From: a virus
Virus record (IMG/VR): IMGVR_UViG_3300032893_000004
Span: 32,001 to 96,000 of that record
Strand: one strand, 5' to 3'
DNA length: 64,000 bases
Both the position numbers and the translations under genes were made by a program. Below the pieces are notes generated by a model. The model was not told the origin of the DNA. It searched no databases and saw only the letters and a list, made by a program, of their open reading frames with translations. Positions 1 to 64,000 of the stretch are shown piece after piece; the first letter of the stretch is position 1; every line of letters starts with the position of its first letter.

Positions 1-4
1 TAGC

Positions 5-211
5 GTGTGTACAACGTGCGTAGAAATCATACGAGGCCGGATAACCGTCAAGGACGCTCTGTCTGCAGCCGCTTCCGAGCTGGCAGCTATGGAGAAAGAT
101 CCGCCAGATGTTGAGCACCTAAGAGACATCCTCGAAGCTGACGCAGCCGGCGACGTGGACAAGGTAAAACGTCTGATCGACGCCGGATATCGGAAGGAAC
201 GCTGGCTGTGA
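5..211 (+). CDS. hypothetical protein (start uncertain at window edge)
   Basis: ORF track; stop overlaps next GTG (GTGA). Confidence 0.55.
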   Translation: MCTTCVEIIRGRITVKDALSAAASELAAMEKDPPDVEHLRDILEADAAGDVDKVKRLIDAGYRKERWL

Positions 212-360
212 ACGAAATCTTGATGATCCTGATGGTTGTCTCCGTCTTGATGATGCTGCGCCGACCGCCGAGACGTCTGGAGCGCAACGGTTCGTTTCGT
301 CCGCGCGTATCGAAGGACCTGCTTGAATCCAAGCCGACTTCCACTCCGAGGAAACGGTGA
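208..360 (+). CDS. small membrane protein, 50 aa (MNEILMILMVVSVLMMLRRPP...)
   Basis: Translated by hand; GTGA coupling at both ends; hydrophobic N-terminus then basic tail. Confidence 0.55.
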   Translation: MNEILMILMVVSVLMMLRRPPRRLERNGSFRPRVSKDLLESKPTSTPRKR

Positions 361-704
361 ACTGGTTCAAATCCCTACTGCAACTGATCGCGTTCCAGAC
401 CGACCGCTGCACGGCTTGCTGGCGTCCGCTTAGGACCAAAGCTATCCACCAAGATTACCTCGACGGCCATACGCTGCTCGAATCGACACACGTCTGCATC
501 TACTGCGGGTCGGTGGAAGACCAGTTCGCTTACGGCAATTATGCGCGAGAGTACTGGCAGTACGAAGACGAGAAGGCTCATCCGATCTACATGCGGCTGA
601 TCAGGTTACCAGATAAAGTTTACATGGCTACGCGGAGGCTCCTCAACCCGTCCGAGCCAGCAGTCCCGGTCAAGCCGGGTGACCGAGACGAGACGTCCCA
701 CTAA
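357..704 (+). CDS. hypothetical zinc-binding protein
   Basis: CTAC and CIYC pairs; GAGGA upstream. Confidence 0.6.
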   Translation: MNWFKSLLQLIAFQTDRCTACWRPLRTKAIHQDYLDGHTLLESTHVCIYCGSVEDQFAYGNYAREYWQYEDEKAHPIYMRLIRLPDKVYMATRRLLNPSEPAVPVKPGDRDETSH

Positions 705-743
705 AAACAAGAGGCCGGGTGCCTTACAGCTCCCAGCCTCTTG
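703..743 (-). terminator. intrinsic terminator
   Basis: Minus strand CAAGAGGCTGGG/CCCGGCCTCTTG stem then TTTTT, between convergent genes. Confidence 0.7.
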
Positions 744-808
744 CCCATCCGTCGCGCCGGCTGATCAGCGTCCGGCACTTTCAGATGTAATCGATTTCTA
801 TTTGCCTA

Positions 809-1252
809 TTACGGCATAAAGCACATGGACATAGCAGTCGTCTTGCTGTGACCAGGGGTGCCAGTAGGACTCGGCGAGTTGAAGGATCCTTTGAGGGGAG
901 CTTCGGCCGTTTCGGTGATCGAGAGCCAGAGCGTGCCGGAGGTGCTGCAGGCCTGGGAGTACAAGCTGTCCGTTCGCTCGCCCGCCACGATCGTGCTCTG
1001 GAGAACCCATCCGCCGGTAGGAGTGCCGGAAGCGGTCGGGATCGCGCACATGGCTTCTGCGTAGAGACGCATGCGCTTAGCGCCCGGAGGAGTTGTGTTC
1101 GGGTTGAACGATCCGGTGGGACCGTCTTCCTGGTGGAGAACCGTCTCGCGCCAGATCACGCCGTCGGTTACGGAAGCGGAGTAGCTCTGGCGAACCTTGC
1201 GGCCGTCGGGCGACTGCGTTTGCGCGGCTAGAGTCCAAGTGGTAGCTGTCAT
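809..1252 (-). CDS. hypothetical protein, probably late-expressed
   Basis: GGGAGGAA RBS; CCTAATCTG motif upstream; terminator downstream. Confidence 0.65.
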   Translation of the reverse strand: MTATTWTLAAQTQSPDGRKVRQSYSASVTDGVIWRETVLHQEDGPTGSFNPNTTPPGAKRMRLYAEAMCAIPTASGTPTGGWVLQSTIVAGERTDSLYSQACSTSGTLWLSITETAEAPLKGSFNSPSPTGTPGHSKTTAMSMCFMP

Positions 1253-1287
1253 GGTTTGTTCCTCCCATGGCTTAATGTTCAGGTAGT

Positions 1288-1296
1288 CAGATTAGG
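1288..1296 (-). promoter_or_regulatory. candidate late promoter CCTAATCTG
   Basis: Variant of recurring motif, about 35 nt before ATG 1252. Confidence 0.55.
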
Positions 1297-1495
1297 ATAT
1301 CGTTGGTAGTCACTCTGTATACCAGCGCGTCAGCGGTATACCGGTATACCGACTCAGAATGACCATTTATTAATTATTACCAAGATGGGTCACTAATAAT
1401 TAATCCTACGAATCCAATGATTACGCGTAGATAGCGCGAGCTGGTATCAGAAAATATCAACAAAATGCTGCTATCAAGTTATATCAAGTCGATAC

Positions 1496-1524
1496 TTGAC
1501 CATTTTGGTGGACTATGAGAAAAT
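1496..1524 (+). promoter_or_regulatory. sigma70-like promoter TTGACC-N17-GAAAAT with TGn extension
   Basis: Canonical spacing; same architecture as 38537-38565; GGAGGT RBS follows. Confidence 0.55.
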
Positions 1525-1543
1525 ATTTTGAGTGGAGGTGGAT

Positions 1544-1975
1544 ATGTTCGGCAATCACGTCTTGGACGGCTTCGAGTACAAGGGCTACACGTACCGCTAC
1601 GACCTGGAAGTCTCGGACGACAACTGCAAGACCTACCATATGGCTTATCGGGACGGCAAGGAACGTCACTTCGACTGGTCGCCCTACTCCAACCCAACCG
1701 AGTCGGACTTCAAGCTGTGGGTAGATCTGGACATGCCAGAGCGCATCACGAACGGTCCGCTCGACAGGGCAGACCTCGAACGAATTCAAACAGAAAGGCT
1801 GAAGACATATCGCTGTCTGATCTCGTTCGTGAACGGCTTCGGCGAAGAAGTCGAGCGTCTCATCCGTATCACCTGCGCGACCTACCAAAGCGCTATAACC
1901 GAAGTACAATCGAGTTGGCCGACCGCCAAGATTATCCATCTTCAGCAGGACAGACTGCGAGCGAACCATGGCTGA
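1544..1975 (+). CDS. hypothetical early protein
   Basis: GGAGGTGG RBS before ATG 1544. Confidence 0.7.
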   Translation: MFGNHVLDGFEYKGYTYRYDLEVSDDNCKTYHMAYRDGKERHFDWSPYSNPTESDFKLWVDLDMPERITNGPLDRADLERIQTERLKTYRCLISFVNGFGEEVERLIRITCATYQSAITEVQSSWPTAKIIHLQQDRLRANHG

Positions 1976-2159
1976 CCAATGGACACCTCCGGTACACCGC
2001 GAAGAGATCTTCGGGTGGACCGGCTTGAGCACGGACGAACTCCGCGATATGATCTTGGCAGTAGCCAGGGCCTGCGGATTCCGGGTCGTGAGAGTAACCG
2101 ACACGAAGTGGCCGGAAGGTCACCCGGACCGCGTCACGTTCGAGGTGGAGGAGATATGA
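1968..2159 (+). CDS. hypothetical protein
   Basis: Overlap-coupled to neighbours. Confidence 0.55.
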   Translation: MADQWTPPVHREEIFGWTGLSTDELRDMILAVARACGFRVVRVTDTKWPEGHPDRVTFEVEEI

Positions 2160-2377
2160 GATATCCGCAGTACAAACCCGGCGCGAGATGGCAGGTCCGG
2201 CGCGAGTTCAGTCCTCTTCGCGACTTCGACTTCGTGATAATCGGTCCGGGCTCCAAACCGCGATACAAGCTGTGCAGCGTGCGTTTCTTGCATCCGAACG
2301 ACACCGATCGTAAAGATTTCTTAGCAGAATACCCTACCTGGCATCTGCAAGAACACGCCACGTATGTCGGTGAGTGA
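2156..2377 (+). CDS. hypothetical protein
   Basis: GGAGGAG RBS and ATGA overlap at 2156. Confidence 0.65.
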   Translation: MRYPQYKPGARWQVRREFSPLRDFDFVIIGPGSKPRYKLCSVRFLHPNDTDRKDFLAEYPTWHLQEHATYVGE

Positions 2378-2380
2378 CTG

Positions 2381-2430
2381 TAAATTATATTTTAATTTAT
2401 CGCGACTTGATGTAAACTATAGTTTATAAA
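2381..2430 (+). promoter_or_regulatory. AT-rich promoter region with two operator-like inverted repeats
   Basis: TAAATTA-N5-TAATTTA (2381-2399); perfect palindrome TAAACTATAGTTTA (2413-2426) right after TTGATG. Confidence 0.5.
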
Positions 2431-2441
2431 AGGACGGGGAC

Positions 2442-2825
2442 ATGGCCAAGATCTCGAACAAGAAGGAATCGATAGCGGATTTGAACTACGCCCTCGGGTA
2501 TCTCCACCAAGTCCAGCCTGGACTCGACAATACAGTCGTACTTGAACGCGCGAAGGGATTGATAAGGCGTGTTCTGCATCGTATGGCTGGACCCGACTTA
2601 AACGCAGGCAAGCATGTCGGCCGAACCTATACCGACACCAGGAAAGCAGCTGTTCTTGCGACGGCTACCGATCGATCGACCTATTCCGGAGCCATACTGG
2701 CGGATATGACTCGCGCCCGTCTCAGCGACCTGTACGACAAGGTGGTGGCTGACCACGAAAATTGGGACGGCGAAGAGGTTTCGATTGACCGTATTCTGGC
2801 GCTAATGCTAGGATGCGGAAAATGA
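2442..2825 (+). CDS. hypothetical protein
   Basis: ORF after AT-rich intergenic region, purine-rich RBS. Confidence 0.65.
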   Translation: MAKISNKKESIADLNYALGYLHQVQPGLDNTVVLERAKGLIRRVLHRMAGPDLNAGKHVGRTYTDTRKAAVLATATDRSTYSGAILADMTRARLSDLYDKVVADHENWDGEEVSIDRILALMLGCGK

Positions 2826-3142
2826 GCGCTATCGAAGCGGCCGAGCATCGGATAGAAGAGCTGACTACCCAGAGAGATCGCCTCCTGGCTGAAGTGGAAG
2901 ACCTCAAGCGACTTCTCACGCCCGAAGGGCTCAAAATCCAGTCCGTAAACTACGCCCAGTGGGAAGCCGCAACTTCGGCCATGGAACTAATGAAGACCGA
3001 GCTTCAGGCAGCCGCTGACGCGCTCAAACCGCCGTTCTTGGCGCTACCAGAACAGTTTACATCAGAGATGCTGGCGTACCGTCGCGGGGCGCGAGACGCG
3101 TATCTGGCTGTCGTCAGAGCCTTCAAGGAGCTGAAGCGATGA
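2822..3142 (+). CDS. coiled-coil hypothetical protein
   Basis: ATGA overlap; heptad-like IEELTTQRDRLLAEVEDLKRLL. Confidence 0.6.
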   Translation: MSAIEAAEHRIEELTTQRDRLLAEVEDLKRLLTPEGLKIQSVNYAQWEAATSAMELMKTELQAAADALKPPFLALPEQFTSEMLAYRRGARDAYLAVVRAFKELKR

Positions 3143-3152
3143 AGGAGACCTT

Positions 3153-3458
3153 ATGACGTCGTTAGACGGCTTACGCACCTTCCTGGAGTACGCGGACGAG
3201 ATGCGTTTCGAGATCCACGACACCGGCGGCAGCTACCTGACAGACGTCGTGTTCTGCGAGTTCATGCGCAAAGCCAAGGACGCGCTAGGTAAAACAGACT
3301 ACGAGCTTGCCGAGATGCTCGACGTGTCCACTCACGTTGTCAAGCGCTGGTTGGACGGAAGCAACTCGCCACACCGGTTCATGCAGCTCGGGGCCGTAAA
3401 CGAACTTATCAAGGCAGCTCGCATCGAAGAGCAGACGAGGAGTATCGCTTGGCCGTGA
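3153..3458 (+). CDS. XRE/Cro-type helix-turn-helix protein
   Basis: LGKTDYELAEMLDVSTHVVKRWLDGSNSP fits HTH_XRE pattern; AAGGAG RBS. Confidence 0.7.
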   Translation: MTSLDGLRTFLEYADEMRFEIHDTGGSYLTDVVFCEFMRKAKDALGKTDYELAEMLDVSTHVVKRWLDGSNSPHRFMQLGAVNELIKAARIEEQTRSIAWP

Positions 3459-3748
3459 ACTGGCGCAAAATCAAGAAAGGTTCGGTCTATATCATCGAAT
3501 TCAAAGGGATATTCACCGGAATACACGCCGGCAACATTCCTTTCAACGACGCGGAGCTGTACGTCCTCTACAAAGGTCAGCTGATCCACGCGTGGCTGAT
3601 CGGTAGCGAAACCGATCTGTTCTACGAGCGCCTCCACCCGACCGCCCGATCGATCAAGGGTATGGTCGCCAAGTATCGACGAGACGCTGAGAGCTTCGGG
3701 GTAGTGAAAGACTTCGAAGTGGTTGCGACCAAGGTAGGTAACTTGTGA
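3449..3748 (+). CDS. hypothetical protein (start may be GTG 3455)
   Basis: Coupled ORF in operon. Confidence 0.55.
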   Translation: MAVNWRKIKKGSVYIIEFKGIFTGIHAGNIPFNDAELYVLYKGQLIHAWLIGSETDLFYERLHPTARSIKGMVAKYRRDAESFGVVKDFEVVATKVGNL

Positions 3749-3999
3749 ACGACCATGTCGACCACCTCTCTCACTGCGTATCAGCCCTCGCGACGGACGA
3801 AGCTCGCAAGATAGACCGGTTCATGGTAGGATGGAATACCCACGCCGAAGACTTGATCATGCCTGATTCTAAGTACGACGAGAAGCTTGACCGATTCGTG
3901 ACGTGGAAAGAAGTAGTTGCCGGCCTGACGCTGTTCGAGTGCCGAGCAGCCGGCGAACGATTCGGGCGAGAATACGCCGATAGCGTAGGTGGAAAATGA
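3745..3999 (+). CDS. hypothetical protein
   Basis: GTGA coupling. Confidence 0.55.
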   Translation: MNDHVDHLSHCVSALATDEARKIDRFMVGWNTHAEDLIMPDSKYDEKLDRFVTWKEVVAGLTLFECRAAGERFGREYADSVGGK

Positions 4000-4244
4000 A
4001 TTCGTATTCCGAGATATCACTCACCAAAGTTAAGAGCGGTCGCAAGGAATACCGCTGCGAGTGGTGCGACCAGAAGATCCTGACAGGAGAAGAGCATGTT
4101 CGGCGTGTCTACAAGATGGAAGGTGATATACGAAATGAGAGAATGCATCCTGAATGCTACGTGGCAATGGAGCGGTCCGACCACGCTATGATCTCGGAAG
4201 GCTGGATGCCGGGTGATCCTACTAGAGGGCGGCCGCTCAGGTGA
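3996..4244 (+). CDS. small zinc-finger protein
   Basis: CEWC...HPEC pattern; ATGA overlap. Confidence 0.65.
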   Translation: MNSYSEISLTKVKSGRKEYRCEWCDQKILTGEEHVRRVYKMEGDIRNERMHPECYVAMERSDHAMISEGWMPGDPTRGRPLR

Positions 4245-4260
4245 GTTCTGTGCTTATCTT

Positions 4261-4330
4261 AGTACAAGATTTCGCTGTACTCAATTGATCACACAACGAA
4301 GAAATCGCGCTTTCGACGCAGCTGTGCCCT
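4261..4330 (-). ncRNA. candidate structured small RNA with pseudoknot/kissing potential
   Basis: GCACAGC/GTTGTGT stem with GAAA-loop hairpin; second hairpin AGTACA/TGTACT; unpaired GATTTC complementary to loop GAAATC; CCTAACCTT upstream. Confidence 0.4.
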
Positions 4331-4353
4331 GTAAAGGTTAGGTAATAGTTGAC

Positions 4354-4857
4354 CTAAAAGGTGGACTTATCGCCGGCTAGGGTAAAAAGCCACTTTTTGA
4401 AGGGTTCGCTGCTCGTCTCGCTCGTATAGCATCTGGCTACAGCCTCATCCAGCGAGCAGCAGAACGACCTGCGGATATCTTCCACTGCCTTGAAGTACTT
4501 CTGCTCCAGCTCATCTTGCATTAATAGTCCACCGTTTTGGTCGACTACTACCTTCCGATCGCCCACCACATCGTAGTCTGCGAACGTATGGTCGGAGGTG
4601 CATCCCTTGTGGCCCATAGCACAGTGGTGCGGTATGTTGTCGACCATGGTCTTTAAGGCGTCCGAGCGTTCATGAGATACTCGATAAAATGCTGCTGGCA
4701 CGATATCGTTGTCCACAGCGTATCTCTCGCCGGCCGTCATCCTGTTTGGGTTCCGAGCATCACGCGCCCACCAGCAGTCCTTGCACATGATATACTGGTC
4801 GGCTTCGACAGATTTGTGGCAGTGTAGGCACTTCTTAGGACCGGCTGATGTGTTCAT
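4354..4857 (-). CDS. hypothetical zinc-binding protein
   Basis: CLHC/CKDC; ATG 4857 overlaps stop of upstream ORF. Confidence 0.6.
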   Translation of the reverse strand: MNTSAGPKKCLHCHKSVEADQYIMCKDCWWARDARNPNRMTAGERYAVDNDIVPAAFYRVSHERSDALKTMVDNIPHHCAMGHKGCTSDHTFADYDVVGDRKVVVDQNGGLLMQDELEQKYFKAVEDIRRSFCCSLDEAVARCYTSETSSEPFKKWLFTLAGDKSTF

Positions 4858-5027
4858 AGGCCGAACACCTTCGGGTTGTGCGATATCGACCGATCCATCA
4901 GGTATCCGAGGTCGTCCCATCTGTCGGGAGAATCCGTGCAGCCGATCCAAGCCGGCGACTTGAGCATCCAGCGCAGCTTCGAGAGCAGTTCCTCGGCTTG
5001 GGCTATCAGGCGATCGGTCTCGCTCAC
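4854..5027 (-). CDS. hypothetical protein, 57 aa (MSETDRLIAQAEELL...)
   Basis: Translated by hand; 4-nt overlaps at both ends. Confidence 0.5.
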   Translation of the reverse strand: MSETDRLIAQAEELLSKLRWMLKSPAWIGCTDSPDRWDDLGYLMDRSISHNPKVFGL

Positions 5028-5410
5028 AGCTTTGGATCCTTAGACGGCTCGTCGCACTTAAGGTACTTCAGGCGCTCTTCCCAGTTCGCCAGCATGGCCT
5101 TCATAGTTACCTCGTCTTCCCTGGACATCTGGGTTATCCACTCCTCGATCGAGATATTGGCCTTGTGGATAGCGGGATCGAACCCTTTCAGAGACATGAG
5201 CCACTTGATCTCGCCTACCCAGTCGCCGGTGTTCACTCCGTGTAGGAGGTAGCCCGAGTGGATAAGCTCCAGCAGCCAGAGCAAATTGTCGTGCTGGTAG
5301 CGGTTGAGAGTGATCGTGACCGAGCTGGGGTCGAGCAGCTTCAGGTCGTTCTGCCTCACCACGTTCATGGCCCGGAAGATCAGCCTCAGCCGATAGAGTA
5401 ACTTCTTCAT
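5024..5410 (-). CDS. hypothetical protein
   Basis: Coupled ORF. Confidence 0.6.
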   Translation of the reverse strand: MKKLLYRLRLIFRAMNVVRQNDLKLLDPSSVTITLNRYQHDNLLWLLELIHSGYLLHGVNTGDWVGEIKWLMSLKGFDPAIHKANISIEEWITQMSREDEVTMKAMLANWEERLKYLKCDEPSKDPKL

Positions 5411-5760
5411 ACTACGACTCCTGCCTTGATCAGAAGCAGCGCGTTCATGATGCGAGTCTTGGGCGACGAGCCTAGTTGCTTAGTGTTGCATCTGATGTTT
5501 TCGACAGCCGCTCGGCCGGCTTCTAGAGGATCGGAGCCGTCGTTGACCTGAGCTGGTCCTACCGCCGGAGCGTTGAGGAACAAAATACGCAAAGCTGCTC
5601 TTTCAGAAGCCTCGTCGGTGCCGTTAAGGTCGACACCGTCCGAGCAGTGACCTAGAGCGCAGGCTTTTGAGCCGTCGCGTGTCCGGTAAGTGCCCATATG
5701 CCACTTTCTGGCCGGAATTCTGCTGAACTTCTCTATGAAATAATCAACGTCGTACGTCAT
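5407..5760 (-). CDS. hypothetical phage protein (CALGHC motif)
   Basis: ATGA overlap with upstream gene. Confidence 0.65.
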   Translation of the reverse strand: MTYDVDYFIEKFSRIPARKWHMGTYRTRDGSKACALGHCSDGVDLNGTDEASERAALRILFLNAPAVGPAQVNDGSDPLEAGRAAVENIRCNTKQLGSSPKTRIMNALLLIKAGVVV

Positions 5761-6023
5761 ACCCACCCCACCTTCATTATAACGGTTTTTGCCATAGGAT
5801 CGAACTTGTCGTCTGAAACGCTGAATCCTCGGACTGTCAGGAGGGCCGCCAGCTTCTCGCGTGCAGGCTGTTCGAGGTGAGATACGTCCATCATGACCGA
5901 CCCGAAGCCTTCGGTAGCCTTGTCTTCTATGATGGCAAGCGCCTTGCTGAGATCCTTGGATTTTGCCTCCAGCATGTGCTGCTTGGCCAGCTCAGCCGTC
6001 AGATGCATGAATTTCAGATTCAT
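5757..6023 (-). CDS. hypothetical protein
   Basis: AGAGGGA RBS. Confidence 0.65.
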   Translation of the reverse strand: MNLKFMHLTAELAKQHMLEAKSKDLSKALAIIEDKATEGFGSVMMDVSHLEQPAREKLAALLTVRGFSVSDDKFDPMAKTVIMKVGWV

Positions 6024-6077
6024 TCGTCCCTCTTGCCGGAGGCTTTATTTTGAATTGTAAGATACCACTCCCGAGGC

Positions 6078-6350
6078 TTATCTGCGCTCATGGTTTGGCC
6101 CTTTCGCAGTCGCAACGATCTTGCTGTCGAGAATGTAGATCTTCCCGAATAACTGCTTTACGGTCAGCATGCACGAACGGTCGAGCGCCCCGAAGTCGTA
6201 GCTGTAGTGCGGTTTCCGGAACAGCAGCAGGAAGCGGATGTACCACGGGAAAGGCTTGACCTTCGGGAAGGAACTATAGCTCATCTTCCACCAGCATGAG
6301 AGTATCGTCAGGCGCCAGAACGAGTATAATAGCGTTGGACCGCGCTTCAA
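6078..6350 (-). CDS. hypothetical protein (true start probably downstream)
   Basis: Fills operon gap. Confidence 0.4.
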   Translation of the reverse strand: MKRGPTLLYSFWRLTILSCWWKMSYSSFPKVKPFPWYIRFLLLFRKPHYSYDFGALDRSCMLTVKQLFGKIYILDSKIVATAKGPNHERR

Positions 6351-6624
6351 GTTTATCGCGACCGACCATCGACTCGATCAGCTTGCGCTCGTTGTCGGAG
6401 TAGAGCCAGCTCGACGGTACCCGCAGGACGTATTCTCGGCACGTCCAGTGCGTCCGGAATACGAAGTCAGACGTGAGATCTGCGTTGCGAGTGAACGAGA
6501 CGACCTTGCCGACTAAGACTGTTTCGTAGCTGTTAGATTTTCCTAACGATTCGCTTTCTTCGAGCTGCCCTCCTGCGACTGCGGCGTCGAACTGCGCATG
6601 TTGTTCTCTCACTTTTAAGCTCAT
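6274..6624 (-). CDS. hypothetical protein
   Basis: GAGGAG RBS. Confidence 0.6.
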   Translation of the reverse strand: MSLKVREQHAQFDAAVAGGQLEESESLGKSNSYETVLVGKVVSFTRNADLTSDFVFRTHWTCREYVLRVPSSWLYSDNERKLIESMVGRDKLEARSNAIILVLAPDDTLMLVEDEL

Positions 6625-6779
6625 GTTATCTCCTCAGTTAAAACGGGATAAATCTCGGAACATCACGCTCATGCGTGGCAAAGTTCTATCTTCCAGATCT
6701 ACCTGATAGAGCGATTCGAAGTATGCCAACAGTGGCGCGACCACCTCGAAGCCGACTGCGTCTGAAACAGATTCCCAGT

Positions 6780-6845
6780 CTACCATCTCGCGGCCGCCAC
6801 AATCATCACGATCAATATCAAGTTCGCTAATACGATGTAACGCAT
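6780..6845 (-). CDS. 21-aa single-TM micropeptide MRYIVLANLILIVMIVAAARW
   Basis: AGGAG RBS 5 nt before ATG; wholly hydrophobic core. Confidence 0.45.
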   Translation of the reverse strand: MRYIVLANLILIVMIVAAARW

Positions 6846-6852
6846 ACGTCTC

Positions 6853-7143
6853 CTAAGCGACCCGTCTCGGGTACCGCTGCCATTCCGTCTTTCGAAGATC
6901 CTGGTCAGTCTGAGGATAGACCACGTGCAGCCACTTGTTAAGGTCAGCCGCGCGGATGTCGAAGCGCGTGTACAGAGCGGTTCCTCGCGGGCCATTAGAA
7001 CATCTCCAGTGGGTGCCGTCGTAGCCTATCGTGATCCAGTAGCCCGAAACGCGAATCTCCAGACCTAGATCGGAGACGTAGTCGACTTCGAACGCAACGT
7101 CGACGTTCCTCTCGTGCTTTATGATGTCACCGTTCTGGATCAT
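6853..7143 (-). CDS. hypothetical protein
   Basis: ATGA-type overlap with upstream gene. Confidence 0.6.
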   Translation of the reverse strand: MIQNGDIIKHERNVDVAFEVDYVSDLGLEIRVSGYWITIGYDGTHWRCSNGPRGTALYTRFDIRAADLNKWLHVVYPQTDQDLRKTEWQRYPRRVA

Positions 7144-7520
7144 GTCAGCTTCTTCCTGTACGTACATTTAGTACAGAATTCTTCCTTTGTCCAGCCCGAA
7201 TCGTACATCTCGATGTTGTGATCGCACGTTGTTCCAGACAAGTTCCTGACCTTCGCAGGACTTCGCACGTCAGCTGACGCCCAGCGTGTCTCCACATGCG
7301 CCCTTTCTACGAAGTGGCACGCGCCGTTCATGTCGGTAATCCTATATTCTTCTGTCTTTCCAGAAGCTGTAACCTTGGTGACCCAAGCATCGACTGTTCC
7401 TAGAACCCAGATCGTATTGGATCGACCGCCCACTTTTTCACCGATCTTGAACTTCCAATCTACAGGCTTTTCCTGTTCGTTTTCGACCTCAAATCCAGAT
7501 ACGATCTTGCCTATCAACAA
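7140..7520 (-). CDS. hypothetical protein, C-terminal zinc motif
   Basis: CDH...CTKC; start uncertain. Confidence 0.55.
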   Translation of the reverse strand: MLIGKIVSGFEVENEQEKPVDWKFKIGEKVGGRSNTIWVLGTVDAWVTKVTASGKTEEYRITDMNGACHFVERAHVETRWASADVRSPAKVRNLSGTTCDHNIEMYDSGWTKEEFCTKCTYRKKLT

Positions 7521-7631
7521 GTTTCGCCATCCAGTCTTCTGGGCGGATGCCGAAGCATTGTTCGATCCAGTACTTCATAGACTCGACGTCGTTGAACGCT
7601 TCTGAAGGCAGTACATTGTGCTTGATCTTCT

Positions 7632-7847
7632 TCATATGACCTTCCATTCCCTCTCGACAAGCTCGGCGGGATACACTCCGTCCGAGTGGGCGGCCACCGA
7701 GCCGTCCCAGAGTATCTGATAGAATCGTCGACCTTCCTTGTTGATCAAGGTGCCTACGATCGTACCGGTGTGGACGTTGAACACCGAGTCCGGACCTTCG
7801 AAGCAGTCCACGCGAGTACCTTTCTTGAATTTGAACTGCTCAGTCAT
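7632..7847 (-). CDS. hypothetical SH3/Tudor-like small beta protein
   Basis: FKKGTRV...GTIVG...YQILWD pattern. Confidence 0.55.
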   Translation of the reverse strand: MTEQFKFKKGTRVDCFEGPDSVFNVHTGTIVGTLINKEGRRFYQILWDGSVAAHSDGVYPAELVEREWKVI

Positions 7848-8052
7848 TCTTGAAGAACTCCGCGTTGGGTCGTGCGAGTCGTACAAGCTCTTCCTCGCCG
7901 TGCCACCACTTGATCAGGTGATACGAGATGAAGTTCATCTTCGTCGTGAACGTGCCGAGATAGCGGTATGTCCGGCCGTCGAAGACGTTTGTCTGGGCTC
8001 GGTATATGAGCCCTCTACGTGTCCAAGGATTTTTCAGTTGCTGTTTAGGCAT
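7840..8052 (-). CDS. hypothetical protein
   Basis: Fills operon. Confidence 0.45.
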   Translation of the reverse strand: MPKQQLKNPWTRRGLIYRAQTNVFDGRTYRYLGTFTTKMNFISYHLIKWWHGEEELVRLARPNAEFFKND

Positions 8053-8348
8053 TCGTAATCCTTGGTGCACTTCGCTTCGAGTGTCTTGCACGTACCGATG
8101 AATTCCATAACTTCAGCCGTAGGAGCTGTCCCGGTAAGCACAGATGCAACACACTTCGAGTACGAGCGATAACACTCCGTACATTGCTTGGCTTCCTCGT
8201 AGGTCAAGATCAATCCGCCGCCGAGAGGTATCGCAACTGGAGGTTTATCGGCTCGAGCCAGACGCGCCATCAAGCAGACCGCTGCCGCGATTCCGACTAG
8301 GATGAGGTACCGTATTACGACTTTCTTGACCAGATCGCGATCGTTCAT
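8034..8348 (-). CDS. membrane-anchored or secreted Cys-rich protein
   Basis: GGAGG RBS; hydrophobic N-segment ending ARA; six Cys. Confidence 0.6.
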   Translation of the reverse strand: MNDRDLVKKVVIRYLILVGIAAAVCLMARLARADKPPVAIPLGGGLILTYEEAKQCTECYRSYSKCVASVLTGTAPTAEVMEFIGTCKTLEAKCTKDYECLNSN

Positions 8349-8542
8349 TTTTGCCTCCGGAAAGCGATGGCGCAGACCAGCGGAAGCCACGCGACTACGA
8401 AGAGAATCATGACGAGAGGGGTCTTCACGCCGTTCTTCCGCATCAGATCCATCGCGAGCGACCAGTTGCGGAACAGAAGGAGTGCCCACAGCAAGACGCC
8501 GACTTGTAAGTAACCAAATACGATTTCTGCTTGAGTAGTCAT
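8345..8542 (-). CDS. small 2-TM membrane protein, probably leaderless
   Basis: Two hydrophobic segments; ATG 6 nt after -10 box. Confidence 0.65.
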   Translation of the reverse strand: MTTQAEIVFGYLQVGVLLWALLLFRNWSLAMDLMRKNGVKTPLVMILFVVAWLPLVCAIAFRRQK

Positions 8543-8548
8543 GGCGAT

Positions 8549-8577
8549 ATTCTATCGCGTAGACAAGGATAGGTCAA
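8549..8577 (-). promoter_or_regulatory. sigma70 promoter TTGACC-N17-TAGAAT
   Basis: Near-consensus boxes and spacing. Confidence 0.75.
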
Positions 8578-8598
8578 GCGTCTCGGTTCGAGACGCTA

Positions 8599-11500
8599 TC
8601 AGGTAAGCAGTGTGATGGTTATATCCGTGGTTGGATTAATAACATACGCCTGTTCGTTGGCGTTGACCGCGATCAGATCGCTCGAAGAGCTGAACGTAGG
8701 CGACGTGACCGTCACAGACGTGACGCCTGGAATAGTCGATGCAGCTGCGATCATAGCCGAGATCGATACCGACTCGCCGACGTCTAAGTTGTTCACGTAG
8801 CCCGCGATAGCGGACTGGACGACGTCTATGATGTCTGTAAAAGGCACGCCGGAAGCGATCCTGATAGCGAACGACGCCTTGATCGACAGCAGCGTAGCCG
8901 GTACGATGTTGATCGGGCTACCTGATGCGCGCCAACCTGGGAAGTTGATGCGGTCGTACGGAACGCCGTAGATCGTGTTCGTGATCAGCTGGATCAGACC
9001 GATGTAGTACTTGTACGCGTCGATGCCGAGGTTGATGTTCGTGTTCATGTTGAGTTTCGACGTGGCTATTGCCTGCGCGGACAGAGACGACGTAATACGT
9101 TCGGTCAGATTCGGACTATCCACTATGATGTTGGTAGTATTACCGTTGCCGGGACCCATAGCTAGGATACGCTTCCAGAGGCTGAGAGGATTCGCTTCCT
9201 GCACGTTGACCAAGCTGAATTCGCCCCCGAGTGTGACCGGCGAGGACGGATTCGTGATAGTCGGCGTCAGCCAGATAGCCGTGGAAGTCGGAAAAGAGTA
9301 TCCCACGCCGAACGTGTTGTCTACCACCGTGTATCGGCCGATGTTGGCTGTTCCGAGCACGTTCGTGGTTACTATGAGCACGTCGCCCGGCATGACGGAG
9401 TCGTACGAATAGAACGACATGTTGGCCACGTTGCCGAGAGTGACTATCTCCTCGACCGGGTTGGCGTTCACGATCCAGAACGTGTCGTTTCCGAATATGC
9501 GAACTACCTGAAAGACGCCTGTGTTGGAAGCGTTGAACTCCTGCACCTGCCAGAACGAAGGCGATGTGTCTGGCTCGTTGTTGGTATTCGAGTTCTGGAT
9601 AGATGTATAGTTCGACCCGCCGTAGTACACCCGAGCACCGGATGCGTACGTAGTCGTAGATACCCAAGGCGTTTCCTGGGTGTCATACAAGCGTACCCAG
9701 TCGCCTTCCTGCACGCCGTTGGTCAGCAGATCCATCGACGGACCGCCTACGCCGACGACGGCCACGAACGCGCCGTGCTTCTCGATCTTGAGCTGAGTAG
9801 CAGCCGTGTAATTGACAGCTCGCTTGGTCTGGAACGATCCGGTACCGCCCGTGATCTGAAGAGTAGTCGCGTTCAGCTGGACGGTAGTCGTCTCCGAGAA
9901 TCCGAGCTGCTTGTTCTGGGTGATGTTGTTGATCAGGTTGACCCATTGACCGACCACGAAACCTTTGTGTAGAGCGCTCGGAACGGAGAAGTATCCTTCC
10001 TTCGTAGTAGGTTCCTCGCCCGAGCCGACCAGTGCGACTTCGAGGGAGTTAGCCGTTCCGCCCGTGATCTGAACAGATCCCGAACCGCCGAATGTCTGAG
10101 TCGACAGCTGAATCTCTCTGCCATACCTGGTCAGTTCGACTTCGCCTACGTTGCTGAAACCGGTTACGACCAGTTCGTTCCAGAAGCGTACGAGCTGTTC
10201 GTTCGTGGTCGCGACCAATCTAAGCTGTTCACCGACTGTCGGTACGGAGGTCCACGCATTCTTAGCCGTGAACATCGGGAACGTGGCCGGCGCCTGGAGG
10301 TTGCTGGAAAGAACCTCGTTCTCGCCATCGTATAGCATCAGCATCGGCAGCGAACCGGTAGCTGTTCCGCCAGGAGTGTAGACTGTGGACGCGGACGCTA
10401 GAGCAGGCAGTTGGATGACAGATACCATGTAGCCGAGTCCGGTGTCGAGGTACGTATCTATGACCACGTACGTTCCGTTGTAGTTGTTGCCGCCCATAGT
10501 CGACATGCCGGACAAGGTTATTGTCGAACCCGCAGGCGCGGCGATCGACAGCTGGACCTTCGCTCGTCTAGACGTCAGGAACGTCTGGAACGAAGTTACG
10601 GTAGCAGTGTAGTAGTTCGAAGACAAGCCATTATCCTGAGTGGACGACGTGATAGGCGCGTTAGGAGTGGCGTTGTTCACGGCAGCGACCAGAAGCGTCG
10701 GGATGTTCTGTGAGATGTAGTCGACTACCTGCTGCGCGGTCGTGGATACTACCCCGAACTGAAGATTCTCGTTCGTAGATCCGCCGATGGCGCGGGCCAT
10801 GGAACCGGACGGGATCAGCTCGGTGGACGTACCGCCAGTGCCAGCCGTGTTCGTGCCGATAGAAGCTTGATAATAGTAGGTGAACTGACTCGTGGTAGGA
10901 GTCGAGTTGACGACGAACGTACCGGACAAGTTCAGCGTCGTAATAGTCCACCAAGTTGGTGAAGTATTCGGCGTGTTACCCGTGTTGGCTGTCTGAGTCG
11001 AAATGTAGTTGTTGCCGAGGTACGAGACGATGTCTCCTACCCCGTAGGTCGTACCGGACGCGTAAGCGCTGATCGATATGCCGGCAACCGTGGTGATGTC
11101 TCCGGGGTTAAGTCCGTGCAAGGAAGAAGTGTTGACAGTGATCAGAGTCCCGGAAGCTGTGACGATCGCGATCGACACAGGCGCAGTAGGCAGGTAGGAC
11201 TGGAAGTCCACTCGACCGATGGCTACGGAGGCGGCCGAACCTGAGCGAACGTACTGGAACTGATTCGAAGCAGTCACAGCCGATATAGCAGCCAACCCGT
11301 TGTACGACAGGCCTGCGCCTGATATCAGCACCACGTCGCCGACTTGAAGACCGTGATTGGTCTGAGTTGTCACGGTGACGATGTTCGAAACCAGAGAAGC
11401 TGACGCGATCAGGCTGTCCGGTACGCTGTTAGGCGTTGGTACGGTGAACGTATTCGTACCCGTGACTGTTACCACGTAGGTGGTGTTGAACGGATAGGTC

Positions 11501-14500
11501 GCTCCTCCATCAGGAGAAGCCGTCCCGTAGAAACCGATCCGCTGGCCGGAAACTAGCCCGTGAGCCGAAGGAGTCGTTACCGAAACGACGTTGTTCTGGT
11601 TCAGGATGTTCGAGAATGAGATAGCGTCTGAGGTGTACGCGCCGAGTGGGACGGTAACCGTAAAAGACGTGTTCGTCACAGCGACGACTTTCGCTTGAAA
11701 ACCTTGATTCTGCGGTAGGAAGTAGCCCGTAGAAGACAAGAACACTACGTCGCCTACGCCGACGGACGCGCCGCCTATACCGGATCCGAAGTTCGGCTGA
11801 GTACCTGCTTCCCACGTGTACGTGAGAGTCTGAGCCCCGCCGACCGGCGCGCCGACCGATACCGTGAAGGAAGTAGTGAAGTCCCAGTTCGGAGTACGAA
11901 CAGTCGTGACTGGCAGGTAGATCTGAGCGTCGATCACGTCCGATATACCGAAGTTGCTCGATATGGAAGTCTGATTCACGTTAGGCGGGTAGAACAGCCC
12001 GACTCTTATCGTATTCCCGGAAGGTCCGTAATCCGCCGACTTGACCAGTATCGAGTACGTACCGTTCGTGAGAGTAGCCTGCGCCTGTCTGTGGATCTTG
12101 AAGTTCGAAAAGTCGAAGTCGTAGAACGACGACACGGACGAGAGAGCCAGAGACGACTGGTTGTCCGTGGCGGAGAAGTCCTGGTTGGATGGTGTAGAGT
12201 AGCTCGACACGATCAGCTGGCGAGATATCGGCAAAGCGTACGATTCGGTAGAGGCGTTACCGTCGACTATGACGGTCGACTGGTCGTCGGAGTAGAACTT
12301 GTAAGACGATCGCATGAAGAATCGGTCAGTCGCGTTCATGACTGCTTGTCCAGTCTGCATATAGAGCGGTACGTCGAGAGTCATATAGGTCGTAGCTGGA
12401 TCATAGAACGTGACGAGAGAGCGATTGGTCTTGTTCGTTTCCGGTACGATCGCGAGAGGCGACGAGGTGAACCGTTCTAGAATTTCCAGGAAATCGCTGG
12501 TAGACGATCCTAGAGCTTCGAAGTCAGGCTGATCGAAGATGTTGTCCGAAACGGCTGTCCCGAGAGCGCTCCACGTGAAGTTCGGTATGCCCGCCTCGGC
12601 GTCGGTTTCCGACACGAATCCGTAGAAGGCAGGAGTGTTCGCAAACGCCTCGCCTACCGTAAGACCGAGTACGGATCCGTTCATGTCCACTGCAGCCACG
12701 TAGAACTGCCCGTCGGAGTCGAACGTAGCGGTAGATATCCTGACTGATGATCCTTCGATGTCCGAGATAGTGCCTGTCAGCTGCGACTGCACTTCTCCCA
12801 GGAAGGTGGTCAGAGGATTGATGTCAAATGAGAGAAGCTGCACCGGCGCCGCTGACTTGACGAATACGATTCTGGTGGAAGTTGGGATGATCGACGTGTT
12901 AAGGTTCATCCGGTTGATAGGACCGTCGTCCACCGTGACCACTCCGGTAGTCACCGACAGAACGCGCCAGAAGCCTTGGTTGGATTGCAACGGAGCTGGA
13001 TCGGTCGGATTCGCCCAGACGATTAGCCAGTCACCTACGGAGACGTCATCGAATCCCTGCGGCTGTAAGGAAGGTGTCAGTCCAGATATCGTGAGAATAG
13101 TCCCCGTCTTCGAGAATGTTATGGATGTATTCGGAGACAGACCGTTAGGAACAGACTCGGCCGCGCCGTCCGTGATGATCCACGCGCGGCCCGCGACACC
13201 TGGACCGTCCGGCATGGGAGACGTCAGATCGTTGCCACGAGTGTACTGCGAGCCGGCTGTGATCTTATCTCCTGGCTGCAAGGACACTGCTAATCCTATC
13301 TGACCTGTCCACTTGTTGAGCGTGTAATCCGACGTCGTACCAGTCGCTTCCAGCGGTGCTTCGAGATCGAATATCTGGCTGAGAAGCGTTCCGCCTATGA
13401 AGCTTATAGCCGCAGCAGTATTCGCGCCGCGAGCGGAAGCGAAGGTAAGCACGTTACCGTTGACGGTAGTGATCACTCCAGGCATAAGGGAGTTGCACAC
13501 GGCGGCCCAGATCGTCAGAGACGTAGACGCCGAGACGATCGCACCCTGCTGGACAGCTTGGAACGCGGCCGTCGTGAATGTGGCGGTCACCGGTGGAGTA
13601 TTATCCACTTGATAGATCAATGTGTTGCCGGTGGCGATGGAAGACGCCCAGGTAGCTTGCTCTCGCGAGTTTATAGAAGCTACCACGCCGTCTTCGTATA
13701 GCGGTAGGTCGTTCTTGAACAGACGAATAGTCACATCCGGATTCAGAGGAAAGCCCAGCGCCACATTGGCGTCTACTCCGCTGGGAGCGACGACGACTGC
13801 GATCTGATTCAGAGATACGTTTGTCGGATACACGACTACGTTCGCGCCGTTGTTAGCGGTCGAAGCGGACCACCCGATGTTAATGTCGCCGTTGATGGAA
13901 GCTGCGATTTCCTGGGCAGTAGCCGAGGACGGTACAAGAAAGTCAGATGCCAGGAACTGGTGGGTGGTCTGCACGCCTTCTACAATGCACGACAGGAACG
14001 ATCCAGCCGTGATCGCGTACGGTCCAGTAAACGTGTTCTCGATGCGAGCCTGAGCTACCGGTACCTGCCTCAACTGGAGGTTTATCTCGCCGCCGACGGC
14101 GCTGTCGACTACGGTCTCGAACGGGGCGCCGAGGAAGTTCGGTTCGTACGCTTGCCCATCAGAGAATACGAGGGAAGCGGTGTTATCGGCGTTCGTGATG
14201 ACGTTGGCGGAAGATACCTTCTTCAGTTCGTCGAGAGCGACCAGTCCTTTTACGGCAGTTTCGATGGCCTGATCAGTTCCCTTAGACTTAGCGATCTCGT
14301 ACGCCTGGATGCGATCCTGGATGTCTTGATCGGTGTCAGCATCCACGCCGTTCGTGAACGCCAACGGATTGTTGACCGTGGCCGTAAACGCTACGCCGAC
14401 GATCTCGGAGATGGCTCCGATCGATACGTTGCCGATCGTGCCTGGGGTCTGGCAGATCACGGGCACGCCGTCGACTTGCACTTCCCCGTCCGGTATCGTC

Positions 14501-15153
14501 GCGCCAGCGGTTGTGCTGAAGGAGACAGCTAAGATCGACGCACCTTGAGCGGTCTGGACCGTGGTATTCGAAGGGATGAACCGGTTACCGCCTTGGGCTA
14601 GCACGACAGTTTCGCCGATGTTGTGGAACTTGGTGGTAGGGCTCGTACCAGCTAGGGTGATGGCCCAGTACGCACCGCCCGCAACCGTCGCGACCGACGT
14701 ATATGTGAGCGGACCTTCTACGTTGGTGGTACCTCGGCCCACGTAGATCTGTCCGCCGCCAGATGGGAACAGAGTCGCATCCGGGACGTAGATTACTAGC
14801 GAGCCAGAAACCGGAGCTGGCTGACCGGCGTACACGTTGGTCGAGATCTTAGTGAAAGACTGATCGATGATAGATACTTGACCGTATGACGAAAAAGCCG
14901 AGTATATCGGTACGTTAGCGTCGTTCGCTTGTCGCTGCAGCGCTTCGCCGGTAGCGCGATTGGCGTTCAAGGCGTCGATCATAGTAATGATGTCGGCCGA
15001 ACTCTTGAACAGGCCTTGAGAGATCGCTTCGGTGATCTGCGTGAAGACGCTACCGTCGTTCAAATCAATATCTTTTCTCAAGCGCGAGCGGATCGCGTCG
15101 ATCAGATTACCATTGATCTGCTCTTTTGAAAGCAATACTGGAATATCAGCCAT
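8599..15153 (-). CDS. large baseplate wedge (J/gp6-like) protein with inserted beta-rich domains
   Basis: N-terminal CQTPGTIGNV...NGVDADTDQDIQDRI...SKGT and C-terminal AGYVNNLDVGESV...IPGVTSV baseplate J signatures; two carbohydrate-binding-like repeats (Y.VGD.V.Y.G.NY.S.Q..N..N.P..SP..W). Confidence 0.8.
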   Translation of the reverse strand: MADIPVLLSKEQINGNLIDAIRSRLRKDIDLNDGSVFTQITEAISQGLFKSSADIITMIDALNANRATGEALQRQANDANVPIYSAFSSYGQVSIIDQSFTKISTNVYAGQPAPVSGSLVIYVPDATLFPSGGGQIYVGRGTTNVEGPLTYTSVATVAGGAYWAITLAGTSPTTKFHNIGETVVLAQGGNRFIPSNTTVQTAQGASILAVSFSTTAGATIPDGEVQVDGVPVICQTPGTIGNVSIGAISEIVGVAFTATVNNPLAFTNGVDADTDQDIQDRIQAYEIAKSKGTDQAIETAVKGLVALDELKKVSSANVITNADNTASLVFSDGQAYEPNFLGAPFETVVDSAVGGEINLQLRQVPVAQARIENTFTGPYAITAGSFLSCIVEGVQTTHQFLASDFLVPSSATAQEIAASINGDINIGWSASTANNGANVVVYPTNVSLNQIAVVVAPSGVDANVALGFPLNPDVTIRLFKNDLPLYEDGVVASINSREQATWASSIATGNTLIYQVDNTPPVTATFTTAAFQAVQQGAIVSASTSLTIWAAVCNSLMPGVITTVNGNVLTFASARGANTAAAISFIGGTLLSQIFDLEAPLEATGTTSDYTLNKWTGQIGLAVSLQPGDKITAGSQYTRGNDLTSPMPDGPGVAGRAWIITDGAAESVPNGLSPNTSITFSKTGTILTISGLTPSLQPQGFDDVSVGDWLIVWANPTDPAPLQSNQGFWRVLSVTTGVVTVDDGPINRMNLNTSIIPTSTRIVFVKSAAPVQLLSFDINPLTTFLGEVQSQLTGTISDIEGSSVRISTATFDSDGQFYVAAVDMNGSVLGLTVGEAFANTPAFYGFVSETDAEAGIPNFTWSALGTAVSDNIFDQPDFEALGSSTSDFLEILERFTSSPLAIVPETNKTNRSLVTFYDPATTYMTLDVPLYMQTGQAVMNATDRFFMRSSYKFYSDDQSTVIVDGNASTESYALPISRQLIVSSYSTPSNQDFSATDNQSSLALSSVSSFYDFDFSNFKIHRQAQATLTNGTYSILVKSADYGPSGNTIRVGLFYPPNVNQTSISSNFGISDVIDAQIYLPVTTVRTPNWDFTTSFTVSVGAPVGGAQTLTYTWEAGTQPNFGSGIGGASVGVGDVVFLSSTGYFLPQNQGFQAKVVAVTNTSFTVTVPLGAYTSDAISFSNILNQNNVVSVTTPSAHGLVSGQRIGFYGTASPDGGATYPFNTTYVVTVTGTNTFTVPTPNSVPDSLIASASLVSNIVTVTTQTNHGLQVGDVVLISGAGLSYNGLAAISAVTASNQFQYVRSGSAASVAIGRVDFQSYLPTAPVSIAIVTASGTLITVNTSSLHGLNPGDITTVAGISISAYASGTTYGVGDIVSYLGNNYISTQTANTGNTPNTSPTWWTITTLNLSGTFVVNSTPTTSQFTYYYQASIGTNTAGTGGTSTELIPSGSMARAIGGSTNENLQFGVVSTTAQQVVDYISQNIPTLLVAAVNNATPNAPITSSTQDNGLSSNYYTATVTSFQTFLTSRRAKVQLSIAAPAGSTITLSGMSTMGGNNYNGTYVVIDTYLDTGLGYMVSVIQLPALASASTVYTPGGTATGSLPMLMLYDGENEVLSSNLQAPATFPMFTAKNAWTSVPTVGEQLRLVATTNEQLVRFWNELVVTGFSNVGEVELTRYGREIQLSTQTFGGSGSVQITGGTANSLEVALVGSGEEPTTKEGYFSVPSALHKGFVVGQWVNLINNITQNKQLGFSETTTVQLNATTLQITGGTGSFQTKRAVNYTAATQLKIEKHGAFVAVVGVGGPSMDLLTNGVQEGDWVRLYDTQETPWVSTTTYASGARVYYGGSNYTSIQNSNTNNEPDTSPSFWQVQEFNASNTGVFQVVRIFGNDTFWIVNANPVEEIVTLGNVANMSFYSYDSVMPGDVLIVTTNVLGTANIGRYTVVDNTFGVGYSFPTSTAIWLTPTITNPSSPVTLGGEFSLVNVQEANPLSLWKRILAMGPGNGNTTNIIVDSPNLTERITSSLSAQAIATSKLNMNTNINLGIDAYKYYIGLIQLITNTIYGVPYDRINFPGWRASGSPINIVPATLLSIKASFAIRIASGVPFTDIIDVVQSAIAGYVNNLDVGESVSISAMIAAASTIPGVTSVTVTSPTFSSSSDLIAVNANEQAYVINPTTDITITLLT

Positions 15154-15176
15154 TTGAGTCCTTGCGAGATGCCCTA

Positions 15177-15185
15177 AAGATTAGG
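15177..15185 (-). promoter_or_regulatory. candidate late promoter CCTAATCTT
   Basis: Exact motif, intergenic, about 23 nt before ATG. Confidence 0.65.
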
Positions 15186-15186
15186 C

Positions 15187-17778
15187 TCATCTCGGCAGTG
15201 CCGCACGCACGGGAAGCGTTATATTCGTATCCGCGATCTTGATCAGGAGGCTCACCACTACCGCCGGCCCCGTGATCTGAACCTCGCCGGCTAGAAGCCC
15301 GCCGAAGCGCGGATCCTGCTTAAAGGCCAGATTCAGAGCATTCAAAACGTCCTGCGCCGATATGTCGGCTGTCGAGATACCAGCGTCTAGCGGGTTGCCG
15401 TACGAAGGCAGCTGAAGCAGGCTGTTGACCTTCGTCTGGATCTTGATCGTCGCCGCTTGAAGCAGATTCGTGTATCCATAGGACAAGGACACGTCGCCGC
15501 CTCCAGTTATCACGAGATCTCCGGTCTGATCGAGGAGCAGGTCCACCTTAGCCATCTGCGCTATGCCGTCCAGCTCTGCTATTTCCGGAGAAGTCTTGAA
15601 GTTCGTGTTGAACGTCGGCGGCGTAGTCGAAGGGATCGCTATCAGCATGCCGGGAGACACCGTGTCCGGAGCGTAGGCTAGTATGAACGCACCTTCGGTA
15701 GGCTGGTAGGTCGTCAGGTCGGTGTTAGACGCCGCGAAGGTCACGATAGTTTGCGTGTTCGAGACCACGTCGATCGAGATGATCTTCTGCTGAGTATCTG
15801 TCACCGTCGGAGATTGAACGTACACGATTTGCCCGATGTAGAGCTGCATGCGGTCGGCGATGATCAGGCTGTTTCCGCCCGGACTACCTATGATGGGTAT
15901 CTGATAACCTACCTCGTCGACGTACGGTTGCTTCAGCGCGTTCAAAGCTGCGATCTCGATCCAGCGCTCCGGTGCTCCGAGGTACTGTGTTGCCAGCTGC
16001 TCAAGGGATCCGTCCATAGGAAACGGTACGAAGAAGCGCGAGATATTGTTGTTGTCGAAGCGTAGGCCTTGAGTGATCGCGTAATCCGAGTAGAACTGAT
16101 AGTAGTCTTGGACGTTGTTGGCCTCATTCAGATCCATCATCGCGATGAAGCTGTCGATCTGCGTCAGAATATCGTTGATATTGTTGAGCAGAATGATGTC
16201 CGTGACAGTCAGCTTCTTGTAGTTCACCGGCGGCGGTGGCAGTCCTTTGATGGCGTTGTATGTGGCTGATCCGCCGCCCAGTGCGGTAGAGATGGAAGTG
16301 GCATAGTCCTGAATCGAGTTCCTCATGTTGATCAGGTCCTTCGCCTTGAACTGCAACGTAGTCTGCGTGATGGAGTTGAGCTGGTTTGTTATCGCGTTCG
16401 ACAGACCCATATCTTCTATCGGAAAGTTCGAGAACACCTGAGGATAGTTCGCCGGGTTAGCGAACAGAACGTTGAGCGGGTCAGACGAATCACCAGAGTA
16501 CTGGAACTGATCCGCTAAGCCGGAATTCAGCTGAGCCTGAGCCGACGTGTTCATCGCAGAGATAGGCTTACCGCCAGCAGTGACGCCGCCGACCAGTCCA
16601 ACCGTTCCTATCTGGGCGATCGTAGCTGCCACCTGCTGCATCGCAGGCGAGTTCTTGTTGGCCGTGAAGTACGAATTGAAGTCTGCTTTCATGGCGCTGA
16701 GGGTGCTTCCGCTGAAGGCGAAGTCGTACATATTCGTAGCGAGTCCTACGAGATCCTTGCCGAGGAGGACTATCTGCCCGATCGGCGCGGTGAAGGAATC
16801 GTTGATGTCGTTCCGGATACCGCTCATGACGTTGTTCGACTGCGCCACCAGCGTCCTAGCCTGATTGATGCCATTGATGATATTCGATAAGGTGTTGGAA
16901 GTGGCCGACGCGTTGATCTTGCTCTTTAAGTTGTTCGAACCAGGACTCAATCCGGGCAAGGTCGGCTCGCGGCGATAAGCCGTCAAATTTATCGTATACT
17001 GATACTCCACCGTGCCGGCAGCCTTGTTGATCGTCCAATTGCCGAGGCTGCAGGCGTAGTACTTCTTGTCCTTATTCATGATGAAGTACAGGCGCCAGCC
17101 CTTGTTAAGGGCCTGCTTCTTGCCTGCTTGGTAGAAGTCGAGGAACCGGTCGAGATCGTTAATTGACTGATAGCCGGTCAGCATGTTGACGATGTTGTCG
17201 TTCGTGAAGTTGAGCGGTCCCGTGAACTGCTGCGTAGCGCCCGTGAAAGCGCTGACGGTCTTCGCAGCCTGGTTGACTACTCCGTTGACGGCTGAGATCG
17301 TATTCTTGAAAGCGTACTCCAGAGAACGGACGATGTCGCCAGGCACGTTTGCCGTGGCGTTCGACTGAGTATTAAGAGTCGGGGCCGTTCCGGTCGTTCC
17401 GGAAATAACGATCGGGCGAAAAGGCGAGCCGTTGTGAGTTTCGTAGATTCCTTTCATCGTAGCTTCGAGCACGTTCGCGGACGGATTCTGTATAGAAATA
17501 TTCTGCGGATTGATCGGGAACACGTACTTCGCGATGGTATTGTCGGTCACCACATCTCTGATCCAGAGTTCGTATCCGTACGACTTGTTGAAGTCCATTT
17601 GATTGAGCTGGACGAACCGGAAGAACAGGTCTTGAGAATCGAGAGTTTTGGAAATATCAGTCGAAGCGTTCAGTACCATCTCTGGTGTGGTAGCCTGAGA
17701 GACGCCTGGCTGCCGAGTCAGGTCCGCAGGCGAGCTGCCGAGCGCGTTGTTTATGACCTGGGTAAGATCGAAGCTCAC
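15187..17778 (-). CDS. baseplate/tail initiator protein with LysM-like and gp25-like regions
   Basis: SLEQLATQYLGAPERWIEIAALNAL (LysM/tail X-like); C-terminal NLLQA...PSYG...QDPRF (gp25/W-like). Confidence 0.7.
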   Translation of the reverse strand: MSFDLTQVINNALGSSPADLTRQPGVSQATTPEMVLNASTDISKTLDSQDLFFRFVQLNQMDFNKSYGYELWIRDVVTDNTIAKYVFPINPQNISIQNPSANVLEATMKGIYETHNGSPFRPIVISGTTGTAPTLNTQSNATANVPGDIVRSLEYAFKNTISAVNGVVNQAAKTVSAFTGATQQFTGPLNFTNDNIVNMLTGYQSINDLDRFLDFYQAGKKQALNKGWRLYFIMNKDKKYYACSLGNWTINKAAGTVEYQYTINLTAYRREPTLPGLSPGSNNLKSKINASATSNTLSNIINGINQARTLVAQSNNVMSGIRNDINDSFTAPIGQIVLLGKDLVGLATNMYDFAFSGSTLSAMKADFNSYFTANKNSPAMQQVAATIAQIGTVGLVGGVTAGGKPISAMNTSAQAQLNSGLADQFQYSGDSSDPLNVLFANPANYPQVFSNFPIEDMGLSNAITNQLNSITQTTLQFKAKDLINMRNSIQDYATSISTALGGGSATYNAIKGLPPPPVNYKKLTVTDIILLNNINDILTQIDSFIAMMDLNEANNVQDYYQFYSDYAITQGLRFDNNNISRFFVPFPMDGSLEQLATQYLGAPERWIEIAALNALKQPYVDEVGYQIPIIGSPGGNSLIIADRMQLYIGQIVYVQSPTVTDTQQKIISIDVVSNTQTIVTFAASNTDLTTYQPTEGAFILAYAPDTVSPGMLIAIPSTTPPTFNTNFKTSPEIAELDGIAQMAKVDLLLDQTGDLVITGGGDVSLSYGYTNLLQAATIKIQTKVNSLLQLPSYGNPLDAGISTADISAQDVLNALNLAFKQDPRFGGLLAGEVQITGPAVVVSLLIKIADTNITLPVRAALPR

Positions 17779-18380
17779 GATATTTCTCCTCGGCCAGCGC
17801 CGGATCCTGCACCGGGTGTCGGTACGTCGGGGCTACCAACGATCGTTAAGACGCCGGTTCCTTGAGTCAAGATGCCGAAAGATACCCCAGCTGCTACCGC
17901 AGCCGCGAAGTCCATGCGATGGTTACCTTTCCCGGACAGAGAGTTGTAGATGTTGGTCGCCATCTCCGATTCTGAAACCGTAATCGAGCCGACAACTATC
18001 TCGCCTTCGCCGGCGTATACAGGCGTATCGACCGATACGAGCTGTGCCGATGACATCAGATGCTGGACGGTAGCCTGCATGATAGCATCCGCCGTACGCT
18101 TCGCATTCTTCCCTAGCGAGCGTGACGGATCCTTGAGTTGCATCTGCATCTTCGCGAGAGTAACCTTAGTCATGCTGTCTGGGTCCATACCGGTTATCCC
18201 GACTCCTGTACCGGCGCCTGTGCCGGGAACACCGCCGATATCGATGGTCGTAAACGACTTCCCTACGATGCTCATAGCTATCCCGGACGCGATCTCGTTC
18301 GCGAACTTGCCTGCGTTCTTGCCGGAAGCGTTCATGTTGGATCTGATCAAGCTAGCGAGCGTGTCAGCGTTGATGCTCAT
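17775..18380 (-). CDS. virion/baseplate-associated protein with internal duplication
   Basis: Repeated GKNA.. and Gly-rich motifs; follows spike gene. Confidence 0.6.
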   Translation of the reverse strand: MSINADTLASLIRSNMNASGKNAGKFANEIASGIAMSIVGKSFTTIDIGGVPGTGAGTGVGITGMDPDSMTKVTLAKMQMQLKDPSRSLGKNAKRTADAIMQATVQHLMSSAQLVSVDTPVYAGEGEIVVGSITVSESEMATNIYNSLSGKGNHRMDFAAAVAAGVSFGILTQGTGVLTIVGSPDVPTPGAGSGAGRGEIS

Positions 18381-19009
18381 AGATTTATCCCCAGCTCTTC
18401 CAAGCCTCTTCTGTCTAACAGTTTCAAAGGTATCATCGCAGAAGCTTCGGTGAACTTCTGCTCGGCATCCTTGCGGAAATAGCCTTTGATCTCTACGTAG
18501 GTCTTCCATTCTGGAACATAAAAATCTGGAGTATAAAATCCGACGGACGTTTCGAAAGCTTCCGGCTCATACGACCAACTGATGCCAAGATCGTTTAGAT
18601 ATTTCGCGAAAGCGACTTCCCACGATGACCGGAATCTCGTACCTTCGTATTCGATGCGTTTTACGCCAGGATTATTGAATTTATGCCGACACTTGTTGGA
18701 ACAATATTTTGCGGTTTGTGCGCGATATTTGTTAACCGAAAAAGTTTGACCGCATTTACACTGTATTTCTATGCGTCCCTTAAAATTGGGATTGTTCGAA
18801 CCGTCGAACGAAGGTCTAGCGGCAACTATCTTGGCAGCCACTGATTTTCTCTCAGGAGAAGATTGGTAACAGTCTTTGCACATGCCGTAGACATTTCTTA
18901 AAGCGGAAAGCTTACGAATTCTGCTATCAGTGTGACACGCATTGCACTGGAATAATACGGTCACATATCCTTTTGAACGGTCGTACTGTTCGGTATTCGA
19001 TATAATCAT
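18377..19009 (-). CDS. free-standing PD-(D/E)XK endonuclease with zinc fingers (homing-type)
   Basis: FRSSWE...YEP...YTPDFY...VEIKG; several CxxC; AT-richer than flanks. Confidence 0.75.
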   Translation of the reverse strand: MIISNTEQYDRSKGYVTVLFQCNACHTDSRIRKLSALRNVYGMCKDCYQSSPERKSVAAKIVAARPSFDGSNNPNFKGRIEIQCKCGQTFSVNKYRAQTAKYCSNKCRHKFNNPGVKRIEYEGTRFRSSWEVAFAKYLNDLGISWSYEPEAFETSVGFYTPDFYVPEWKTYVEIKGYFRKDAEQKFTEASAMIPLKLLDRRGLEELGINL

Positions 19010-19010
19010 A

Positions 19011-19715
19011 TCAACCAGCCACCACCGTCGGCACACCAACCGAGGGCTCTCCGTAGATACTATCAATTACGTCCATAGTCACCGTAGTCAGCACTTGTCC
19101 CGAATCGCCGTTCAGCTGTATCATGCCGCCTTGAATGACCACGTTACCTGAGGCATTCACGTTTGCGTTGGCGGCTTTCACGTCAGCATCTCCCGATATC
19201 TGAAAAGTAGCGTTGCCCTGCACGTTGACCGTAAACGTATTCGCGTTGATCGTGATCGTCTTAGCGGTCTTATCTATCGTGATACTCTCGCCGGAAGCAT
19301 CGTCTAGTATGATCGTGCTGGTATTTATCTGAAGATTAGGACCTGCGTCGGACGTCACAGAGTAGTTGAAGTTCTGATCGATGTACTGGACGACCTTGTT
19401 GAATCGCCGCCGCCAGTGCCTGCCGAGACTCGGATTCTGAGGAACCACGTAGTTTCTGGTACTCTCGGTTATCACTCCGAGCGATCTGTCGCCTCGCGGG
19501 AACTTAACCATCACCTTGTCGGATACCTGCATTATCATGTCGTCGAAGTCGTCTCGCGATCCGAACTCATCCTTGCGGATACATCTGCACGGTATGGAAG
19601 CGTAGCCGTCGCCCGTGACTACGACCTGGTACTCGTATTGGGTTTTACCTACGTTCCGGATGTCGGTCGGAGGGTACACTTCTGATATCATACCGAAGTA
19701 GTAGCCGTGCATCAT
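19011..19715 (-). CDS. baseplate central spike (gpV/gp5-like)
   Basis: N-terminal OB-fold-like region then beta-helix-type repeats (TITINANTFTVNVQGNA...). Confidence 0.7.
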   Translation of the reverse strand: MMHGYYFGMISEVYPPTDIRNVGKTQYEYQVVVTGDGYASIPCRCIRKDEFGSRDDFDDMIMQVSDKVMVKFPRGDRSLGVITESTRNYVVPQNPSLGRHWRRRFNKVVQYIDQNFNYSVTSDAGPNLQINTSTIILDDASGESITIDKTAKTITINANTFTVNVQGNATFQISGDADVKAANANVNASGNVVIQGGMIQLNGDSGQVLTTVTMDVIDSIYGEPSVGVPTVVAG

Positions 19716-21904
19716 GTGGAATCACCGTCGCGTTTCTTGGAGTCGCCCGTGGGAGCACGGTCTTTCCGGGCGCCTGTATTCTCCACGTCCGTAAATCCGG
19801 GCAGTTTTTGGATGTTGACGTTCTTGTCGGTTGTATCGAGTTCGGCGTTGCCAACCGGGTACGTCGGAATACCCTTCTTGGTATCCAGCGACGAAGCGAC
19901 GATACCATTTGAAAGAGTAAGCGTAGTCGTGAAAGACTTCTGACCGTTTGGGCTCAGAGAGCCGGAATGACTTACAGATTCGATGTGAAACAGAACTCCG
20001 CGAATCTGACAGTTGTCACCTTCGACTATCGGTTCCTGCACGCCTTGGAGAGTCACTGTTCCGTAGAGCTTGAGATGACCGTTGAATAGCCAGTCCGCTC
20101 TCTGGCGGCACAGTATCGGCGTGATCGTACCGAGATTGTTCGATACAACATCGTAGTTCGTCTCGGTGATATCGGCTCGGAGTCCGTGGCGGTGTATATC
20201 CTTGTTGTCTGCCACATAGTTCGGAGCTGAGAACTGAGCGATCTTGAGTATCTCCTGAGATACGTTCAGGTTGTTCATCTCAAGGCCGACTGACCTACCC
20301 CACACCTGCACGAAGTTGATCCTTCGACTCTCGGAAGGCGATACGTTCAAAGTTTTTATCACGGAATCGTCTATGATCCAGCGAGGCAAGTTATTGAACA
20401 TCGTACGAGACGCGATTTCAGGAGCTGTCGAGAGAATGCTGTCGTAGTCTTTGCCATACGTGAGAGCGTCCGAATCTTGGACAGACAGATTTTTTCGTAT
20501 AGAAGATACGCCGGCCGACTCCTGATTTCCTTGATCGGTCGACACCGTGAACTGCGGAGCAGTCTTGTACAGATAGTTGAACAGATTCGTGCTGAACGGC
20601 TTTTCCCGCACGATCAGAGCCGGGAGGATGAACCCGTCTCTGTTGATACGAAGAGCTGTGTACATCTCGTTCACGACCGGATTCAAGAACTGGCTGAAGA
20701 TGTTCCAGTAACTGTTGTTGTCCCATATCGGAGGGACCAGGAACGGAACGAATCCTTTGCAGCGCGTGTCTGTCCGGTAGATGTTGGAACCGACGACTTG
20801 CGTCTCCGGGGTGAAGTTGGAAGGCGAGAAGTCGCGCCACACCCTGTGTCCGCTGGAAGCGTACTTCTGGAGACCTAGGTACAGGTTGTATATCTGCCAG
20901 AGCTTCGAAGCTCTCAGACCCAGGATCGTAGACACGCTCTTAGGAATCGCTATGGCGTCCGAGAACGTTCCTTGCGCGTTCGGTATGGCTTGTCCTACTG
21001 ATCCGTTAGCCTGAGGATTCAGGAAATTCTTGTTCGTGTCAACTCCCATCAGCAAGATGAACAGTAAACCTATGATCGCTTCCGGAGAAGTACTCTGTAT
21101 CTGCTCTTTGCCGTCGATCGTGCGGTAGAAGTTAAGGAACGCCTTGGACAGGTTCGTGAGAGCCGCTTCGAGTCCGCTCGATACCCCATCCGGCGGCGCA
21201 GAGGTGGGCCGAGCAAGAGTATTGTCAGCTGATATGGAATCGATCTCTCGGGTATAGAAGCTCTCGGCGGCGGCCGCCTGCGACAGGGCTCCCTCTGCTG
21301 TCACGATCGTCTGAGATACGAACGTATAATATACGGAGGTAGCCAGCTCGACGAATGCCTGACACGAGATCGTCTGTCCTAGTACTCGCTGTCCGCCGGC
21401 CGTGATCAAGTCGGCTGACGGAACAGCCATGACGCGGCCGACGAACTTGAGGCCGGACTGCCAGGTATTCATGCCTCGATTCTGGCTCGTGTTCGTGGCA
21501 GTAAGATATCGCGGTACGCCGCCTTCTGTTCCGAGTAGCTGATCGAGTATGTTGTCTATGTCGTCCTGGTAGTTGGCCATCCACACGAATACCCAGTCAC
21601 CTGGAGCAACCGCATTCTGGTAATAGATCTCGCCTATCTTCATCTGGATATCGCACATCTTGCCTAGGGAAGACTTCTCGTTCGAGACCGTGACGTTCAC
21701 GCAGTCGTTCTCTACCACCAAGATCTTTCTCTCTGCCATAGGATCATCTTGCGGTTGTATGAACATCGCGCCCGGCGTCTTGAACCTCACGAAAGCCACG
21801 CACCACGACGGATTTCGATCTTTCTTCGGAAGAGCCGTGTCGGCATTCCACGAGCCGTTGGCGGTATCCACCGCCGTGATCACGTACTTCGGCGTACTCA
21901 TCAT
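19712..21904 (-). CDS. baseplate hub / tail protein (gp27-like)
   Basis: Between tape measure and spike; FHIESVSHS...FTTTLTL signature. Confidence 0.65.
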   Translation of the reverse strand: MMSTPKYVITAVDTANGSWNADTALPKKDRNPSWCVAFVRFKTPGAMFIQPQDDPMAERKILVVENDCVNVTVSNEKSSLGKMCDIQMKIGEIYYQNAVAPGDWVFVWMANYQDDIDNILDQLLGTEGGVPRYLTATNTSQNRGMNTWQSGLKFVGRVMAVPSADLITAGGQRVLGQTISCQAFVELATSVYYTFVSQTIVTAEGALSQAAAAESFYTREIDSISADNTLARPTSAPPDGVSSGLEAALTNLSKAFLNFYRTIDGKEQIQSTSPEAIIGLLFILLMGVDTNKNFLNPQANGSVGQAIPNAQGTFSDAIAIPKSVSTILGLRASKLWQIYNLYLGLQKYASSGHRVWRDFSPSNFTPETQVVGSNIYRTDTRCKGFVPFLVPPIWDNNSYWNIFSQFLNPVVNEMYTALRINRDGFILPALIVREKPFSTNLFNYLYKTAPQFTVSTDQGNQESAGVSSIRKNLSVQDSDALTYGKDYDSILSTAPEIASRTMFNNLPRWIIDDSVIKTLNVSPSESRRINFVQVWGRSVGLEMNNLNVSQEILKIAQFSAPNYVADNKDIHRHGLRADITETNYDVVSNNLGTITPILCRQRADWLFNGHLKLYGTVTLQGVQEPIVEGDNCQIRGVLFHIESVSHSGSLSPNGQKSFTTTLTLSNGIVASSLDTKKGIPTYPVGNAELDTTDKNVNIQKLPGFTDVENTGARKDRAPTGDSKKRDGDST

Positions 21905-24135
21905 CCACCGCCGCGCGAGAAAGTGTCAACCTTAGTGCCTGTAAACGGCTTGGACCTGGTAGAAGTCTTATCTTCAGTGATGCGGTCACCCGCGCTCTTA
22001 ACCTCGTCGGCCATCTGCTGAAATCCTTTCACTATCGCGCCTGTGAGAGCATCCGTGACAGTCTTCCCGGTACCTTCCAGAACAGTCTTCAAAGACTCGT
22101 CGATCTGCCTCTGCTGGGCAGCCTGCGCTTGATCTTTTATGTCAGCTCTGGTGGGAGCACCCGCCTGAACATCGTTGATCGAACCAGCTGTAGCTCCGCC
22201 GAGCTTGGCTTCGAGAGATTGGGAGAACGTCGCTCCACCTGCGGCGGTATTATCGAAGGCTCTGAGACCTGACTGAAGCAGAGTGATCTGATCTCCGCCG
22301 GTCGCCTTGTTGAATCGAGCGACTTCATCTTTACCGAGGACTGACGTCATCATGTTGGAGTATGATACAGCTGAATCAGCTAAAGCTTTCTTGACTATGC
22401 CGACATCTTTTCCGATGTAGTTCGCGATCGCCTGCTGGGTTCGAGGGTTGTCGACGCCCATCTTGATGAAGGAATCGATGGCTACTGCGTTGGTGACGCC
22501 GAGAGAACGAAGCTTAGATACGAGCACCATATCCAACCCAGATGAACCTGAACTGATCAAACTATCCGCTCTCTGAGAATTTATGATGCCTTGCTGAACG
22601 CCTTCCGTCTTGTTGAAGCCAGGCGCGTTAGCGCTGATCGCGGCCGATACACCGGCGCCAACGGTACCGAAGTCTTGGCCGGCTCCTCGGTTAGCCATCT
22701 GTCCGGCAACGAAGTCGCCTAAAGCAGCACGCGCGGGCATCGTGTCCGCGCCTGTGAGTCCCGCCGTAGCAAAGTTCTGAAGTATTCCTGCCTGCGTTCC
22801 GCCAAGAGATCCGTTTCCGATCGCAGCCGCCCTTATAAGCTGGCTCTGAGCTGATTCGGTGATACCGAATCGCGGAGCACCTCTAGCGAACGCGCCTAGC
22901 ACGTCCGGACTCACGGCGTTGGGATTCATTCCGTTTGCGATCAGCATCTGCATCAGTGGATTTCCTCGGTCCATCGACACGCCTTGACCAGCCAAGTTGT
23001 TGACAGCTTGGTGCACTGCCGCCATACCGAACATCCTCTGACCCATGTCGAGGTCCTGAGACTCGCGAATAAAGTTGTCGCCGCCGCCTTTACCCAAGAT
23101 ACCGTAGAGTTCTATGTCTCGGGCGCGGAGTTCGGCGCGCTGCTCGGATTCTATCTGAGCGTAGGATCTGTTACGGGCAGTCGTGAACCCGCCGATACCG
23201 CCTATGATAGCTCCGCCTATGTTGCCTATGATAGGAACGGCTGATCCAGCTAGAAAACCTGCACCGGCGCCCGCAAGCGCTCGTATGATCGGATTGTCCG
23301 AGAGATAGGTACCCGTAAGCTTGGCTTGCGTCCACGCGCTGTCCATAGCTTTCTTCTCTATGCCAGCGCCTGTCTCGCTGAGAAGAGAAAGAGTCGTATC
23401 GCCTTGCTGTCCCATCTGAGCAGCTTGCCTGCGTAGGCGAGCGGCTGCCAGGTAAGCGTCAGTCTCTCGGGTGTAGCCGTACTGGAGACCTGCGGCGCCC
23501 ACGCCTTGCAGCATCTCCGCGCCTGCGCCCAGAGCAGCCGCAGCCACCGGAATACCTCTGATGAAAGATCCGACCGTGGCATACTGACCGAGACCTATCG
23601 CGCTCATCGGACCGGCAAGACCGGGCATCTGCTGCTGCATGAAGACTTGGCGCTGCATCTCGTACTGCTGGTTACGCATCGCGACAGCCTGCGCAGTGAC
23701 GTTGGCCGTCTCTTGCTGACGAGAAACGATTCCGGCTTGATATTCCTTCTCGTCCATCGACCCTCGACGGGACTTGAAGTTCTCAAGCTCGCGTTCGGCC
23801 TCGATTACCTTGTTCTTGATCTTGTCAACTTCGCCTTCGAACGACTTGACTTCGGCCTTCATGCTGTCGACGATGCCTTTGTAAGACTTTCCGAGGAAGT
23901 CGTTGGCTTTCTTGTTCAGCTCGTCGAACGATTTGAACAGTCCTCCCATGCCGGCTTGGGACTTCGTGATCGTCTCGAGCGACATAGTGAATTCTTTCAT
24001 TCGATCGGACACGCCGCCGAGTGAGTAGGATCCGACGCGGCCAAGATCGTTCATCTGGGACTCGGCACGCTTGAGCATTTCAAGGACCTGGTCCATTCCT
24101 TGCATTCGTGCCTCAAAGGTCAAGCGAGCTGGCAT
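21901..24135 (-). CDS. tape measure-like protein
   Basis: Ala/Gly-rich helical, coiled N-terminus, central GxxxG hydrophobic stretch; downstream of chaperones. Confidence 0.65.
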   Translation of the reverse strand: MPARLTFEARMQGMDQVLEMLKRAESQMNDLGRVGSYSLGGVSDRMKEFTMSLETITKSQAGMGGLFKSFDELNKKANDFLGKSYKGIVDSMKAEVKSFEGEVDKIKNKVIEAERELENFKSRRGSMDEKEYQAGIVSRQQETANVTAQAVAMRNQQYEMQRQVFMQQQMPGLAGPMSAIGLGQYATVGSFIRGIPVAAAALGAGAEMLQGVGAAGLQYGYTRETDAYLAAARLRRQAAQMGQQGDTTLSLLSETGAGIEKKAMDSAWTQAKLTGTYLSDNPIIRALAGAGAGFLAGSAVPIIGNIGGAIIGGIGGFTTARNRSYAQIESEQRAELRARDIELYGILGKGGGDNFIRESQDLDMGQRMFGMAAVHQAVNNLAGQGVSMDRGNPLMQMLIANGMNPNAVSPDVLGAFARGAPRFGITESAQSQLIRAAAIGNGSLGGTQAGILQNFATAGLTGADTMPARAALGDFVAGQMANRGAGQDFGTVGAGVSAAISANAPGFNKTEGVQQGIINSQRADSLISSGSSGLDMVLVSKLRSLGVTNAVAIDSFIKMGVDNPRTQQAIANYIGKDVGIVKKALADSAVSYSNMMTSVLGKDEVARFNKATGGDQITLLQSGLRAFDNTAAGGATFSQSLEAKLGGATAGSINDVQAGAPTRADIKDQAQAAQQRQIDESLKTVLEGTGKTVTDALTGAIVKGFQQMADEVKSAGDRITEDKTSTRSKPFTGTKVDTFSRGGG

Positions 24136-25098
24136 TTAATTATTCCTCAATAGAAAATCATTAATCTTTTGCAAACAATTGTGCCTGTTCGTTGTCCATT
24201 CTGATTCCCAGATTTCTAAATAAGGAATTCCAAGGTCAGCGAAAAACAGATGTTTGGCAATGTGGTATTCTTCAGGAGTTTGAGCAAAAGGTTTCGCCCT
24301 GAATCCTTTCCCATGCCAATAGTCGCCGTTGAATTCTATTCCGCAGTTTAATTCCGGCACATACACATCAAGCTCAAAACATGTGCCCGATTTGCCCCAC
24401 ACACGTTTGCCAAATTTTCTTTTCACAGCTGTAGGAAATTTTCTTTGAACATACTCGCGAATAAAAACTTCTGGCTTCGATACCCAAGGCTTCATGTGGC
24501 CACAACAATCTTCCAGCCAATCATTCTTGCGAGCAATATGGTAGGCTCTGGCGAAAGAGCTTTGTTGCCAGTCACTAACCGTCTCAAACTGACGTGCAAT
24601 CTGAACAATATCTTTCTTGCTAGCATTTTCCCAAGATCGTTTTGTCTTGGTAAAATGCATTTTCGCTTCTTTCAATACTCCGAATCTGTGCGCAGCCTTG
24701 TACGATCCTCTGTCGGCCGAATACCATTCCTTGAACGTCTTGTATTTTCTAGCGGATATCAAGACAGATTCCGCCGTATACTCTTTATTATGTACTTCCG
24801 GCCGTATCATATGCACGCAAGCATCTTCTAGCCATCCGTGCGTCCAAGCAGCTTTATATGCCGAGTTTGACTTTCTTTGCCATTCTTTACGTGAGGTAAA
24901 CCGCCTTGCATCTTCCAGAACGGTCTCTTTGTCCCACTTTTTTGACCACCTCGGGATCATATGCGCAGCTGCTTCTTTGGTCCAGCCCATCTTATACGCT
25001 GTATCGCACGCAGAGCTGTTGGCACTCCAATCCGACATGCACGAATACTTCTGCGCATCGGCTATAACCAGCTCTTTAGTCCATCTAACGATACTCAC
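24136..25098 (-). CDS. homing-type endonuclease: four helical repeats plus Vsr/DUF559-like nuclease
   Basis: Four W/Y....V...A..[FY]....W......AY..A...GW repeats; ELDVYVPELNCGIEFNGDYWHG...IWESEW; AT-rich. Confidence 0.75.
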   Translation of the reverse strand: MSIVRWTKELVIADAQKYSCMSDWSANSSACDTAYKMGWTKEAAAHMIPRWSKKWDKETVLEDARRFTSRKEWQRKSNSAYKAAWTHGWLEDACVHMIRPEVHNKEYTAESVLISARKYKTFKEWYSADRGSYKAAHRFGVLKEAKMHFTKTKRSWENASKKDIVQIARQFETVSDWQQSSFARAYHIARKNDWLEDCCGHMKPWVSKPEVFIREYVQRKFPTAVKRKFGKRVWGKSGTCFELDVYVPELNCGIEFNGDYWHGKGFRAKPFAQTPEEYHIAKHLFFADLGIPYLEIWESEWTTNRHNCLQKINDFLLRNN

Positions 25099-25100
25099 GT

Positions 25101-25598
25101 CTATAGTCCTTCGTCGTCGGGAATCGGATCATCAACTTCGACGGTTTTGTTCAAGGCTTGATCTATGCTAAGATTAGGGTCATCGATGAGTATCCCATCC
25201 AGACGACCCGCATTGTTTTCCTTAGATTTTTCAGCAGCTTGCTCTTTGAGCTGCTTGTCGTACGCGGCCAGTTCCGCTGCGTACCACGCGTCATCTTCTT
25301 CTTGCATCGTCTCCAGATCGGATTTAACCTGCGGCGATTCTTCCGATAGGACCTCGAAAACGATCTCGTCGAACTTGTCCTTCTGCTCCTTGGTTCCCGA
25401 ATTGAGACGCCAGAAGATATCTTCGTACCAGGTACGAATGACGGTTTCCTCAGCCATGTCCTCTACTTGCGGAAGCGGAGTGTGAAATTCGCGAGAGTAC
25501 CAGCGGCACAAGGACTTGTACCAAGCTGGGAATAGCTTCTCGTCGGCCTCGTTCAAAGCTATTACCCGCAACGCTCTTAGCACGTTGGGGCTAATCAT
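25101..25598 (-). CDS. putative tail assembly chaperone (gpT-like)
   Basis: Position upstream of tape measure; acidic. Confidence 0.5.
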   Translation of the reverse strand: MISPNVLRALRVIALNEADEKLFPAWYKSLCRWYSREFHTPLPQVEDMAEETVIRTWYEDIFWRLNSGTKEQKDKFDEIVFEVLSEESPQVKSDLETMQEEDDAWYAAELAAYDKQLKEQAAEKSKENNAGRLDGILIDDPNLSIDQALNKTVEVDDPIPDDEGL

Positions 25599-25604
25599 GT
25601 GAGA

Positions 25605-26021
25605 TTACTCTGTTTTTTCGATCGGTTCGGTGCTAAGCTTTCTCGCTGATTTGGTCAACTTTTCGACAGCGACTTTGCTTTCCTTCGTCAGTTCGTCGAC
25701 CGAGCCGGTCACTGTTAGGTCGACCAGGCGGTACAATTCTCCGATGACGTTCTCGTCTTCAAGTTCCAAACCGCCGTCAGAATCCTTCCACCACTTAGGT
25801 CCGTCCATAATGCGTACGAACAATTGGCCAAGCATATAAGCTTCGCCGTTAAGCGAGGGGGCGACTCCGAGCGGGTTGGTTCCGACTATCATCCTGCGAC
25901 GCTCGTCGGCGATGAAATTCTCGCGCCTCGTGAGAATCGTCTTGATCAGGAACTTCCCGGTATACGGGTTACCCGTACGCTGGCCTACCACGTCTATCGT
26001 GATCGGAACAGTAGTATCCAT
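25605..26021 (-). CDS. putative tail assembly chaperone (gpG-like)
   Basis: Size, position, AAGGAGG RBS. Confidence 0.55.
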   Translation of the reverse strand: MDTTVPITIDVVGQRTGNPYTGKFLIKTILTRRENFIADERRRMIVGTNPLGVAPSLNGEAYMLGQLFVRIMDGPKWWKDSDGGLELEDENVIGELYRLVDLTVTGSVDELTKESKVAVEKLTKSARKLSTEPIEKTE

Positions 26022-26107
26022 AACTTATGCCTCCTTTGCAGAGCATCGCGCGGAGCGAAATGCCTTCCAAAGACATTATACGCAACTTCTGGAATGCGGG
26101 GATTTAC

Positions 26108-26135
26108 TTGAAGTTTAGGATTCTGATGGTATGAT
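26108..26135 (+). promoter_or_regulatory. sigma70-like promoter TTGAAG-N16-TATGAT with TGn
   Basis: Heads plus-strand island; ATG 7 nt downstream. Confidence 0.55.
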
Positions 26136-26142
26136 GTTCCGA

Positions 26143-26589
26143 ATGAATAACGACCGACGCGTACACGTCCTGGGTCTCAATCCCCGCGAGCAGTTTCTGC
26201 TGAAGCTGATTCTGTCCAACCTGGTGGCAGGATATATCGATAAATCCGTCCAGGAATCCATGCTTTTCAAGACCGGCACCGCCGTCGAGCAGCGCGCGTC
26301 TATGGCCAACGGGCTGTTCTGGAGGTACGTCGATTTCTGCGACCTGCTGTGTCCCGAATCCATGCTAGGCCGTGGTCGTCCGAAAGTGCTCATCATCGAG
26401 CAGCGGATGATGAAGTATGTGGTCCAAGCCGTGAACGGCTACGACCCTCACGACTGCCTGCTGTCCGAGAGGCATCGCGGGTTCCTCTCCAACGGATTCG
26501 AAGAACTTCAGAAAAAGGTTGTGGAATCGTCTCAGTTTCTATACAATCAGCTGGAAATAGATCGAGCCAGGAATTCTGGCCAAAGTTAG
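26143..26589 (+). CDS. hypothetical protein, probably leaderless
   Basis: ORF track; start chosen from promoter position. Confidence 0.6.
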   Translation: MNNDRRVHVLGLNPREQFLLKLILSNLVAGYIDKSVQESMLFKTGTAVEQRASMANGLFWRYVDFCDLLCPESMLGRGRPKVLIIEQRMMKYVVQAVNGYDPHDCLLSERHRGFLSNGFEELQKKVVESSQFLYNQLEIDRARNSGQS

Positions 26590-26596
26590 GAGTTTC

Positions 26597-27490
26597 ATGA
26601 GTCTATTCATTTTTGACGTGTCGAATATTTTTTACCGTGCCTTCTACGGAAACGAAGCTCTCTGCACTTCCTACGGACTGCCGACGCAAGGTCTGTACGG
26701 ATTCGTGAGAACGGTCTCTTCCGTGATCCGCGAGCACAGACCCGATCACGTGGCGTTCGTCATGGAAGGCGAAGGCGAGTCACCCAGGAAGGCCATCGAG
26801 CCGCTCTACAAGGCGAACCGCTCCGCTCCGCCTGAAGATCTTGTAACCCAGAAGAAGATGCTGCCCGAGCTTATGTATGTGATGGGATACCCGACGTTCT
26901 CTTATCCCGGATTCGAAGCAGACGACACGATAGCCACCCTCGCCAACGAGGCGGTCAAGTCGCTCTTCGACGTCGTCATCGTATCGGCAGACAAGGATTT
27001 CAATCAGATCATCTGTCCGGGAATCAAGAAGCTCGATCCGGCCAAGAACGCGATAATCGACGAGCAGGAAGTGGTTCTGCGGTACGGCATCTCGCCTGCC
27101 CAGTTCTTGGACTACCTCTCGATCGTCGGAGACACTTCCGATAACATCAAGGGCGTGAAGGGTATAGGCGAAAAAGGCGCGATGGAGCTGATCAAGATGT
27201 ACGGTTCTCTAGACGGGATCTACCGGAATCTGAACTTTATCAAAGGTGCCAAGAAAGATAAGCTGATCTCTTCGAAAGAAGACGTCTACAAGGCTAGGCA
27301 GCTGATCTCGTTCCTGCCGGCTCCTCTCCCGGCAGAGTTAGACATCAACACGTGGTGTCGGTACGGAGGTCCACGCGTCGCGGAGGCCCGCACCTTGTTC
27401 CGCAAGCTAGAATTCCGAGAGCTGGAGATGGCGCTTATCCCTTCTAATACCGTATCCGTCGGCGGTGTCGACATAGGAGTACGCAAGTGA
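26597..27490 (+). CDS. 5'-3' exonuclease / flap endonuclease (Pol I N-terminal-like)
   Basis: FDVSNIFYRAFY, YKANR, FEADD, SADKD, GDTSDNIKGVKGIGEK (H3TH). Confidence 0.93.
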   Translation: MSLFIFDVSNIFYRAFYGNEALCTSYGLPTQGLYGFVRTVSSVIREHRPDHVAFVMEGEGESPRKAIEPLYKANRSAPPEDLVTQKKMLPELMYVMGYPTFSYPGFEADDTIATLANEAVKSLFDVVIVSADKDFNQIICPGIKKLDPAKNAIIDEQEVVLRYGISPAQFLDYLSIVGDTSDNIKGVKGIGEKGAMELIKMYGSLDGIYRNLNFIKGAKKDKLISSKEDVYKARQLISFLPAPLPAELDINTWCRYGGPRVAEARTLFRKLEFRELEMALIPSNTVSVGGVDIGVRK

Positions 27491-27972
27491 ACAACGTGGT
27501 GATCACCAAGAATCCGCTGATAAAGGAGCTTTCCGGCTCTCGCATCGAGTTCTATCACCCGCGACCGAGTGCGTCGATGTCTGTGGACACATTGTCTACA
27601 CAGTACGTAACCCTCGTCGGAGCAAAAGCGAACCGAGTTGTCATACCGTTTGCCGTGAACGTCGTGGGCGGCAGTCTACTCGATCTGGATTTCAAGATAT
27701 CAGAACAGCTGGCGGCGGTAGGCGTCAACCTGACCGGTGCTTACTGGGACGGAGAGCAGGTAACCGCGTACGTCATGCCGCTCGACGGCACAGACGTGCA
27801 GGTGGATCTTTCGACGCCCATACTGGTCGGGACACTGGTTCAGGTAGTGAACTACCGGCAAGTATCCGACAAACTGATCGGCGCTAAGTCTCTCGGTACC
27901 ACGAACGGTGTTCTGAATCTGGAACTGACCTCCGACAAGAGGAAGCGGGCTATTCGCAACAGAAAGAGATAG
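27487..27972 (+). CDS. hypothetical beta-rich protein
   Basis: AGGAG RBS, GTGA overlap. Confidence 0.6.
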   Translation: MNNVVITKNPLIKELSGSRIEFYHPRPSASMSVDTLSTQYVTLVGAKANRVVIPFAVNVVGGSLLDLDFKISEQLAAVGVNLTGAYWDGEQVTAYVMPLDGTDVQVDLSTPILVGTLVQVVNYRQVSDKLIGAKSLGTTNGVLNLELTSDKRKRAIRNRKR

Positions 27973-27975
27973 TTT

Positions 27976-28566
27976 GTGGATCACAAGCCAATATTTCTAA
28001 CCGCTGATTGGCACTTGGGCCACGAAAAGTCTATCGAGTACGATAAGCGCCCTTTCCGAAACGTCGATCACATGGCCGAAGTTCTCGTTACGAGATACAA
28101 TTCTACCGTGCCCGAGAACGGCGTGTGCTTCTTCGTCGGCGACATCGGTAATCGTCCGGACGACATGAAGAAAGTCATCCAGCGATTGAATGGCACGAAG
28201 TGTCTCTTTCTAGGAAACCACGATAAAGGCATGGGAACGATGTACAACTGCGGCTTCGACGTGGTACTATGGGGAGGAGTGCTTTACATCGGCGACATCA
28301 AAGTGACCATCTCGCATTGTCCTTTGATCGGTGTGTGGCGGGAAGATACGTCGAAGATGAAGAATCCCGACGAGAAGTGGCACGGCGAGCTGCGCGAGAA
28401 ACACCTCATGAGTGCCACAAAGGATGACGGCCAGTTCCATCTGCACGGTCATATCCATTCTCGGCCAGACAAAGCCCAGAGCACCAAGATACTCGGTAAG
28501 CAGTATGACGTTGGTGTTTGCGCCAACAACTACACTCCGGTATCGCTCCCGACAATCACGTCGTAG
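27976..28566 (+). CDS. calcineurin-like metallophosphoesterase
   Basis: ADWHLGH, VGD, GNHD, SHCP, LHGHIH, YDVG motifs. Confidence 0.9.
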   Translation: MDHKPIFLTADWHLGHEKSIEYDKRPFRNVDHMAEVLVTRYNSTVPENGVCFFVGDIGNRPDDMKKVIQRLNGTKCLFLGNHDKGMGTMYNCGFDVVLWGGVLYIGDIKVTISHCPLIGVWREDTSKMKNPDEKWHGELREKHLMSATKDDGQFHLHGHIHSRPDKAQSTKILGKQYDVGVCANNYTPVSLPTITS

Positions 28567-28595
28567 GTAATGAAGTATGCGAACGGAGAGAAGAA

Positions 28596-28850
28596 GTGAA
28601 GGATTATTACAGAGAGAACATCCTAGAAGGCGATGAAGTATTTCCGATGGAAGACTTCGAAGGATTGAACGCGAACGTGTCCTACAAAGTTTTGAGCTTT
28701 TCGGAAGAAAACAAGAGTGGATACGGAATGATCGAGGTGGTCAATGAACTCGGAGTGCGCAGGGCGTACAATTCAGCGGCTTTCGTGATCAATCCGGCTG
28801 GCCGGATGTTCAAGAACGAGGTTAAATCTGGAAACGAAGACGTGCAGTAA
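28596..28850 (+). CDS. hypothetical protein
   Basis: GGAGA RBS before GTG 28596. Confidence 0.6.
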   Translation: MKDYYRENILEGDEVFPMEDFEGLNANVSYKVLSFSEENKSGYGMIEVVNELGVRRAYNSAAFVINPAGRMFKNEVKSGNEDVQ

Positions 28851-29301
28851 ATGTAAGACTCCCAAGCCCAAGACACGATTTGGAAAACATAAGCAGACCA
28901 AAGACCGGTTGGATTCGTGGTGCAGGGATTGCCGGAATGTCGCCAGGTTACAACCGCACAGAGTCGCAAGCGCTTACGCGGCCAGACGTAAATTAATAGA
29001 TTCAAATCCGGACAAACACAGAGACAAAGTGCTGAAATATAAATTCGGAATAGTCATCGCTGAGTACAACACTATTCTGGAAGCTCAGAACGGCGTGTGC
29101 GCTATATGCAAACAACCAGAGACGGCGAAGGACATGCGACGCGGTAAGGTAAAATCTTTGGCCGTTGATCATAATCATAAGACTGGCAAGATACGCGGGC
29201 TGTTATGCGATCGGTGCAATACTTCGATAGGCAAGTTTAATGATGATCCGAATCTAATAGAGAAGGCTGTCGAGTATTTGAGAATTAAGGACGAGGAATA
29301 G
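28828..29301 (+). CDS. endonuclease VII-like HNH endonuclease, probable CTG start
   Basis: QNGVCAIC...LAVDHNH.TGKIRGLLCDRCN; first CxxC lies upstream of listed TTG start. Confidence 0.85.
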   Translation: METKTCSKCKTPKPKTRFGKHKQTKDRLDSWCRDCRNVARLQPHRVASAYAARRKLIDSNPDKHRDKVLKYKFGIVIAEYNTILEAQNGVCAICKQPETAKDMRRGKVKSLAVDHNHKTGKIRGLLCDRCNTSIGKFNDDPNLIEKAVEYLRIKDEE

Positions 29302-29554
29302 TAGACTGTTCTTCTGCACTGGTCACGGAACTATTCGCGCTCTTGACTTCTATGTTTTTCTGAAATGTTTTTCCGCCAAAACTTGCGGCCAAGAATGTTC
29401 CCACCAACATAGATAGTCCGGATAGATCAGATCCTTTCTGCAGTCCGACGACGGCTATATACCCAGCAAGAAACAGCGCAATAAGCGACATCAAACGCAT
29501 GCAGCTGATCGGTGATTTCTCCGACAGAATTTCGCGTATAAGTTTGAATTCCAT
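29285..29554 (-). CDS. 2-TM holin-like protein
   Basis: Two hydrophobic helices and polar tail at end of late operon. Confidence 0.5.
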   Translation of the reverse strand: MEFKLIREILSEKSPISCMRLMSLIALFLAGYIAVVGLQKGSDLSGLSMLVGTFLAASFGGKTFQKNIEVKSANSSVTSAEEQSTIPRP

Positions 29555-29555
29555 A

Positions 29556-29960
29556 TTAGATAATCTTTAGCAGTTTGATCACTGCCAGGATTCCGGAGGC
29601 GGCGCCGCCGATCCAGAGTACATATTTTGCGGTACTTTTTGCCCAAAGAATCGGCTTCTCTGCGATCTCAAGTCTCTTGCCCATCATCTCGTCTCTCTGG
29701 GCAATTTCCGTTCGCATCAATCGATTCTGCTCTTTCAGTTCCATCACGCCCGCGATATGGACGGCTAGCTCTTTGTTGTACTCAGCGACGTTTTTGTTCA
29801 TGGCTGCCATTTCATGTACTATGCGATCGAATTGTACGTTATGAGCTTCTAACATGACTTGTTGTTTTGCGACTGAAACTTCTATCGCGCCCAACTTATC
29901 AGTCTGTGCATCCTGCTTGTGGTGCAGCTTCGATAACTGTTCCTTTACGCTGAATGCCAT
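29556..29960 (-). CDS. coiled-coil protein with C-terminal TM (lysis-cassette type)
   Basis: Heptad repeats then YVLWIGGAASGILAVIKLL. Confidence 0.55.
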   Translation of the reverse strand: MAFSVKEQLSKLHHKQDAQTDKLGAIEVSVAKQQVMLEAHNVQFDRIVHEMAAMNKNVAEYNKELAVHIAGVMELKEQNRLMRTEIAQRDEMMGKRLEIAEKPILWAKSTAKYVLWIGGAASGILAVIKLLKII

Positions 29961-29980
29961 ATGAACCTCATTGGATATAA

Positions 29981-29989
29981 AAGATTAGG
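29981..29989 (-). promoter_or_regulatory. candidate late promoter CCTAATCTT
   Basis: Exact motif, 20 nt before ATG. Confidence 0.6.
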
Positions 29990-30515
29990 TTTGCGCTTTA
30001 GCTGTCCAAGTAGTTGGTAGGCTTTTGATCAGTGGGAGAAGGTCGATAGGGGTCATGTCGTTCAAATTCTCCTTTGTTTGCAACTCGTTGACATTTTCGA
30101 GGATGGCCGCAACGAAGGCGCTACACCAATACGTTTGCCCTATCTCCTTGAAAGGATTGTGTATTTTGATATGGACGAATTTGGCCAATTGTACGATAGC
30201 CAGTCCACATATACCGAGCACTCCGTACGGAATTCCTAACGTTCGGAGAGCAAACGCCTTGGCATTTTTCGCTATAGAATCATCCACGTTGAATGTAAAA
30301 GAGAATACAATTTGTTCCTGAGTCAACCAAGTTGCTTCGGTCATGGCGTTTACTTGGGTATGCGAGGCTTGATAATACATCATCTCGCCGGACTCGTCGT
30401 CGAGCATTTTGATCGCCACATGCGAGAAAGGCGTGCCTTCGGCCCACATGATGAGCCATGAAAAGATCGGGAAGAACGTGATTGCCTTTGAAAATGTGAT
30501 CGTTATATTTTTCAT
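29985..30515 (-). CDS. permuted papain-like NlpC/P60 (YiiX/YebB-type) amidase
   Basis: His first (FSHVAI), LGIPYG, Cys last (YWCSAFVA), TP motif. Confidence 0.75.
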   Translation of the reverse strand: MKNITITFSKAITFFPIFSWLIMWAEGTPFSHVAIKMLDDESGEMMYYQASHTQVNAMTEATWLTQEQIVFSFTFNVDDSIAKNAKAFALRTLGIPYGVLGICGLAIVQLAKFVHIKIHNPFKEIGQTYWCSAFVAAILENVNELQTKENLNDMTPIDLLPLIKSLPTTWTAKAQT

Positions 30516-30850
30516 GGCAAACCGGCTATCGCAGCTTGAAGTTGATTCTTCATCCAGTTAACGCGGGCTGTAGTCAAAAACGGCGCCATCTCTTCCGTGA
30601 CTACAACTTGGTTGAGAGCATTGAGAGCTTCCCATAGGGAGCCGCTCGTACCGAAGTACATTACTTGCTGAAGTGTTTGAGCGATCAAACCTGTCTTGCC
30701 GCTATTCGTAATGCCCATGATCACGTTCTCAGCAGCGAATGCCACTACTAGAGTATTAAAGGACATCTGCGCAGCTATCACGAGCTGTGCAACCGCTTGC
30801 ATTTCAGCCTGCGGTATGTTCGGATTGAACGTTGGATAATGTGTTGCCAT
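30512..30850 (-). CDS. hypothetical protein (fibre assembly region)
   Basis: Coupled in late operon. Confidence 0.6.
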   Translation of the reverse strand: MATHYPTFNPNIPQAEMQAVAQLVIAAQMSFNTLVVAFAAENVIMGITNSGKTGLIAQTLQQVMYFGTSGSLWEALNALNQVVVTEEMAPFLTTARVNWMKNQLQAAIAGLP

Positions 30851-31024
30851 TTATTCCGCCGTCACCATGGCTTGAATACTCTGCTGACCGTCTTGAACAT
30901 CGTTGGTAACTGTTTCGCAAGAGCAATTCGCTTGGTATTCTTCGATATCTTCTTGGGTGATCTGCGACTTTACCGCAACCGCCAAAACCTGTCCGCAAAT
31001 TTGGCATGCTACTGTTAACTTCAT
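30851..31024 (-). CDS. 57-aa zinc-binding protein (MKLTVACQICG...CSC), absent from ORF track
   Basis: AGGAGGAG RBS; fills gap exactly. Confidence 0.65.
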   Translation of the reverse strand: MKLTVACQICGQVLAVAVKSQITQEDIEEYQANCSCETVTNDVQDGQQSIQAMVTAE

Positions 31025-31033
31025 ATCTCCTCC

Positions 31034-32239
31034 TTACAAGGACGCAGTTAAAGTTCCGTTGAACCCACCGTTACCGCCGATGGTTGGCGTCTCGGTCGCT
31101 GGAGCCGTACCGATTAGTTCTGGACTGTATATGGTACTATTCACTCCGCCTACTAGATTTGTCGATGCGCCAGTAGGCACATTGAAGAAATTGATTCTTC
31201 CGCCAGTCCCAGAGTTACCGCCGTTGCCGCCTGCGCCGCCGCCGAAACCATTACCGCCTGCTCCACCGTTACCGCCGTTGACTTGCACCAATCCACTGAC
31301 GGTCGGACCGAAGAGATAGTTGTACGCAATGTAAACCCATCCGCCCGATCCGCCTCCGCCGCCGCCGCCGCCTTGGGTCACTCCGCTTGTAGCGTTTGAA
31401 CCTGTGCCGCCTACTCCACCATTCGCTTGAATCACTCCGCTCGGAGTAGAAGAGCTTTTTAGAATAGAGTTAATGTAGAGTGCAACTAAGCCGCCGCCGG
31501 AGCCGCCTGCGCCAGCTCCCCCTCCTGCATTAACTCCGTCTCCACCGCCACCGCCACCTCCTGCTCCGCCGGCGCCTCCAGACAATAAGACAGCACCGAA
31601 TATGAACGATGCTTCAAATCTACTGAAGGGATTGTTTATGGTGGGGCTACGACCAGCGCCACCGGAACCTCCGGAAGATCCGCCGCCTCCGCCGGAACCA
31701 CCGTTAGCCGTTCCAGTATTGGGAGCTGCCGTTCCGTTACCGCCGCCTGCCGTATTCCCGGTACCCCCTGCACCGCCGACGGCTATCGGACCAACAGTTC
31801 CGCCCGATTGAGTTGACGCAGCTGAACCGCCGGTAGAACCAGATCCGTTACCACCGGCTAGACCGTTCCACTGGATGGCACCAGCTTGAGCAGCGGTTAT
31901 ATCGAGATATCCTTTTACGAATACTTTATATCCATTCGTATTCAGAATTCCCGTTCCGTTGAGAATTAAATTGTTGTAGTACATGTCGCGCGACAGACTC
32001 GTAGTGCCAGAACTGATGGTGACGTTTCCATCTGAACCGTCACCGAAACTCCTAAACGGCAAAGTTTGAGTCGGGCCAGTCGTACCTTGGTAAGCAAGAG
32101 AGTTCCACGGAGTAGAACCAGTTCCGATTTTGAACTGGCCAGTATCCGTCTCGACACCTTTTTCTGCAAGTGCGAGTGTAGGATTTGCTGTTGCCCATTG
32201 TGAAGCGGTGCCCGCCCGCCATTCTATCTTGTATGCCAT
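31034..32239 (-). CDS. glycine-rich fibre/adhesin with Mtd_N/hyaluronidase-N-like anchor, paralog B
   Basis: IEWRAGTASQWATANPTLALAEKGVETDTGQFKIG.G...WNSLAY; poly-Gly strands. Confidence 0.75.
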   Translation of the reverse strand: MAYKIEWRAGTASQWATANPTLALAEKGVETDTGQFKIGTGSTPWNSLAYQGTTGPTQTLPFRSFGDGSDGNVTISSGTTSLSRDMYYNNLILNGTGILNTNGYKVFVKGYLDITAAQAGAIQWNGLAGGNGSGSTGGSAASTQSGGTVGPIAVGGAGGTGNTAGGGNGTAAPNTGTANGGSGGGGGSSGGSGGAGRSPTINNPFSRFEASFIFGAVLLSGGAGGAGGGGGGGDGVNAGGGAGAGGSGGGLVALYINSILKSSSTPSGVIQANGGVGGTGSNATSGVTQGGGGGGGGSGGWVYIAYNYLFGPTVSGLVQVNGGNGGAGGNGFGGGAGGNGGNSGTGGRINFFNVPTGASTNLVGGVNSTIYSPELIGTAPATETPTIGGNGGFNGTLTASL

Positions 32240-33444
32240 TACAGACTCTCTTGTACGTTGTTACCTGCTCCGCCTGCTCCGCCTGCGTTTCCGGTAGGTC
32301 CAGATCCTGCAGTTCCGGAAGTACCGAAGACGAACGCGCTTGTGGATGTAGTTACTTGCATAGTGAATATTCGACCGCCAGATCCGCCAGTACCGCCGGT
32401 ACCACCGGTACCTGTACCGTTACCGTTTCCACCGTTACCGCCGTTCCCGCCCGAAGCTTGAAGAATATTTGTGCCAGTGGAGCCCGTGAGCGTGTTGTAA
32501 AGGAGGAAAATCCATCCTCCGCCAGCTCCGCCTCCGCCTCCGCCTCCGCCAAGATTAGTACCGGTTGTCGGGGAACCGCCGTTGCCGCCGTTGCCGCCGT
32601 TTGCTTGAATACAATTCGCTGCAGTGCTTGCACCTCTGTTGATTATGTTAGCATAGATAGCTATCACGCCCGATCCGGACCCGCCTCCGCCGCCTCCGCC
32701 GCCAGCGTTTGTACCGTTACCAGACCCGCCTCCGCCGCCTGGACCGCCCACGCCGCCTTGTATCAGGGTAGTTCCTAACAAAAGGTCAGTTTCCCATCTG
32801 CGTATAGGGAGAGCTGCGGTTATTGCTCCGCTGTTACCACCGGCTCCAGCCGTTCCGCCCGATCCAGTACCGCCTGTTCCACCACCACCAGCTGTTCCGC
32901 CGTTGGCGGCTGACAATGCCGAACTATTACCGGCTGCTGCCGGAGAGGTAGCAGCTCCAGCTCTTCCAGCGACACCTGTACCGCCGTTACCGACTGTGTT
33001 TGAACTAAGCGCAGCACCTGCGGCACCAGCTGCTGTGGTAGCTGATGAACCGCCTGTATTACCGTTCCACTGGATGGCACCAGCTTGAGCATTCGCTATG
33101 TTGAGAGTGCCTGACACGAAAACTCGCCATCCGTTCGTGTTGAGAATTCCCGTTCCGCTGAGAGTCAAATTCGCATAATACATATCGCGGCTGAGCGTCG
33201 TTGTACCTGAACTGATTGTTACGGTACCGTCTGATCCGTCACCGAAACTTTCTAGAACTTGCGTGGCCGCCGGACCCACCGGACCGCCATAGGGCAATGA
33301 AGACCATGTACTTGTACCGTTACCGATCTTCATTTTTAAAGTGTCACTCTCGTACCCTTCTTCTCCAAGTGCGAGTATCGGGTTGGCAGCAGTCCACTGC
33401 GCCGCAGTTCCCGTTCTAAGCTGAATTATAGTATTTGCTGGCAT
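32239..33444 (-). CDS. glycine-rich fibre/adhesin with Mtd_N/hyaluronidase-N-like anchor, paralog A
   Basis: IQLRTGTAAQWTAANPILALGEEGYESDTLKMKIGNG...WSSLPY. Confidence 0.75.
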   Translation of the reverse strand: MPANTIIQLRTGTAAQWTAANPILALGEEGYESDTLKMKIGNGTSTWSSLPYGGPVGPAATQVLESFGDGSDGTVTISSGTTTLSRDMYYANLTLSGTGILNTNGWRVFVSGTLNIANAQAGAIQWNGNTGGSSATTAAGAAGAALSSNTVGNGGTGVAGRAGAATSPAAAGNSSALSAANGGTAGGGGTGGTGSGGTAGAGGNSGAITAALPIRRWETDLLLGTTLIQGGVGGPGGGGGSGNGTNAGGGGGGGGSGSGVIAIYANIINRGASTAANCIQANGGNGGNGGSPTTGTNLGGGGGGGGAGGGWIFLLYNTLTGSTGTNILQASGGNGGNGGNGNGTGTGGTGGTGGSGGRIFTMQVTTSTSAFVFGTSGTAGSGPTGNAGGAGGAGNNVQESL

Positions 33445-33453
33445 AAAAATCCT

Positions 33454-36400
33454 TTATGGCGTTCCGCCGTTAATAAATTGAGTGGGAGTGTAGACAGAAG
33501 ACGGATTGCCGCCGTCCACGTTGGTGTTTGGATTGCTCCATCCGAGAGTTCCAGCTCCGTCCGTGTCGCACAAGAATGTGCCGGCTGCGCCTTGAGAAGA
33601 GGGCCACGTCAACGTGTACGTGCTGACGGTTGATGGAACAGTCATATTCAAATATCCGGATGTTGAGCCAGCCAACTTCGCGTATCCGGCTATGAGACCG
33701 CTGCCTATCTGTAGATAGTCAGTTCCGTTGTCCGTTGTTGTATCGATCAACACATGGCCGGTCGAATTGATTCTCATCGCTTCGACTGAGGTTACGCTGC
33801 CGGTGGGCGTAGTCTTGAAGGCGATGTACGTCGCGTTGCTGGTATTCGTGAATGTCTCATCGGCAACTATTTGCATAACTCCGGTCGAGGCGGATGCCGG
33901 TGCTGTTGCACCGTAACCGCGACCGCTGATAAAATTCAGAATGTCGCCCGACTGAGCTGCTGCTGGCGAGACGATCGTACCTCGTGCGAAATCTCCGCGT
34001 AATCCAGTCGATGAGCCGACTCCGTAAGAAATCTGCCATATCGGTTTAGCCGCGCCGGTCGTATTCAACGTAGTTATTACAGAAGCTGCTTGCGGAATTT
34101 GTCCGACACCGAGAGCAAAATTCGTATCATCCCAGAAGAACTTTGAGTTGTCCTGAGTTAGAGATGTACCGTTTGAGAAAACTACGGAACCCGCTGTGTA
34201 AGGCGTCGTGTTGTTCGTACCTCCATTCGCAAACGGGAGAGGAGTACCAGAGTACGTGATAGCTAGAGTACCTGAAGACGTAATCGGAGATCCGGATACA
34301 CTCAAGAAAGAAGGTACTGTAGCTGCAACTGATGTAACTGTTCCAACTGCTTCTACTGCAGGCAACGAGAATCCAATTCGAGGCCGATTATCGACGATTT
34401 GTCCGCCGCCTGCAACGATGCTTGTAGAGCCTTGTTTTACAATAATCGATGCGATCAAAACCACGCCGTCTTCGAAATAAGAAGGCGGAGTAGGAATGTT
34501 TCCAGTCTGAGCCAGCACGAGTGACGGATACGTAGTCTGAGCGTAAACCAACATGTACTGTTGATTCGCACCTTGACCGACCAAATACATCGAGTGTCTG
34601 GCGTAATAGCCGGACGGAATTGGTTGAAGCGTTCCTGATCCGTTGTCGTAGCTGTTCGTATCTACCGTGTTCGTAGAGCTGATATTCCATCCGCCAGATC
34701 CGTCCTGGTAGAAAGATTGGAAGGTGATATTTATTCCAGAAGATGGCAGAAAATTATTGTTGCCGAAGAAGTAAGATCCGGAAGTGACATCAAGGTGAAG
34801 AGGCAGTGAATCTTCCGTCACTATGCTACCGTATGAGTAAACGGCTCCCAAAGCTTCACGAATGAAGTTGTCGTTCGTATTTCCGTAATGATGCGATATC
34901 AGAGGAGCAAGATCGATGAACAAGACGCCTGTCGCGTTTGTAACTACACGTCCCAACAAAATGTTACCAGCCGTGTCTGGAAAAGTGGACGACACTGATA
35001 AGACTGCCGAACTGTTGAAAAAGAGGTAGTTGTTCGAATTTGCGGCCAATGTTATGTTGGTGCTCGGCCAATTGAGTCTGTGAATAGAGCCTGGAATGAG
35101 AGCGCTTCCTGTCGTATCCAGATAGCCGAAGCCTGCGGACACGTTTACAGTTAGTCCGCTCACTACGGTAATAGTGCCGGTTTGCAAAACTCCCATTGGG
35201 CTAGCGTCCAATGCGATAGTTGTTGCGTCCGTGAACGTACCATCAAGCTGTTCGATATTTATCATGTTGCTGGTATTGATCGCACCAGTGGCAGTATCTA
35301 AAATTACGAGGGCCAGGGAAGATGCTCCAGCCACAATAGTAGAATTGCTGCGATTGGCCGCAACGTTGATCACGCCCGCTACGCCTGCGTTTGCTATGTT
35401 CAGATCGTGCGTGTTGTTCTCGAAAGTAGCAATGCTTATTGCAACCGTCGGACCTGCCCCAACGTTTTCGATAAACAGGCCGGTTCCAAAACCCTTCAGG
35501 TCGAGTCCGCTTATGCGCAAGATCGCGCCGTTTCTGGCTCGAATGCAGTTTCCGGAAGTTACGCTTCCACTGCGACACTGAACTCCGTTGATGACTATTT
35601 CGCAATTGGCAGCATCCGCAAGAAACACGTCAGCAGGATACGGCGACTGCATTGCAGTAGTGGTAGTATCCCTGATCTCAATTTTGCCAGGATTTGATCC
35701 GGTCGTAGTAGCGTAGAAACCGGTATTGAACGAATACACGCTACCGAATCGGCAAGCATTGATGGATACAGTGGACATGCCGGTATTGTTACCGGAAGAA
35801 ATCACTAGAGTATCGCTTGCTCCGAATCGAACATCCTCTACCCAGAAGGCCGTCTGCGTAGTGCCCGTCAGAGAGTTGTGGTATACGAGTGCTTGACCCG
35901 TCCCAGTGACGCCGGTAAGAACGCAACTTTGAATGGACGAGAAGTCGCTTCCGACAACCAAATGCGCGGAAGGATTGCTCGGCTGGATGACAACGGACTC
36001 AAGCCCCGCGCCGAGCACATAAACGTACGGCTTCATTGCTATCTGAGCTTCTGTGTATACGCCTGGATACACGTAAACTAAGAACGGATTGGATGATGAA
36101 GCAGTTGTGACCGACGCGAGAGCTGAAACTATAGAACTGAACTGTCCAGTACCGGGATTCTTCTGCACCACCACAACATTTGCAGGAGGAATCGCGTAGC
36201 TTATCTGAGCTTGCAATTTTTCGAGAGCCGTCAAGATAGAGTCTGTCGCCACAATAGGAGTGTTGGTGCCAGACGTATATCCTGTAAGAAGCTTTCCTGT
36301 CACAGTAGTCGACGCGATAGAAGCTGTTACTGATCCAGGGCCGGTAGCGGTCACATCGCCTGTAAGAGCCGTGATCGCGTTCGCAAATGTATTATTGAAA

Positions 36401-37383
36401 TTATTCCAGTCTATCGAAGAAAGATATCCTGACTGACTCGCACCTGCTTGCAATACTTGAATGGTCGGAGCACCGATCGTAGCATCAATCCAGCCCGTTA
36501 GAACAAGAACAGAAGATGTTGATTCAGTCAGAGTTCCAAGCGCAGTATCTACCGGTGTCGCTGGCGACCCAGTTGTGTTCGCCTTAACAGTATTGGCTGG
36601 CATTTGCGCGAGGTTGATATTCGCAACCGTACCGTTGGCAATATTTGAGCCGGTGATCGTCGACGCCGCGATCTGTGTTCCGAGAATTCCAGCCGAAGCG
36701 CTGAGATTGGAAGTCGTAAGGTTACCGATAGTTACGTTGGCAGCGGCAGTGATCAAACCTTTATCATTGACAGTAAATTGCGCGACGGTAGTCTGATTAC
36801 CAAAAGAACCAACATCTGCATTCACAGTGGCCAGTGTGAAGAATACCGATCCGGGACCAGTAGCCGTACCGTCTCCGGTCAAAGCAGTAATGGCGACACT
36901 ATCTTCCGCGCTGATCTGGGCTTGCAACTTTTCGAGAGCAATAAGTATTGAATCTGTGGCTGCGATCGGAGTATTGGTACCAGTTGTTAATCCCGTAAGA
37001 AGTTTGCCGGTAACAGCGGTCGATAGAAGAGTCACCGCGCCGGTATTCGTCATTGTGGCGTCGCCGCCAATATTGATGGCTACGTACTTGCCAGAAATGG
37101 CGTTCCACACGAGGAACTGAGTATCAGTAGGTGCGACGTTCGATACCGCAGATCCTTGGATGGCTACGACAGTCGCAGCTGCGTTGCCAGGACCTATGGC
37201 TGACACATCACCCGACAATTGCGAGATGAAATTCGTAGAACCAAACGTGAATACGTTGCCCAGAGAATCTTCTAAATTGAGCGTATTCGACGGGCCGACA
37301 TAAAGCAAATACTGACCAGCATCCGGAACACCAGGTGTCACAGACCATGGGGCTAACTGAAACGCTGAACCCGAAGGCGGCAT
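33454..37383 (-). CDS. long tail fibre with repeats and a pectin-lyase-like beta-helix
   Basis: ITALTGD.TATGPGS and TGKLLTG...ATDSIL.ALEKLQAQIS repeats; QFSSIVSAL...VYVYPGVYTE beta-helix cap. Confidence 0.75.
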   Translation of the reverse strand: MPPSGSAFQLAPWSVTPGVPDAGQYLLYVGPSNTLNLEDSLGNVFTFGSTNFISQLSGDVSAIGPGNAAATVVAIQGSAVSNVAPTDTQFLVWNAISGKYVAINIGGDATMTNTGAVTLLSTAVTGKLLTGLTTGTNTPIAATDSILIALEKLQAQISAEDSVAITALTGDGTATGPGSVFFTLATVNADVGSFGNQTTVAQFTVNDKGLITAAANVTIGNLTTSNLSASAGILGTQIAASTITGSNIANGTVANINLAQMPANTVKANTTGSPATPVDTALGTLTESTSSVLVLTGWIDATIGAPTIQVLQAGASQSGYLSSIDWNNFNNTFANAITALTGDVTATGPGSVTASIASTTVTGKLLTGYTSGTNTPIVATDSILTALEKLQAQISYAIPPANVVVVQKNPGTGQFSSIVSALASVTTASSSNPFLVYVYPGVYTEAQIAMKPYVYVLGAGLESVVIQPSNPSAHLVVGSDFSSIQSCVLTGVTGTGQALVYHNSLTGTTQTAFWVEDVRFGASDTLVISSGNNTGMSTVSINACRFGSVYSFNTGFYATTTGSNPGKIEIRDTTTTAMQSPYPADVFLADAANCEIVINGVQCRSGSVTSGNCIRARNGAILRISGLDLKGFGTGLFIENVGAGPTVAISIATFENNTHDLNIANAGVAGVINVAANRSNSTIVAGASSLALVILDTATGAINTSNMINIEQLDGTFTDATTIALDASPMGVLQTGTITVVSGLTVNVSAGFGYLDTTGSALIPGSIHRLNWPSTNITLAANSNNYLFFNSSAVLSVSSTFPDTAGNILLGRVVTNATGVLFIDLAPLISHHYGNTNDNFIREALGAVYSYGSIVTEDSLPLHLDVTSGSYFFGNNNFLPSSGINITFQSFYQDGSGGWNISSTNTVDTNSYDNGSGTLQPIPSGYYARHSMYLVGQGANQQYMLVYAQTTYPSLVLAQTGNIPTPPSYFEDGVVLIASIIVKQGSTSIVAGGGQIVDNRPRIGFSLPAVEAVGTVTSVAATVPSFLSVSGSPITSSGTLAITYSGTPLPFANGGTNNTTPYTAGSVVFSNGTSLTQDNSKFFWDDTNFALGVGQIPQAASVITTLNTTGAAKPIWQISYGVGSSTGLRGDFARGTIVSPAAAQSGDILNFISGRGYGATAPASASTGVMQIVADETFTNTSNATYIAFKTTPTGSVTSVEAMRINSTGHVLIDTTTDNGTDYLQIGSGLIAGYAKLAGSTSGYLNMTVPSTVSTYTLTWPSSQGAAGTFLCDTDGAGTLGWSNPNTNVDGGNPSSVYTPTQFINGGTP

Positions 37384-37392
37384 AGATACTCC

Positions 37393-37722
37393 TTAAACCA
37401 AAACTAATCTGGAACCAGGCAACAATTTAATTAGTGCTCCTGGGTTGAGTGTTAATCCGGGAGCGATACCAACTTCGCCAGCTGCAAGAGATATAGTTCC
37501 GTTGACGACTGACTGAGTCACAAATAACTGTCCATGGATGTCGCCCGCTGGCTGAACTGATGCCAGACTATTCTGGATTGTCGTCCCAGTCGTATCCGCC
37601 CAAGTCGCGATGTTGTTCACGACGGTCGGCGGTATACCGATCACATTCCCGGTAGGATTCAACACTCGCGTAACGAGCTGAAGCGTTCCGGTAAAAGGAT
37701 TGACGACGACCTGATATGACAT
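37393..37722 (-). CDS. virion protein (fibre-associated)
   Basis: NPFTG motif; late operon position. Confidence 0.55.
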   Translation of the reverse strand: MSYQVVVNPFTGTLQLVTRVLNPTGNVIGIPPTVVNNIATWADTTGTTIQNSLASVQPAGDIHGQLFVTQSVVNGTISLAAGEVGIAPGLTLNPGALIKLLPGSRLVLV

Positions 37723-38426
37723 TATGGCTCCGTATACTGAACATTTGTCAGGTTCGCTCCCACATCATAAGTCAACACCAGCCGCGCTACTTCCGTTCCT
37801 GTTGGACCGCCAACCAGATACTGAATAAGCGTCGGTACCACAAATCCTGCTATCGTACTGTTCGTGAGCTTGATGTCGTCGAATTCGACTTTCACGAGCG
37901 ATGCGATGTCGACCGTGTTGATCGAACCGTTCGAGTTGACGGTCATCGTATTGCCGCCCTGAACGACAGACACGTTCCCGATCTCTACCGTGCCATCGAA
38001 TGCTACTGGAAGAGGATTCTCAGCGTCGTAATATGCTCCGTACTTGTTTACGAGCACGTTGCGAAGGGCTGTGGACGGTTCGTTGTCATAGACTGCTCGT
38101 AGCACGATATCGTAGCCGATCTTATTGCGAACATCCTCGGAAGCGGTGAGGGTACCGCCGTTGAACTGGGTCGGATTCTGGAGCGACTGATCCTGACCGG
38201 CTCCGACGGGCGTCTCGTACCACGGGACGACCTGAATCTGCGTGTTGGACAGCACACGCTGGATCGTATAATTGGTAGTGGTCTGGCCGATAGCAGACAG
38301 AGCGATTTTTTGCTTAGGATGGAGTCCTGCGGTATCTGAGACGGTGATGATATAATTGGCAACGGAGATGCCTGTGAGAATAACACCAGGCCAACGCTGC
38401 TCGAATATCGTCGGTAAATACGCCAT
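37722..38426 (-). CDS. virion structural protein
   Basis: GAGGT RBS before ATG 38426; first gene of fibre operon. Confidence 0.65.
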   Translation of the reverse strand: MAYLPTIFEQRWPGVILTGISVANYIITVSDTAGLHPKQKIALSAIGQTTTNYTIQRVLSNTQIQVVPWYETPVGAGQDQSLQNPTQFNGGTLTASEDVRNKIGYDIVLRAVYDNEPSTALRNVLVNKYGAYYDAENPLPVAFDGTVEIGNVSVVQGGNTMTVNSNGSINTVDIASLVKVEFDDIKLTNSTIAGFVVPTLIQYLVGGPTGTEVARLVLTYDVGANLTNVQYTEP

Positions 38427-38435
38427 CGTAAACCT

Positions 38436-38501
38436 CAGTTCTTCCGAACTGTTGCGACCCGTGTCGCCATCGAAACCATTCTCGACATTCTCAAGGTTAG
38501 G
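38436..38501 (-). promoter_or_regulatory. late-motif variant CCTAACCTT followed by a three-hairpin 5' leader
   Basis: Hairpins at 38470-38485, 38454-38467 and 38436-38451. Confidence 0.5.
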
Positions 38502-38536
38502 ATAAAATCCCGTACTGAGACGACTTTTTGAATTAT

Positions 38537-38565
38537 TTGACCGACGAGATGGACTATGGGATACT
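38537..38565 (+). promoter_or_regulatory. sigma70-like promoter TTGACC-N17-GATACT with TGn
   Basis: Shares TTGACC-N7-TGGACTATG with 1496 promoter; AT-rich upstream. Confidence 0.6.
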
Positions 38566-38571
38566 ATCTTT

Positions 38572-38668
38572 GGCGGGTATGCCAGAATCAATGGCGGTTC
38601 CGATGATCCCCCTCCTCGGAACCAGTCCAGCGTAACAGCTGATCGTGGGTTGGACCCACTACCCGCCA
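38572..38668 (+). ncRNA. tRNA-shaped RNA with anti-Shine-Dalgarno loop in place of the anticodon
   Basis: Five perfect stems in cloverleaf order; loop TGATCCCCCTCC; no 7-nt anticodon loop, TTCRA or CCA. Confidence 0.7.
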
Positions 38669-38689
38669 CTTTATTTCACCGGAGGCTTT

Positions 38690-39091
38690 GTGAGCGATAA
38701 CCACCTGTTTACAGCCAAGAAGTTCGATCCCCCGCCTGAGAACTACGACGAAGTACTCGATCGGGTGGTCGTCATCGATGCTTTGCCTGGCGGAATAGGT
38801 CAGGAAGATCAGAAGCTTACGACTCCGATCGAATCGATGCACTTCAAGCGAGTCGAAGTGAAGGAACAGGAAAAGGCTGCCGATGTTCCCGTCCGTATGG
38901 TTACGGCCGAAGAGGCCAAGCGCCTGATCTCGTCAGGAGAATTCCACAAGAGCATGATCCCTCGCAAGCTACGCTGCCGCGACTGCGGCGTCGAACTGCC
39001 GCCGGAGCGAGGCTTACTGTGCAAGGAATGTCTACCGTCTCTCCACGACGACCCAGGCCACTATCTGTACTGCGGTGTGTCCGGTGAGTAA
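38690..39091 (+). CDS. hypothetical protein with C-terminal zinc finger
   Basis: GGAGG RBS at 38681 before GTG 38690; CRDC...CKEC. Confidence 0.65.
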   Translation: MSDNHLFTAKKFDPPPENYDEVLDRVVVIDALPGGIGQEDQKLTTPIESMHFKRVEVKEQEKAADVPVRMVTAEEAKRLISSGEFHKSMIPRKLRCRDCGVELPPERGLLCKECLPSLHDDPGHYLYCGVSGE

Positions 39092-39314
39092 ATTCGTCAT
39101 CACACATACGGAACTTCGTCAGATCGTCGACGGCGGTCTCCGCACATTCCACGACACGAAGTATCTGCCTGACGAGCCGAAGGAGCTGCAGGCATACCTG
39201 ATCGTTTCTGGCCTGGAACTACTCCTGAAATCGAAGGGTATCGAACCTCAGTTCGAGCTGAGGACCGTGAAGGAGGAGCCTGATGACTCAACACCGCTCG
39301 ATGATCTTAGCTGA
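39075..39314 (+). CDS. hypothetical protein (start likely GTG 39084)
   Basis: Coupled ORF. Confidence 0.55.
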   Translation: MCPVSKFVITHTELRQIVDGGLRTFHDTKYLPDEPKELQAYLIVSGLELLLKSKGIEPQFELRTVKEEPDDSTPLDDLS

Positions 39315-39540
39315 GATTCGATACAAGCTCACGGTCATGGCACACTGCAAGAAGACGTACAATCACCCGAAAGCGTATCCAGACACGCAGAACATGATGC
39401 TTCGCCAATCGAAGAACATTGACTCGCACGTAATCTGCATGATAGATGGCGATCAGCGTTTGAATAAACAGGCGCAAAAGATAAAGGACGAGCTTGGACT
39501 GGCTGGCTGGCTGTGCATGGTGAGGGCATTCCGTGGATGA
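39283..39540 (+). CDS. hypothetical protein
   Basis: AGGAGGAG upstream. Confidence 0.5.
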   Translation: MTQHRSMILAEIRYKLTVMAHCKKTYNHPKAYPDTQNMMLRQSKNIDSHVICMIDGDQRLNKQAQKIKDELGLAGWLCMVRAFRG

Positions 39541-40144
39541 TCTGAAAGTCATATTCGTCGGATGCAACCCTTCGCCGAACAACACGACAGACGAACCTTT
39601 CGTCGGATCAAAATCAGGCAAGACGCTCAGCTTGTGGCTCTCTGAGATGGATTTGGTTTCGTCCCAGTGCGGATACGTCAATCTTACCGACAAAGTGACG
39701 AAAAAGGCATCAGATCTCAAGAAGAAAGACGTGAACATCCAGGAGTTCTGGCTAAACCTACTGATGAAAGCTCTCACGATGCGGGTAGGACAGCCGGATG
39801 CGACCAAGTGCATGATCGCGAAGATGCAGCAACGGGGGCAGCTCGCAGAGGCTTTCGGCGATCTGGATGAAAAAGAACTCGATCATTACCTATCGATGCT
39901 TAAAGGGCTAGAAATGCCCGCCATCGTCACTCTAGGAAAGATGGCGGCCTGGGGCGTCGCCCAAACCGGTATACCGTACTTCGAACTACCGCACCCGTCC
40001 GGCCTGAATCGCAAGACGAACGACAAAGAAGCACTCAAGATAGCACTTGCGGACTGTAAAGCTTGGCTGTATAGTACACCGGAAGAGTCGACTAAAGGAG
40101 ACGAAGATGGTGAGGCTGAAAGCGATCAAGATCCGGAAGAGTGA
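39533..40144 (+). CDS. uracil-DNA glycosylase superfamily protein
   Basis: VIFVGCNPS...PFVGSKSG, IVTLG, LPHPSGLNR. Confidence 0.75.
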   Translation: MDDLKVIFVGCNPSPNNTTDEPFVGSKSGKTLSLWLSEMDLVSSQCGYVNLTDKVTKKASDLKKKDVNIQEFWLNLLMKALTMRVGQPDATKCMIAKMQQRGQLAEAFGDLDEKELDHYLSMLKGLEMPAIVTLGKMAAWGVAQTGIPYFELPHPSGLNRKTNDKEALKIALADCKAWLYSTPEESTKGDEDGEAESDQDPEE

Positions 40145-40550
40145 TCTAAACAAAGCGCCGGAGGATTTTCTCCGGAAATTCGGAGCCGTTTCTAAAGAAA
40201 CAGGCCGCGCTTATCCCACTCAAGTCTTCATCTCGTACAGCGACTACGCTGTGATGAAGAAAAACTTCCGCCGGTTCGTGAAGAAGAACGCCCCCGGCAT
40301 CTCCAAGCGCAAGCTGGACGAATCCGTAGGCATGCACTTTCTCCAGTACGGTCCGAACGATTCTCTTGGTTCAGCCGTTCAACCGGGATACCTTCTGATC
40401 GACGTGGAAGGTATCGAGCAGAACATCGCTCTCGATCAGATTGCTGATCTCAACGAAGCCATCGGACAGCCGTATCAGCAAACTCTCGGGAGTAAGGTCA
40501 GAGCTTTCTTCCAGAAGAATTTCGGCGCGCCACCTCTACCGAAGGTATAG
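40107..40550 (+). CDS. hypothetical protein
   Basis: AAGGAG RBS before ATG 40107. Confidence 0.65.
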   Translation: MVRLKAIKIRKSDLNKAPEDFLRKFGAVSKETGRAYPTQVFISYSDYAVMKKNFRRFVKKNAPGISKRKLDESVGMHFLQYGPNDSLGSAVQPGYLLIDVEGIEQNIALDQIADLNEAIGQPYQQTLGSKVRAFFQKNFGAPPLPKV

Positions 40551-40883
40551 ATGAAGATGCCAGAACGGGTCCGCCTGGCGGTGGACCTAATCAGCCTCCT
40601 GAAGGAAGCTGATGGCGCTGCTCCGCGCCGGGTCGAGGATATGGCTCCGCTGCTCGGCAACAGTCCGAACTTCCTTCATCAGATCGTTTCCACTCTGAAC
40701 AAAGCTGGGATCGTCAAGGTAATTCGCGGACCGAAAGGCGGTGTCTTACCGAACATGGCAAGCTACTCCGTCCTGGACGTCTATCAGGCGTTCGGGTACA
40801 TGAAAGAGCCGGTCGTCGGGAAGACAGCCAGCTCAGACATCGAAAAAGAATTAAGAGAATTGTTGCGCGACTATTGGCTTTAG
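40551..40883 (+). CDS. Rrf2-family winged-helix regulator (short, no Fe-S cysteines)
   Basis: SPNFLHQIVSTLNKAGIVKVIRGPKGG...SVLDVY. Confidence 0.8.
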   Translation: MKMPERVRLAVDLISLLKEADGAAPRRVEDMAPLLGNSPNFLHQIVSTLNKAGIVKVIRGPKGGVLPNMASYSVLDVYQAFGYMKEPVVGKTASSDIEKELRELLRDYWL

Positions 40884-41356
40884 GTGCCGTCGGTGATATT
40901 CGCTGCGGAGTTCGTATCGTCGTCGCCGCCCTGTGCGATTCCGTACTCGTCCTCGCCTCTGATACCGATCACGTCGATGCGAACATCCGAGATACCACGA
41001 GCAGCAGCGCCGGATGACCAACCTTGCACTCTACAGCCGGAAGCAAGGAAGATTGTCGAATTCGTCTGACGATCGATCACCGAGACGGTGAAATCATCTT
41101 CGAGGAGTAGATTCTTGAGAAGCGTAGCGTTCGCGACGGCGTACGGACCGGCGCCGATCACTCGGTAGCCGGATAGAGACATCTGAACAGCCTCCTGCGT
41201 GGTCGGAACGATCTCGCCAGGATTGTACCTGCCGAGGATAAACGCTGGATCTTTTCCTTGGCGAATGCTCCACGTACATTGCGAGAAGAGACCTACGAGA
41301 TTACTCCCGATCTGAATCTTGGCTCTCGCACCTGTAAAAATCCTTGAAACTGCCAT
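40880..41356 (-). CDS. tail tube protein
   Basis: 158-aa beta-rich gene directly after sheath; IFTGARAKI, ILGRY.P.EI. Confidence 0.8.
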   Translation of the reverse strand: MAVSRIFTGARAKIQIGSNLVGLFSQCTWSIRQGKDPAFILGRYNPGEIVPTTQEAVQMSLSGYRVIGAGPYAVANATLLKNLLLEDDFTVSVIDRQTNSTIFLASGCRVQGWSSGAAARGISDVRIDVIGIRGEDEYGIAQGGDDDTNSAANITDGT

Positions 41357-41368
41357 ATCTTTCTCCTA

Positions 41369-44143
41369 TTAGGTCGCTGTCTGCGTGGCCGTCTGCGTCA
41401 CTTGACTTGCCAAGAGACTGATCGGGATGAAGTAGATCAAACCAGCGACTTTGATTTCAGCGCTGATGATCAAGGCAGGCCCTTCGATGTCAGCCGTGGC
41501 ATTCTTGTAGCCCTTCGGAGCATCGTCGGACTTGGCGATCCACTTCAGTCGCAGGAAGTTGAACATCTGCGCATCCAGGATACTCAGAGCGAGAGTGGCC
41601 GTCAGATCCGCTACGGACTTGCCAGCTGCCTGTCGATCGTACGTATCGATAAGAGTGAGCGCGATGAGATCTGTGATGTAGACCGCTTGCAGCGAGTTGT
41701 ACACAAAGTTGTTGTCGACGTTGTATGTCGTCTGATCGGAGTTCCAGCGGATGCCGCCGGTCGTAACCTTCTCCATGAAGAGCAAACCAGCCTGCAAGGC
41801 GGCGATCCGGCTTCCGGGGTTAGTCGAATCGAAGCCAGAAACGGTTCCGAGACCGGACACGTTCGCGAACTTCTTAACGATACCTTTATACCCGGCCGCT
41901 GCTGACATACCTGCCGCTACGATCGCGCTCATCCAAGGTTGGAAGAGCTGATTCGAGTTTTGACTGTACGAAAAGCACTGAACCGGCTGAAAAGCCAGAC
42001 CGAACCGGTACGAGCCGAGCGTGCCGGCTTCTTCCACGCAGTTTTCGAACGTGTCTTGGATGGAACCGATCGCGATGCGGTTAGCTTTCTGCTCCAGACC
42101 GCTCATCAGGATCACGTTCTCGTTGAGATACGTGTTCACTGCGTCGATCGTGTAGGTGGAAGACGGATCCGTCAAACCAGCTGCGATATCGAGCGAAGCG
42201 TCTTGCGAGATCAGCGGGACCGTGAAGTTCGTGGTCAAGCTCTGGGTAGCGTCGATGGCGGCCGTGAATGCTGCCGAAGATGTACCGCCTTTCGCGCCGC
42301 CAGACAAGAACTGGAAGTTCGGAGTAGCTTCCGGGAGACCAGGACGCAAGACAGTCCACGTGATGAGAGTACCAGCGTTGACGGCTGTTGCCCACTCGTA
42401 CGCATCCATCTTGATGCGAGCGTTCTGAACGTCGGGCAGAGTCGAAGAGGCGTTGTACGAGCCTTGATCGAGCTGCGACGGCGCTTGATTGTTGAACCGA
42501 GCCGACGGCACGTCGGCGGACCAACCTGTCTGCGAGTTGATGTAAGAGGCAAGCTGCGAAACGGTCGGAAACTGCGAGAACGCTGCTGTGAACTGCGGCA
42601 CCGAGTTGACGTTGAAGGAAATGCCGGTCGAGCTGATCACGACTTGGCCCAAGTTACCTTCGTAGCCTACTTCTAAGATAATGTCGCCGCCCGCTGTGTA
42701 CGAAGTCGACTTCGTACCTTGTAGGATGGTCAGTTCCATCTCTTCTTCAGCCGCAGACACGAGCCGGCTGTTGGACAGCCCAGCGTCGGTACCTTGAGCG
42801 TTCAAGAAGATCGAACTGACGTTTCCTTCGATGGACAACGTCTTGCCTGCTCCGGACAGAACAGCTGCGAGGAGTTGGAAGGGTTCTGCGCCGGACGAGT
42901 ACGTGAACGTCCCGGTTCCCGAACCGGACGAACCGTTCGAAAGAAGAGTTGCCGTCAGAGTAGTAGACGTTCCAGCCGTGACTTGGTAGAATCCAGGATT
43001 GATGGTGCTGAGCATCGTCGGAACTTTCAAGATGTCGCCTGCTTGCGGAACAATGTTCCAAGCAGACGGAGCTTGAATCGTAATCTGGCTGCCGTTGTTG
43101 AGCGTGACGTTGTAGGTACCGAACACGCCAGTGGCGAGGTTGCGATCGTCTCCGGACACGTTCTGGATCTCGATCTGCGTGAACAGAATCAGATCCGTCA
43201 GGTCGGAGTGCGTAGAGCCAGATGCCGATACGAGTGCGCCGGTCGTAGAAATTCTCTGGAGAGTCATCGTGGCCGTCGAAGTCGTATTCGTAACCGACTG
43301 AACGATGTAGGTACCAACATTAGCCGAACCTGCGCCAGCAAGCGCCGAAGTTTGACCCGCACCGTAATCAGTGTTGGCCGGGATGACTGCTACGTCTCCG
43401 GCTTGCGGTTCGTTCGCCCAGGTGGAACCTACCTGCAGCGTAACCAGGAGCAAGTTCGCCGAGATAGGAGTAGCCGAGATAGTCAGACCAGAAGCAGGAA
43501 CCGGCAACAGTTCGAGACCGCCCGTGGCAAGAATACCGTTCGGGATATTCTGTATCGCCGACACAAGCGAGGAGGGAGATTCCTTCGCGGTGACGGTCAC
43601 GTTCGAGAGCGGGCCACCGTTCACCCGGATGCCGAACAAGACGGTTCCGGTAAGAATCGGGGCATAATCGATCAGACCAGTCGACGGTGCAACTTCTGCT
43701 ACGGCCACGGTGGATTGATACTGAATCAAGTTACCGTTGGCACCAGGTTGATCTGCCTTGGCAGTTGCGTACTGCGGAGCATTCTGATACCGCATAGCAA
43801 GAGAACCAGAGGCAGCGGTTGACATGTTCGTTTTCACGATATTGACAGCCGTTACGTTGCCGACGATGTTCGGATCATTGGCGGCTTCGATCAGTTCGTT
43901 AAACGCATCGACTATTCGGCCGGATCCGTACTTGGCAACGACTTGGCCCAGCTGGGTAGGAGTAAACTGGTTCAAGGAGAGATCTGGCTCGTCCAGAAAA
44001 CCAGGGCCTTGGTCAGCTTCACCGATGATAGTAACAACTCCGGCGGTAGCAGTGCCGGAATTCCCCGCCTGTACAGTCAAAGATACAACTGTGCCAGGAT
44101 CGATGAGCGTTACGCCATCGGTGGTAGTATAAGACTGAGCCAT
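41369..44143 (-). CDS. tail sheath protein
   Basis: PG N-terminus, IIGEADQGP, FLSGG, C-terminal IYFIPISL. Confidence 0.85.
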   Translation of the reverse strand: MAQSYTTTDGVTLIDPGTVVSLTVQAGNSGTATAGVVTIIGEADQGPGFLDEPDLSLNQFTPTQLGQVVAKYGSGRIVDAFNELIEAANDPNIVGNVTAVNIVKTNMSTAASGSLAMRYQNAPQYATAKADQPGANGNLIQYQSTVAVAEVAPSTGLIDYAPILTGTVLFGIRVNGGPLSNVTVTAKESPSSLVSAIQNIPNGILATGGLELLPVPASGLTISATPISANLLLVTLQVGSTWANEPQAGDVAVIPANTDYGAGQTSALAGAGSANVGTYIVQSVTNTTSTATMTLQRISTTGALVSASGSTHSDLTDLILFTQIEIQNVSGDDRNLATGVFGTYNVTLNNGSQITIQAPSAWNIVPQAGDILKVPTMLSTINPGFYQVTAGTSTTLTATLLSNGSSGSGTGTFTYSSGAEPFQLLAAVLSGAGKTLSIEGNVSSIFLNAQGTDAGLSNSRLVSAAEEEMELTILQGTKSTSYTAGGDIILEVGYEGNLGQVVISSTGISFNVNSVPQFTAAFSQFPTVSQLASYINSQTGWSADVPSARFNNQAPSQLDQGSYNASSTLPDVQNARIKMDAYEWATAVNAGTLITWTVLRPGLPEATPNFQFLSGGAKGGTSSAAFTAAIDATQSLTTNFTVPLISQDASLDIAAGLTDPSSTYTIDAVNTYLNENVILMSGLEQKANRIAIGSIQDTFENCVEEAGTLGSYRFGLAFQPVQCFSYSQNSNQLFQPWMSAIVAAGMSAAAGYKGIVKKFANVSGLGTVSGFDSTNPGSRIAALQAGLLFMEKVTTGGIRWNSDQTTYNVDNNFVYNSLQAVYITDLIALTLIDTYDRQAAGKSVADLTATLALSILDAQMFNFLRLKWIAKSDDAPKGYKNATADIEGPALIISAEIKVAGLIYFIPISLLASQVTQTATQTAT

Positions 44144-44170
44144 TTAAAGTACCTCCAGCAAACTGACACT

Positions 44171-44179
44171 AAGATTAGG
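44171..44179 (-). promoter_or_regulatory. candidate late promoter CCTAATCTT
   Basis: Exact motif upstream of sheath. Confidence 0.65.
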
Positions 44180-44438
44180 TTCTGAAACCGAAATCACGTA
44201 AGCCAGCGTCGAACTTCGTGTAGTCCATGAACCCCCTGGCTTCGAAGTGCCTTTTTACAGCGTTCTTCAGCGCAGGTTTGAACTTGTACTTGTTCTGAGT
44301 GCGCAACCACCAAGCGTCAAACGTGATAGGAATCTGCGGCGCTTGCGGACGAGTAACCGATGTTTGGCGCGGGCGAGCAGACTCAGCCTTAGGGCCTACG
44401 ATCGTGACTTCCTTCTGCGTTTCTTTTTGTTTGTTCAT
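44175..44438 (-). CDS. small protein preceding sheath
   Basis: AAGGA RBS; ITFDAWW, LRDFG. Confidence 0.65.
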   Translation of the reverse strand: MNKQKETQKEVTIVGPKAESARPRQTSVTRPQAPQIPITFDAWWLRTQNKYKFKPALKNAVKRHFEARGFMDYTKFDAGLRDFGFRT

Positions 44439-44439
44439 G

Positions 44440-45699
44440 CTAGCAGTCCTTTTTCTTCCAGTGTCTCGGCTTCCAGTCCTGTTTCATGTCTTCCTTGATT
44501 TCATCCTTCGTCATCATAACACCGCATTTCTTGGTGCCCATCTCGCCTTTCTTGGTAGAAGAAGCATTGATCTGGCTTTCAGTCATCGGCTGAGTGGCAG
44601 AATTCGGATCTTTCACGCCGCCTGGCTTCACGCTCGTGCACGGGCTGATCTGCTCCGCCGTCTTTGGCTGGGTAGCAGAGTTCGGATCTTTAGTACCGCC
44701 GGTCTTGATACCCGTGGACGGACTAATTTTGCTTGCGTCCATAGTATTCGGATTCGGCTGAACACCTCGTTCTGCGAGAGCGAGTCCCATCTCGCTAGTC
44801 TTCGCAGTCTTTTTTTCAGAAGTTGCGAGACCTGCGACGGACGACATCTTTCGGAGTTCCTCAAACCTCTTCGGATCTTCCTTGGCGATCTTCAAGAGAT
44901 CTCTTACAGCGGTAAGTGTCTCTGACATAGCAAGAGGGCCTGCGTTGCCCGCACCAGCGATGGAAGTACCGGGCATATCGACTTTGTTCATCGATGCGTT
45001 CGGCTTGTGCGGAGGCACTCCGCCAGCAACTCGATTCTGAGGGGAGCGGAGCTGCGACGGCTCGTGCAGCGTACGGAGGTGCGAGAGCATCGCCTTCTGC
45101 TTATCCGGAGTATCGAGGATCTTCATGGCGTGATGAAGCGATTCGTCACCTTCCGCCACGTTGTGGGCTTCAGCTCGCGGACTGCCGGCCGGGTGAGGCT
45201 GATCGTCCTTCTTGACAGGTTGCGCATGAGGATGCATGGCGTCTTTCTTCATCTGTTCGGAAGGATATCCAGCGCCGGGGCTATCGGGACCGCAGTCGCC
45301 GCCTTGAGCTTCGCCGGCTGGATTCATCGTATCCTTCTTCATCTGGTCGCTCGGATAGCCTGCAGTCGTCGATTCGCTGGAAATTTGACCGCCGACTGGT
45401 TCAGCGTACTCTTCCTTGGTGATCTTACCGTCGCGGAGAGCTGCCTTTCGCTGATTCATCTCTTCTTTGTTCATCTTGTGTCCTGTGGCAGCCGCATGTT
45501 GGAAAGCTTCCTTACCGTACTTTTTGCGACCCACCGCAGCAGCAACTGCTCCCGGATCTCTGGCACCGGATTCTTTAGCCTTATTTTCAACGGCCTTGAA
45601 CCCCAGATATTTCTTGCTAAGTTCTTGAAACTGTTCGGGATTATCCTTTGCAGCTTTCAGGAGTTCTTTCGCTTGTTCAAGTACAGATTTCTTACTCAC
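44440..45699 (-). CDS. low-complexity modular putative virion (internal) protein
   Basis: GGAGAGG RBS; internal repeats; many M/L/V-x-K-D/E sites. Confidence 0.7.
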   Translation of the reverse strand: MSKKSVLEQAKELLKAAKDNPEQFQELSKKYLGFKAVENKAKESGARDPGAVAAAVGRKKYGKEAFQHAAATGHKMNKEEMNQRKAALRDGKITKEEYAEPVGGQISSESTTAGYPSDQMKKDTMNPAGEAQGGDCGPDSPGAGYPSEQMKKDAMHPHAQPVKKDDQPHPAGSPRAEAHNVAEGDESLHHAMKILDTPDKQKAMLSHLRTLHEPSQLRSPQNRVAGGVPPHKPNASMNKVDMPGTSIAGAGNAGPLAMSETLTAVRDLLKIAKEDPKRFEELRKMSSVAGLATSEKKTAKTSEMGLALAERGVQPNPNTMDASKISPSTGIKTGGTKDPNSATQPKTAEQISPCTSVKPGGVKDPNSATQPMTESQINASSTKKGEMGTKKCGVMMTKDEIKEDMKQDWKPRHWKKKDC

Positions 45700-45734
45700 C
45701 GTTCACCTCTCCGAGAGATAACTTAGACTCAGTA

Positions 45735-45743
45735 CAGATTAGG
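45735..45743 (-). promoter_or_regulatory. candidate late promoter CCTAATCTG
   Basis: Motif variant about 35 nt before GTG. Confidence 0.55.
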
Positions 45744-47481
45744 CTTTGCTCTTCATGAGCTTTCTCAAGCCCTTAGGCTCGCTCTTCTTCACCGTCCCGT
45801 GCTTCAAAGCTTCCATAACTTCTTGTCTGATCCGGTCATTTCCTTTCAGATGCTCTTCCAAGCCAGGGTAGGATTTGTCGTATTGACCGTGTATGTACAG
45901 GCCTACCTTTCGATTGTTTTTGTCAGCTGCGGCTAGATCCGACGCCATCGCATCTGCGTAGCCTGCCTTCTTCATAGTGGCCTCGTCAGGGAATACAACT
46001 GCGTGCGGCTTCGAGGGATCGATAAGGTGATCGTACTTCGAACCGAGGGATTGAACGATGTTGAAGTTGGGCAGCTTTTCAAGTTCATCGAGATGCTTGC
46101 GCAGAGCCGGATGATGGCTTTTCGTATATGCATAGAACATTAGCTCGGGGTTCGCCCGTGCTATCTCCGTCCATTTTTTAATGTAATCTGGCGAGTAGAA
46201 GTCGCCCGAATCGTGCACTCGGATCGCTTTTATCTTACCCTTCTTCTTGACCTCGTCGAACATCTTGTTCATCTTCTCGACGAAGTCTGGCTTCTGCGAT
46301 GCCAGCCAGTTTGCTACCCTAGGAGGCATGGTCGTCTTGTGGAATCGCAGGAAGGAGCCTGTATCAGCGTAGCAGTACTTCGCGCATGAACCAGCACCTG
46401 GGCACGTTTCGATAGGAACGAGATTGAACGACGCGATGCCGTCCTTCGCGAGCTTCGAATTGGTCGTACTGAGCGACACTTTAGTCTTCTCAGGGTTGGC
46501 CATCATGTCCGCTTTAACGTCCTTTACACGTTGGCGCTGATTCGGACGCTGAGCGTGAGGACTATCCGGATGCAGACCCGATACCGGTTTTGGAGCTGCC
46601 GGAGGTTTAGGTGATTTCTCCGCTTTCCCGAATAGTGCCCCGATTTCTTGCCGCACGTTTGCCCACCCTTCCTTGTTGGGAAGGCCGCCGCTGTTGGCTC
46701 TCTGAACTGCGGCCCCTGCGTCGTAAGATGGTAAGCGAGGTGGAGGCAGCGGAGTCGCGGAACCCGCTTCGCCGTCTTTGTTCATAGGAATCTCGTCCTT
46801 GACGGTTGCCTTGCCTGGCTTGACGTTCGAACTATCGGTTGTCCCGAGCAGCTTCATGGACATTCGCTTGCCGTCGTGCTGATTCTTGCGCCACACATCT
46901 GTGACGAACTTAGCAGCCTCAGAACGGAGAGGATGATCGTACGGGATGACGTTCCCCGCAGCCATATGCTCCTTGAGAGAGTGAGGAATTTCTACCCCTG
47001 CCACGTGAGTCTCTGGTTTTCGTACCGGTGAATTAACCGGAGCCTTCGCGTCTTTCGGCGAGATGCCGACTTTGAAACCTTTCGGGAGAGCCTTCTGAAT
47101 GACTCGGCCGAACCCTTTAGGTTTCGGCGGTTCTTTGACCGTGACGGTTCCGAACCCTTTAGGTTTCGGCGGTTCTTTGACCGTGACGGTTCCGAAGTTC
47201 TGCTTCGGGGCGGCGGAAGGCGCCTGATCATTACCGAATTCAGCTTTCGCGTATGCGACGCGCTTAAATCCATTCCTGACCATGGTCTGCCACGGCGCCG
47301 ACAGCAGGCCGCCGGAGTATAGGTGCTGGCCTGTCATCTGATCGTTCGGGTTTCGAGCACCAGCACCGGAAATAGTCGATCCGCCTAAGGTATCCTCGGA
47401 TTGATGCTGCGAAATGTCATTCGCGCCGCCGGAAGTGATGCCTTTGAGATTCGAGTCCGAGTTGTCCTGATCCATGGGCAA
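45739..47481 (-). CDS. modular protein with C-terminal GP88-like (radical-SAM-like) domain
   Basis: NSKL...FNL...TCPGAGSCAKYCYA...IRVHDSGDF...FYAYTK. Confidence 0.75.
   Translation of the reverse strand: MPMDQDNSDSNLKGITSGGANDISQHQSEDTLGGSTISGAGARNPNDQMTGQHLYSGGLLSAPWQTMVRNGFKRVAYAKAEFGNDQAPSAAPKQNFGTVTVKEPPKPKGFGTVTVKEPPKPKGFGRVIQKALPKGFKVGISPKDAKAPVNSPVRKPETHVAGVEIPHSLKEHMAAGNVIPYDHPLRSEAAKFVTDVWRKNQHDGKRMSMKLLGTTDSSNVKPGKATVKDEIPMNKDGEAGSATPLPPPRLPSYDAGAAVQRANSGGLPNKEGWANVRQEIGALFGKAEKSPKPPAAPKPVSGLHPDSPHAQRPNQRQRVKDVKADMMANPEKTKVSLSTTNSKLAKDGIASFNLVPIETCPGAGSCAKYCYADTGSFLRFHKTTMPPRVANWLASQKPDFVEKMNKMFDEVKKKGKIKAIRVHDSGDFYSPDYIKKWTEIARANPELMFYAYTKSHHPALRKHLDELEKLPNFNIVQSLGSKYDHLIDPSKPHAVVFPDEATMKKAGYADAMASDLAAADKNNRKVGLYIHGQYDKSYPGLEEHLKGNDRIRQEVMEALKHGTVKKSEPKGLRKLMKSKA
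47108..47196. repeat. perfect 42-bp tandem duplication encoding FGTVTVKEPPKPKG x2
   Basis: Units 47108-47149 and 47150-47191 identical. Confidence 0.9.
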
Positions 47482-47490
47482 AAGATTAGG
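47482..47490 (-). promoter_or_regulatory. candidate late promoter CCTAATCTT
   Basis: Exact motif, 6 nt before ATG 47475. Confidence 0.65.
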
Positions 47491-47493
47491 CTG

Positions 47494-49734
47494 TCAATAC
47501 GTTTTTAAGACCTGCTGGCCTAAGCGAAGCTCAGGAGGATGGAAGCGTATGCCGACATCTTTGGCCGTCAGAGCCGTACCTAGCTTGGACAAACGATTCC
47601 AATCGGCCTCATCTATCGCTACGTAAGGTTTGGCGTTCGTCTTAGGTCCTATCTGACTGAGGGCCACTCTCATGTGGTCGAGCTTCTTAGGCATGCCGTA
47701 GACCATCAAAACGTGCTCTTCTCGCCCGTCGATGCCTCTTAACTTGTGCGGGACATATGTCATCTTATCGTCCACTATCGGCTGATGGAGAGCATACTGT
47801 TCGAGTTGCGACCGAATGCTGTCATGGTTCAACGTCGAGGAATTGCCAAAGTCCTTGACCTTCATGCTGAATCGAGACCCATCTTTACGAGTCGTTTTCC
47901 CGCCAATCGTTACCGGATAGACTAAGTCCAGAGTAGGTGCCGGGGCGATCGTAGCTTCTGCTTTGTTGAACGCTTCGTATCCTTCAACCTCCGCCAATAC
48001 CGAGTTGGCGTCGATCTTGCGATTACGAGATATCAGACCACCTTCGCTGCCGCTCTTGATAAATGACACCATCGCACCGCAATACTTAGAGAATCGAACT
48101 TCCCTTGCGTCGCAGTCTTCGAGAATCTTGGCCAGCCACTTCGGTACGCCGGTTTCCTCTTTCACTTCGACTATGACGTAGTCGTCTTTTCGGATGCTAA
48201 GATGCCGTTTCTTGAAATCTTTCCAGTAGGACGAGTCTTTGATCATCTGCATCGACTCTGGAGATAACTGCTTAGCGTCAGAATAGCGAATGGAATCATC
48301 GATGGTTACTCTAAGCTTTTCGCTTGAGTAAGCTCGTCGCTGGTAGGTGACGACGATCTGCTTTCGGAATCCATATTTTTCTATGATCGTATTGATAGAA
48401 ACGACCCGCTTCCACAAGATATCCTTAGGGATGTCGACGTTCAACTTTTCCAGATCTTCATCGATGCGAACTAGCTCGCCGTTCGATATTGCGTCTATCG
48501 ATTCCGCTCTGATACGGATACGGATCTTCTTCGTTTGATCGTCCTTAGTCTTAAGCTTCAGTTCTAGGTACGCAACATCTTCCCAATGTTCACCGTTCGG
48601 CGAATATTGTCGTATCCGCACCTTGAAGCGAGGCTTTCTTCGCTCCATGTTATCGCGCATCGCGTCCAGGTCCGGATTGTCGAGGTAGATCGTCTTGTTG
48701 ACATTGAAACGAACGGAAGTATCCGGATCTCCGTCAGGCAACGAACTCTTGATACCGCTCAAAAGCTTGTCGAGGTTCTCAGATGGCATGAAGTGCTTCG
48801 TCTCTACGCGATTCATCAAAGCACTCGTATCCTCGTTGTGGATGATCTCGACTTTCTTCAGCGGTTTGACCGGGCCGAGGTAACTGTCCGCGAACGCGGC
48901 GCCGGCGCGAGTCATGTCTGGAGAACGAATCAGCTTCTTGCCTGATATCTTCTGGGCGTGGTCAACTAGCGCCGATCCGTTTCCTTGCCGTTGATGCAGC
49001 TTGTTAACTTCAAAGTTGAACGGCATGATCCCGTTCGGCTTATGAGTCATAGCTACGAATCCGATCTGCTTGCCGCCTTTGTGCATGCGTACGATGAAGT
49101 CGTGCTTGCGCGGATCGAACACCGACTTGTCGACCGCGAACGGCTCGACGGTGATGCGGCTGCGCACCTTTTCGATCGCTTGACAGACGCCGCTGATCGG
49201 CTCTTCCTGGCCGCAAACGATGCAGCGTGGATGCCCGTTTGGAAAGGTCCACTTGGCCGATTTGAAATCGTGAGAGCGGTGAGCTTCCGGTTTCTTTTTA
49301 TTCTCTCGTATCTTTTCGGTCTCAGCCTCGTACGATATCTGAGACTTCTTCAGACTCAGGCCCATCCAGTCTATTAGAATATTTCGCTTACCCGGCACGT
49401 GCATGTTGGAGTGCGTCGTCGGGTCCAGGAACTTGAACGTCACGAACTCGTGATCGGGATCTGACGTCGGATCGATATCGGCGTGGTCATGATGATCTGC
49501 CGCGTGCAGGACGACGTGATTATCTCCGTAGATCTTTTCGTGAATCTTATCTATCTTAACGCCCTTGATACCTGTCTCTTCTTCCAATTCGCGATTGGCT
49601 GCTTCTTGGTCCAATTCGCCAGGCTTGACATGACCGCCTGGGAGAGCCCACTTGTGATTATCTCGACGAAGCCCATGCAGGAACAGGTTTGGCTCGGAAG
49701 GATGTCTGATGGCTATGCAGACTACCTTCTTCAT
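47494..49734 (-). CDS. polyvalent protein: Nudix + small Zn module + GNAT + VTC/CYTH + possible degenerate 2H domain
   Basis: PGGHVKPGELDQEAANRELEEETG (Nudix box); VNKLHQRQGNGSALV (GNAT motif A); RVETKH, IYLDN, KVRIRQY, LELK, YQRRAY, LRVTID, IVEVK, FSKY (VTC). Confidence 0.85.
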   Translation of the reverse strand: MKKVVCIAIRHPSEPNLFLHGLRRDNHKWALPGGHVKPGELDQEAANRELEEETGIKGVKIDKIHEKIYGDNHVVLHAADHHDHADIDPTSDPDHEFVTFKFLDPTTHSNMHVPGKRNILIDWMGLSLKKSQISYEAETEKIRENKKKPEAHRSHDFKSAKWTFPNGHPRCIVCGQEEPISGVCQAIEKVRSRITVEPFAVDKSVFDPRKHDFIVRMHKGGKQIGFVAMTHKPNGIMPFNFEVNKLHQRQGNGSALVDHAQKISGKKLIRSPDMTRAGAAFADSYLGPVKPLKKVEIIHNEDTSALMNRVETKHFMPSENLDKLLSGIKSSLPDGDPDTSVRFNVNKTIYLDNPDLDAMRDNMERRKPRFKVRIRQYSPNGEHWEDVAYLELKLKTKDDQTKKIRIRIRAESIDAISNGELVRIDEDLEKLNVDIPKDILWKRVVSINTIIEKYGFRKQIVVTYQRRAYSSEKLRVTIDDSIRYSDAKQLSPESMQMIKDSSYWKDFKKRHLSIRKDDYVIVEVKEETGVPKWLAKILEDCDAREVRFSKYCGAMVSFIKSGSEGGLISRNRKIDANSVLAEVEGYEAFNKAEATIAPAPTLDLVYPVTIGGKTTRKDGSRFSMKVKDFGNSSTLNHDSIRSQLEQYALHQPIVDDKMTYVPHKLRGIDGREEHVLMVYGMPKKLDHMRVALSQIGPKTNAKPYVAIDEADWNRLSKLGTALTAKDVGIRFHPPELRLGQQVLKTY

Positions 49735-50747
49735 TCTTCATCCTCCGACAGCGGATCCGGTCTCTTAGGTGGCTGCGGTTTCTTGGCTGGCTCGTCTCCC
49801 TGCATCTGCCATCCTTGAGCTTCCGCGTATTTCAAGTACGCTGCAGGTGTCTTTGGGCCGTTCAAAACATACGTGTCGACCTTGAAACCCTGCAGCTTCG
49901 GGGCCGCGTACTTGATGAAGTTTGCTTCCACCTGCCCCGTGAACGTCATCATGCAAGAGTATACCATCTCCGTACCGTTGAAGTGCGGGTTGATGTCGAT
50001 GGAACCGACGTTGAATGTAGACAGGGCCACGCCGCGCCGTTCGATGTAAGCTTCCTTGTAACGCAGAAATATGTACTGGATCAGTTGTCGCATCCAGATA
50101 GCTTGGTTCATGTCCGACTCGGTGTGCATTCCGATCGCGAACGTCTCCTCAAGCCACGTTCTTTCCTTCGACAGATTCCAGAGCGCTGTCGGCGGAGCGA
50201 TGTATGCCTGAGTAAAATCGTCGACCGTTCCTTCCGCGATCGTGAACGTCGACTGGCCGGAAACCGTATTGATGACGTACGCCTTTCCTGACACTTTGGA
50301 TACTAGAAACTGACCGACGAACATCCTGCTGGTCGTAAGGTTCGACGGTAACGTTAAGGTACCGGTCGACGGATCGTACGCAACGGCAGTGAACGGTCCG
50401 TACATCTGCTGAGGCAGAGCTGTTATGTTATGAGGTACGATCTCGGAATCGTCAAGACCATCGCCCAGCTCGTCTCGCTCGGTCATCTCTCTGGAGGATA
50501 GCCTCACGACCGATATGCACGGAAAACGCGGCGTATCCACGCGATTAGTGAGGTACACGTCGATGTTGTTGCCTAGGAACCACTCCTTAGCGCGCATGAC
50601 TTCTTTCCACCCGTAATCCATCTTGGCAAGCGGGTCGAGCGCTAGATCGGCATAGATATCATCCAAGATCCAGTTATTCTTCCGCAGATCAGCGAGAGCG
50701 CCTTCGATCATCGTTTTAAGCAGAATGTCTGTTGCCTGTACGCCCAT
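49731..50747 (-). CDS. tail completion/terminator-like protein
   Basis: FPCISV motif; position between neck genes and sheath. Confidence 0.55.
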   Translation of the reverse strand: MGVQATDILLKTMIEGALADLRKNNWILDDIYADLALDPLAKMDYGWKEVMRAKEWFLGNNIDVYLTNRVDTPRFPCISVVRLSSREMTERDELGDGLDDSEIVPHNITALPQQMYGPFTAVAYDPSTGTLTLPSNLTTSRMFVGQFLVSKVSGKAYVINTVSGQSTFTIAEGTVDDFTQAYIAPPTALWNLSKERTWLEETFAIGMHTESDMNQAIWMRQLIQYIFLRYKEAYIERRGVALSTFNVGSIDINPHFNGTEMVYSCMMTFTGQVEANFIKYAAPKLQGFKVDTYVLNGPKTPAAYLKYAEAQGWQMQGDEPAKKPQPPKRPDPLSEDEE

Positions 50748-50748
50748 G

Positions 50749-51690
50749 TTACTCCGTCGACAGCTGGCGCTCTATACCAGGGACGATCACGTCGCGCCAT
50801 TGTCTCTCAGCGTGTTCGTAGGCCGACTGAAAGAAGTTGGCAGCTTCCACTGCAGGGTACATCCAACGGTTCTCTGCCTTGTGCTTCGAAGAAATCGTCC
50901 GGAACACAACTGTTTCTTTCTTAACTTTCTTTCCAACTTTGCGCTGGACCTGTACAGCGCCTTGTAGCTTGAAAATGCCAGCGTGCGGTGGTAGAGGTCT
51001 CATGCCACCGGCTCCGGTCTTAGCCGAATCCTCCGAACTGCGAGGGTTGGAGTAGAGCACGCCGGGCGCGAAGCCTGTAGCTTCTGCGGCGCGGATGTCG
51101 AGTTTCCGTATGATTCCTATCTTGGCTGTACCGTCGGAGTTCTTCTCGATGACAGTAGGTGATATGTTGTTCGCTTTCAGGTGAGCGAGCACGATGTTGG
51201 CTAGAATAGGATTAGCGCCTGGAGCCGGCTTCCTTCCTTCCGTCTCTTTGAAAGGAATAGCCCGATAGAGAGATCCGTCCTTCGCACGCTTGACGCCCTT
51301 GGCGCCCGGCTTTAAGAGCCAGTCACCCATGAACATTTCTTGTCGACCTTCTTCGAGCCAGCGGGCTCTCTCGTCCAATTCTACCATCCAGATACCGTCG
51401 GCGATCTTGATCCAGCGAAGATTCTTGACTGTTTGATCGATGCGCGGATCCTTCGAAGATACCCCGTGCGCACCTTTCCCTTCTTTGCCGATACCTAGAT
51501 AGTGCTCTCGCTTGAAGTTGGAATTAGCCCACTTCGTGTTCGCCTGATTGATGATATACGCGTGCGTCGCTATCGAGAGAGTTTCGACTGCTTGAACCAC
51601 GAGAGGTTCTACCTGGGAACGGGTCTTCTCAAGCTGCTCTGCTACGGCGGAGACATCTACCTTGAATCGGAATGCGGCGACGTTGTTCAT
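50749..51690 (-). CDS. neck/tail-completion protein (HK97 gp10-like)
   Basis: ARWLEEG, FRTIS, WMYPAVEAANFF pattern. Confidence 0.55.
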   Translation of the reverse strand: MNNVAAFRFKVDVSAVAEQLEKTRSQVEPLVVQAVETLSIATHAYIINQANTKWANSNFKREHYLGIGKEGKGAHGVSSKDPRIDQTVKNLRWIKIADGIWMVELDERARWLEEGRQEMFMGDWLLKPGAKGVKRAKDGSLYRAIPFKETEGRKPAPGANPILANIVLAHLKANNISPTVIEKNSDGTAKIGIIRKLDIRAAEATGFAPGVLYSNPRSSEDSAKTGAGGMRPLPPHAGIFKLQGAVQVQRKVGKKVKKETVVFRTISSKHKAENRWMYPAVEAANFFQSAYEHAERQWRDVIVPGIERQLSTE

Positions 51691-52901
51691 CCATTAGCCC
51701 CTTCCGACGCCTTGCCTTCCTTGCCTTCTTCTGCATGAGCATTGTGCGAATCGACGGAGATCGGATTGCCTTTCCCATCCTTCACCTGGCCAGCGATCAT
51801 GCCGCGCCACTTCGCTTTACCATCGACGATGACCTTCTTCTTGCGGTTTCGCACCGTTCCGGGAGGAAGTGTCAAGCGTAGGGCCTTGTTCAGATCCTCG
51901 GTCATATCGGAAATTTCCGTCTTTACAACCGACGATTTCTTGGATTTGGCGACATCGACCAGCTTCTGGACGAGAGCGATGACCTTCTTGAACGCTTCCG
52001 GATTTTTCTCGTGAAGCTTCATAAGTTCAGGCATCTTTTCCTGCACGGACGTGAGGAGCTTGCCCAGCTTCTCGTTCGTTGCGTCGGAATCGCTGTCGTC
52101 TGAATCATCATCCGAATCGGAATCTTTGTCCTTTTTCTTAGACTTAGAATCCTCTTCGGAATCCGAATCTTCTTTCTTCTGCTTCGTTTCGGTCTTGGGT
52201 TTGTCCGTCTTCTTTTCTCCGGACATAGCCTCAAGCAAGCTGCCGGGCGGATTCTGTTCTTTTTGTTCTTGCTCCTGCTGCGCCTGCTGTTGCTGCTGAA
52301 GTTCGTTGGTCGGGCCCATGAGCATCTGCACGGTGGCGTTGACCATCTGAGCTTCCGACTGCATCTGCTGGTCAGCCGTGAGAGCCGGGACCACTTTTCC
52401 AACCGAGAACTTGTACGCGTCCGGGGCGGGCGATCCGGGATGATTCTCTTGGTCCGTACCGTTGATGTTCGGCTGGGGCTGAAACAGATCTGCTTCGAGC
52501 TGAAGAGTCTTGTTGAGCGAGCTGTACGACTCATCTTTCGGATCGTACAGTTCGATCTGGTTCGTAAACGTAGCTTTCTGGGCTGCAACGGACGCTTCTT
52601 TCAGATCCATGCCCATGCCAACCGCCATCAGCGATCCGAATACCTCTCGGTATCCAGCTACGATGAGAGGAAGTTCTTCAGCAATGGTGACCGGAAGCTC
52701 GATGATCTGGCGATCGTAGATCGATAATTTGACCGATCCGCCCTTGTCGCTGATAAGCTTGCTGATTTTTTCGCTTATGGCCTTGAGATGATAGTCTAAG
52801 TCCTTAGCTTCGGCGAAGTAGCCAGAATCGACAAGATCTCTGATCTTGTCGGCAACCGAATCGGTAGCTATCATGACCCACACACTAGTTTGGGTGCTCA
52901 T
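51687..52901 (-). CDS. putative virion protein with degenerate mCpol/GGDEF-like N-terminal domain
   Basis: Secondary-structure pattern and MAVGMG.DLKEA..A motif; acidic/Gln-rich linker. Confidence 0.55.
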   Translation of the reverse strand: MSTQTSVWVMIATDSVADKIRDLVDSGYFAEAKDLDYHLKAISEKISKLISDKGGSVKLSIYDRQIIELPVTIAEELPLIVAGYREVFGSLMAVGMGMDLKEASVAAQKATFTNQIELYDPKDESYSSLNKTLQLEADLFQPQPNINGTDQENHPGSPAPDAYKFSVGKVVPALTADQQMQSEAQMVNATVQMLMGPTNELQQQQQAQQEQEQKEQNPPGSLLEAMSGEKKTDKPKTETKQKKEDSDSEEDSKSKKKDKDSDSDDDSDDSDSDATNEKLGKLLTSVQEKMPELMKLHEKNPEAFKKVIALVQKLVDVAKSKKSSVVKTEISDMTEDLNKALRLTLPPGTVRNRKKKVIVDGKAKWRGMIAGQVKDGKGNPISVDSHNAHAEEGKEGKASEGANG

Positions 52902-53563
52902 GTCCGATCACCTTTACGCAAATTATCTTGCCACCACAATGACTGCAGATTAGTATAATGACACGCCTGCATCAATTGATCAAAATCCGTCAAATCAAAA
53001 GAATTCAAAGGCTTTTTATGATCGATATGCCACCCTTTCAGGCTATGATTGCTCCAAGACATCCCCTCTTCAAACTGACGTTCTAGATACAATTTCAGCT
53101 CTTCTACGGTGCATCCAAGTAAGGCAACCGCAGATCCTACCTTGGAATTGTTATTTAAAGCGTTGTTCAGTCTTTTTCGAAGCAAGTATCGAAGCCTAAA
53201 TTGAATGTCGGTTCGCCTTCTCTCTCTCTGACGGTCTGTTTCCTTTTGTCTTAACTCTGGGTGCGTTTTTCCGTACTCCCTCTTATATACCCTAAGATCA
53301 TCTTTATTAAGCGCACTGTATTCTTTTTGGTACGCGGTCACCTGAGCTTCATGTTCCGTTGCATATTTTTTATGCGATATTCTTCTGGCAGATTTGTGGT
53401 TTTCATAATCAGCATGATTCGCTGCGGAAATTTTTGTTTTATTGGCTTCCCTATACGCTTTTCTACAAAACTTACAATTAGAATGTTTTCCGTCACGTTT
53501 AGCAAGACACGTGTCGAAATCAGATAACGGTCTTTCTTGCCCGCATTTTGTACACCGTTTCAT
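52898..53563 (-). CDS. HNH homing endonuclease
   Basis: CTKC...CKFC; LLGCT, GMSWSN, WHIDHKKP, HYTNLQSLW..DN..K; AT-rich. Confidence 0.85.
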   Translation of the reverse strand: MKRCTKCGQERPLSDFDTCLAKRDGKHSNCKFCRKAYREANKTKISAANHADYENHKSARRISHKKYATEHEAQVTAYQKEYSALNKDDLRVYKREYGKTHPELRQKETDRQRERRRTDIQFRLRYLLRKRLNNALNNNSKVGSAVALLGCTVEELKLYLERQFEEGMSWSNHSLKGWHIDHKKPLNSFDLTDFDQLMQACHYTNLQSLWWQDNLRKGDRT

Positions 53564-53578
53564 GATAATTCATCCTAG

Positions 53579-55504
53579 TTAAATGCCGTGATTCTTCTTG
53601 ATCAGCAGTCGGCTCTTCAAAGTGAGCAGGAAGAGTTTGACGATTTCAGGGTCGGCACCCTTCGCGAATTCCATCCCGTAGGAGCCGTCCGACTTTCGAA
53701 GCACCTTCACAAACTTGGAAGGATTACCTTCCTCGTCTTTCTTCATTACCAAGAAACAGGCGCACGGCTGGAACTGCGGATTGCCATCCTGTCCCTTCAC
53801 GAATTCCGGTACACCGCACTGAGAACAGGCGGACTTGTACAGCTGTTCTTCGGTAGCAGTCGATCGCATCGGCTCAGATTTGCCGAGCTTACTGCGGAAA
53901 TAGTCAGACTTGTTCATAGACGGCGGTTTCGGTGCGCCTGGAGTATGCGGCGGCTTGATCTTGCCTTTGCCGGACATCTGGGACTGCTTCGCTGCCTGAG
54001 CCGCCGGATTGTTACCGGGAGCGACCGGAGGCTTCGGCATCTGAGGCGGTTTCGGTGCCATCGGCTGACCGGCGCCTTTTGGCATCTCACCTTTGCCCAT
54101 TTCTTCTTTTTTAATTTTCAATTTGATGGAATCAGCATCGGCTATCTTGTCCGCAACTGCTTGACCCACCGCCGGGTCCATTTGATCCTTATGAACATGC
54201 TTCGGTAGATGATGTCCTTCGGTGGCGCGGTCCCATTCCTTTACTGCCGCTTCGCCGCCGAGAGCCCGTTTGCCTGCCGGACTGTGGCCCCAAGCAGCTT
54301 GAGCTTGGGAAGCCCACGGTTTCGAAAGCATTTCCATCTTTTTGCGAAAATATTCGTGCGCCTGGTTCTTTCCTGGCGATGCCGTTCCGACCGTATCTGT
54401 CCGCTGCTCTGTCGGATTCAGCGTTCCTTTTTTGAAAGGCGTCTCGGGTTCTTGGACAGGCTTATGATTACCTGGACCGAAAGGTTTTTCTTGGTGCGGC
54501 TCGTCAACGCGGGCGGCGCCGACAGGATCGATCTTCGGTTTCGTAGCAGGATCTTGAGTCGAACCAGATTCAATTTTCTTGTCCGACATAGGAGGATCTT
54601 GCTTCTTGAACGGTTTCTCTTCCTGCTGGGACGGAGCTTGTTTTCCAGGCTTGAACGGCGTCTGGGAACGAAGATTGACGGTTTCGTCTGTTCGATCTTC
54701 TCCAGCTTTCACCTTCTGGGGTTTTGTTGCCGGCTCTTCTAGATCTGTCGTATCCTTGCTCTTGTTACGGTCGAGCTGAGCGTACGAATCAGATGGGCGA
54801 ATCGTGGAAGTGTCAGCTCGTTTCCTGGTAGTATCGCTCATCTTCTTTTCCTCTTTGGCAGTTTCGTCAAGTTCAGACTCTAACCGTTCCCTTTGCATCT
54901 GCTTAGCGGTCAGCGCGTCGACGAGTTTGCCGATAACAGCGGTCATCTCCCTCACGTTGGCGTGAGACATGGTCCATTTTATGTTTTCTGGATCTTCTTT
55001 CGTCTGAATATTCGCCATCGAGATCATATGGCGGAGGGATTCGTGCTCCGGTGCCTCAGCTTTCGGCTCGGCTAGCTCAGGCTTCGCCTTGACCTCTTCG
55101 GCGACAAGATCGTCTGCAGTCTTCGGTTTGTCGAATTCGTGATACATCTCGCCTACAGACAACAGGTGGCCGGATGCCGCTGGTAGGGACTGCTTCTCGA
55201 ACTGGTGGATGACGCGTCCGCCTTGAACGAACTCCATGCGGTACTGGTCAGGAGCCTGCTTCTCGATGTGAATCATGATGTCGTCGCGGCCAGGAAACTT
55301 GATATCTTTGATCTCGCCCTGTCTCATCGGATTGATGTTTTGAACGAGCCAAGATAGAATCGTTCTCGGAACAACTATCAACGGAAGATAAAATTCGAGT
55401 GGATCAACGACGGCCTGAGTCCGCTGCTTGTATATGGCCTTTTCGAGAGTTTCATACCCTCGATCGCCAAGAATTGACTTGAGCAGCTTCTGACTGTCGT
55501 TCAT
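53579..55504 (-). CDS. large modular putative head/internal protein
   Basis: Low-complexity centre, repeated x-x-K-S/A/G sites, C-terminal CSQC/CAC. Confidence 0.7.
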   Translation of the reverse strand: MNDSQKLLKSILGDRGYETLEKAIYKQRTQAVVDPLEFYLPLIVVPRTILSWLVQNINPMRQGEIKDIKFPGRDDIMIHIEKQAPDQYRMEFVQGGRVIHQFEKQSLPAASGHLLSVGEMYHEFDKPKTADDLVAEEVKAKPELAEPKAEAPEHESLRHMISMANIQTKEDPENIKWTMSHANVREMTAVIGKLVDALTAKQMQRERLESELDETAKEEKKMSDTTRKRADTSTIRPSDSYAQLDRNKSKDTTDLEEPATKPQKVKAGEDRTDETVNLRSQTPFKPGKQAPSQQEEKPFKKQDPPMSDKKIESGSTQDPATKPKIDPVGAARVDEPHQEKPFGPGNHKPVQEPETPFKKGTLNPTEQRTDTVGTASPGKNQAHEYFRKKMEMLSKPWASQAQAAWGHSPAGKRALGGEAAVKEWDRATEGHHLPKHVHKDQMDPAVGQAVADKIADADSIKLKIKKEEMGKGEMPKGAGQPMAPKPPQMPKPPVAPGNNPAAQAAKQSQMSGKGKIKPPHTPGAPKPPSMNKSDYFRSKLGKSEPMRSTATEEQLYKSACSQCGVPEFVKGQDGNPQFQPCACFLVMKKDEEGNPSKFVKVLRKSDGSYGMEFAKGADPEIVKLFLLTLKSRLLIKKNHGI

Positions 55505-55513
55505 GGACCGTCC

Positions 55514-55915
55514 TTAGTTGTTTGAGCCGCTGTTCGGATTTAGCTGAAGATCGTCCTGTAACCAGTATCCAAAAGTCGTCGCACTGTTCGAGATGATCCA
55601 GTTATTCTGACCCATCGGGATTATCAAGTACGAGTTGGGCGGTACTGCGATACCATTCGACGGATTGGTAGGTGCCGAGACCGTATTGCTGGTTCCGAGG
55701 GCAACGAAAGAAGTCGATGTGGAGTTGTTGTAGACAGCCACAAGAGAACCGAGGTCGACTCCGACCGCCGCGTTCAAGGCGCCGAGATACTGCTGGACAA
55801 CGCCGAAGATAGGGCCCATGATCTTGGCCGCACCGGCGTACTGATTGAACGCGTCCTCGGTAGCCATATCGGCGCCATAGCGATCCTGCGATGGTTTTGA
55901 CCTAATTTTGTTCAT
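55514..55915 (-). CDS. virion structural protein
   Basis: AGGAG RBS, late motif upstream, beta-rich. Confidence 0.65.
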   Translation of the reverse strand: MNKIRSKPSQDRYGADMATEDAFNQYAGAAKIMGPIFGVVQQYLGALNAAVGVDLGSLVAVYNNSTSTSFVALGTSNTVSAPTNPSNGIAVPPNSYLIIPMGQNNWIISNSATTFGYWLQDDLQLNPNSGSNN

Positions 55916-55938
55916 AAACGATCTCCTATGTTGCCCAA

Positions 55939-55947
55939 AAGATTAGG
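55939..55947 (-). promoter_or_regulatory. candidate late promoter CCTAATCTT
   Basis: Exact intergenic motif. Confidence 0.65.
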
Positions 55948-55949
55948 CT

Positions 55950-56882
55950 TCAAAGCATCCCGCCGTCTTTACCGCCGTCATTTGGACCAGTTACGCCGCC
56001 GACAGGCGGAGCATTCTGAAATCTCTGATCGGCTCGGGATCGCATCGGATCGTTGTTCTGGTTGCTCATGACGTTTTCGCGGTAGATCAGCGCCTGAAAC
56101 GGCATCCTCTCGACGTTTCGTTCGAAGGTCATCGGATCGGTGATCTGGCTGATGCGAATCTCATGCATCATGCGGGCGACCACGAAATATGGGGTGTACC
56201 GATACCGAACTGCAAAAACCGTTCCTTTCAAGGTCTTATCGTTCCAGCCGGGTCGATTCTGAGAGATCCAGCGAATCATACCTCCGTTCTCCCCGCGCTC
56301 GTTCGGCACGGTAAGCTCAAAATCCACTCCTTGCGTGTACTCCTTTCCGTCTGCGTCAATCAAGTACTCTACGAACGTGGCCGGATACTGGAGCTTGTCT
56401 AAGCCGGTCGAATTTGCTTCCAGGTATTGGAAGGCAACTACGCGAACTTCGACGTCTTTTAAATAAAAACGGTCGTACGAGGAAATCAGAACGTCTTTTT
56501 CAGGATCGTCCTCGTACTTCATCGGGCACGTCACAACTGCCGCGTCGTGCTTCGTAAGTCCTTCGACCTCGATTTCCCAGTCAGACGTGCTGGCCGAGAA
56601 CCAGATATGCATCGTGCCGGCTTCCTTGTATAGAAAACCGTCGGATGACGAGCGGGCGGCCAGGACGGCGTGGACGTCGCCTATAGAAGACATTCCGGTC
56701 GGATCCGGCAACGCCCGATAATGTACGACGTTGACGCCTTGCCCTTTGATCAAGTTGTCGAACGCTTCTTTGTCGAACGACTGCTGGTAGTGCGCCAGGT
56801 TGAAGATCTGCTGCATGCCGTCAACTGGCTTCGGATCTCGGCGGCGCGGGCCGCCACGACGCTTCGGATTACTTTGCGGCAC
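55950..56882 (-). CDS. neck / head-closure protein
   Basis: FDNLIKGQG..V.HYRA, YDRFYL, YTQGVDF, AVRYRYTPYFVV. Confidence 0.6.
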   Translation of the reverse strand: MPQSNPKRRGGPRRRDPKPVDGMQQIFNLAHYQQSFDKEAFDNLIKGQGVNVVHYRALPDPTGMSSIGDVHAVLAARSSSDGFLYKEAGTMHIWFSASTSDWEIEVEGLTKHDAAVVTCPMKYEDDPEKDVLISSYDRFYLKDVEVRVVAFQYLEANSTGLDKLQYPATFVEYLIDADGKEYTQGVDFELTVPNERGENGGMIRWISQNRPGWNDKTLKGTVFAVRYRYTPYFVVARMMHEIRISQITDPMTFERNVERMPFQALIYRENVMSNQNNDPMRSRADQRFQNAPPVGGVTGPNDGGKDGGML

Positions 56883-57336
56883 GGTATTCCTCGATGAGCG
56901 CAGCTGGCTCTGTTAGGGCGCAAGAACGAACGAGAGTACCTTTTGAGTATTCCGACGGAACGAAGTCTTGGGATTTCATAACCTCGATCCTGGCCGTGTC
57001 CAAGGAGTAGACCATGACGATATCCTCCGGGCCGACCGGCTTGTCGAACGACGGCATGAACATCATCTTGCGGAGCTTCTGAAAATGATCGTCCTGAGAC
57101 TTAGCCAACGATTCAGATTTTTGAAAGTTATCTTCCCAGTTGATCTTTTCTTTCTTGCCGGCGAGAAATCTAGCGATTGCCAGATGCGGCGCCGCCCCGA
57201 TAGAAGCGATGCCTTCCGGCGTCTTTACGAAGAAAGCGTGCAGACCGCCTTTGGTCAAAATATAAACCACCGGCCGGCCGTCCTCGGTCTTGCCAGCTAT
57301 CGCTTTGTCTTCGATCTGATCAGCTGAAATCTTCAT
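56869..57336 (-). CDS. hypothetical virion-associated protein
   Basis: Coupled in late operon; FQKS/LAKS motifs. Confidence 0.65.
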   Translation of the reverse strand: MKISADQIEDKAIAGKTEDGRPVVYILTKGGLHAFFVKTPEGIASIGAAPHLAIARFLAGKKEKINWEDNFQKSESLAKSQDDHFQKLRKMMFMPSFDKPVGPEDIVMVYSLDTARIEVMKSQDFVPSEYSKGTLVRSCALTEPAALIEEYRAAK

Positions 57337-58379
57337 ATCTTATCGTTTACTCTCCTGATATTTTCCATGACGCGACCCATCGGGTCCTTCATAGAGCTTG
57401 GAGTGATATCGTCAAGAGCATCGTCGCGCTTTCGGCCTGGATCGGGCTGATAGTTCGACGAATGCATAGGTTCAGCGGTCAGTTCATCTTCGCGCCTCTT
57501 GAACCAGTTCTTGACACGAGTCCGAAAATCTTCCGAATCGACGTTCGGCATCGTTTTCTTGACCGATGACAGGGCCCGTTTCGGCGCGAAGGGGTTTACC
57601 TTGTCGACTTGCTTGTACTTAGACACGTACTCGCTGTTGATGAGCTTAGAGTCTGGTATCTCGTCTGGGTGCAAGTTGTGACCGTGAAGCCACGAGAACG
57701 CAGCCCTGTGCGGGTCGCCCTTCTGCTTGGCCATCACGTGCTGCGCTAGCTGGCGAGCAAGGTTCAGCTCGACCTGCGGATTCTTCTTGAAATACTCTTC
57801 TGTCATGTCTCGCGACATGGTTTCCAGCTGCCGCATCTCCGGAGTGATCTGACCTTTCGCACGCATGCGCGTGGTCATCTCGTCGATGGTCGGCTTCAGC
57901 ATTCCCCACTTGCCTATAGCCTTGGATCCTTTGAACTTACCAGACACGATCGGCTTGTGCTGCGTGTTCTGGCCGCCCGACGACTCCAGCTGCTCGACGT
58001 TCCACAAGAACCGATCCATCGGATGCTTGCCGAAGTCAGTCGACGTCTCCTGCTTGCCTGCTTGCGTCGGCTTAGACGGTAACACAGTCGGCTTCTGGAT
58101 AGTGTGACCGTCTCCGGCCATCGCCGTCGATAACGAGAGCCCGAGCGCCAGCGCCTTGGCGCGCAGAGACTTTGAAAGATCCGCGTCTTCTACCCACGCA
58201 GACATCGCGTGGCCGGATAGATATTCTGCGATCGAGTCGACGGCTTCTCGCAAGGTATCGCACGACATGGCGATCTCGTTCGTCATCGGGAACATCGCGA
58301 AGACAGGATGCAGATCTTCGAAGTCCGCGATCTTGAACCACTTTCTTTCCGCATCCGGATACTGCAAGTATAAAATCAT
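57333..58379 (-). CDS. modular protein with lytic transglycosylase/lysozyme-like domain
   Basis: QLESSGG (catalytic Glu), AIGKWGML, AAFSWLHG, YV. Confidence 0.7.
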   Translation of the reverse strand: MILYLQYPDAERKWFKIADFEDLHPVFAMFPMTNEIAMSCDTLREAVDSIAEYLSGHAMSAWVEDADLSKSLRAKALALGLSLSTAMAGDGHTIQKPTVLPSKPTQAGKQETSTDFGKHPMDRFLWNVEQLESSGGQNTQHKPIVSGKFKGSKAIGKWGMLKPTIDEMTTRMRAKGQITPEMRQLETMSRDMTEEYFKKNPQVELNLARQLAQHVMAKQKGDPHRAAFSWLHGHNLHPDEIPDSKLINSEYVSKYKQVDKVNPFAPKRALSSVKKTMPNVDSEDFRTRVKNWFKRREDELTAEPMHSSNYQPDPGRKRDDALDDITPSSMKDPMGRVMENIRRVNDKI

Positions 58380-60151
58380 GCAGCCTTCCTTTCGTTCATA
58401 AGTCGCCTGAAGTGTTCGCCCCAGTGCGACAGAATTTCTTTCTTGTCGTCGGGAAGCTGATCGATGGCGTCCGCGATCGACTTCATGTGCTCATACTTGA
58501 AAGTTGGTTCGCCGGCACTCCAGTTTCTTTCAGAAAAGTGCCTAAGCATCTGATTCTTCACATCGATGTCTGGTTCGGAACGGATAACTTTCGTGGACAT
58601 GTGCGGATTCTCGACAACAGAACGGAAGATGTCACCGGCTTCTTCCGGCGTCATGTCCGTCATTATCTTCTTGATAGCACCGTGCAACAGAGATCTCTGG
58701 TTCATTGTGAGACGACCTTTCTTGTTCACTATATCAGAAATCGCGAAAAGTGCGTCTTTTTTATTTTTCGGCAGAGATCTCAGCTGTTTAGCTGTCACAC
58801 AAGGCCTTTCTTGCGGAATAATGCGTCCTGGCGAGAAACGATCGTCCAGTGACGATTCTTGCCACATAGCATCGTCGTTTGGGTCAGCCGACACGTTCGA
58901 GGCCCAGTCGTTCATCTTATGCCAGCGATCGTGGAAGTTGTCGCGGACATGCTTGCGGACCGATTCGTCCTTTATCGATTGAACCTGTGCGTCCATCTCG
59001 TCTCGAATCTTCTGGCCGTGCTGTTTCCACCAATCAACCAGATCCTCGTGAGAATGCCAAGCGTTCCGGTTTGGTCGCAGAGCGTGATCCAAAGAAGACG
59101 AATGCAAGTACGACATAGGTGTCTCTTTCGAGATGTCGTGGGTGTCAGACTGCTTCCAGTGCAGATCTCCAAGCTTCCTGTGATACTGAAAATTACGCTC
59201 GTGATCGATCGCGAGGAGTGGATTGGTACCGCGCGGAGTAGTCCAGTTGCCTATCATCAGATTACCGTTATGACGATCCAGATTATTAGCAAGATAGTCC
59301 ATCACTGCTATCTTGTGTACGTCCAGGGGATCAACGTGAGCTTCGATGTTGCGGCTGCCGCGAGACGATATGAGCTGTCCTATGGATTTGTGGTCCGGCG
59401 CGAACTTGCGAACCGTCAGAGGAACGCCGTCGTGCTCGTGAGTCGATACATCTTCCGAAAGATGCCCGATTCCGCCAGCATCGAATAAAGCTTTTGTCGC
59501 CATGGTAGCCCACCCCAAGATAGGATTCTTGACCCACCGCTTCGTGGCCGACTCGATCTTCTTGTGGTACGGCTTGGCCATGTAAATGTCATTCTCCCCA
59601 GACTGATGCACCATCTTGGCCGAAATGCCATTTTCATCCAGTTTATGCGGCTTATGAACCGTGTCAGACGACAGTATCTTCGTGTAATCAGGTGGCGCTG
59701 GGAATTTTTCGAGATGTTGTTTGTGATCGACCGTAAGATGGGCATCGGCATCATTCTTGTTAGCGACCCGATTCCAGTCTTTCGTTCTAACTTTCTTTTC
59801 GAGATCGTGCATCGTCAGATCAGACAAGATATATCCAACCTGAACAGAGAATTCTCCTACGGATTTTGCCAGGAGCGTGCGGTGGAAATTCGACGGCAGT
59901 TCAGCTAGCTTCTGCTGTCGGAATGAGCTAGATGCGTTATACTCCTCAGCGAATTGAAGCGGAGTCTTCCCGTCCATGACTCGCCAGAATATGGCAGGCG
60001 TCATGCCGTTGATTCGGTTCTGGAACGACTTCGAGAGATCTGGACCTATCTCAGACTGTAGATCGCGCAGGAATTCATCAGCAGAAATCTTCGGCATCTC
60101 TGACTTCTTGATCGTCCTGCTTCGTTGTTCCGCCCATTTCTTTATCTTCAT
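58376..60151 (-). CDS. modular protein with PI3K/PI4K/HipA-like kinase domain
   Basis: YMAKPY, DYLANNLDRHNGNLMI, LAIDHE. Confidence 0.75.
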   Translation of the reverse strand: MKIKKWAEQRSRTIKKSEMPKISADEFLRDLQSEIGPDLSKSFQNRINGMTPAIFWRVMDGKTPLQFAEEYNASSSFRQQKLAELPSNFHRTLLAKSVGEFSVQVGYILSDLTMHDLEKKVRTKDWNRVANKNDADAHLTVDHKQHLEKFPAPPDYTKILSSDTVHKPHKLDENGISAKMVHQSGENDIYMAKPYHKKIESATKRWVKNPILGWATMATKALFDAGGIGHLSEDVSTHEHDGVPLTVRKFAPDHKSIGQLISSRGSRNIEAHVDPLDVHKIAVMDYLANNLDRHNGNLMIGNWTTPRGTNPLLAIDHERNFQYHRKLGDLHWKQSDTHDISKETPMSYLHSSSLDHALRPNRNAWHSHEDLVDWWKQHGQKIRDEMDAQVQSIKDESVRKHVRDNFHDRWHKMNDWASNVSADPNDDAMWQESSLDDRFSPGRIIPQERPCVTAKQLRSLPKNKKDALFAISDIVNKKGRLTMNQRSLLHGAIKKIMTDMTPEEAGDIFRSVVENPHMSTKVIRSEPDIDVKNQMLRHFSERNWSAGEPTFKYEHMKSIADAIDQLPDDKKEILSHWGEHFRRLMNERKAA

Positions 60152-60152
60152 T

Positions 60153-61220
60153 TTACACGTTAGTGCTGAAAAAATTATTCCCGAACATGACCTTCAGATG
60201 CTTGATAATTTCCTTGTACCGCGCTTCCAGAGTGTTCCTCTTATCCTGAAGCAATTCGATCATTCTGTCTTGGATGGACTGACTCAAACTATCGACGGAC
60301 ATCGACTGAGATACTGTCCGAAACAAGGGAAGGAGAAGGTCTATCGCATACATAGCTGCAGCCGAACCGATCGCTTCGTTCACGATCACTGGCAACTGGC
60401 CGTCTTCGGTCATCATACCTGTTTCAACTTCGACCGTCCAGTAGGCCGGTACCCAGCCTTGCTGACCAATGAACTGAAGAATAGTCGCACCAGCCGCGCC
60501 GGTCGCCTGGGCCGTTCCGAGGGCCGTGAAAGCCGGCGTGAGCGGGTTGACGTTCAGGTAGCCTCGAACGGCGTTGCCCATCTCGATCCACTGCTCCGGG
60601 ATACGATAGATCTCACCGCCGGACGGGAATTCCTTTCGACCGTTTCTAGGTGTTCCCAAGAATTCGCCGGGATCGGCGTTACGTTCGCCGCCGACGATGT
60701 CGTACGGATCATCGCCGAAATCGAGGTAACTAGACGAACAGATAGCCATCCGTAGTACGCGGCGGATCGGCTTAAACGGCACCTCAAGGAAGATGTGCTG
60801 GTTGTACAGGTTCGGATCGAACGGCAACCGGTGACGCCGCGCCGTCAAGTTCACCGAAGTCTTCGCATCGATCTCGAAGCGGGCTATGCCGCGCTTGATA
60901 AAATCCTCTAAGTCGCGCTCGGTAAGCTTTTCTTTGGTCAGAGGAGAAGCTAAAGGGATTCCGAACAGGAATCGACGTTGCATCGTCTTGCCGTCCAGAA
61001 CTGGCTCCAAGCTGTCGTATATACCCGAACCAGCATATGCTCTTTCCGGGAAAACAGCGCCGGTCGGCTTCTTCGAATACTTGAAGTCTAAAGGTCCCTG
61101 CGGGGTATTTCGCTTCTGATTCGGCGGAAAATCCGGACCAGGTTCGTTCCTGGCTACTTCGCCCTGCGGATTGATGTGCGTACCGTCGTTCCGAGGCCTG
61201 TTATCGTCGTGATCGTGCAT
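60153..61220 (-). CDS. head-tail adaptor / neck protein
   Basis: FLFGIPL, SQSMSVDSLSQS, C-terminal helix. Confidence 0.6.
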   Translation of the reverse strand: MHDHDDNRPRNDGTHINPQGEVARNEPGPDFPPNQKRNTPQGPLDFKYSKKPTGAVFPERAYAGSGIYDSLEPVLDGKTMQRRFLFGIPLASPLTKEKLTERDLEDFIKRGIARFEIDAKTSVNLTARRHRLPFDPNLYNQHIFLEVPFKPIRRVLRMAICSSSYLDFGDDPYDIVGGERNADPGEFLGTPRNGRKEFPSGGEIYRIPEQWIEMGNAVRGYLNVNPLTPAFTALGTAQATGAAGATILQFIGQQGWVPAYWTVEVETGMMTEDGQLPVIVNEAIGSAAAMYAIDLLLPLFRTVSQSMSVDSLSQSIQDRMIELLQDKRNTLEARYKEIIKHLKVMFGNNFFSTNV

Positions 61221-61232
61221 TTTGTCTCCGAT

Positions 61233-61634
61233 TTAACCGTAGAAGCGACTTGAACCGGCGCTGCGAGCTATCAAACGTCCGTCCAAGGTCAATGTTTGCA
61301 TCGTACCGCCGTCGTAGAGGAGAGCTTTCATGGCACCCATGACTATATCGTTCTGGGTAAGCTGTACCATCCAGATCGACCGATCATCATTGGGGAAGGC
61401 CATGGTAGCCGGTCGGCGGATGAAGTTGGCGCAATCCAGGCTGTCGAATATGACAGTTACCTGCGCAGTAGTGCTCGGAATGTACCTCTGGAATTTATGA
61501 CAGTTACCGGAAAGCTCCGAAGTCAGCCTGAAGTAGACAGTCTGAGCGTTGCCGTTTACGTGTTCGAACTGCTCAACCTCGTAGAAGTTGTTGACATCGT
61601 TCACGTTTTCCAAGAGTCTGATTACATTCTTCAT
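61233..61634 (-). CDS. virion structural protein
   Basis: GGAGG RBS; late motif upstream. Confidence 0.65.
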   Translation of the reverse strand: MKNVIRLLENVNDVNNFYEVEQFEHVNGNAQTVYFRLTSELSGNCHKFQRYIPSTTAQVTVIFDSLDCANFIRRPATMAFPNDDRSIWMVQLTQNDIVMGAMKALLYDGGTMQTLTLDGRLIARSAGSSRFYG

Positions 61635-61666
61635 TGCACGGAATCCTCCGACGGATTTGTACACTG

Positions 61667-61675
61667 AAGATTAGG
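61667..61675 (-). promoter_or_regulatory. candidate late promoter CCTAATCTT
   Basis: Exact motif at head of neck operon. Confidence 0.65.
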
Positions 61676-61685
61676 CTCTTGAATC

Positions 61686-62369
61686 CTATCTCTTCTTACG
61701 TCTTTTCGCGGACTTAGCCATCTCGTGCATCGTTCGCTGCTGCTCGAACGACGGAGCGTTGCCGATGTACATGACTGGAGGGTGATGCTGCGGTCGCGGG
61801 ATGCCGACGTGATCGATGAGACCCCAACGCTTTGCGGCACCAGCTTTGAGAGTCCAGTCGACGTTCTTTTTCTTGTGAATCTCTCTCTCGAATTCCTCGG
61901 ACGATCGACCGCAGTCGGAAGCCAGGTTCTTGAACATCGTCTTGTTCAGGTCTGCTGTGACCTTGGCGTACTCCACTATGTCGGAAGCCTTGCCGGGGGC
62001 CACTCCAGATACCTGATGAAGCAAGATCTGCGTGTCAGGTGCCGCGAATCGGTATCCTTTGGTTCCGGCTGCCAGCAGAGACGCTCCGCACGACATCGCC
62101 ATACCTACCGCGATGGTCGCAACCGGCTTCGGAGAAGACTTTATCAGATCTCGCAAGGCGAGAAGAGCATGAACGTCGCCTCCGTAGCTGTTGATAAAAA
62201 CCGGAATTATCTGGACCTCTTCGTCTCGCTCCAGCTGGATAAACTTATCGTAGAAGCGAATGACCGCTTCCGAGTCAAAGTCTGTAACCCACACCGCCTT
62301 GGTGTCATTCATCCCAGCGAGCAGACCTAGCATCCCGAGGTCGGGGCCAGACGATTCCGTTTTATTCAT
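61686..62369 (-). CDS. clpP: ClpP-family serine protease
   Basis: INSYGGDV, AMSCG (Ser), LLHQ (His), DWTL...WGLID (Asp). Confidence 0.88.
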   Translation of the reverse strand: MNKTESSGPDLGMLGLLAGMNDTKAVWVTDFDSEAVIRFYDKFIQLERDEEVQIIPVFINSYGGDVHALLALRDLIKSSPKPVATIAVGMAMSCGASLLAAGTKGYRFAAPDTQILLHQVSGVAPGKASDIVEYAKVTADLNKTMFKNLASDCGRSSEEFEREIHKKKNVDWTLKAGAAKRWGLIDHVGIPRPQHHPPVMYIGNAPSFEQQRTMHEMAKSAKRRKKR

Positions 62370-62706
62370 CGCGACCTTCTTCCACGTTGATGCGTTTGGA
62401 TTCTTCGTTCAACGACTTGGTGGACACTATCAGTTTTTCTACTCCGTTCCGATCGAAGCGAGTCGGCCCCTCTACCATGAATGGAGTGATGTAAGGCGGA
62501 GTCTCAGATCCGAGGAAGAGAGATTCCACGTAACCCACGCCGGATAGGAAACACTTCCATGCCGGACCTTCGACCAAGACGAACGATCCTACCAGCTGAC
62601 CGTCTTCCGTTTCGATCGGAAACACTTCGTTAGCCGGCGACCATCTCCCCTCGAAAGCGACGGTGAACCGATAGATACGTGCGTGTTCATTTTTGACCGT
62701 TTTCAT
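62362..62706 (-). CDS. hypothetical protein
   Basis: AGAGGA RBS. Confidence 0.6.
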   Translation of the reverse strand: MKTVKNEHARIYRFTVAFEGRWSPANEVFPIETEDGQLVGSFVLVEGPAWKCFLSGVGYVESLFLGSETPPYITPFMVEGPTRFDRNGVEKLIVSTKSLNEESKRINVEEGRDE

Positions 62707-62944
62707 TGTCTTTCCTCTTTGGATTTCCATTCTTGTCGATTCCGTACTTTTCGCATACCTGCTCGATGCCTTCGGCGCAGGCGAACCACGCAAGGCTCAT
62801 CAGTCCGGTAGCGGCCAGAATGCCTACCGGAATTTCGACTTGTGCATTCACCGATGCGATGATCAGAAGTAAGTTGATTCCAACGAATCCGCCGATAGCG
62901 TATTCGCCGATCTTAAAGACCTTCAACCACGTCTTTGGTGCCAA
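62687..62944 (-). CDS. 2-TM membrane protein
   Basis: AGGAG RBS; two hydrophobic helices. Confidence 0.6.
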   Translation of the reverse strand: MAPKTWLKVFKIGEYAIGGFVGINLLLIIASVNAQVEIPVGILAATGLMSLAWFACAEGIEQVCEKYGIDKNGNPKRKDNENGQK

Positions 62945-63461
62945 ACTTTCTCCTATACTTGGCTCGAAGCTCTCTCTGCTTTGCTCGAAGCGCGCCGACG
63001 CCGGGATAGTTTCCCTTCTTATAGTAATGCCTGTAGCACCAGATGTCCAGAGCTTTGTCGGCTGCCACCTTGTACTTCGGCAGCTTGATTCCCACCTCGT
63101 GCATGATCTTCGGTCTATACTTCGTATCGTTCTTCTCCGAGAGGTAGATCAGCTTGCGCTGAGCCTTAGGAGGCGGTTCTTCGGCTGAAGACTCGTTGTC
63201 CGCTATGATTGCCGCGTCGACCGCCTCATCTTTCTTTCTCTGGGCATAAATCCACGCCATGTGGTGGGCTAGTTCGTGAACAATGTTGAGGATTATCGTA
63301 GTCTTAGACTGTGACGGCCAGGTAAATACTTCGATCACCGATCCGTCCATGTCCCACGTCGCTCCGGGATCACCGCGACGGTGCCGCTTCCACTCCACGC
63401 GGAGCCCGAGGCCTTCGGCATACTTCACGAGCCGTTCGATTTCTCTGTCTCGGATGTGCAT
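62913..63461 (-). CDS. HExxH zinc metallopeptidase-like protein (ImmA/IrrE-like)
   Basis: IVHELAH and a downstream Glu. Confidence 0.65.
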   Translation of the reverse strand: MHIRDREIERLVKYAEGLGLRVEWKRHRRGDPGATWDMDGSVIEVFTWPSQSKTTIILNIVHELAHHMAWIYAQRKKDEAVDAAIIADNESSAEEPPPKAQRKLIYLSEKNDTKYRPKIMHEVGIKLPKYKVAADKALDIWCYRHYYKKGNYPGVGALRAKQRELRAKYRRKFGTKDVVEGL

Positions 63462-63479
63462 ATGGTCCCATCTTAGCGG

Positions 63480-63503
63480 AAAACGGGCCGGAAATCCAGC
63501 CCG
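63480..63503 (-). terminator. intrinsic terminator
   Basis: CGGGCTGGA/TCCGGCCCG stem then TTTT. Confidence 0.6.
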
Positions 63504-63516
63504 CCGAACTATCTGA

Positions 63517-63816
63517 TTACACTAACTTTGCAGCCTTAGGCGCTTCGAGTTGCTGCTTCGTAGGAACGGTCCAGCCAGGAGCCGCCGAGTGAATCTTCTG
63601 CAGCCACACTTTCCCGGCGATGCATTCCGTCGCCAGATTCATCGCGCCTACCAATCCTTGGGCGTTACCGGGAAACGGGGCGTGTTCTACGACGCCGCCC
63701 TTCTCCATGACGATGAAGACTCGGTATGACAGGTTAGGGTCCTGGATCACCTGCACCAGCTCGTGGTTGACGATCAACTTTCCTTCGACGAACTGGGCGT
63801 AAGTTTGGCGCTTCAT
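63517..63816 (-). CDS. hypothetical protein
   Basis: ORF followed by terminator. Confidence 0.6.
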   Translation of the reverse strand: MKRQTYAQFVEGKLIVNHELVQVIQDPNLSYRVFIVMEKGGVVEHAPFPGNAQGLVGAMNLATECIAGKVWLQKIHSAAPGWTVPTKQQLEAPKAAKLV

Positions 63817-64000
63817 ACTGAACCGCCCGCTGCCATCTTCACGGCAACCGACATCGCTCGTGCGTTCGTCTGCTTGTTGGTACCGAACCAGAGACTATCC
63901 AGACGCGAGTCGGCGTTATCCTTCGCCTCGTGAGTCAGATACTGCGTGACCCCGTTATAGAGAGCCCACATCGTTCCGTTGACTCCAGGCATGCTGTTGC

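What the first reader, a model, noticed from the sequence alone, without database searches (positions are those of the whole stretch)
38572..38692. tRNA-shaped RNA carrying an anti-Shine-Dalgarno loop where the anticodon should be
Seen: 97 nt fold in exact cloverleaf order with only Watson-Crick pairs. Acceptor GGCGGGTA/TACCCGCC (38572-79/38660-67); D-like arm GCCA-GAATCAA-TGGC; 8-bp 'anticodon' stem GGTTCCGA/TCGGAACC closing the 12-nt loop TGATCCCCCTCC; long variable arm CAGC-GTAACA-GCTG; T-like arm GTGGG-TTGGA-CCCAC. The first G lies 7 nt after a predicted -10 box. Known: the 16S rRNA 3' tail is GAUCACCUCCU, versus GAUCCCCCUCCU here. The D-loop GG and T-loop TTCRA, which form the tRNA elbow, are both lost and there is no CCA, yet every stem is intact, which argues against random decay. 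The GGAGG RBS of the next gene (38681-85) is 12 nt downstream. Inference: a repurposed class II-like tRNA acting either in cis (loop-RBS pseudoknot gating the Zn-finger/UDG-like/Rrf2 operon, perhaps released by tRNA-processing nucleases) or in trans (masking SD sequences or mimicking the 16S tail). I know of no described family with this layout.
Basis: partly seen in the sequence, partly recalled or inferred. Interest (0 to 1): 0.9.

Follow-up and report, generated by a model that had tools for sequence, protein, structure and literature searches.

The report
Non-decoding tRNA-derived leader RNA in phage
The cloverleaf is a real, conserved RNA descended from a tRNA that can no longer read codons and sits at the front of a phage operon's mRNA, but its "anti-Shine-Dalgarno" loop is replaced by unrelated loops in relatives, so that loop is not what the family is kept for.

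Summary
Bases 38572-38667 (+) fold into a five-arm cloverleaf with Watson-Crick pairs only (MFE -49.3 kcal/mol, z -5.3). ARAGORN and Rfam call nothing here.

I found the same element directly upstream of the same Zn-ribbon gene in nine other phage lineages (one cut by its contig end), all uncultured relatives of a 155-kb myophage distantly related to Myxococcus phage Mx1. In the nine complete copies, 20 of 26 pairs carry compensatory double changes and 95.6% of cells pair. G-U pairs fix the RNA to the + strand. One relative nearly passes the Rfam tRNA model (26 vs 29 bits), so descent from a tRNA is supported.

The "anticodon" arm is the one part free to vary. C-rich loops occur only in the window's clade; other members carry UUCG, GUAA, GGA or UUC. 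CCUCC itself occurs only in the window.

Conserved instead are:
- the acceptor, T and D helices, and a nearly invariant junction plus variable arm (AGUCCAGCGU...AGCUGG);
- a 5' end that either coincides with the predicted start site or follows an upstream ORF's stop by at most 9 nt;
- 17-22 nt from the element to the start codon.

Best reading, inferred only: a tRNA-like module that defines and stabilises the mRNA 5' end. It is a new RNA family of a known kind. This scan has noted similar non-decoding tRNA-like phage leaders on other DNA.

The parts
38537..38565 (+). Sigma-70-like promoter: TTGACC, 17-nt spacer, extended -10 TGgGATACT
   Evidence: The same motif (TTGAC.-17-TGnGAyACT) is conserved in L003, L007, L008, L009 and L013.
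38572..38667 (+). tRNA-derived five-arm cloverleaf RNA, 96 nt, non-decoding
   Evidence: MFE fold. Covariation in 5 and then 9 sequences. CM hits upstream of the orthologous gene in other lineages.
38572..38579 (+). Acceptor-like stem, 5' strand, pairing with 38660-38667. The first base is the predicted transcription start.
   Evidence: All 8 pairs show compensatory double changes. It lies 7 nt after the -10 box.
38581..38595 (+). D-like arm GCCA-GAATCAA-TGGC, with no G18G19
   Evidence: 94% of cells pair.
38596..38623 (+). Extended 'anticodon' arm: 8-bp stem with 12-nt loop UGAUCCCCCUCC. This is the variable 'payload' arm of the family.
   Evidence: The outer 5 pairs all covary and are 100% paired. 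The apical part is unconserved: UUCG, GUAA, GGA or UUC in relatives.
38624..38644 (+). Junction AGUC plus variable arm CAGC-GUAACA-GCUG plus AUC. This is the most sequence-conserved block of the family.
   Evidence: AGUCCAGCGU...AGCUG is nearly invariant in 9 sequences.
38645..38659 (+). T-like arm GUGGG-UUGGA-CCCAC. Relatives have 7-nt loops such as UUAGAAU.
   Evidence: The L008 T arm aligns to the tRNA model.
38660..38667 (+). Acceptor-like stem, 3' strand
38668..38680 (+). Single-stranded U-rich trailer (A-CUUUAUUUCACC), with no CCA
   Evidence: N-CUUU(U) follows the acceptor stem in most members. It is unpaired in folds that include downstream sequence.
38681..38692 (+). Shine-Dalgarno GGAGG (38681-38685) and GTG start codon (38690-38692)
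38690..39091 (+). Zn-ribbon protein gene, 133 aa (LPGGxGQ motif, then CxxC...CxxC). It is the gene always found just downstream of the element.
   Evidence: No Pfam, PHROG or PDB family.

Best explanation
The element is a tRNA-derived structured RNA that no longer decodes. It is transcribed on the + strand as the first ~96 nt of the mRNA for the Zn-ribbon / UDG-like / Rrf2 operon.

Selection keeps the tRNA body: an acceptor plus T coaxial helix of about 12-13 bp, the D arm, and the junction plus variable arm. The former anticodon arm is a freely exchangeable hairpin.

My proposal, which is inferred and not shown, is that this body works as a tRNA-like 5'-end module. In the window the promoter starts transcription at the first paired base. 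In relatives that keep a small upstream ORF, host RNase P would cut at the same position. The result would be an mRNA whose 5' end is buried in a compact tRNA-like fold, which would protect it from 5'-end-dependent decay. A short U-rich single strand and an open ribosome-binding site follow at a fixed distance. Cleavage in the U-rich trailer by tRNA 3'-processing enzymes, which would release a stable tRNA-like RNA and a short-leader mRNA, is a possible extra step.

The C-rich loop of the window's clade is a lineage-specific feature displayed on this scaffold, not the family's core.
For: Shown:
- The fold is real and strand-specific. In five sequences, 96.9% of cells pair and 15 of 26 pairs have double changes. 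In nine, the figures are 95.6% and 20 of 26. No shuffle out of 500 reaches these values, and slid controls are near zero. G-U pairs occur only on the + strand reading.
- All nine sequences fold to the same cloverleaf by MFE alone, and keep it with 60 nt of downstream sequence added. The SD is not paired with the element in any of them.
- tRNA descent is supported. The L008 copy aligns end to end with Rfam tRNA at 26.0 bits against a cut-off of 29, E = 0.001. The family model R2 picks out annotated tRNAs of phage Mx1 at 12-16 bits.
- The anticodon arm is the only arm free in length and loop. This is the position where the engineered 'tRNA scaffold' accepts any hairpin while E. coli still processes and stabilises the RNA (PMC3753655).
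- The 5' end is constrained. In four lineages (window, L009, L007, L013) the first base of the element is the 7th base after the -10 box. By the protein tree this arose at least twice independently.
- In five lineages an upstream ORF ends at most 9 nt before the element. In four of them (L003, L008, L017, L020) that ORF is homologous, so the ancestral state was probably intercistronic.
- The element's 3' end lies 17-22 nt from the start codon in all nine.
- There is one copy per genome.

Inferred from known biology:
- Plant mitochondrial t-elements are non-canonical tRNA-like folds that direct RNase P and RNase Z to form mRNA ends (PMC1920247).
- The phage also carries a true tmRNA. By general knowledge, tmRNA 5' ends are matured by RNase P.
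Against: - There are no RNA data.
- The tRNA elbow (D-loop GG, T-loop UUC) is degenerate in the window and there is no CCA. Both should weaken bacterial RNase P recognition.
- A plain 5' hairpin would be enough as a stabiliser, so the model does not explain why five helices are kept.
- It also does not explain the near-invariance of the junction plus variable arm sequence. That invariance suggests a sequence-specific partner.
- Three lineages of the same gene lack the element (L016, L019, L045), so it is not essential for expression.
Confidence: 0.4

Rival explanations
1. Protein-binding operator. The tRNA-like fold, and above all its invariant junction plus variable arm, is the binding site of a sequence-specific protein that controls translation or stability of the operon mRNA. 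Candidates are the Zn-ribbon protein encoded immediately downstream (autoregulation), another phage protein, or a host tRNA-binding protein. Known parallels are T4 gp32 and RegA, and the thrS operator.
For: AGUCCAGCGU...AGCUGG is nearly invariant across nine sequences whose other stems have drifted freely. The element is strictly linked to one gene family and lies at a fixed 17-22 nt from its start codon. The downstream product has a Zn ribbon and no known function.
Against: There is no evidence that the Zn-ribbon protein binds RNA. It has no Pfam, PHROG or PDB sequence hit and no significant structural hit. The gene exists without the element in three lineages. The SD is 5-13 nt from the fold, so occlusion is not obvious.
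Confidence: 0.2
2. The tRNA body is a scaffold that displays a C-rich apical loop. This loop pairs with G-rich Shine-Dalgarno sequences, either in cis with its own RBS or in trans after release. That would resemble the RNase P-processed C4 RNA of phages P1/P7 or C-rich-loop sRNAs such as RsaE/RoxS. It would apply only to the window's clade.
For: The window loop has CCUCC, which is complementary to its own GGAGG (5 bp, -8.0 kcal/mol). All six members of the window's clade carry a run of 3-6 C in the apical loop despite changes in stem length; the five placed on the tree form a group with 93/96 support.
Against: CCUCC and the 16S-like GAUC...CCUCCU string occur only in the window. In L003 the last C is A and the CUCA lies in an extended stem. 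Pairing with the own SD is 3-5 bp and partly uses stem bases. Four members have UUCG, GUAA, GGA or UUC loops yet keep everything else, so the family's conserved function cannot be anti-SD. The clade members are related, so shared C-runs are not independent events.
Confidence: 0.15
3. A free-standing tRNA-like molecule used as a tRNA mimic. It could be charged by an anticodon-independent synthetase (the long variable arm and 8-bp acceptor stem recall tRNA-Ser/Sec and allo-tRNAs). Alternatively it could act as a decoy or sponge for host tRNA-binding enzymes or tRNA-targeting defence nucleases.
For: 8/5 acceptor/T geometry with a long, conserved variable arm. The phage has no canonical tRNA genes but does carry a tmRNA, so it does make tRNA-like RNAs.
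Against: The discriminator base is not conserved (A, U, G, C) and no CCA is encoded. The anticodon loop, the usual target of defence nucleases, is the least conserved part. The fixed position in front of one gene's RBS is unexplained by a purely trans role.
Confidence: 0.1
4. A decaying tRNA pseudogene or a chance fold with no function.
For: It fails every tRNA detector and lacks the elbow motifs.
Against: 20 of 26 pairs show compensatory double changes across lineages whose flanking protein is only about 35-63% identical. The fold z-score is -5.3. Position and spacing are conserved.
Confidence: 0.03

Closest known systems
t-elements of plant mitochondria (tRNA-like processing signals; Forner et al. 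2007, PMC1920247)
   Same: Non-canonical cloverleaves derived from tRNAs, embedded in mRNA precursors next to coding regions. Their edges coincide with mRNA ends. They do not decode.
   Different: t-elements are shown to be cut by RNase P and RNase Z and usually keep the GGTTCRANYCC T arm. Here cleavage is untested and the T loop is degenerate in the window. The host is a bacterium and the element belongs to a phage. The junction plus variable arm is sequence-invariant, which is not a t-element feature.
Engineered 'tRNA scaffold' for recombinant RNA (Ponchon and Dardel; PMC3753655)
   Same: The acceptor, T and D arms are kept, and the anticodon stem-loop is replaced by an arbitrary hairpin. 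The body ensures recognition by cellular enzymes and nuclease resistance. The family's conservation pattern mirrors this design.
   Different: The scaffold is man-made, keeps canonical elbow contacts and CCA, and is released as a free RNA. The natural element is fused to an mRNA leader and has a long variable arm.
C4 antisense RNA of phages P1/P7 and CI RNA of P4 (Rfam RF01695; from my own knowledge)
   Same: Phage RNAs encoded upstream of their target on the same transcript and matured by RNase P. Their loops pair with a downstream ribosome-binding region.
   Different: No match to the Rfam model. The loop-RBS complementarity is not conserved here. C4 is not a five-arm cloverleaf.
Canonical class II tRNA, tRNA-Sec and (8/5, 8/4) allo-tRNAs (Rfam RF00005, RF01852; Mukai et al. 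2017, from my own knowledge)
   Same: Cloverleaf order, long variable arm, an 8-bp acceptor plus 5-bp T stem in the window, and a relative scoring 26 bits on the tRNA model.
   Different: No 7-nt anticodon loop in any member, no conserved discriminator, no CCA, no D-loop GG or T-loop UUC in the window, one linker base instead of two, and below threshold for every tRNA detector.
tRNA-like modules fused to other RNAs: MHV68 TMERs, MALAT1 mascRNA, T4 stable RNAs C and D, tRNA-tufB operon (from my own knowledge)
   Same: A tRNA or tRNA-like fold co-transcribed with another functional RNA and used as a handle for tRNA-processing enzymes.
   Different: Different organisms and layouts. None is a conserved 5' leader of a phage protein operon with an exchangeable anticodon arm.

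Membership tests
Canonical tRNA (Rfam RF00005 / ARAGORN) | Detected at curated thresholds | tested here: not met
   ARAGORN finds nothing in the window or the 155-kb genome at default settings, and nothing for the window element even at -ps90. Rfam gives no hit. Relative L008 reaches 26.0 bits against a cut-off of 29.
Canonical tRNA (Rfam RF00005 / ARAGORN) | 5-bp anticodon stem with a 7-nt loop (U33, anticodon, R37) | tested here: not met
   The window has an 8-bp stem and a 12-nt loop. Relatives have UUCG, GUAA, GGA and UUC loops or 6-11 nt C-rich loops.
Canonical tRNA (Rfam RF00005 / ARAGORN) | Elbow motifs: D-loop G18G19 and T-loop U54-U55-C56-R57-A58 | tested here: not met
   The D loop is GAAUCAA and the T loop is UUGGA in the window. 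Relatives have UUAGAAU or UUAAAAU, with no C56.
Canonical tRNA (Rfam RF00005 / ARAGORN) | Cloverleaf order with an acceptor/T stack of about 12 bp | tested here: met
   8+5 bp in the window and 11-13 bp in relatives, all covarying.
Canonical tRNA (Rfam RF00005 / ARAGORN) | Conserved discriminator and 3' CCA (encoded or added) | tested here: not met
   The base after the acceptor stem is A, U, G or C, followed by CUUU(U). No CCA is encoded. Post-transcriptional addition is not testable.
tRNA-like processing signal (t-element type) | Non-canonical tRNA-like cloverleaf inside an mRNA precursor, abutting a coding region | tested here: met
   The element lies between the promoter or an upstream ORF (at most 9 nt after its stop) and the RBS (17-22 nt to the start codon) in nine lineages.
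tRNA-like processing signal (t-element type) | Cleavage by RNase P at its 5' edge and/or RNase Z/E at its 3' edge | not testable with these tools
C4/CI-type cis-encoded antisense RNA (Rfam RF01695) | Match to the family model | tested here: not met
   No hit at gathering threshold or at E<=10.
C4/CI-type cis-encoded antisense RNA (Rfam RF01695) | Loops complementary to the downstream RBS, conserved among relatives | tested here: not met
   5 bp in the window, 3-5 bp in clade members (partly stem bases), and none in the UUCG, GUAA, GGA and UUC members.
tRNA-Sec / allo-tRNA (8/5 or 8/4) | 8-bp acceptor, 4-5 bp T stem, long variable arm | tested here: met
   Window 8/5. Pair 8 covaries (A-U, G-C, C-G). 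The variable arm has a 4-5 bp stem and a 6-nt loop.
tRNA-Sec / allo-tRNA (8/5 or 8/4) | Functional anticodon loop, and a match to RF01852 | tested here: not met
   No 7-nt loop in any member. No Rfam tRNA-Sec hit.
Riboswitch or other catalogued cis-regulatory RNA | Rfam match, and an expression platform that sequesters the SD or forms a terminator | tested here: not met
   No Rfam family matches. There is a 14-bit chance-level resemblance to freshwater-2 in one relative only. The SD is not paired with the element in MFE folds of all nine members. No terminator is called.

The most novel reading that the evidence does not exclude
Phages of this clade use a natural 'tRNA scaffold'. This would be a tRNA-derived chassis, matured and stabilised by the host's tRNA-processing enzymes, that carries lineage-specific hairpin payloads in place of the anticodon arm. 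In the window's clade the payload would be a C-rich, SD-complementary loop. The released RNA, or the leader in cis, would then throttle translation of its own operon or of host SD-led mRNAs. The invariant variable arm would recruit a dedicated phage protein.
Probability: 0.12. Interest if true: 0.85.

Novelty: new variant of a known kind. Interest (0 to 1): 0.58.

Why it matters
The element adds a well-supported structured RNA family that Rfam does not hold. It has covariation in every helix and a clear evolutionary story: a class II tRNA lost decoding and became a fixed 5' leader module of a phage operon, with its anticodon arm now a free insertion site. If the proposed mechanism holds, phages would be using host tRNA-maturation enzymes to shape and protect mRNA ends. 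That principle is established for plant mitochondria and mirrored in the engineered tRNA scaffold, but to my knowledge it has not been described as a conserved feature of phage mRNAs. The family also gives a clean test system, with natural variants that have a promoter-defined or an ORF-preceded 5' end and C-rich or tetraloop payload arms. It also cautions against reading function from one attractive loop motif in a single sequence.

Tried and rejected
- **Rfam.** Searches of the window, the locus and relatives gave only noise: isrJ 22.7 bits on the opposite strand, a snoRNA, and freshwater-2 at 14.2 bits in L014 only, driven largely by the SD/AUG part. I found no text on freshwater-2 in the source paper.
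- **DNA similarity and pattern scans.** A DNA similarity search against cultured phages found no match. Exact-pattern scans with the loop arm found nothing. Scans with the variable-arm motif found only the two known IMG/VR contigs, plus chance matches in viral and bacterial genomes with no fold and no tRNA. The motif is therefore not borrowed from a recognisable host tRNA.
- **Protein-anchored searches.** In IMG/VR they found homologs only in the two related contigs, via the upstream gene; in JGI metagenomes only that same relative again. Relatives came from the large protein collections instead.
- **Myxococcus phage Mx1.** This nearest cultured relative has neither the element nor the Zn-ribbon gene.
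- **Extra copies.** I looked for further copies in the genome, as a possible repeated punctuation element. There is one copy only.
- **Variable-arm complementarity.** I looked for conserved complementarity between the invariant junction/variable arm and flanking sequence. There is none.
- **Function of the Zn-ribbon protein.** Pfam, PHROGs, a PDB profile search and the ESM Atlas (NinF-like at chance level) gave nothing usable. An AlphaFold2 model (pLDDT 72, pTM 0.27) followed by Foldseek also gave nothing.
- **Anti-SD or 16S mimicry as the family function.** Rejected on loop variability.
- **DNA-level palindrome or operator reading of the variable arm.** Considered, but the rest of the element shows RNA-type covariation with G-U pairs, and L008 keeps the variable-arm pairing through sequence change (L009 keeps most of it).

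Full report
**What is there.** The window is bases 32001-96000 of a 155-kb IMG/VR virus record, estimated 96% complete. They fold, as MFE and as centroid, into a five-helix cloverleaf built only of Watson-Crick pairs. The energy is -49.3 kcal/mol against -30.3 +/- 3.6 for dinucleotide shuffles (z -5.3, 0 of 200 as stable). A sigma-70-like promoter, TTGACC-17-GATACT with an upstream TG, ends at 38565, so G38572 is the 7th base after the -10 box. The next gene starts at GTG 38690, behind GGAGG at 38681-38685. It encodes a 133-aa protein with an LPGGxGQ motif and a CxxC...CxxC ribbon. Two small ORFs, a UDG-superfamily protein, another ORF and an Rrf2 regulator follow. ARAGORN calls no tRNA in the window. 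In the whole genome it calls no tRNA at default settings, and none for the window element even with relaxed thresholds. Rfam 15 gives no family at gathering score and only noise at E<=10.

**Relatives.** Cultured phages hold no similar DNA. The tail sheath is 39% identical to that of Myxococcus phage Mx1. Mx1 has a large tRNA array right after its sheath and tube genes, but neither the element nor the Zn-ribbon gene. I anchored further searches on the neighbouring proteins.
- The upstream divergent gene led to two IMG/VR contigs, identical across the aligned intergenic region.
- The Zn-ribbon protein, first as a small alignment and then as a profile against 1.84 billion representatives, led to further metagenomic contigs.
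- A covariance model built from the first five copies found the element in L013, L014, L017/L018 and L020-L022, and a copy cut by the contig end in L012. In every case it lies directly upstream of the orthologous gene.
- Three lineages of the gene lack it. In L016 the gene overlaps the upstream ORF. In L019 a promoter abuts the SD. In L045/L046 an ORF abuts the gene.
- Each genome searched has one copy.

**Is the fold selected?** Yes. On the MAFFT alignment of five sequences, 96.9% of cells pair and 15 of 26 pairs show changes on both sides. No shuffle out of 500 reaches this, and sliding the partners by 1-3 columns leaves 0-2 such pairs. On nine sequences the figures are 95.6% and 20 of 26, with a covariation score of 0.71 against 0.21 for shuffles. 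That second alignment is fitted to the model. However, each of the nine sequences also folds into the same cloverleaf by MFE alone, and keeps it when 60 nt of downstream sequence are added. G-U pairs appear in several homologs and would be A-C mismatches on the other strand. The RNA is therefore read on the + strand, in line with the promoter and the gene. A decaying pseudogene is excluded.

**Is it tRNA-derived?** The L008 copy aligns end to end with the Rfam tRNA model at 26.0 bits (cut-off 29, E = 0.001). It has a T arm GGG-UUAGAAU-CCC and a UUCG tetraloop where the anticodon loop should be. Relaxed ARAGORN calls it a tRNA with an undetermined anticodon. The nine-sequence model weakly but selectively picks annotated tRNAs in the Mx1 array. 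The acceptor plus T stack is 11-13 bp, against 12 in tRNA. The window's version is 8/5 with a single linker base and a long variable arm, resembling class II and Sec-like tRNAs. No member has a 7-nt anticodon loop. The discriminator position varies and no CCA is encoded. None of them can decode.

**The loop that prompted the finding.** The apical part of the 'anticodon' arm is the least conserved part of the family.

| Member | Apical stem and loop |
|---|---|
| window | U-GA-UCCCCC-UC-C |
| L003 | an 11-bp stem closing UCCCCC; the former CUCC reads CUCA and is paired |
| L007 | CCGA-CCCCCC-UCGG |
| L009 | ACCU-UCCCCU-AGGU |
| L012 | GGUC-CCCC-GACC |
| L017 | UGAGUCCCAAU |
| L008 | UUCG |
| L014 | GUAA |
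| L013 | GGA |
| L020 | UUC |

CCUCC and the 16S-like GAUC..CCUCCU string exist only in the window. Predicted pairing between the loop region and the element's own RBS is 5 bp in the window (-8.0 kcal/mol). Elsewhere it is 3-5 bp, often using bases already locked in the stem. The C-rich loop is a shared trait of one clade; five of its six members form a group with 93/96 support on the protein tree, which L009 was left out of. A clade-specific role for a C-rich loop stays open.

**What is conserved instead.**
1. All helices of the tRNA body are conserved.
2. The junction plus variable arm, AGUCCAGCGU-NNN-AGCUGG, is nearly invariant even where the acceptor stems share almost no sequence.
3. The 5' edge is conserved. 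In the window, L009, L007 and L013 the first base of the element is the 7th base after the conserved TGnGAyACT -10 box, and pairing starts at that base or the next. L013 lies outside the window's clade, so this arrangement arose at least twice.
4. In L003, L008, L017, L020 and L014 an ORF lies between the promoter and the element and stops at most 9 nt before it; in L014 its stop codon overlaps the element's first three bases. Four of these ORFs are homologous, and so is the one in L016, so the intercistronic layout is probably ancestral and the window lost the ORF.
5. The 3' edge is followed by N-CUUU(U) and then the SD. The distance from the element to the start codon is 17-22 nt in all nine.
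6. The SD is not paired with the element in any MFE fold, and no terminator is detected.

**Mechanism (inferred).** The conservation pattern is a tRNA body with an exchangeable anticodon arm. This is the design of the engineered tRNA scaffold, which E. coli processes and shields from nucleases whatever hairpin replaces the anticodon arm (PMC3753655). A tRNA-like fold placed between an upstream cistron or promoter and an RBS, with both edges constrained, matches the t-elements of plant mitochondria, which direct RNase P and RNase Z to create mRNA ends (PMC1920247). I therefore favour a 5'-end-defining and stabilising module. The start site, or RNase P where an ORF precedes, would give an mRNA whose 5' end is base-paired inside a compact fold. 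A single-stranded U-rich stretch and an open RBS would follow at a fixed distance. A 3' cut releasing a free tRNA-like RNA is possible. I put this at about 0.4.

What this model does not explain is the invariant variable arm. The narrowed anti-SD scaffold idea gets 0.15, a free tRNA mimic or decoy 0.1, and no function 0.03.

**Limits.**
- The host is unknown.
- L009 comes from an assembly in which the neighbouring gene is frameshifted, so single-base details of that copy are unreliable.
- The Zn-ribbon protein has no recognisable family or fold.
- Earlier notes of this scan describe other non-decoding tRNA-shaped RNAs in phage leaders on unrelated DNA. I did not test them. They suggest the theme recurs.

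**Verdict.** This is an uncatalogued family that I class as a new variant of a known kind, namely tRNA-like cis elements.

Noticed in passing
L044:420-849 (-), which is genome G000:C1 18619-19048, about 13 kb before the window start: The phage encodes a genuine tmRNA: Rfam RF00023 at 128.5 bits, E 1.4e-51, with ARAGORN tag DNEYEFQAAA. It has no canonical tRNA gene.
   Followed up: partly
L023 (Myxococcus phage Mx1, OR576727.2) 12146-18699: In the nearest cultured relative, a large tRNA gene array and an RNA ligase gene lie right after the tail sheath and tube genes. This is roughly where the present phage has the operon headed by the tRNA-like element, on the other strand. The element may be a relic of such an array.
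   Followed up: partly
window 38454-38467: Inverted repeat GCGAC-CCGT-GTCGC in the leader of the divergent minus-strand gene (37722-38426). It is conserved in L003, and with small changes in L008 and L009. It may be a 5' hairpin of that mRNA.
   Followed up: no
window 38500-38510: Inverted repeat GGAT-AAA-ATCC between the divergent genes, about 30 nt upstream of the -35 box. It is identical in L003 and L009. It could be an operator, for example for the operon's Rrf2 regulator.
   Followed up: no
L003 2541-2841 (-); L008 3601-3891; L016 555-833; L017 1776-2066; L020 2087-2383: A conserved ~96-100 aa ORF of unknown function (46-57% identity) lies between the promoter and the element in relatives. 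It has been lost in the window, L007, L009 and L013.
   Followed up: partly
L009 4001-4522: The Zn-ribbon gene of this ENA contig matches only over its first ~45 residues and then diverges. This is probably a frameshift from assembly error, so base-level details of this locus are uncertain.
   Followed up: no
window 38690-39091 and homologs (alignment A6): The Zn-ribbon protein family has an invariant LPGGxGQ...L.EPI motif at the tip of a predicted long beta-hairpin, plus a C-terminal CxxC-x11-CxxC ribbon ending in YCGVSGE. It has no Pfam, PHROG or PDB relative.
   Followed up: partly
L014 377-440: There is a weak (14.2 bits, E = 4) resemblance of the variable arm, T arm, SD and AUG to Rfam freshwater-2 (RF02980). 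It is seen in one member only and is probably chance.
   Followed up: partly

What the first reader, a model, noticed from the sequence alone, without database searches (positions are those of the whole stretch)
44440..60151. Block of late polyproteins with domains delimited by a hydrophobic-x-K motif: candidate protease-processed virion cargo system
Seen: eight ORFs among the neck/tail genes repeat [LMFVI]-x-K-[SADKV] at domain junctions. In 47494-49734: Nudix|LKKS|Zn module|IEKV|GNAT|LKKV|VTC|FNKA|last domain. Also LSKS before the transglycosylase; LSKS, LAKS, LEKK before the kinase; FGKA and VKKS/LMKS around GP88; LEKA, LSKP, MNKS, LGKS, LYKS in 53579-55504; LNKT, LNKA in 51687-52901; LSKK, MNKE, MKKD x2, VKKD in 44440-45699. 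The motif is not prominent in sheath, tube, fibre or baseplate proteins. Known: head proteases of large myophages (T4 gp21, phiKZ gp175) cut internal proteins at short motifs, and phage polyvalent proteins deliver enzymes early in infection. Inference: the motif is a capsid-targeting/cleavage signal that allows cassette-like swapping of enzymes released in the head and injected with the DNA.
Basis: partly seen in the sequence, partly recalled or inferred. Interest (0 to 1): 0.8.

Follow-up and report, generated by a model that had tools for sequence, protein, structure and literature searches.

The report
Lysine-cut phage head cargo polyproteins
In this 155-kb relative of Myxococcus phage Mx1, Lys-rich multi-enzyme proteins encoded between the head and tail genes are joined by the short motif hydrophobic-x-Lys followed by Ser/Thr/Ala. 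The same motif marks the capsid protein's N-terminus, the scaffold and the head protease's own tail, so the head protease probably cuts these proteins into separate enzymes inside the capsid, but no cut has been measured.

Summary
The broad motif [LMFVI]xK[SADKV] is only 1.5x enriched (53 vs 36). The signal lies in Ser (Thr/Ala) after the Lys. LxKS occurs 10 times against 1.9 expected, while other Lys-rich proteins of the genome show 1 vs 2.8, and Lys/Asp/Glu after the Lys shows no excess (36 vs 35).

The enrichment recurs in three environmental relatives and in cultured phage Mx1. In the Nudix–Zn–GNAT–VTC–2H protein the sites fall at AlphaFold confidence dips and at the ends of modules that relatives gain or lose.

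Outside the window, the genome encodes an assemblin-fold prohead protease (T4 gp21, Z 10.7) fused to a kinase. Its own tail, the SPO1-type capsid protein's N-terminus and the scaffold all carry L-x-K|[S/T/A]. The SPO1 scaffold has 11 such sites.

Best reading (about 0.6): polyvalent-type cargo polyproteins processed by the head protease, analogous to T4, phiKZ and SPN3US but with Lys at P1. The ClpP-like gene next to the block is probably not the protease. A capsid-targeting role for the motif, packaging and injection remain untested.

The scan reached the same reading on several other Mx1-like genomes.

The parts
58376..60151 (-). 591-aa Lys-rich protein. An N-terminal ~120 aa carries IKK|S (res 14), LSK|S (39) and LAK|S (94), followed by a PI3/PI4-kinase-like domain. 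It is a paralog of the kinase fused to the prohead protease.
   Evidence: PF00454 E 1e-7; sites; 36% identity to the catalytic core of the protease-fused kinase.
57333..58379 (-). 348-aa protein. A ~70-aa N-terminal region ends in LSK|S (res 68; window 58167-58178), followed by an SLT-type lytic transglycosylase (~118-265).
   Evidence: The site is kept as LSKS / ISKS / LEKG in three relatives. SLT is supported by Atlas feature and structure hits. There is no Pfam hit.
56869..57336 (-). 155-aa protein with tandem sites FQK|SE and LAK|SQ (window 57097-57126). In L003 the homolog is 472 aa and shares only residues 1-79.
   Evidence: Sites are kept in 3 of 3 relatives with a variable P2 residue.
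53579..55504 (-). 641-aa Lys/Pro-rich protein. It has an N-terminal pair LLK|S (res 7) and LEK|A (res 20), and a C-terminal cluster MNK|SD, LGK|SE, LYK|S, LRK|S (window 53690-53917). It is the richest motif carrier (12 broad hits vs 5.8).
   Evidence: The N-terminal pair is also present in the Mx1 homolog (FLK|S, LQK|A).
51687..52901 (-). 404-aa protein with an acidic, low-complexity middle. Sites: LNK|T (129), VAK|S (317), VVK|TE (325), LNK|A (337).
   Evidence: The sites are conserved as h-x-K-[S/T/A] in most relatives.
47494..49734 (-). 746-aa polyprotein: Nudix | LKK|S | Zn module | IEK|V | GNAT-like | LKK|V | VTC | FNK|A | 2H-phosphoesterase-like last domain. Junction codons lie at window 49342-49353, 49165-49176, 48850-48861 and 47959-47970.
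   Evidence: Pfam. AF2 pLDDT dips at 128-133, 188-190, 290 and 597. The L002 homolog lacks the Zn module and VTC, with a single SLKK|AE where the window has LKK|V..[VTC]..FNK|AE. K130 is invariant in 16 family members.
45739..47481 (-). 580-aa protein: N-terminal Lys/Pro-rich half, FGK|AE (res 284; window 46621-46632), GP88 domain (339-520), then VKK|SE and LMK|S at the C-terminus.
   Evidence: PF17338 E 1e-36. The L002 homolog (766 aa) shares only residues 91-284, so similarity ends at the FGK|A site.
44440..45699 (-). 419-aa Lys-rich, internally repeated, probably disordered protein just upstream of the sheath gene. It is a weak member, with only LLK|A (res 13) fitting the refined motif.
Evidence: No homolog was detected in the relatives' loci.
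61686..62369 (-). ClpP-like serine protease gene flanking the block. It is probably not the maturation protease.
   Evidence: PF00574 E 4e-33. It scores as cellular ClpP (110 bits) and below the cut-off of the head-maturation ClpP model (49.8 < 120). The Mx1 homolog sits among replication genes. None was found in the G001 contig, which is 86% complete.
49731..51690 (-). Two interleaved low-motif structural genes (338 and 313 aa), conserved with Mx1. They are neck or tail-completion candidates, not cargo.
   Evidence: 30% and 27% identity to Mx1 genes in the same order. One broad-motif hit each (VSKV, VGKK), at or below expectation, and no refined S/T/A site.
55514..56882 (-). Two interleaved low-Lys structural genes (133 and 310 aa; phrog_1004 virion structural protein) without motif hits.
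60153..61664 (-). Two low-Lys structural genes (355 and 143 aa), syntenic with the Mx1 genes that follow its capsid gene. Neither has an internal motif site.

Best explanation
**Context and proposal**
- The window comes from a 155-kb myophage with an SPO1-type head module, distantly related to Myxococcus phage Mx1.
- Between the head-completion genes and the tail sheath gene it encodes seven or eight Lys-rich, mostly basic proteins built from swappable enzyme modules: Nudix, Zn module, GNAT-like, VTC, 2H-like, GP88, a PI3/4-kinase-like domain and an SLT transglycosylase.
- The modules are joined, and some N-termini are capped, by the site hydrophobic(P3)-x-Lys(P1)|Ser/Thr/Ala(P1'), often with Glu/Asp/Gln at P2'.
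- I propose that this is the recognition site of the phage's prohead maturation protease. That protease is an assemblin-fold Ser/His enzyme encoded outside the window (genome 112946-114661) and fused to a kinase.
- The polyproteins would be co-assembled into the prohead and cut there into single-domain enzymes. The fragments would stay in the head with the DNA and enter the cell at infection.

**Shown**
- The motif enrichment, and its replication in relatives.
- Its placement at module junctions.
- The protease fold and its conserved His and Ser.
- The same motif at the capsid N-terminus, in the scaffold and in the protease linker.

**Inferred**
- That the sites are cut, that the protease cuts after Lys, and that the proteins are packaged and injected.
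For: 1. **Enrichment.** LxKS is 10 vs 1.9 and hxKS is 18 vs 6.7 in the block. There is no excess in other Lys-rich proteins or for charged P1'.
2. **Replication.** LxKS ratios are 5.9 (L004), 4.0 (L002), 2.9 (L003) and 6.6 (Mx1, P 1e-5; hxKS 19 vs 4.3). LxKS is absent from the interleaved neck-like proteins of the three environmental relatives, with one site (1 vs 0.3) in Mx1.
3. **Conservation.** Motif lysines are more conserved than other lysines (0.79 vs 0.62, Fisher P 3e-4) while P2 varies.
4. **Junctions.** AF2 confidence dips and cassette indels fall on the sites. The GP88 protein's similarity to its L002 homolog ends at FGK|A. The Nudix family shows Zn, HExxH, GNAT, VTC and 2H modules in varied combinations, with h-x-K-[S/T/A] in the linkers.
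5. **Protease.** Residues 1-165 of the 571-aa protein match T4 gp21 (5jbl, Z 10.7, rmsd 2.6 Å over 124 aa) and VZV protease (Z 9.0). H47 and S126 are invariant in 42 homologs.
6. **Anchor substrates.** The protease linker has L-x-K-[T/A/S] with K in 41 of 42 sequences, followed by a copy of the capsid N-arm. The capsid N-terminus has LVK|T. The scaffold has MGK|SE, LTK|SE and LAK|A x2. The Mx1 scaffold and portal have LAK|SE, LKK|SD, LTK|S and ISK|SE.
7. **Lineage.** The capsid protein is SPO1-type. The SPO1 and f2b1 scaffolds have 11 and 9 sites vs ~1.3 expected, and their capsid N-termini have ..NK|ALEAG and ..SK|TFQTG.
8. **Cargo precedent inside the lineage.** The protease itself carries swappable C-terminal enzymes: kinase, GGDEF or PF18905. 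A portal family, phrog_15528, contains a Nudix-like segment.
Against: - No proteomic or N-terminal sequence data exist for this phage, for Mx1 or (in the held literature) for the SPO1-type site. Cleavage after Lys is therefore inferred from pattern alone.
- At the Nudix C-terminus K130 is invariant, but P1' is S, G, K, N, D, P, T or I across relatives. That lysine may be structural rather than a cut site.
- Two junctions in the window copy have Val at P1', which lies outside the enriched set.
- The giant 2191-aa protein in the head module shows no enrichment (3 vs 3.0).
- No common targeting peptide was found.
- The genes lie among neck and tail genes, not between portal and capsid.
- Shuffles ignore local sequence structure. 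The motif was refined after looking at the data, although Mx1 acts as a hold-out.
Confidence: 0.6

Rival explanations
1. The motif is a conserved linker or helix-end feature of these Lys-rich modular proteins and is never cut. It might, for example, be favoured at recombination joints or for solubility. The proteins would then act as intact multidomain enzymes, packaged or not.
For: P1' is variable at the invariant K130. AF2 draws one long helix (119-146) through the first site. There is no experimental cleavage data. Polyvalent proteins such as N4 vRNAP are packaged uncut (PMC5512222).
Against: The same tetrapeptide class sits at the capsid N-terminus, 9-11 times in SPO1-type scaffolds, and after the protease domain in 41 of 42 homologs. 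These are canonical protease substrates. The motif is absent from other Lys-rich proteins.
Confidence: 0.2
2. The sites are cut by the head protease, but the fragments are not delivered effectors. The proteins would serve as prohead core or scaffold-like filler or as neck-assembly factors, and would be degraded or expelled before or during DNA packaging.
For: Scaffolds in this lineage are dense in the same sites. Several block proteins (53579-55504, 51687-52901, 44440-45699) are low-complexity with no recognisable enzyme domain.
Against: Five of the proteins carry enzyme domains typical of injected polyvalent proteins, including a cell-wall SLT. The motif spares the domain interiors and sits in linkers. 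This fits release of intact domains rather than degradation.
Confidence: 0.1
3. The adjacent ClpP-like protease (61686-62369), not the assemblin-fold enzyme, processes the block proteins.
For: It lies directly upstream on the same strand in this genome and in G003, and probably in G002. It keeps the ClpP Ser and His motifs (MSCG at 92, HQVSG at 118). PHROGs hits are to head maturation proteases.
Against: It scores as a cellular-type ClpP and below the cut-off of the head-maturation ClpP model. In Mx1, which has the same motif enrichment, the homolog is among replication genes. G001 has none, although that contig is only 86% complete. The capsid-like cut site sits on the assemblin-fold protease itself.
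Confidence: 0.05
4. h-x-K-S/T is a phosphorylation consensus for the phage's two PI3K/HipA-like kinases rather than a cleavage site.
For: There are two kinase paralogs, one in the block and one on the protease. Ser/Thr is preferred after the Lys.
Against: Ala, which cannot be phosphorylated, occupies the position in 9 of 41 protease linkers and in the Mx1, SPO1 and DAC20 capsid sites. SPO1 shows the motif in its scaffold without a detected kinase in its head module.
Confidence: 0.05

Closest known systems
T4 gp21 prohead protease with internal proteins IPI-III/Alt, and phiKZ gp175 / SPN3US gp245 with their ejection proteins
   Same: An assemblin-fold Ser/His protease (Z 10.7 to gp21). A three-residue code with a defined P3, any P2 and a charged P1 is shared by the capsid protein, the scaffold/core, the protease itself and non-structural head proteins. 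SPN3US cuts at A-x-E with Ser preferred at P1' (PMC10052503).
   Different: P1 would be Lys instead of Glu. The substrates are multi-enzyme polyproteins with internal junction sites rather than mainly N-terminal propeptides. The genes lie among neck and tail genes. The head module is SPO1-type, not T4 or phiKZ. Cleavage is unproven here.
Polyvalent proteins of phages and conjugative elements (Iyer, Burroughs, Anand, de Souza, Aravind 2017, PMC5512222)
   Same: Two to many effector domains (Nudix, GNAT, kinase, lytic transglycosylase, zincin in relatives) sit in one late-expressed polypeptide near morphogenesis genes. Domain mosaicism between relatives is extensive. Delivery with the DNA is predicted.
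   Different: That work proposed processing mainly by an embedded zincin (MPTase) domain. Here a trans-acting head protease site marks the joints, and the window's copies lack the HExxH module, which is present only in relatives P0125, P0126, P0130 and P0132-P0135. The kinase here is PI3K/HipA-like, not the truncated Ser/Thr/Tyr-type kinase described there.
SPO1-type (Herelleviridae-like) head maturation module: SPO1 gp3.2 protease, gp3.3 scaffold, gp6.1 capsid protein
   Same: The capsid protein is 24-26% identical. The site h-x-K|[A/T/S]-[L/M/I]-E-A-G lies at the capsid N-terminus and after the protease domain. The scaffold is packed with h-x-K-S.
   Different: In SPO1 and f2b1 the genes sampled between the capsid and sheath genes show no excess of the motif (none in SPO1; 2 vs 1.3 expected in one Lys-rich f2b1 protein) and no enzyme polyproteins. 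The Mx1-like clade extends the code to a ~15-kb cargo block and fuses enzymes to the protease.
Myxococcus phage Mx1 (OR576727): 1479-aa 'NUDIX hydrolase', 'kinase' and 1239-aa 'putative prohead protease'
   Same: A syntenic block lies between the capsid and sheath genes with the same motif enrichment. Its protease also carries the capsid N-arm copy and a kinase.
   Different: Mx1 concatenates more modules into one chain and has different cargo. Only the Nudix segment, 34% identical over 104 residues, is detectably shared with the window's polyprotein. Neither the motif nor processing is mentioned in its genome announcement.

Membership tests
Prohead-protease-processed head cargo (T4 / phiKZ / SPN3US type system) | The phage encodes an assemblin-fold (gp21 / HK97 gp4 / herpesvirus) maturation protease with catalytic Ser and His. 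| tested here: met
   The AF2 model of residues 1-260 of the genome 112946-114661 protein matches 5jbl (Z 10.7) and 1vzv (Z 9.0); Foldseek gives herpes proteases at prob 0.9-0.98. H47 and S126 are invariant in 42 sequences. Pfam S78 and S77 models did not detect it.
Prohead-protease-processed head cargo (T4 / phiKZ / SPN3US type system) | One short motif is shared by the capsid protein's maturation site, the scaffold/core, the protease's self-cleavage site and the cargo proteins. | tested here: met
   The sequence pattern is present in all four classes. That these are real cleavage sites is inferred, not measured.
Prohead-protease-processed head cargo (T4 / phiKZ / SPN3US type system) | Cargo proteins are present in virions as cleaved fragments and are ejected into the host. 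| not testable with these tools
   No virion proteome exists for this lineage in the held literature.
Prohead-protease-processed head cargo (T4 / phiKZ / SPN3US type system) | An N-terminal capsid-targeting propeptide is removed at the motif. | tested here: inconclusive
   53579-55504 (LLK|S at res 7) and 58376-60151 (IKK|S at res 14) have early sites. Other proteins have their first site at residues 68-129. There is no shared N-terminal sequence.
Polyvalent proteins (Iyer et al. 2017) | Several unrelated effector or catalytic domains in one polypeptide, with mosaic architectures among relatives. | tested here: met
   Nudix + GNAT-like + VTC + 2H-like. Relatives carry Zn, HExxH, GNAT, VTC and 2H modules in varied combinations.
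Polyvalent proteins (Iyer et al. 2017) | An embedded zincin-like metallopeptidase (MPTase) as the processing domain. | tested here: not met
   None of the window's block proteins has an HExxH module. It appears only in some family members (P0125, P0126, P0130, P0132-P0135).
ClpP-related head maturation protease (NF045542), for gene 61686-62369 | Score above the model's curated cut-off, and a position inside the portal-scaffold-capsid module. | tested here: not met
   49.8 bits against a cut-off of 120, with a better match to cellular ClpP (110 bits). The gene is 8 kb from the capsid gene, and in Mx1 it lies among replication genes.
SPO1-type head module | Capsid protein homologous to SPO1 gp6.1, with an h-x-K|[A/T/S]-x-E-A-G site near the N-terminus. 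| tested here: met
   tblastn to SPO1 gp6.1 gives E 5e-12 and 24% identity over 92% of the query. Motif comparison.

The most novel reading that the evidence does not exclude
A widespread clade of Mx1-like phages (more than 120 protein clusters on 140-175-kb contigs) uses the Lys-specific cut site of an SPO1-type head protease as a universal joint. Any enzyme cassette flanked by L-x-K|S can then be spliced into late polyproteins or onto the protease itself, loaded into the prohead, released as a free domain and injected. This would give a plug-and-play, pre-made cocktail of nucleotide-signal-degrading, protein-modifying and wall-cutting enzymes that acts before any phage gene is expressed.
Probability: 0.4. 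Interest if true: 0.72.

Novelty: new variant of a known kind. Interest (0 to 1): 0.6.

Why it matters
- If the sites are cut, the motif gives a readable map of which proteins a large uncultured phage clade packs into its head, and of the exact mature fragments.
- It would extend head-protease-processed cargo from T4 and phiKZ-like giants to an SPO1-type lineage with the opposite P1 charge.
- It would link the bioinformatic class of polyvalent proteins to a concrete trans-acting processing mechanism.
- The cargo (Nudix, VTC/CYTH-type, 2H-like, GNAT, kinases, SLT) looks like early host-takeover or counter-defence equipment.
- Mx1 is cultured and carries the same features, so the idea is directly testable.

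Tried and rejected
Rejected by enrichment tests.
- **Lys content as the explanation.** Rejected, since other Lys-rich proteins are depleted.
- **ClpP-like gene as the maturation protease.** Judged unlikely.
- **60153-61220 as the capsid gene.** Rejected. It is syntenic with an Mx1 gene downstream of the capsid gene, and the real capsid gene is at genome 102461-103852.
- **Pfam S78 and S77 searches of the genome.** They found nothing. The protease was found only through the Mx1 annotation, an alignment and the fold search.
- **Megablast of the block against phages.** No match.
- **PDB sequence searches with the protease-kinase protein and the SLT protein.** Uninformative.
- **Shared N-terminal targeting peptide or paralogy among block proteins.** Not found by all-against-all BLAST.
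- **Literature on the cleavage site of SPO1-type capsid proteins.** Not found in the held library. I recall that Herelleviridae capsid proteins lose about 23 N-terminal residues, but I could not verify this.
- **VTC domain in the AF2 model.** Modelled poorly (pLDDT 25-48) because only four aligned sequences contain it. Low confidence across 290-597 is therefore not itself evidence of disorder.

Full report
**Setting**

The window is bases 32001-96000 of a 155,057-bp virus record rated 96% complete. Its sheath, tube, neck-like proteins, portal and capsid protein are 24-53% identical to those of Myxococcus phage Mx1 and lie in the same order. All genes in 40880-63816 are on the minus strand.

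Read in the direction of transcription, the order is:
- a ClpP-like gene (61686-62369);
- two low-Lys structural genes;
- the kinase protein (58376-60151);
- the SLT protein (57333-58379);
- a 155-aa protein (56869-57336);
- two low-Lys structural genes;
- a 641-aa protein (53579-55504);
- an HNH/EndoVII gene;
- a 404-aa protein (51687-52901);
- two structural genes;
- the Nudix polyprotein (47494-49734);
- the GP88 protein (45739-47481);
- a 419-aa repeat protein (44440-45699);
- an 87-aa ORF;
- the sheath (41369-44143) and the tube.

The motif-bearing proteins are 8.8-12.6% Lys and mostly have pI 8.7-9.6. The interleaved conserved structural proteins are mostly 2-5% Lys (8.9% for 50749-51690).

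**Is the motif more than chance?**

Splitting by the residue after the Lys shows where the signal sits.
- Ser gives 18 vs 6.7, and LxKS gives 10 vs 1.9 (z 5.9).
- Ser/Thr/Ala together give 32 vs 18.7.
- Asp, Glu, Lys, Arg, Asn or Gln give 36 vs 35.
- The KS dipeptide is not enriched, so the dependence is on the hydrophobic residue two places before the Lys.
- Shifting that residue by one place, in either direction, removes the effect.

The 38 other proteins of the genome with at least 8.5% Lys have LxKS 1 vs 2.8.

The pattern replicates in the homologous blocks of three IMG/VR relatives (57-84% identical marker gene). It also replicates in Mx1, whose cargo is largely non-homologous. LxKS ratios are 5.9, 4.0, 2.9 and 6.6, and Mx1 has hxKS 19 vs 4.3 (P 1.5e-7). 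The interleaved neck-like proteins show no excess.

Across alignments of the window proteins with their homologs in the three environmental relatives (L002-L004), motif lysines are kept in 79% of comparisons against 62% for other lysines (Fisher P 3e-4). The P2 residue drifts, for example FQKSE / FTKSE / FHKSE / LDKSE.

**Are the sites at module junctions?**

For 47494-49734, three independent lines agree.
- Pfam places NUDIX at 7-119, a weak GNAT at 214-265 and VTC at 308-558.
- An AF2 model built on 16 family members has confident domains at 1-127, 134-187, 191-289 and 598-746. Its pLDDT<50 segments lie at 128-133, 188-190, from 290, and up to 597. These fall on LKK|S, IEK|V, LKK|V and FNK|A.
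- The 401-aa L002 homolog lacks both the Zn module and VTC. Where the window reads ..PLKK|VE..[VTC]..AFNK|AE.., L002 has a single ..SLKK|AE...

Roughly 27% of residues lie within 8 positions of a broad-motif hit. All four junctions coinciding by chance is therefore of order 0.005 (a rough estimate).

Other relatives show the same behaviour.
- The L003 homolog (1267 aa) shares only the Nudix module.
- The GP88 protein's L002 homolog shares residues 91-284 and diverges exactly after FGK|A.
- The L003 homolog of the 155-aa protein is 472 aa and shares residues 1-79, just past the tandem FQK|SE and LAK|S sites.
- Sixteen Nudix-family polyproteins of 460-1074 aa combine Nudix, Zn, HExxH-zincin, GNAT-like, VTC and 2H modules. 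The linkers before the GNAT-like and 2H modules usually hold one or two h-x-K-[S/T/A] sites, whatever module lies upstream.

One caveat applies. K130, at the Nudix C-terminus, is invariant. The next residue, however, is S, G, K, N, D, P, T or I in different members. That lysine may therefore have a structural role, and not every listed site need be cut.

**Which protease?**

The genome has only one ClpP-family gene and no Pfam-detectable S78 or S77 protease. In Mx1 a 1239-aa protein between the portal and capsid genes is annotated as a putative prohead protease. Its N-terminal 370 residues are 37% identical to a 571-aa protein at genome 112946-114661, about 17 kb beyond the window end.
- An alignment of 42 homologs has invariant N44, E46, H47, S126, E128 and G129.
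- The AF2 model is confident over residues 9-165.
- It matches the T4 gp21 capsid assembly protease (5jbl, Z 10.7, rmsd 2.6 Å over 124 residues) and varicella-zoster protease (Z 9.0). Unrelated folds score Z 5.3 or lower.
- Foldseek independently lists only herpesvirus proteases at the top.

Directly after this domain, 41 of the 42 sequences have L-x-K-[T/A/S]-[L/I/M]-x-A-G-x-x-N-V-A-P-S-Q-L. This copies the capsid protein's N-terminus: here ..LESLVK|TLEAGNYNVAPSQL.., and in Mx1 ..LRK|AMEAGNFNAKPSTL...

The C-terminal module of this protease family is itself a swappable cassette: a PI3/4-kinase-like domain, GGDEF or PF18905. The kinase in the window's block is a paralog of the protease-borne one.

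The scaffold-like protein upstream of the capsid gene has MGK|SE, LTK|SE and two LAK|A. Its Mx1 counterpart has LAK|SE twice, plus LKK|SD and LAK|AE. The Mx1 portal has LAK|SE, LTK|S and ISK|SE near its ends. For capsid, scaffold, protease and portal together, LxK[STA] is 10 vs 2.2 (P 1e-4).

**Lineage**

The capsid protein is of the SPO1 type, 24-26% identical to SPO1 gp6.1, SP-10 and Bacteroides DAC phages.
- In SPO1 the scaffold gp3.3 has 11 h-x-K-S sites in 244 residues, against 1.3 expected.
- The SPO1 capsid protein has ..ALNK|ALEAG.. at residues 21-24, and the protease gp3.2 has ..PLDK|SLEAG.. after its catalytic domain.
- The Herelleviridae phage f2b1 has 9 scaffold sites and ..VISK|TFQTG...
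- Bacteroides phage DAC20 has ..LQK|AMEAG...

The motif is therefore the likely specificity of the whole SPO1-type protease lineage, not something invented for cargo. In SPO1 the genes between the capsid and sheath genes have no sites; in f2b1 one Lys-rich protein there has two, near expectation. What distinguishes the Mx1-like clade is the extension of this code to a ~15-kb set of enzyme polyproteins.

The site has the same architecture as T4's L/I-x-E| (from established knowledge; see also PMC10052503). It differs in having the opposite charge at P1.

**The ClpP-like gene**

The gene at 61686-62369 keeps the ClpP Ser and His motifs. However, it scores as a cellular ClpP (110 bits) and below the cut-off of the head-maturation ClpP model (49.8 vs 120). 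Its Mx1 homolog lies next to the primase-helicase gene. The G001 relative, which has the motif enrichment, has no ClpP gene on its 86%-complete contig. I rate it an unlikely processing enzyme.

**Mechanism and status**

Most likely, the Lys-rich polyproteins enter the assembling prohead. The assemblin-fold protease, itself recruited through its capsid-like segment, then cuts after Lys in exposed L-x-K|S/T/A linkers. The freed basic domains stay with the DNA and are delivered at infection. A virion-borne SLT would fit a role in crossing the cell wall.
- Shown: enrichment, replication, conservation, junction placement, the protease fold and conserved catalytic residues, and the motif on the canonical substrates.
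- Inferred: cutting, the P1 = Lys specificity, packaging and ejection.
- Not supported: a targeting function of the motif itself, because no shared N-terminal peptide was found.
- 44440-45699 is at best a marginal member.

**Comparison and novelty**

The system works like T4 gp21 with IPs/Alt, and like phiKZ/SPN3US proteases with their ejection proteins. The proteins fit the polyvalent-protein class of Iyer et al. 2017 (PMC5512222). They lack that class's proposed zincin self-processing module in this genome.

I file it as a new variant of a known kind. It is unproven experimentally, but it is directly testable in cultured Mx1.

Earlier notes of this scan reached the same reading on this genome's protease and on several other Mx1-like genomes. 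My tests were run independently of them, with one exception: a note's 'SPO1-type' wording prompted the SPO1 comparison, which I then carried out myself.

Noticed in passing
window 52898-53563 (-): A 221-aa HNH/endonuclease VII-like gene (phrog_1035, E 2e-17) sits between two block genes. It is absent from all three relatives, where the flanking genes abut within 15-18 bp. It is probably a recently inserted homing endonuclease.
   Followed up: partly
window 47494-47950 (-), residues ~598-746 of the Nudix polyprotein: The last domain is 2H-phosphoesterase-like. Relatives without VTC keep two H-x-T/S motifs (for example HMT and HIS). The window copy has SMK and YVA at those positions, and the two VTC-bearing relatives inspected (P0123, P0129) have lost the first His. 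Gain of VTC thus goes with loss of the first 2H catalytic His, and in the window copy of both.
   Followed up: partly
genome 112946-114661 (outside the window; L006:647-2362, - strand): The prohead protease is fused to a PI3/4-kinase-like domain and carries a copy of the capsid N-arm. In homologs the C-terminal module is replaced by GGDEF (PF00990) or PF18905.
   Followed up: yes
genome 105778-112353 (outside the window; L005:9778-16353, - strand): A 2191-aa protein between the protease and scaffold genes has no Pfam or PHROG hit and no motif enrichment (hxKS 3 vs 3.0). Its function is unknown.
   Followed up: no
window 44440-45699 (-): The 419-aa protein consists largely of three pairs of internal repeats: GYPS.QMKKD at residues 114 and 144, ..LLK.AK.. 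at 13 and 268, and KDPNSATQP at 337 and 363. No homolog was detected in the relatives' loci.
   Followed up: partly
L004:3295-3927 and L004:4442-5188; G002:C1:1945-3581: Two relatives carry two tandem ClpP-like paralogs upstream of the block, where this genome has one.
   Followed up: no
genome 105326-105829 (L005:9326-9829, - strand), residues 141-159: A short Cys-containing segment of a 167-aa head-module protein is 53% identical to the Zn module (residues 166-184) of the Nudix polyprotein (E 0.001). It is possibly the same mini-cassette in another context.
   Followed up: no
window 47494-49734 (-), residues 18-116: The Nudix module matches positions 534-631 of PHROG 15528, annotated as portal protein (E 2e-8). 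This suggests that portal-Nudix fusions exist in other phages.
   Followed up: no
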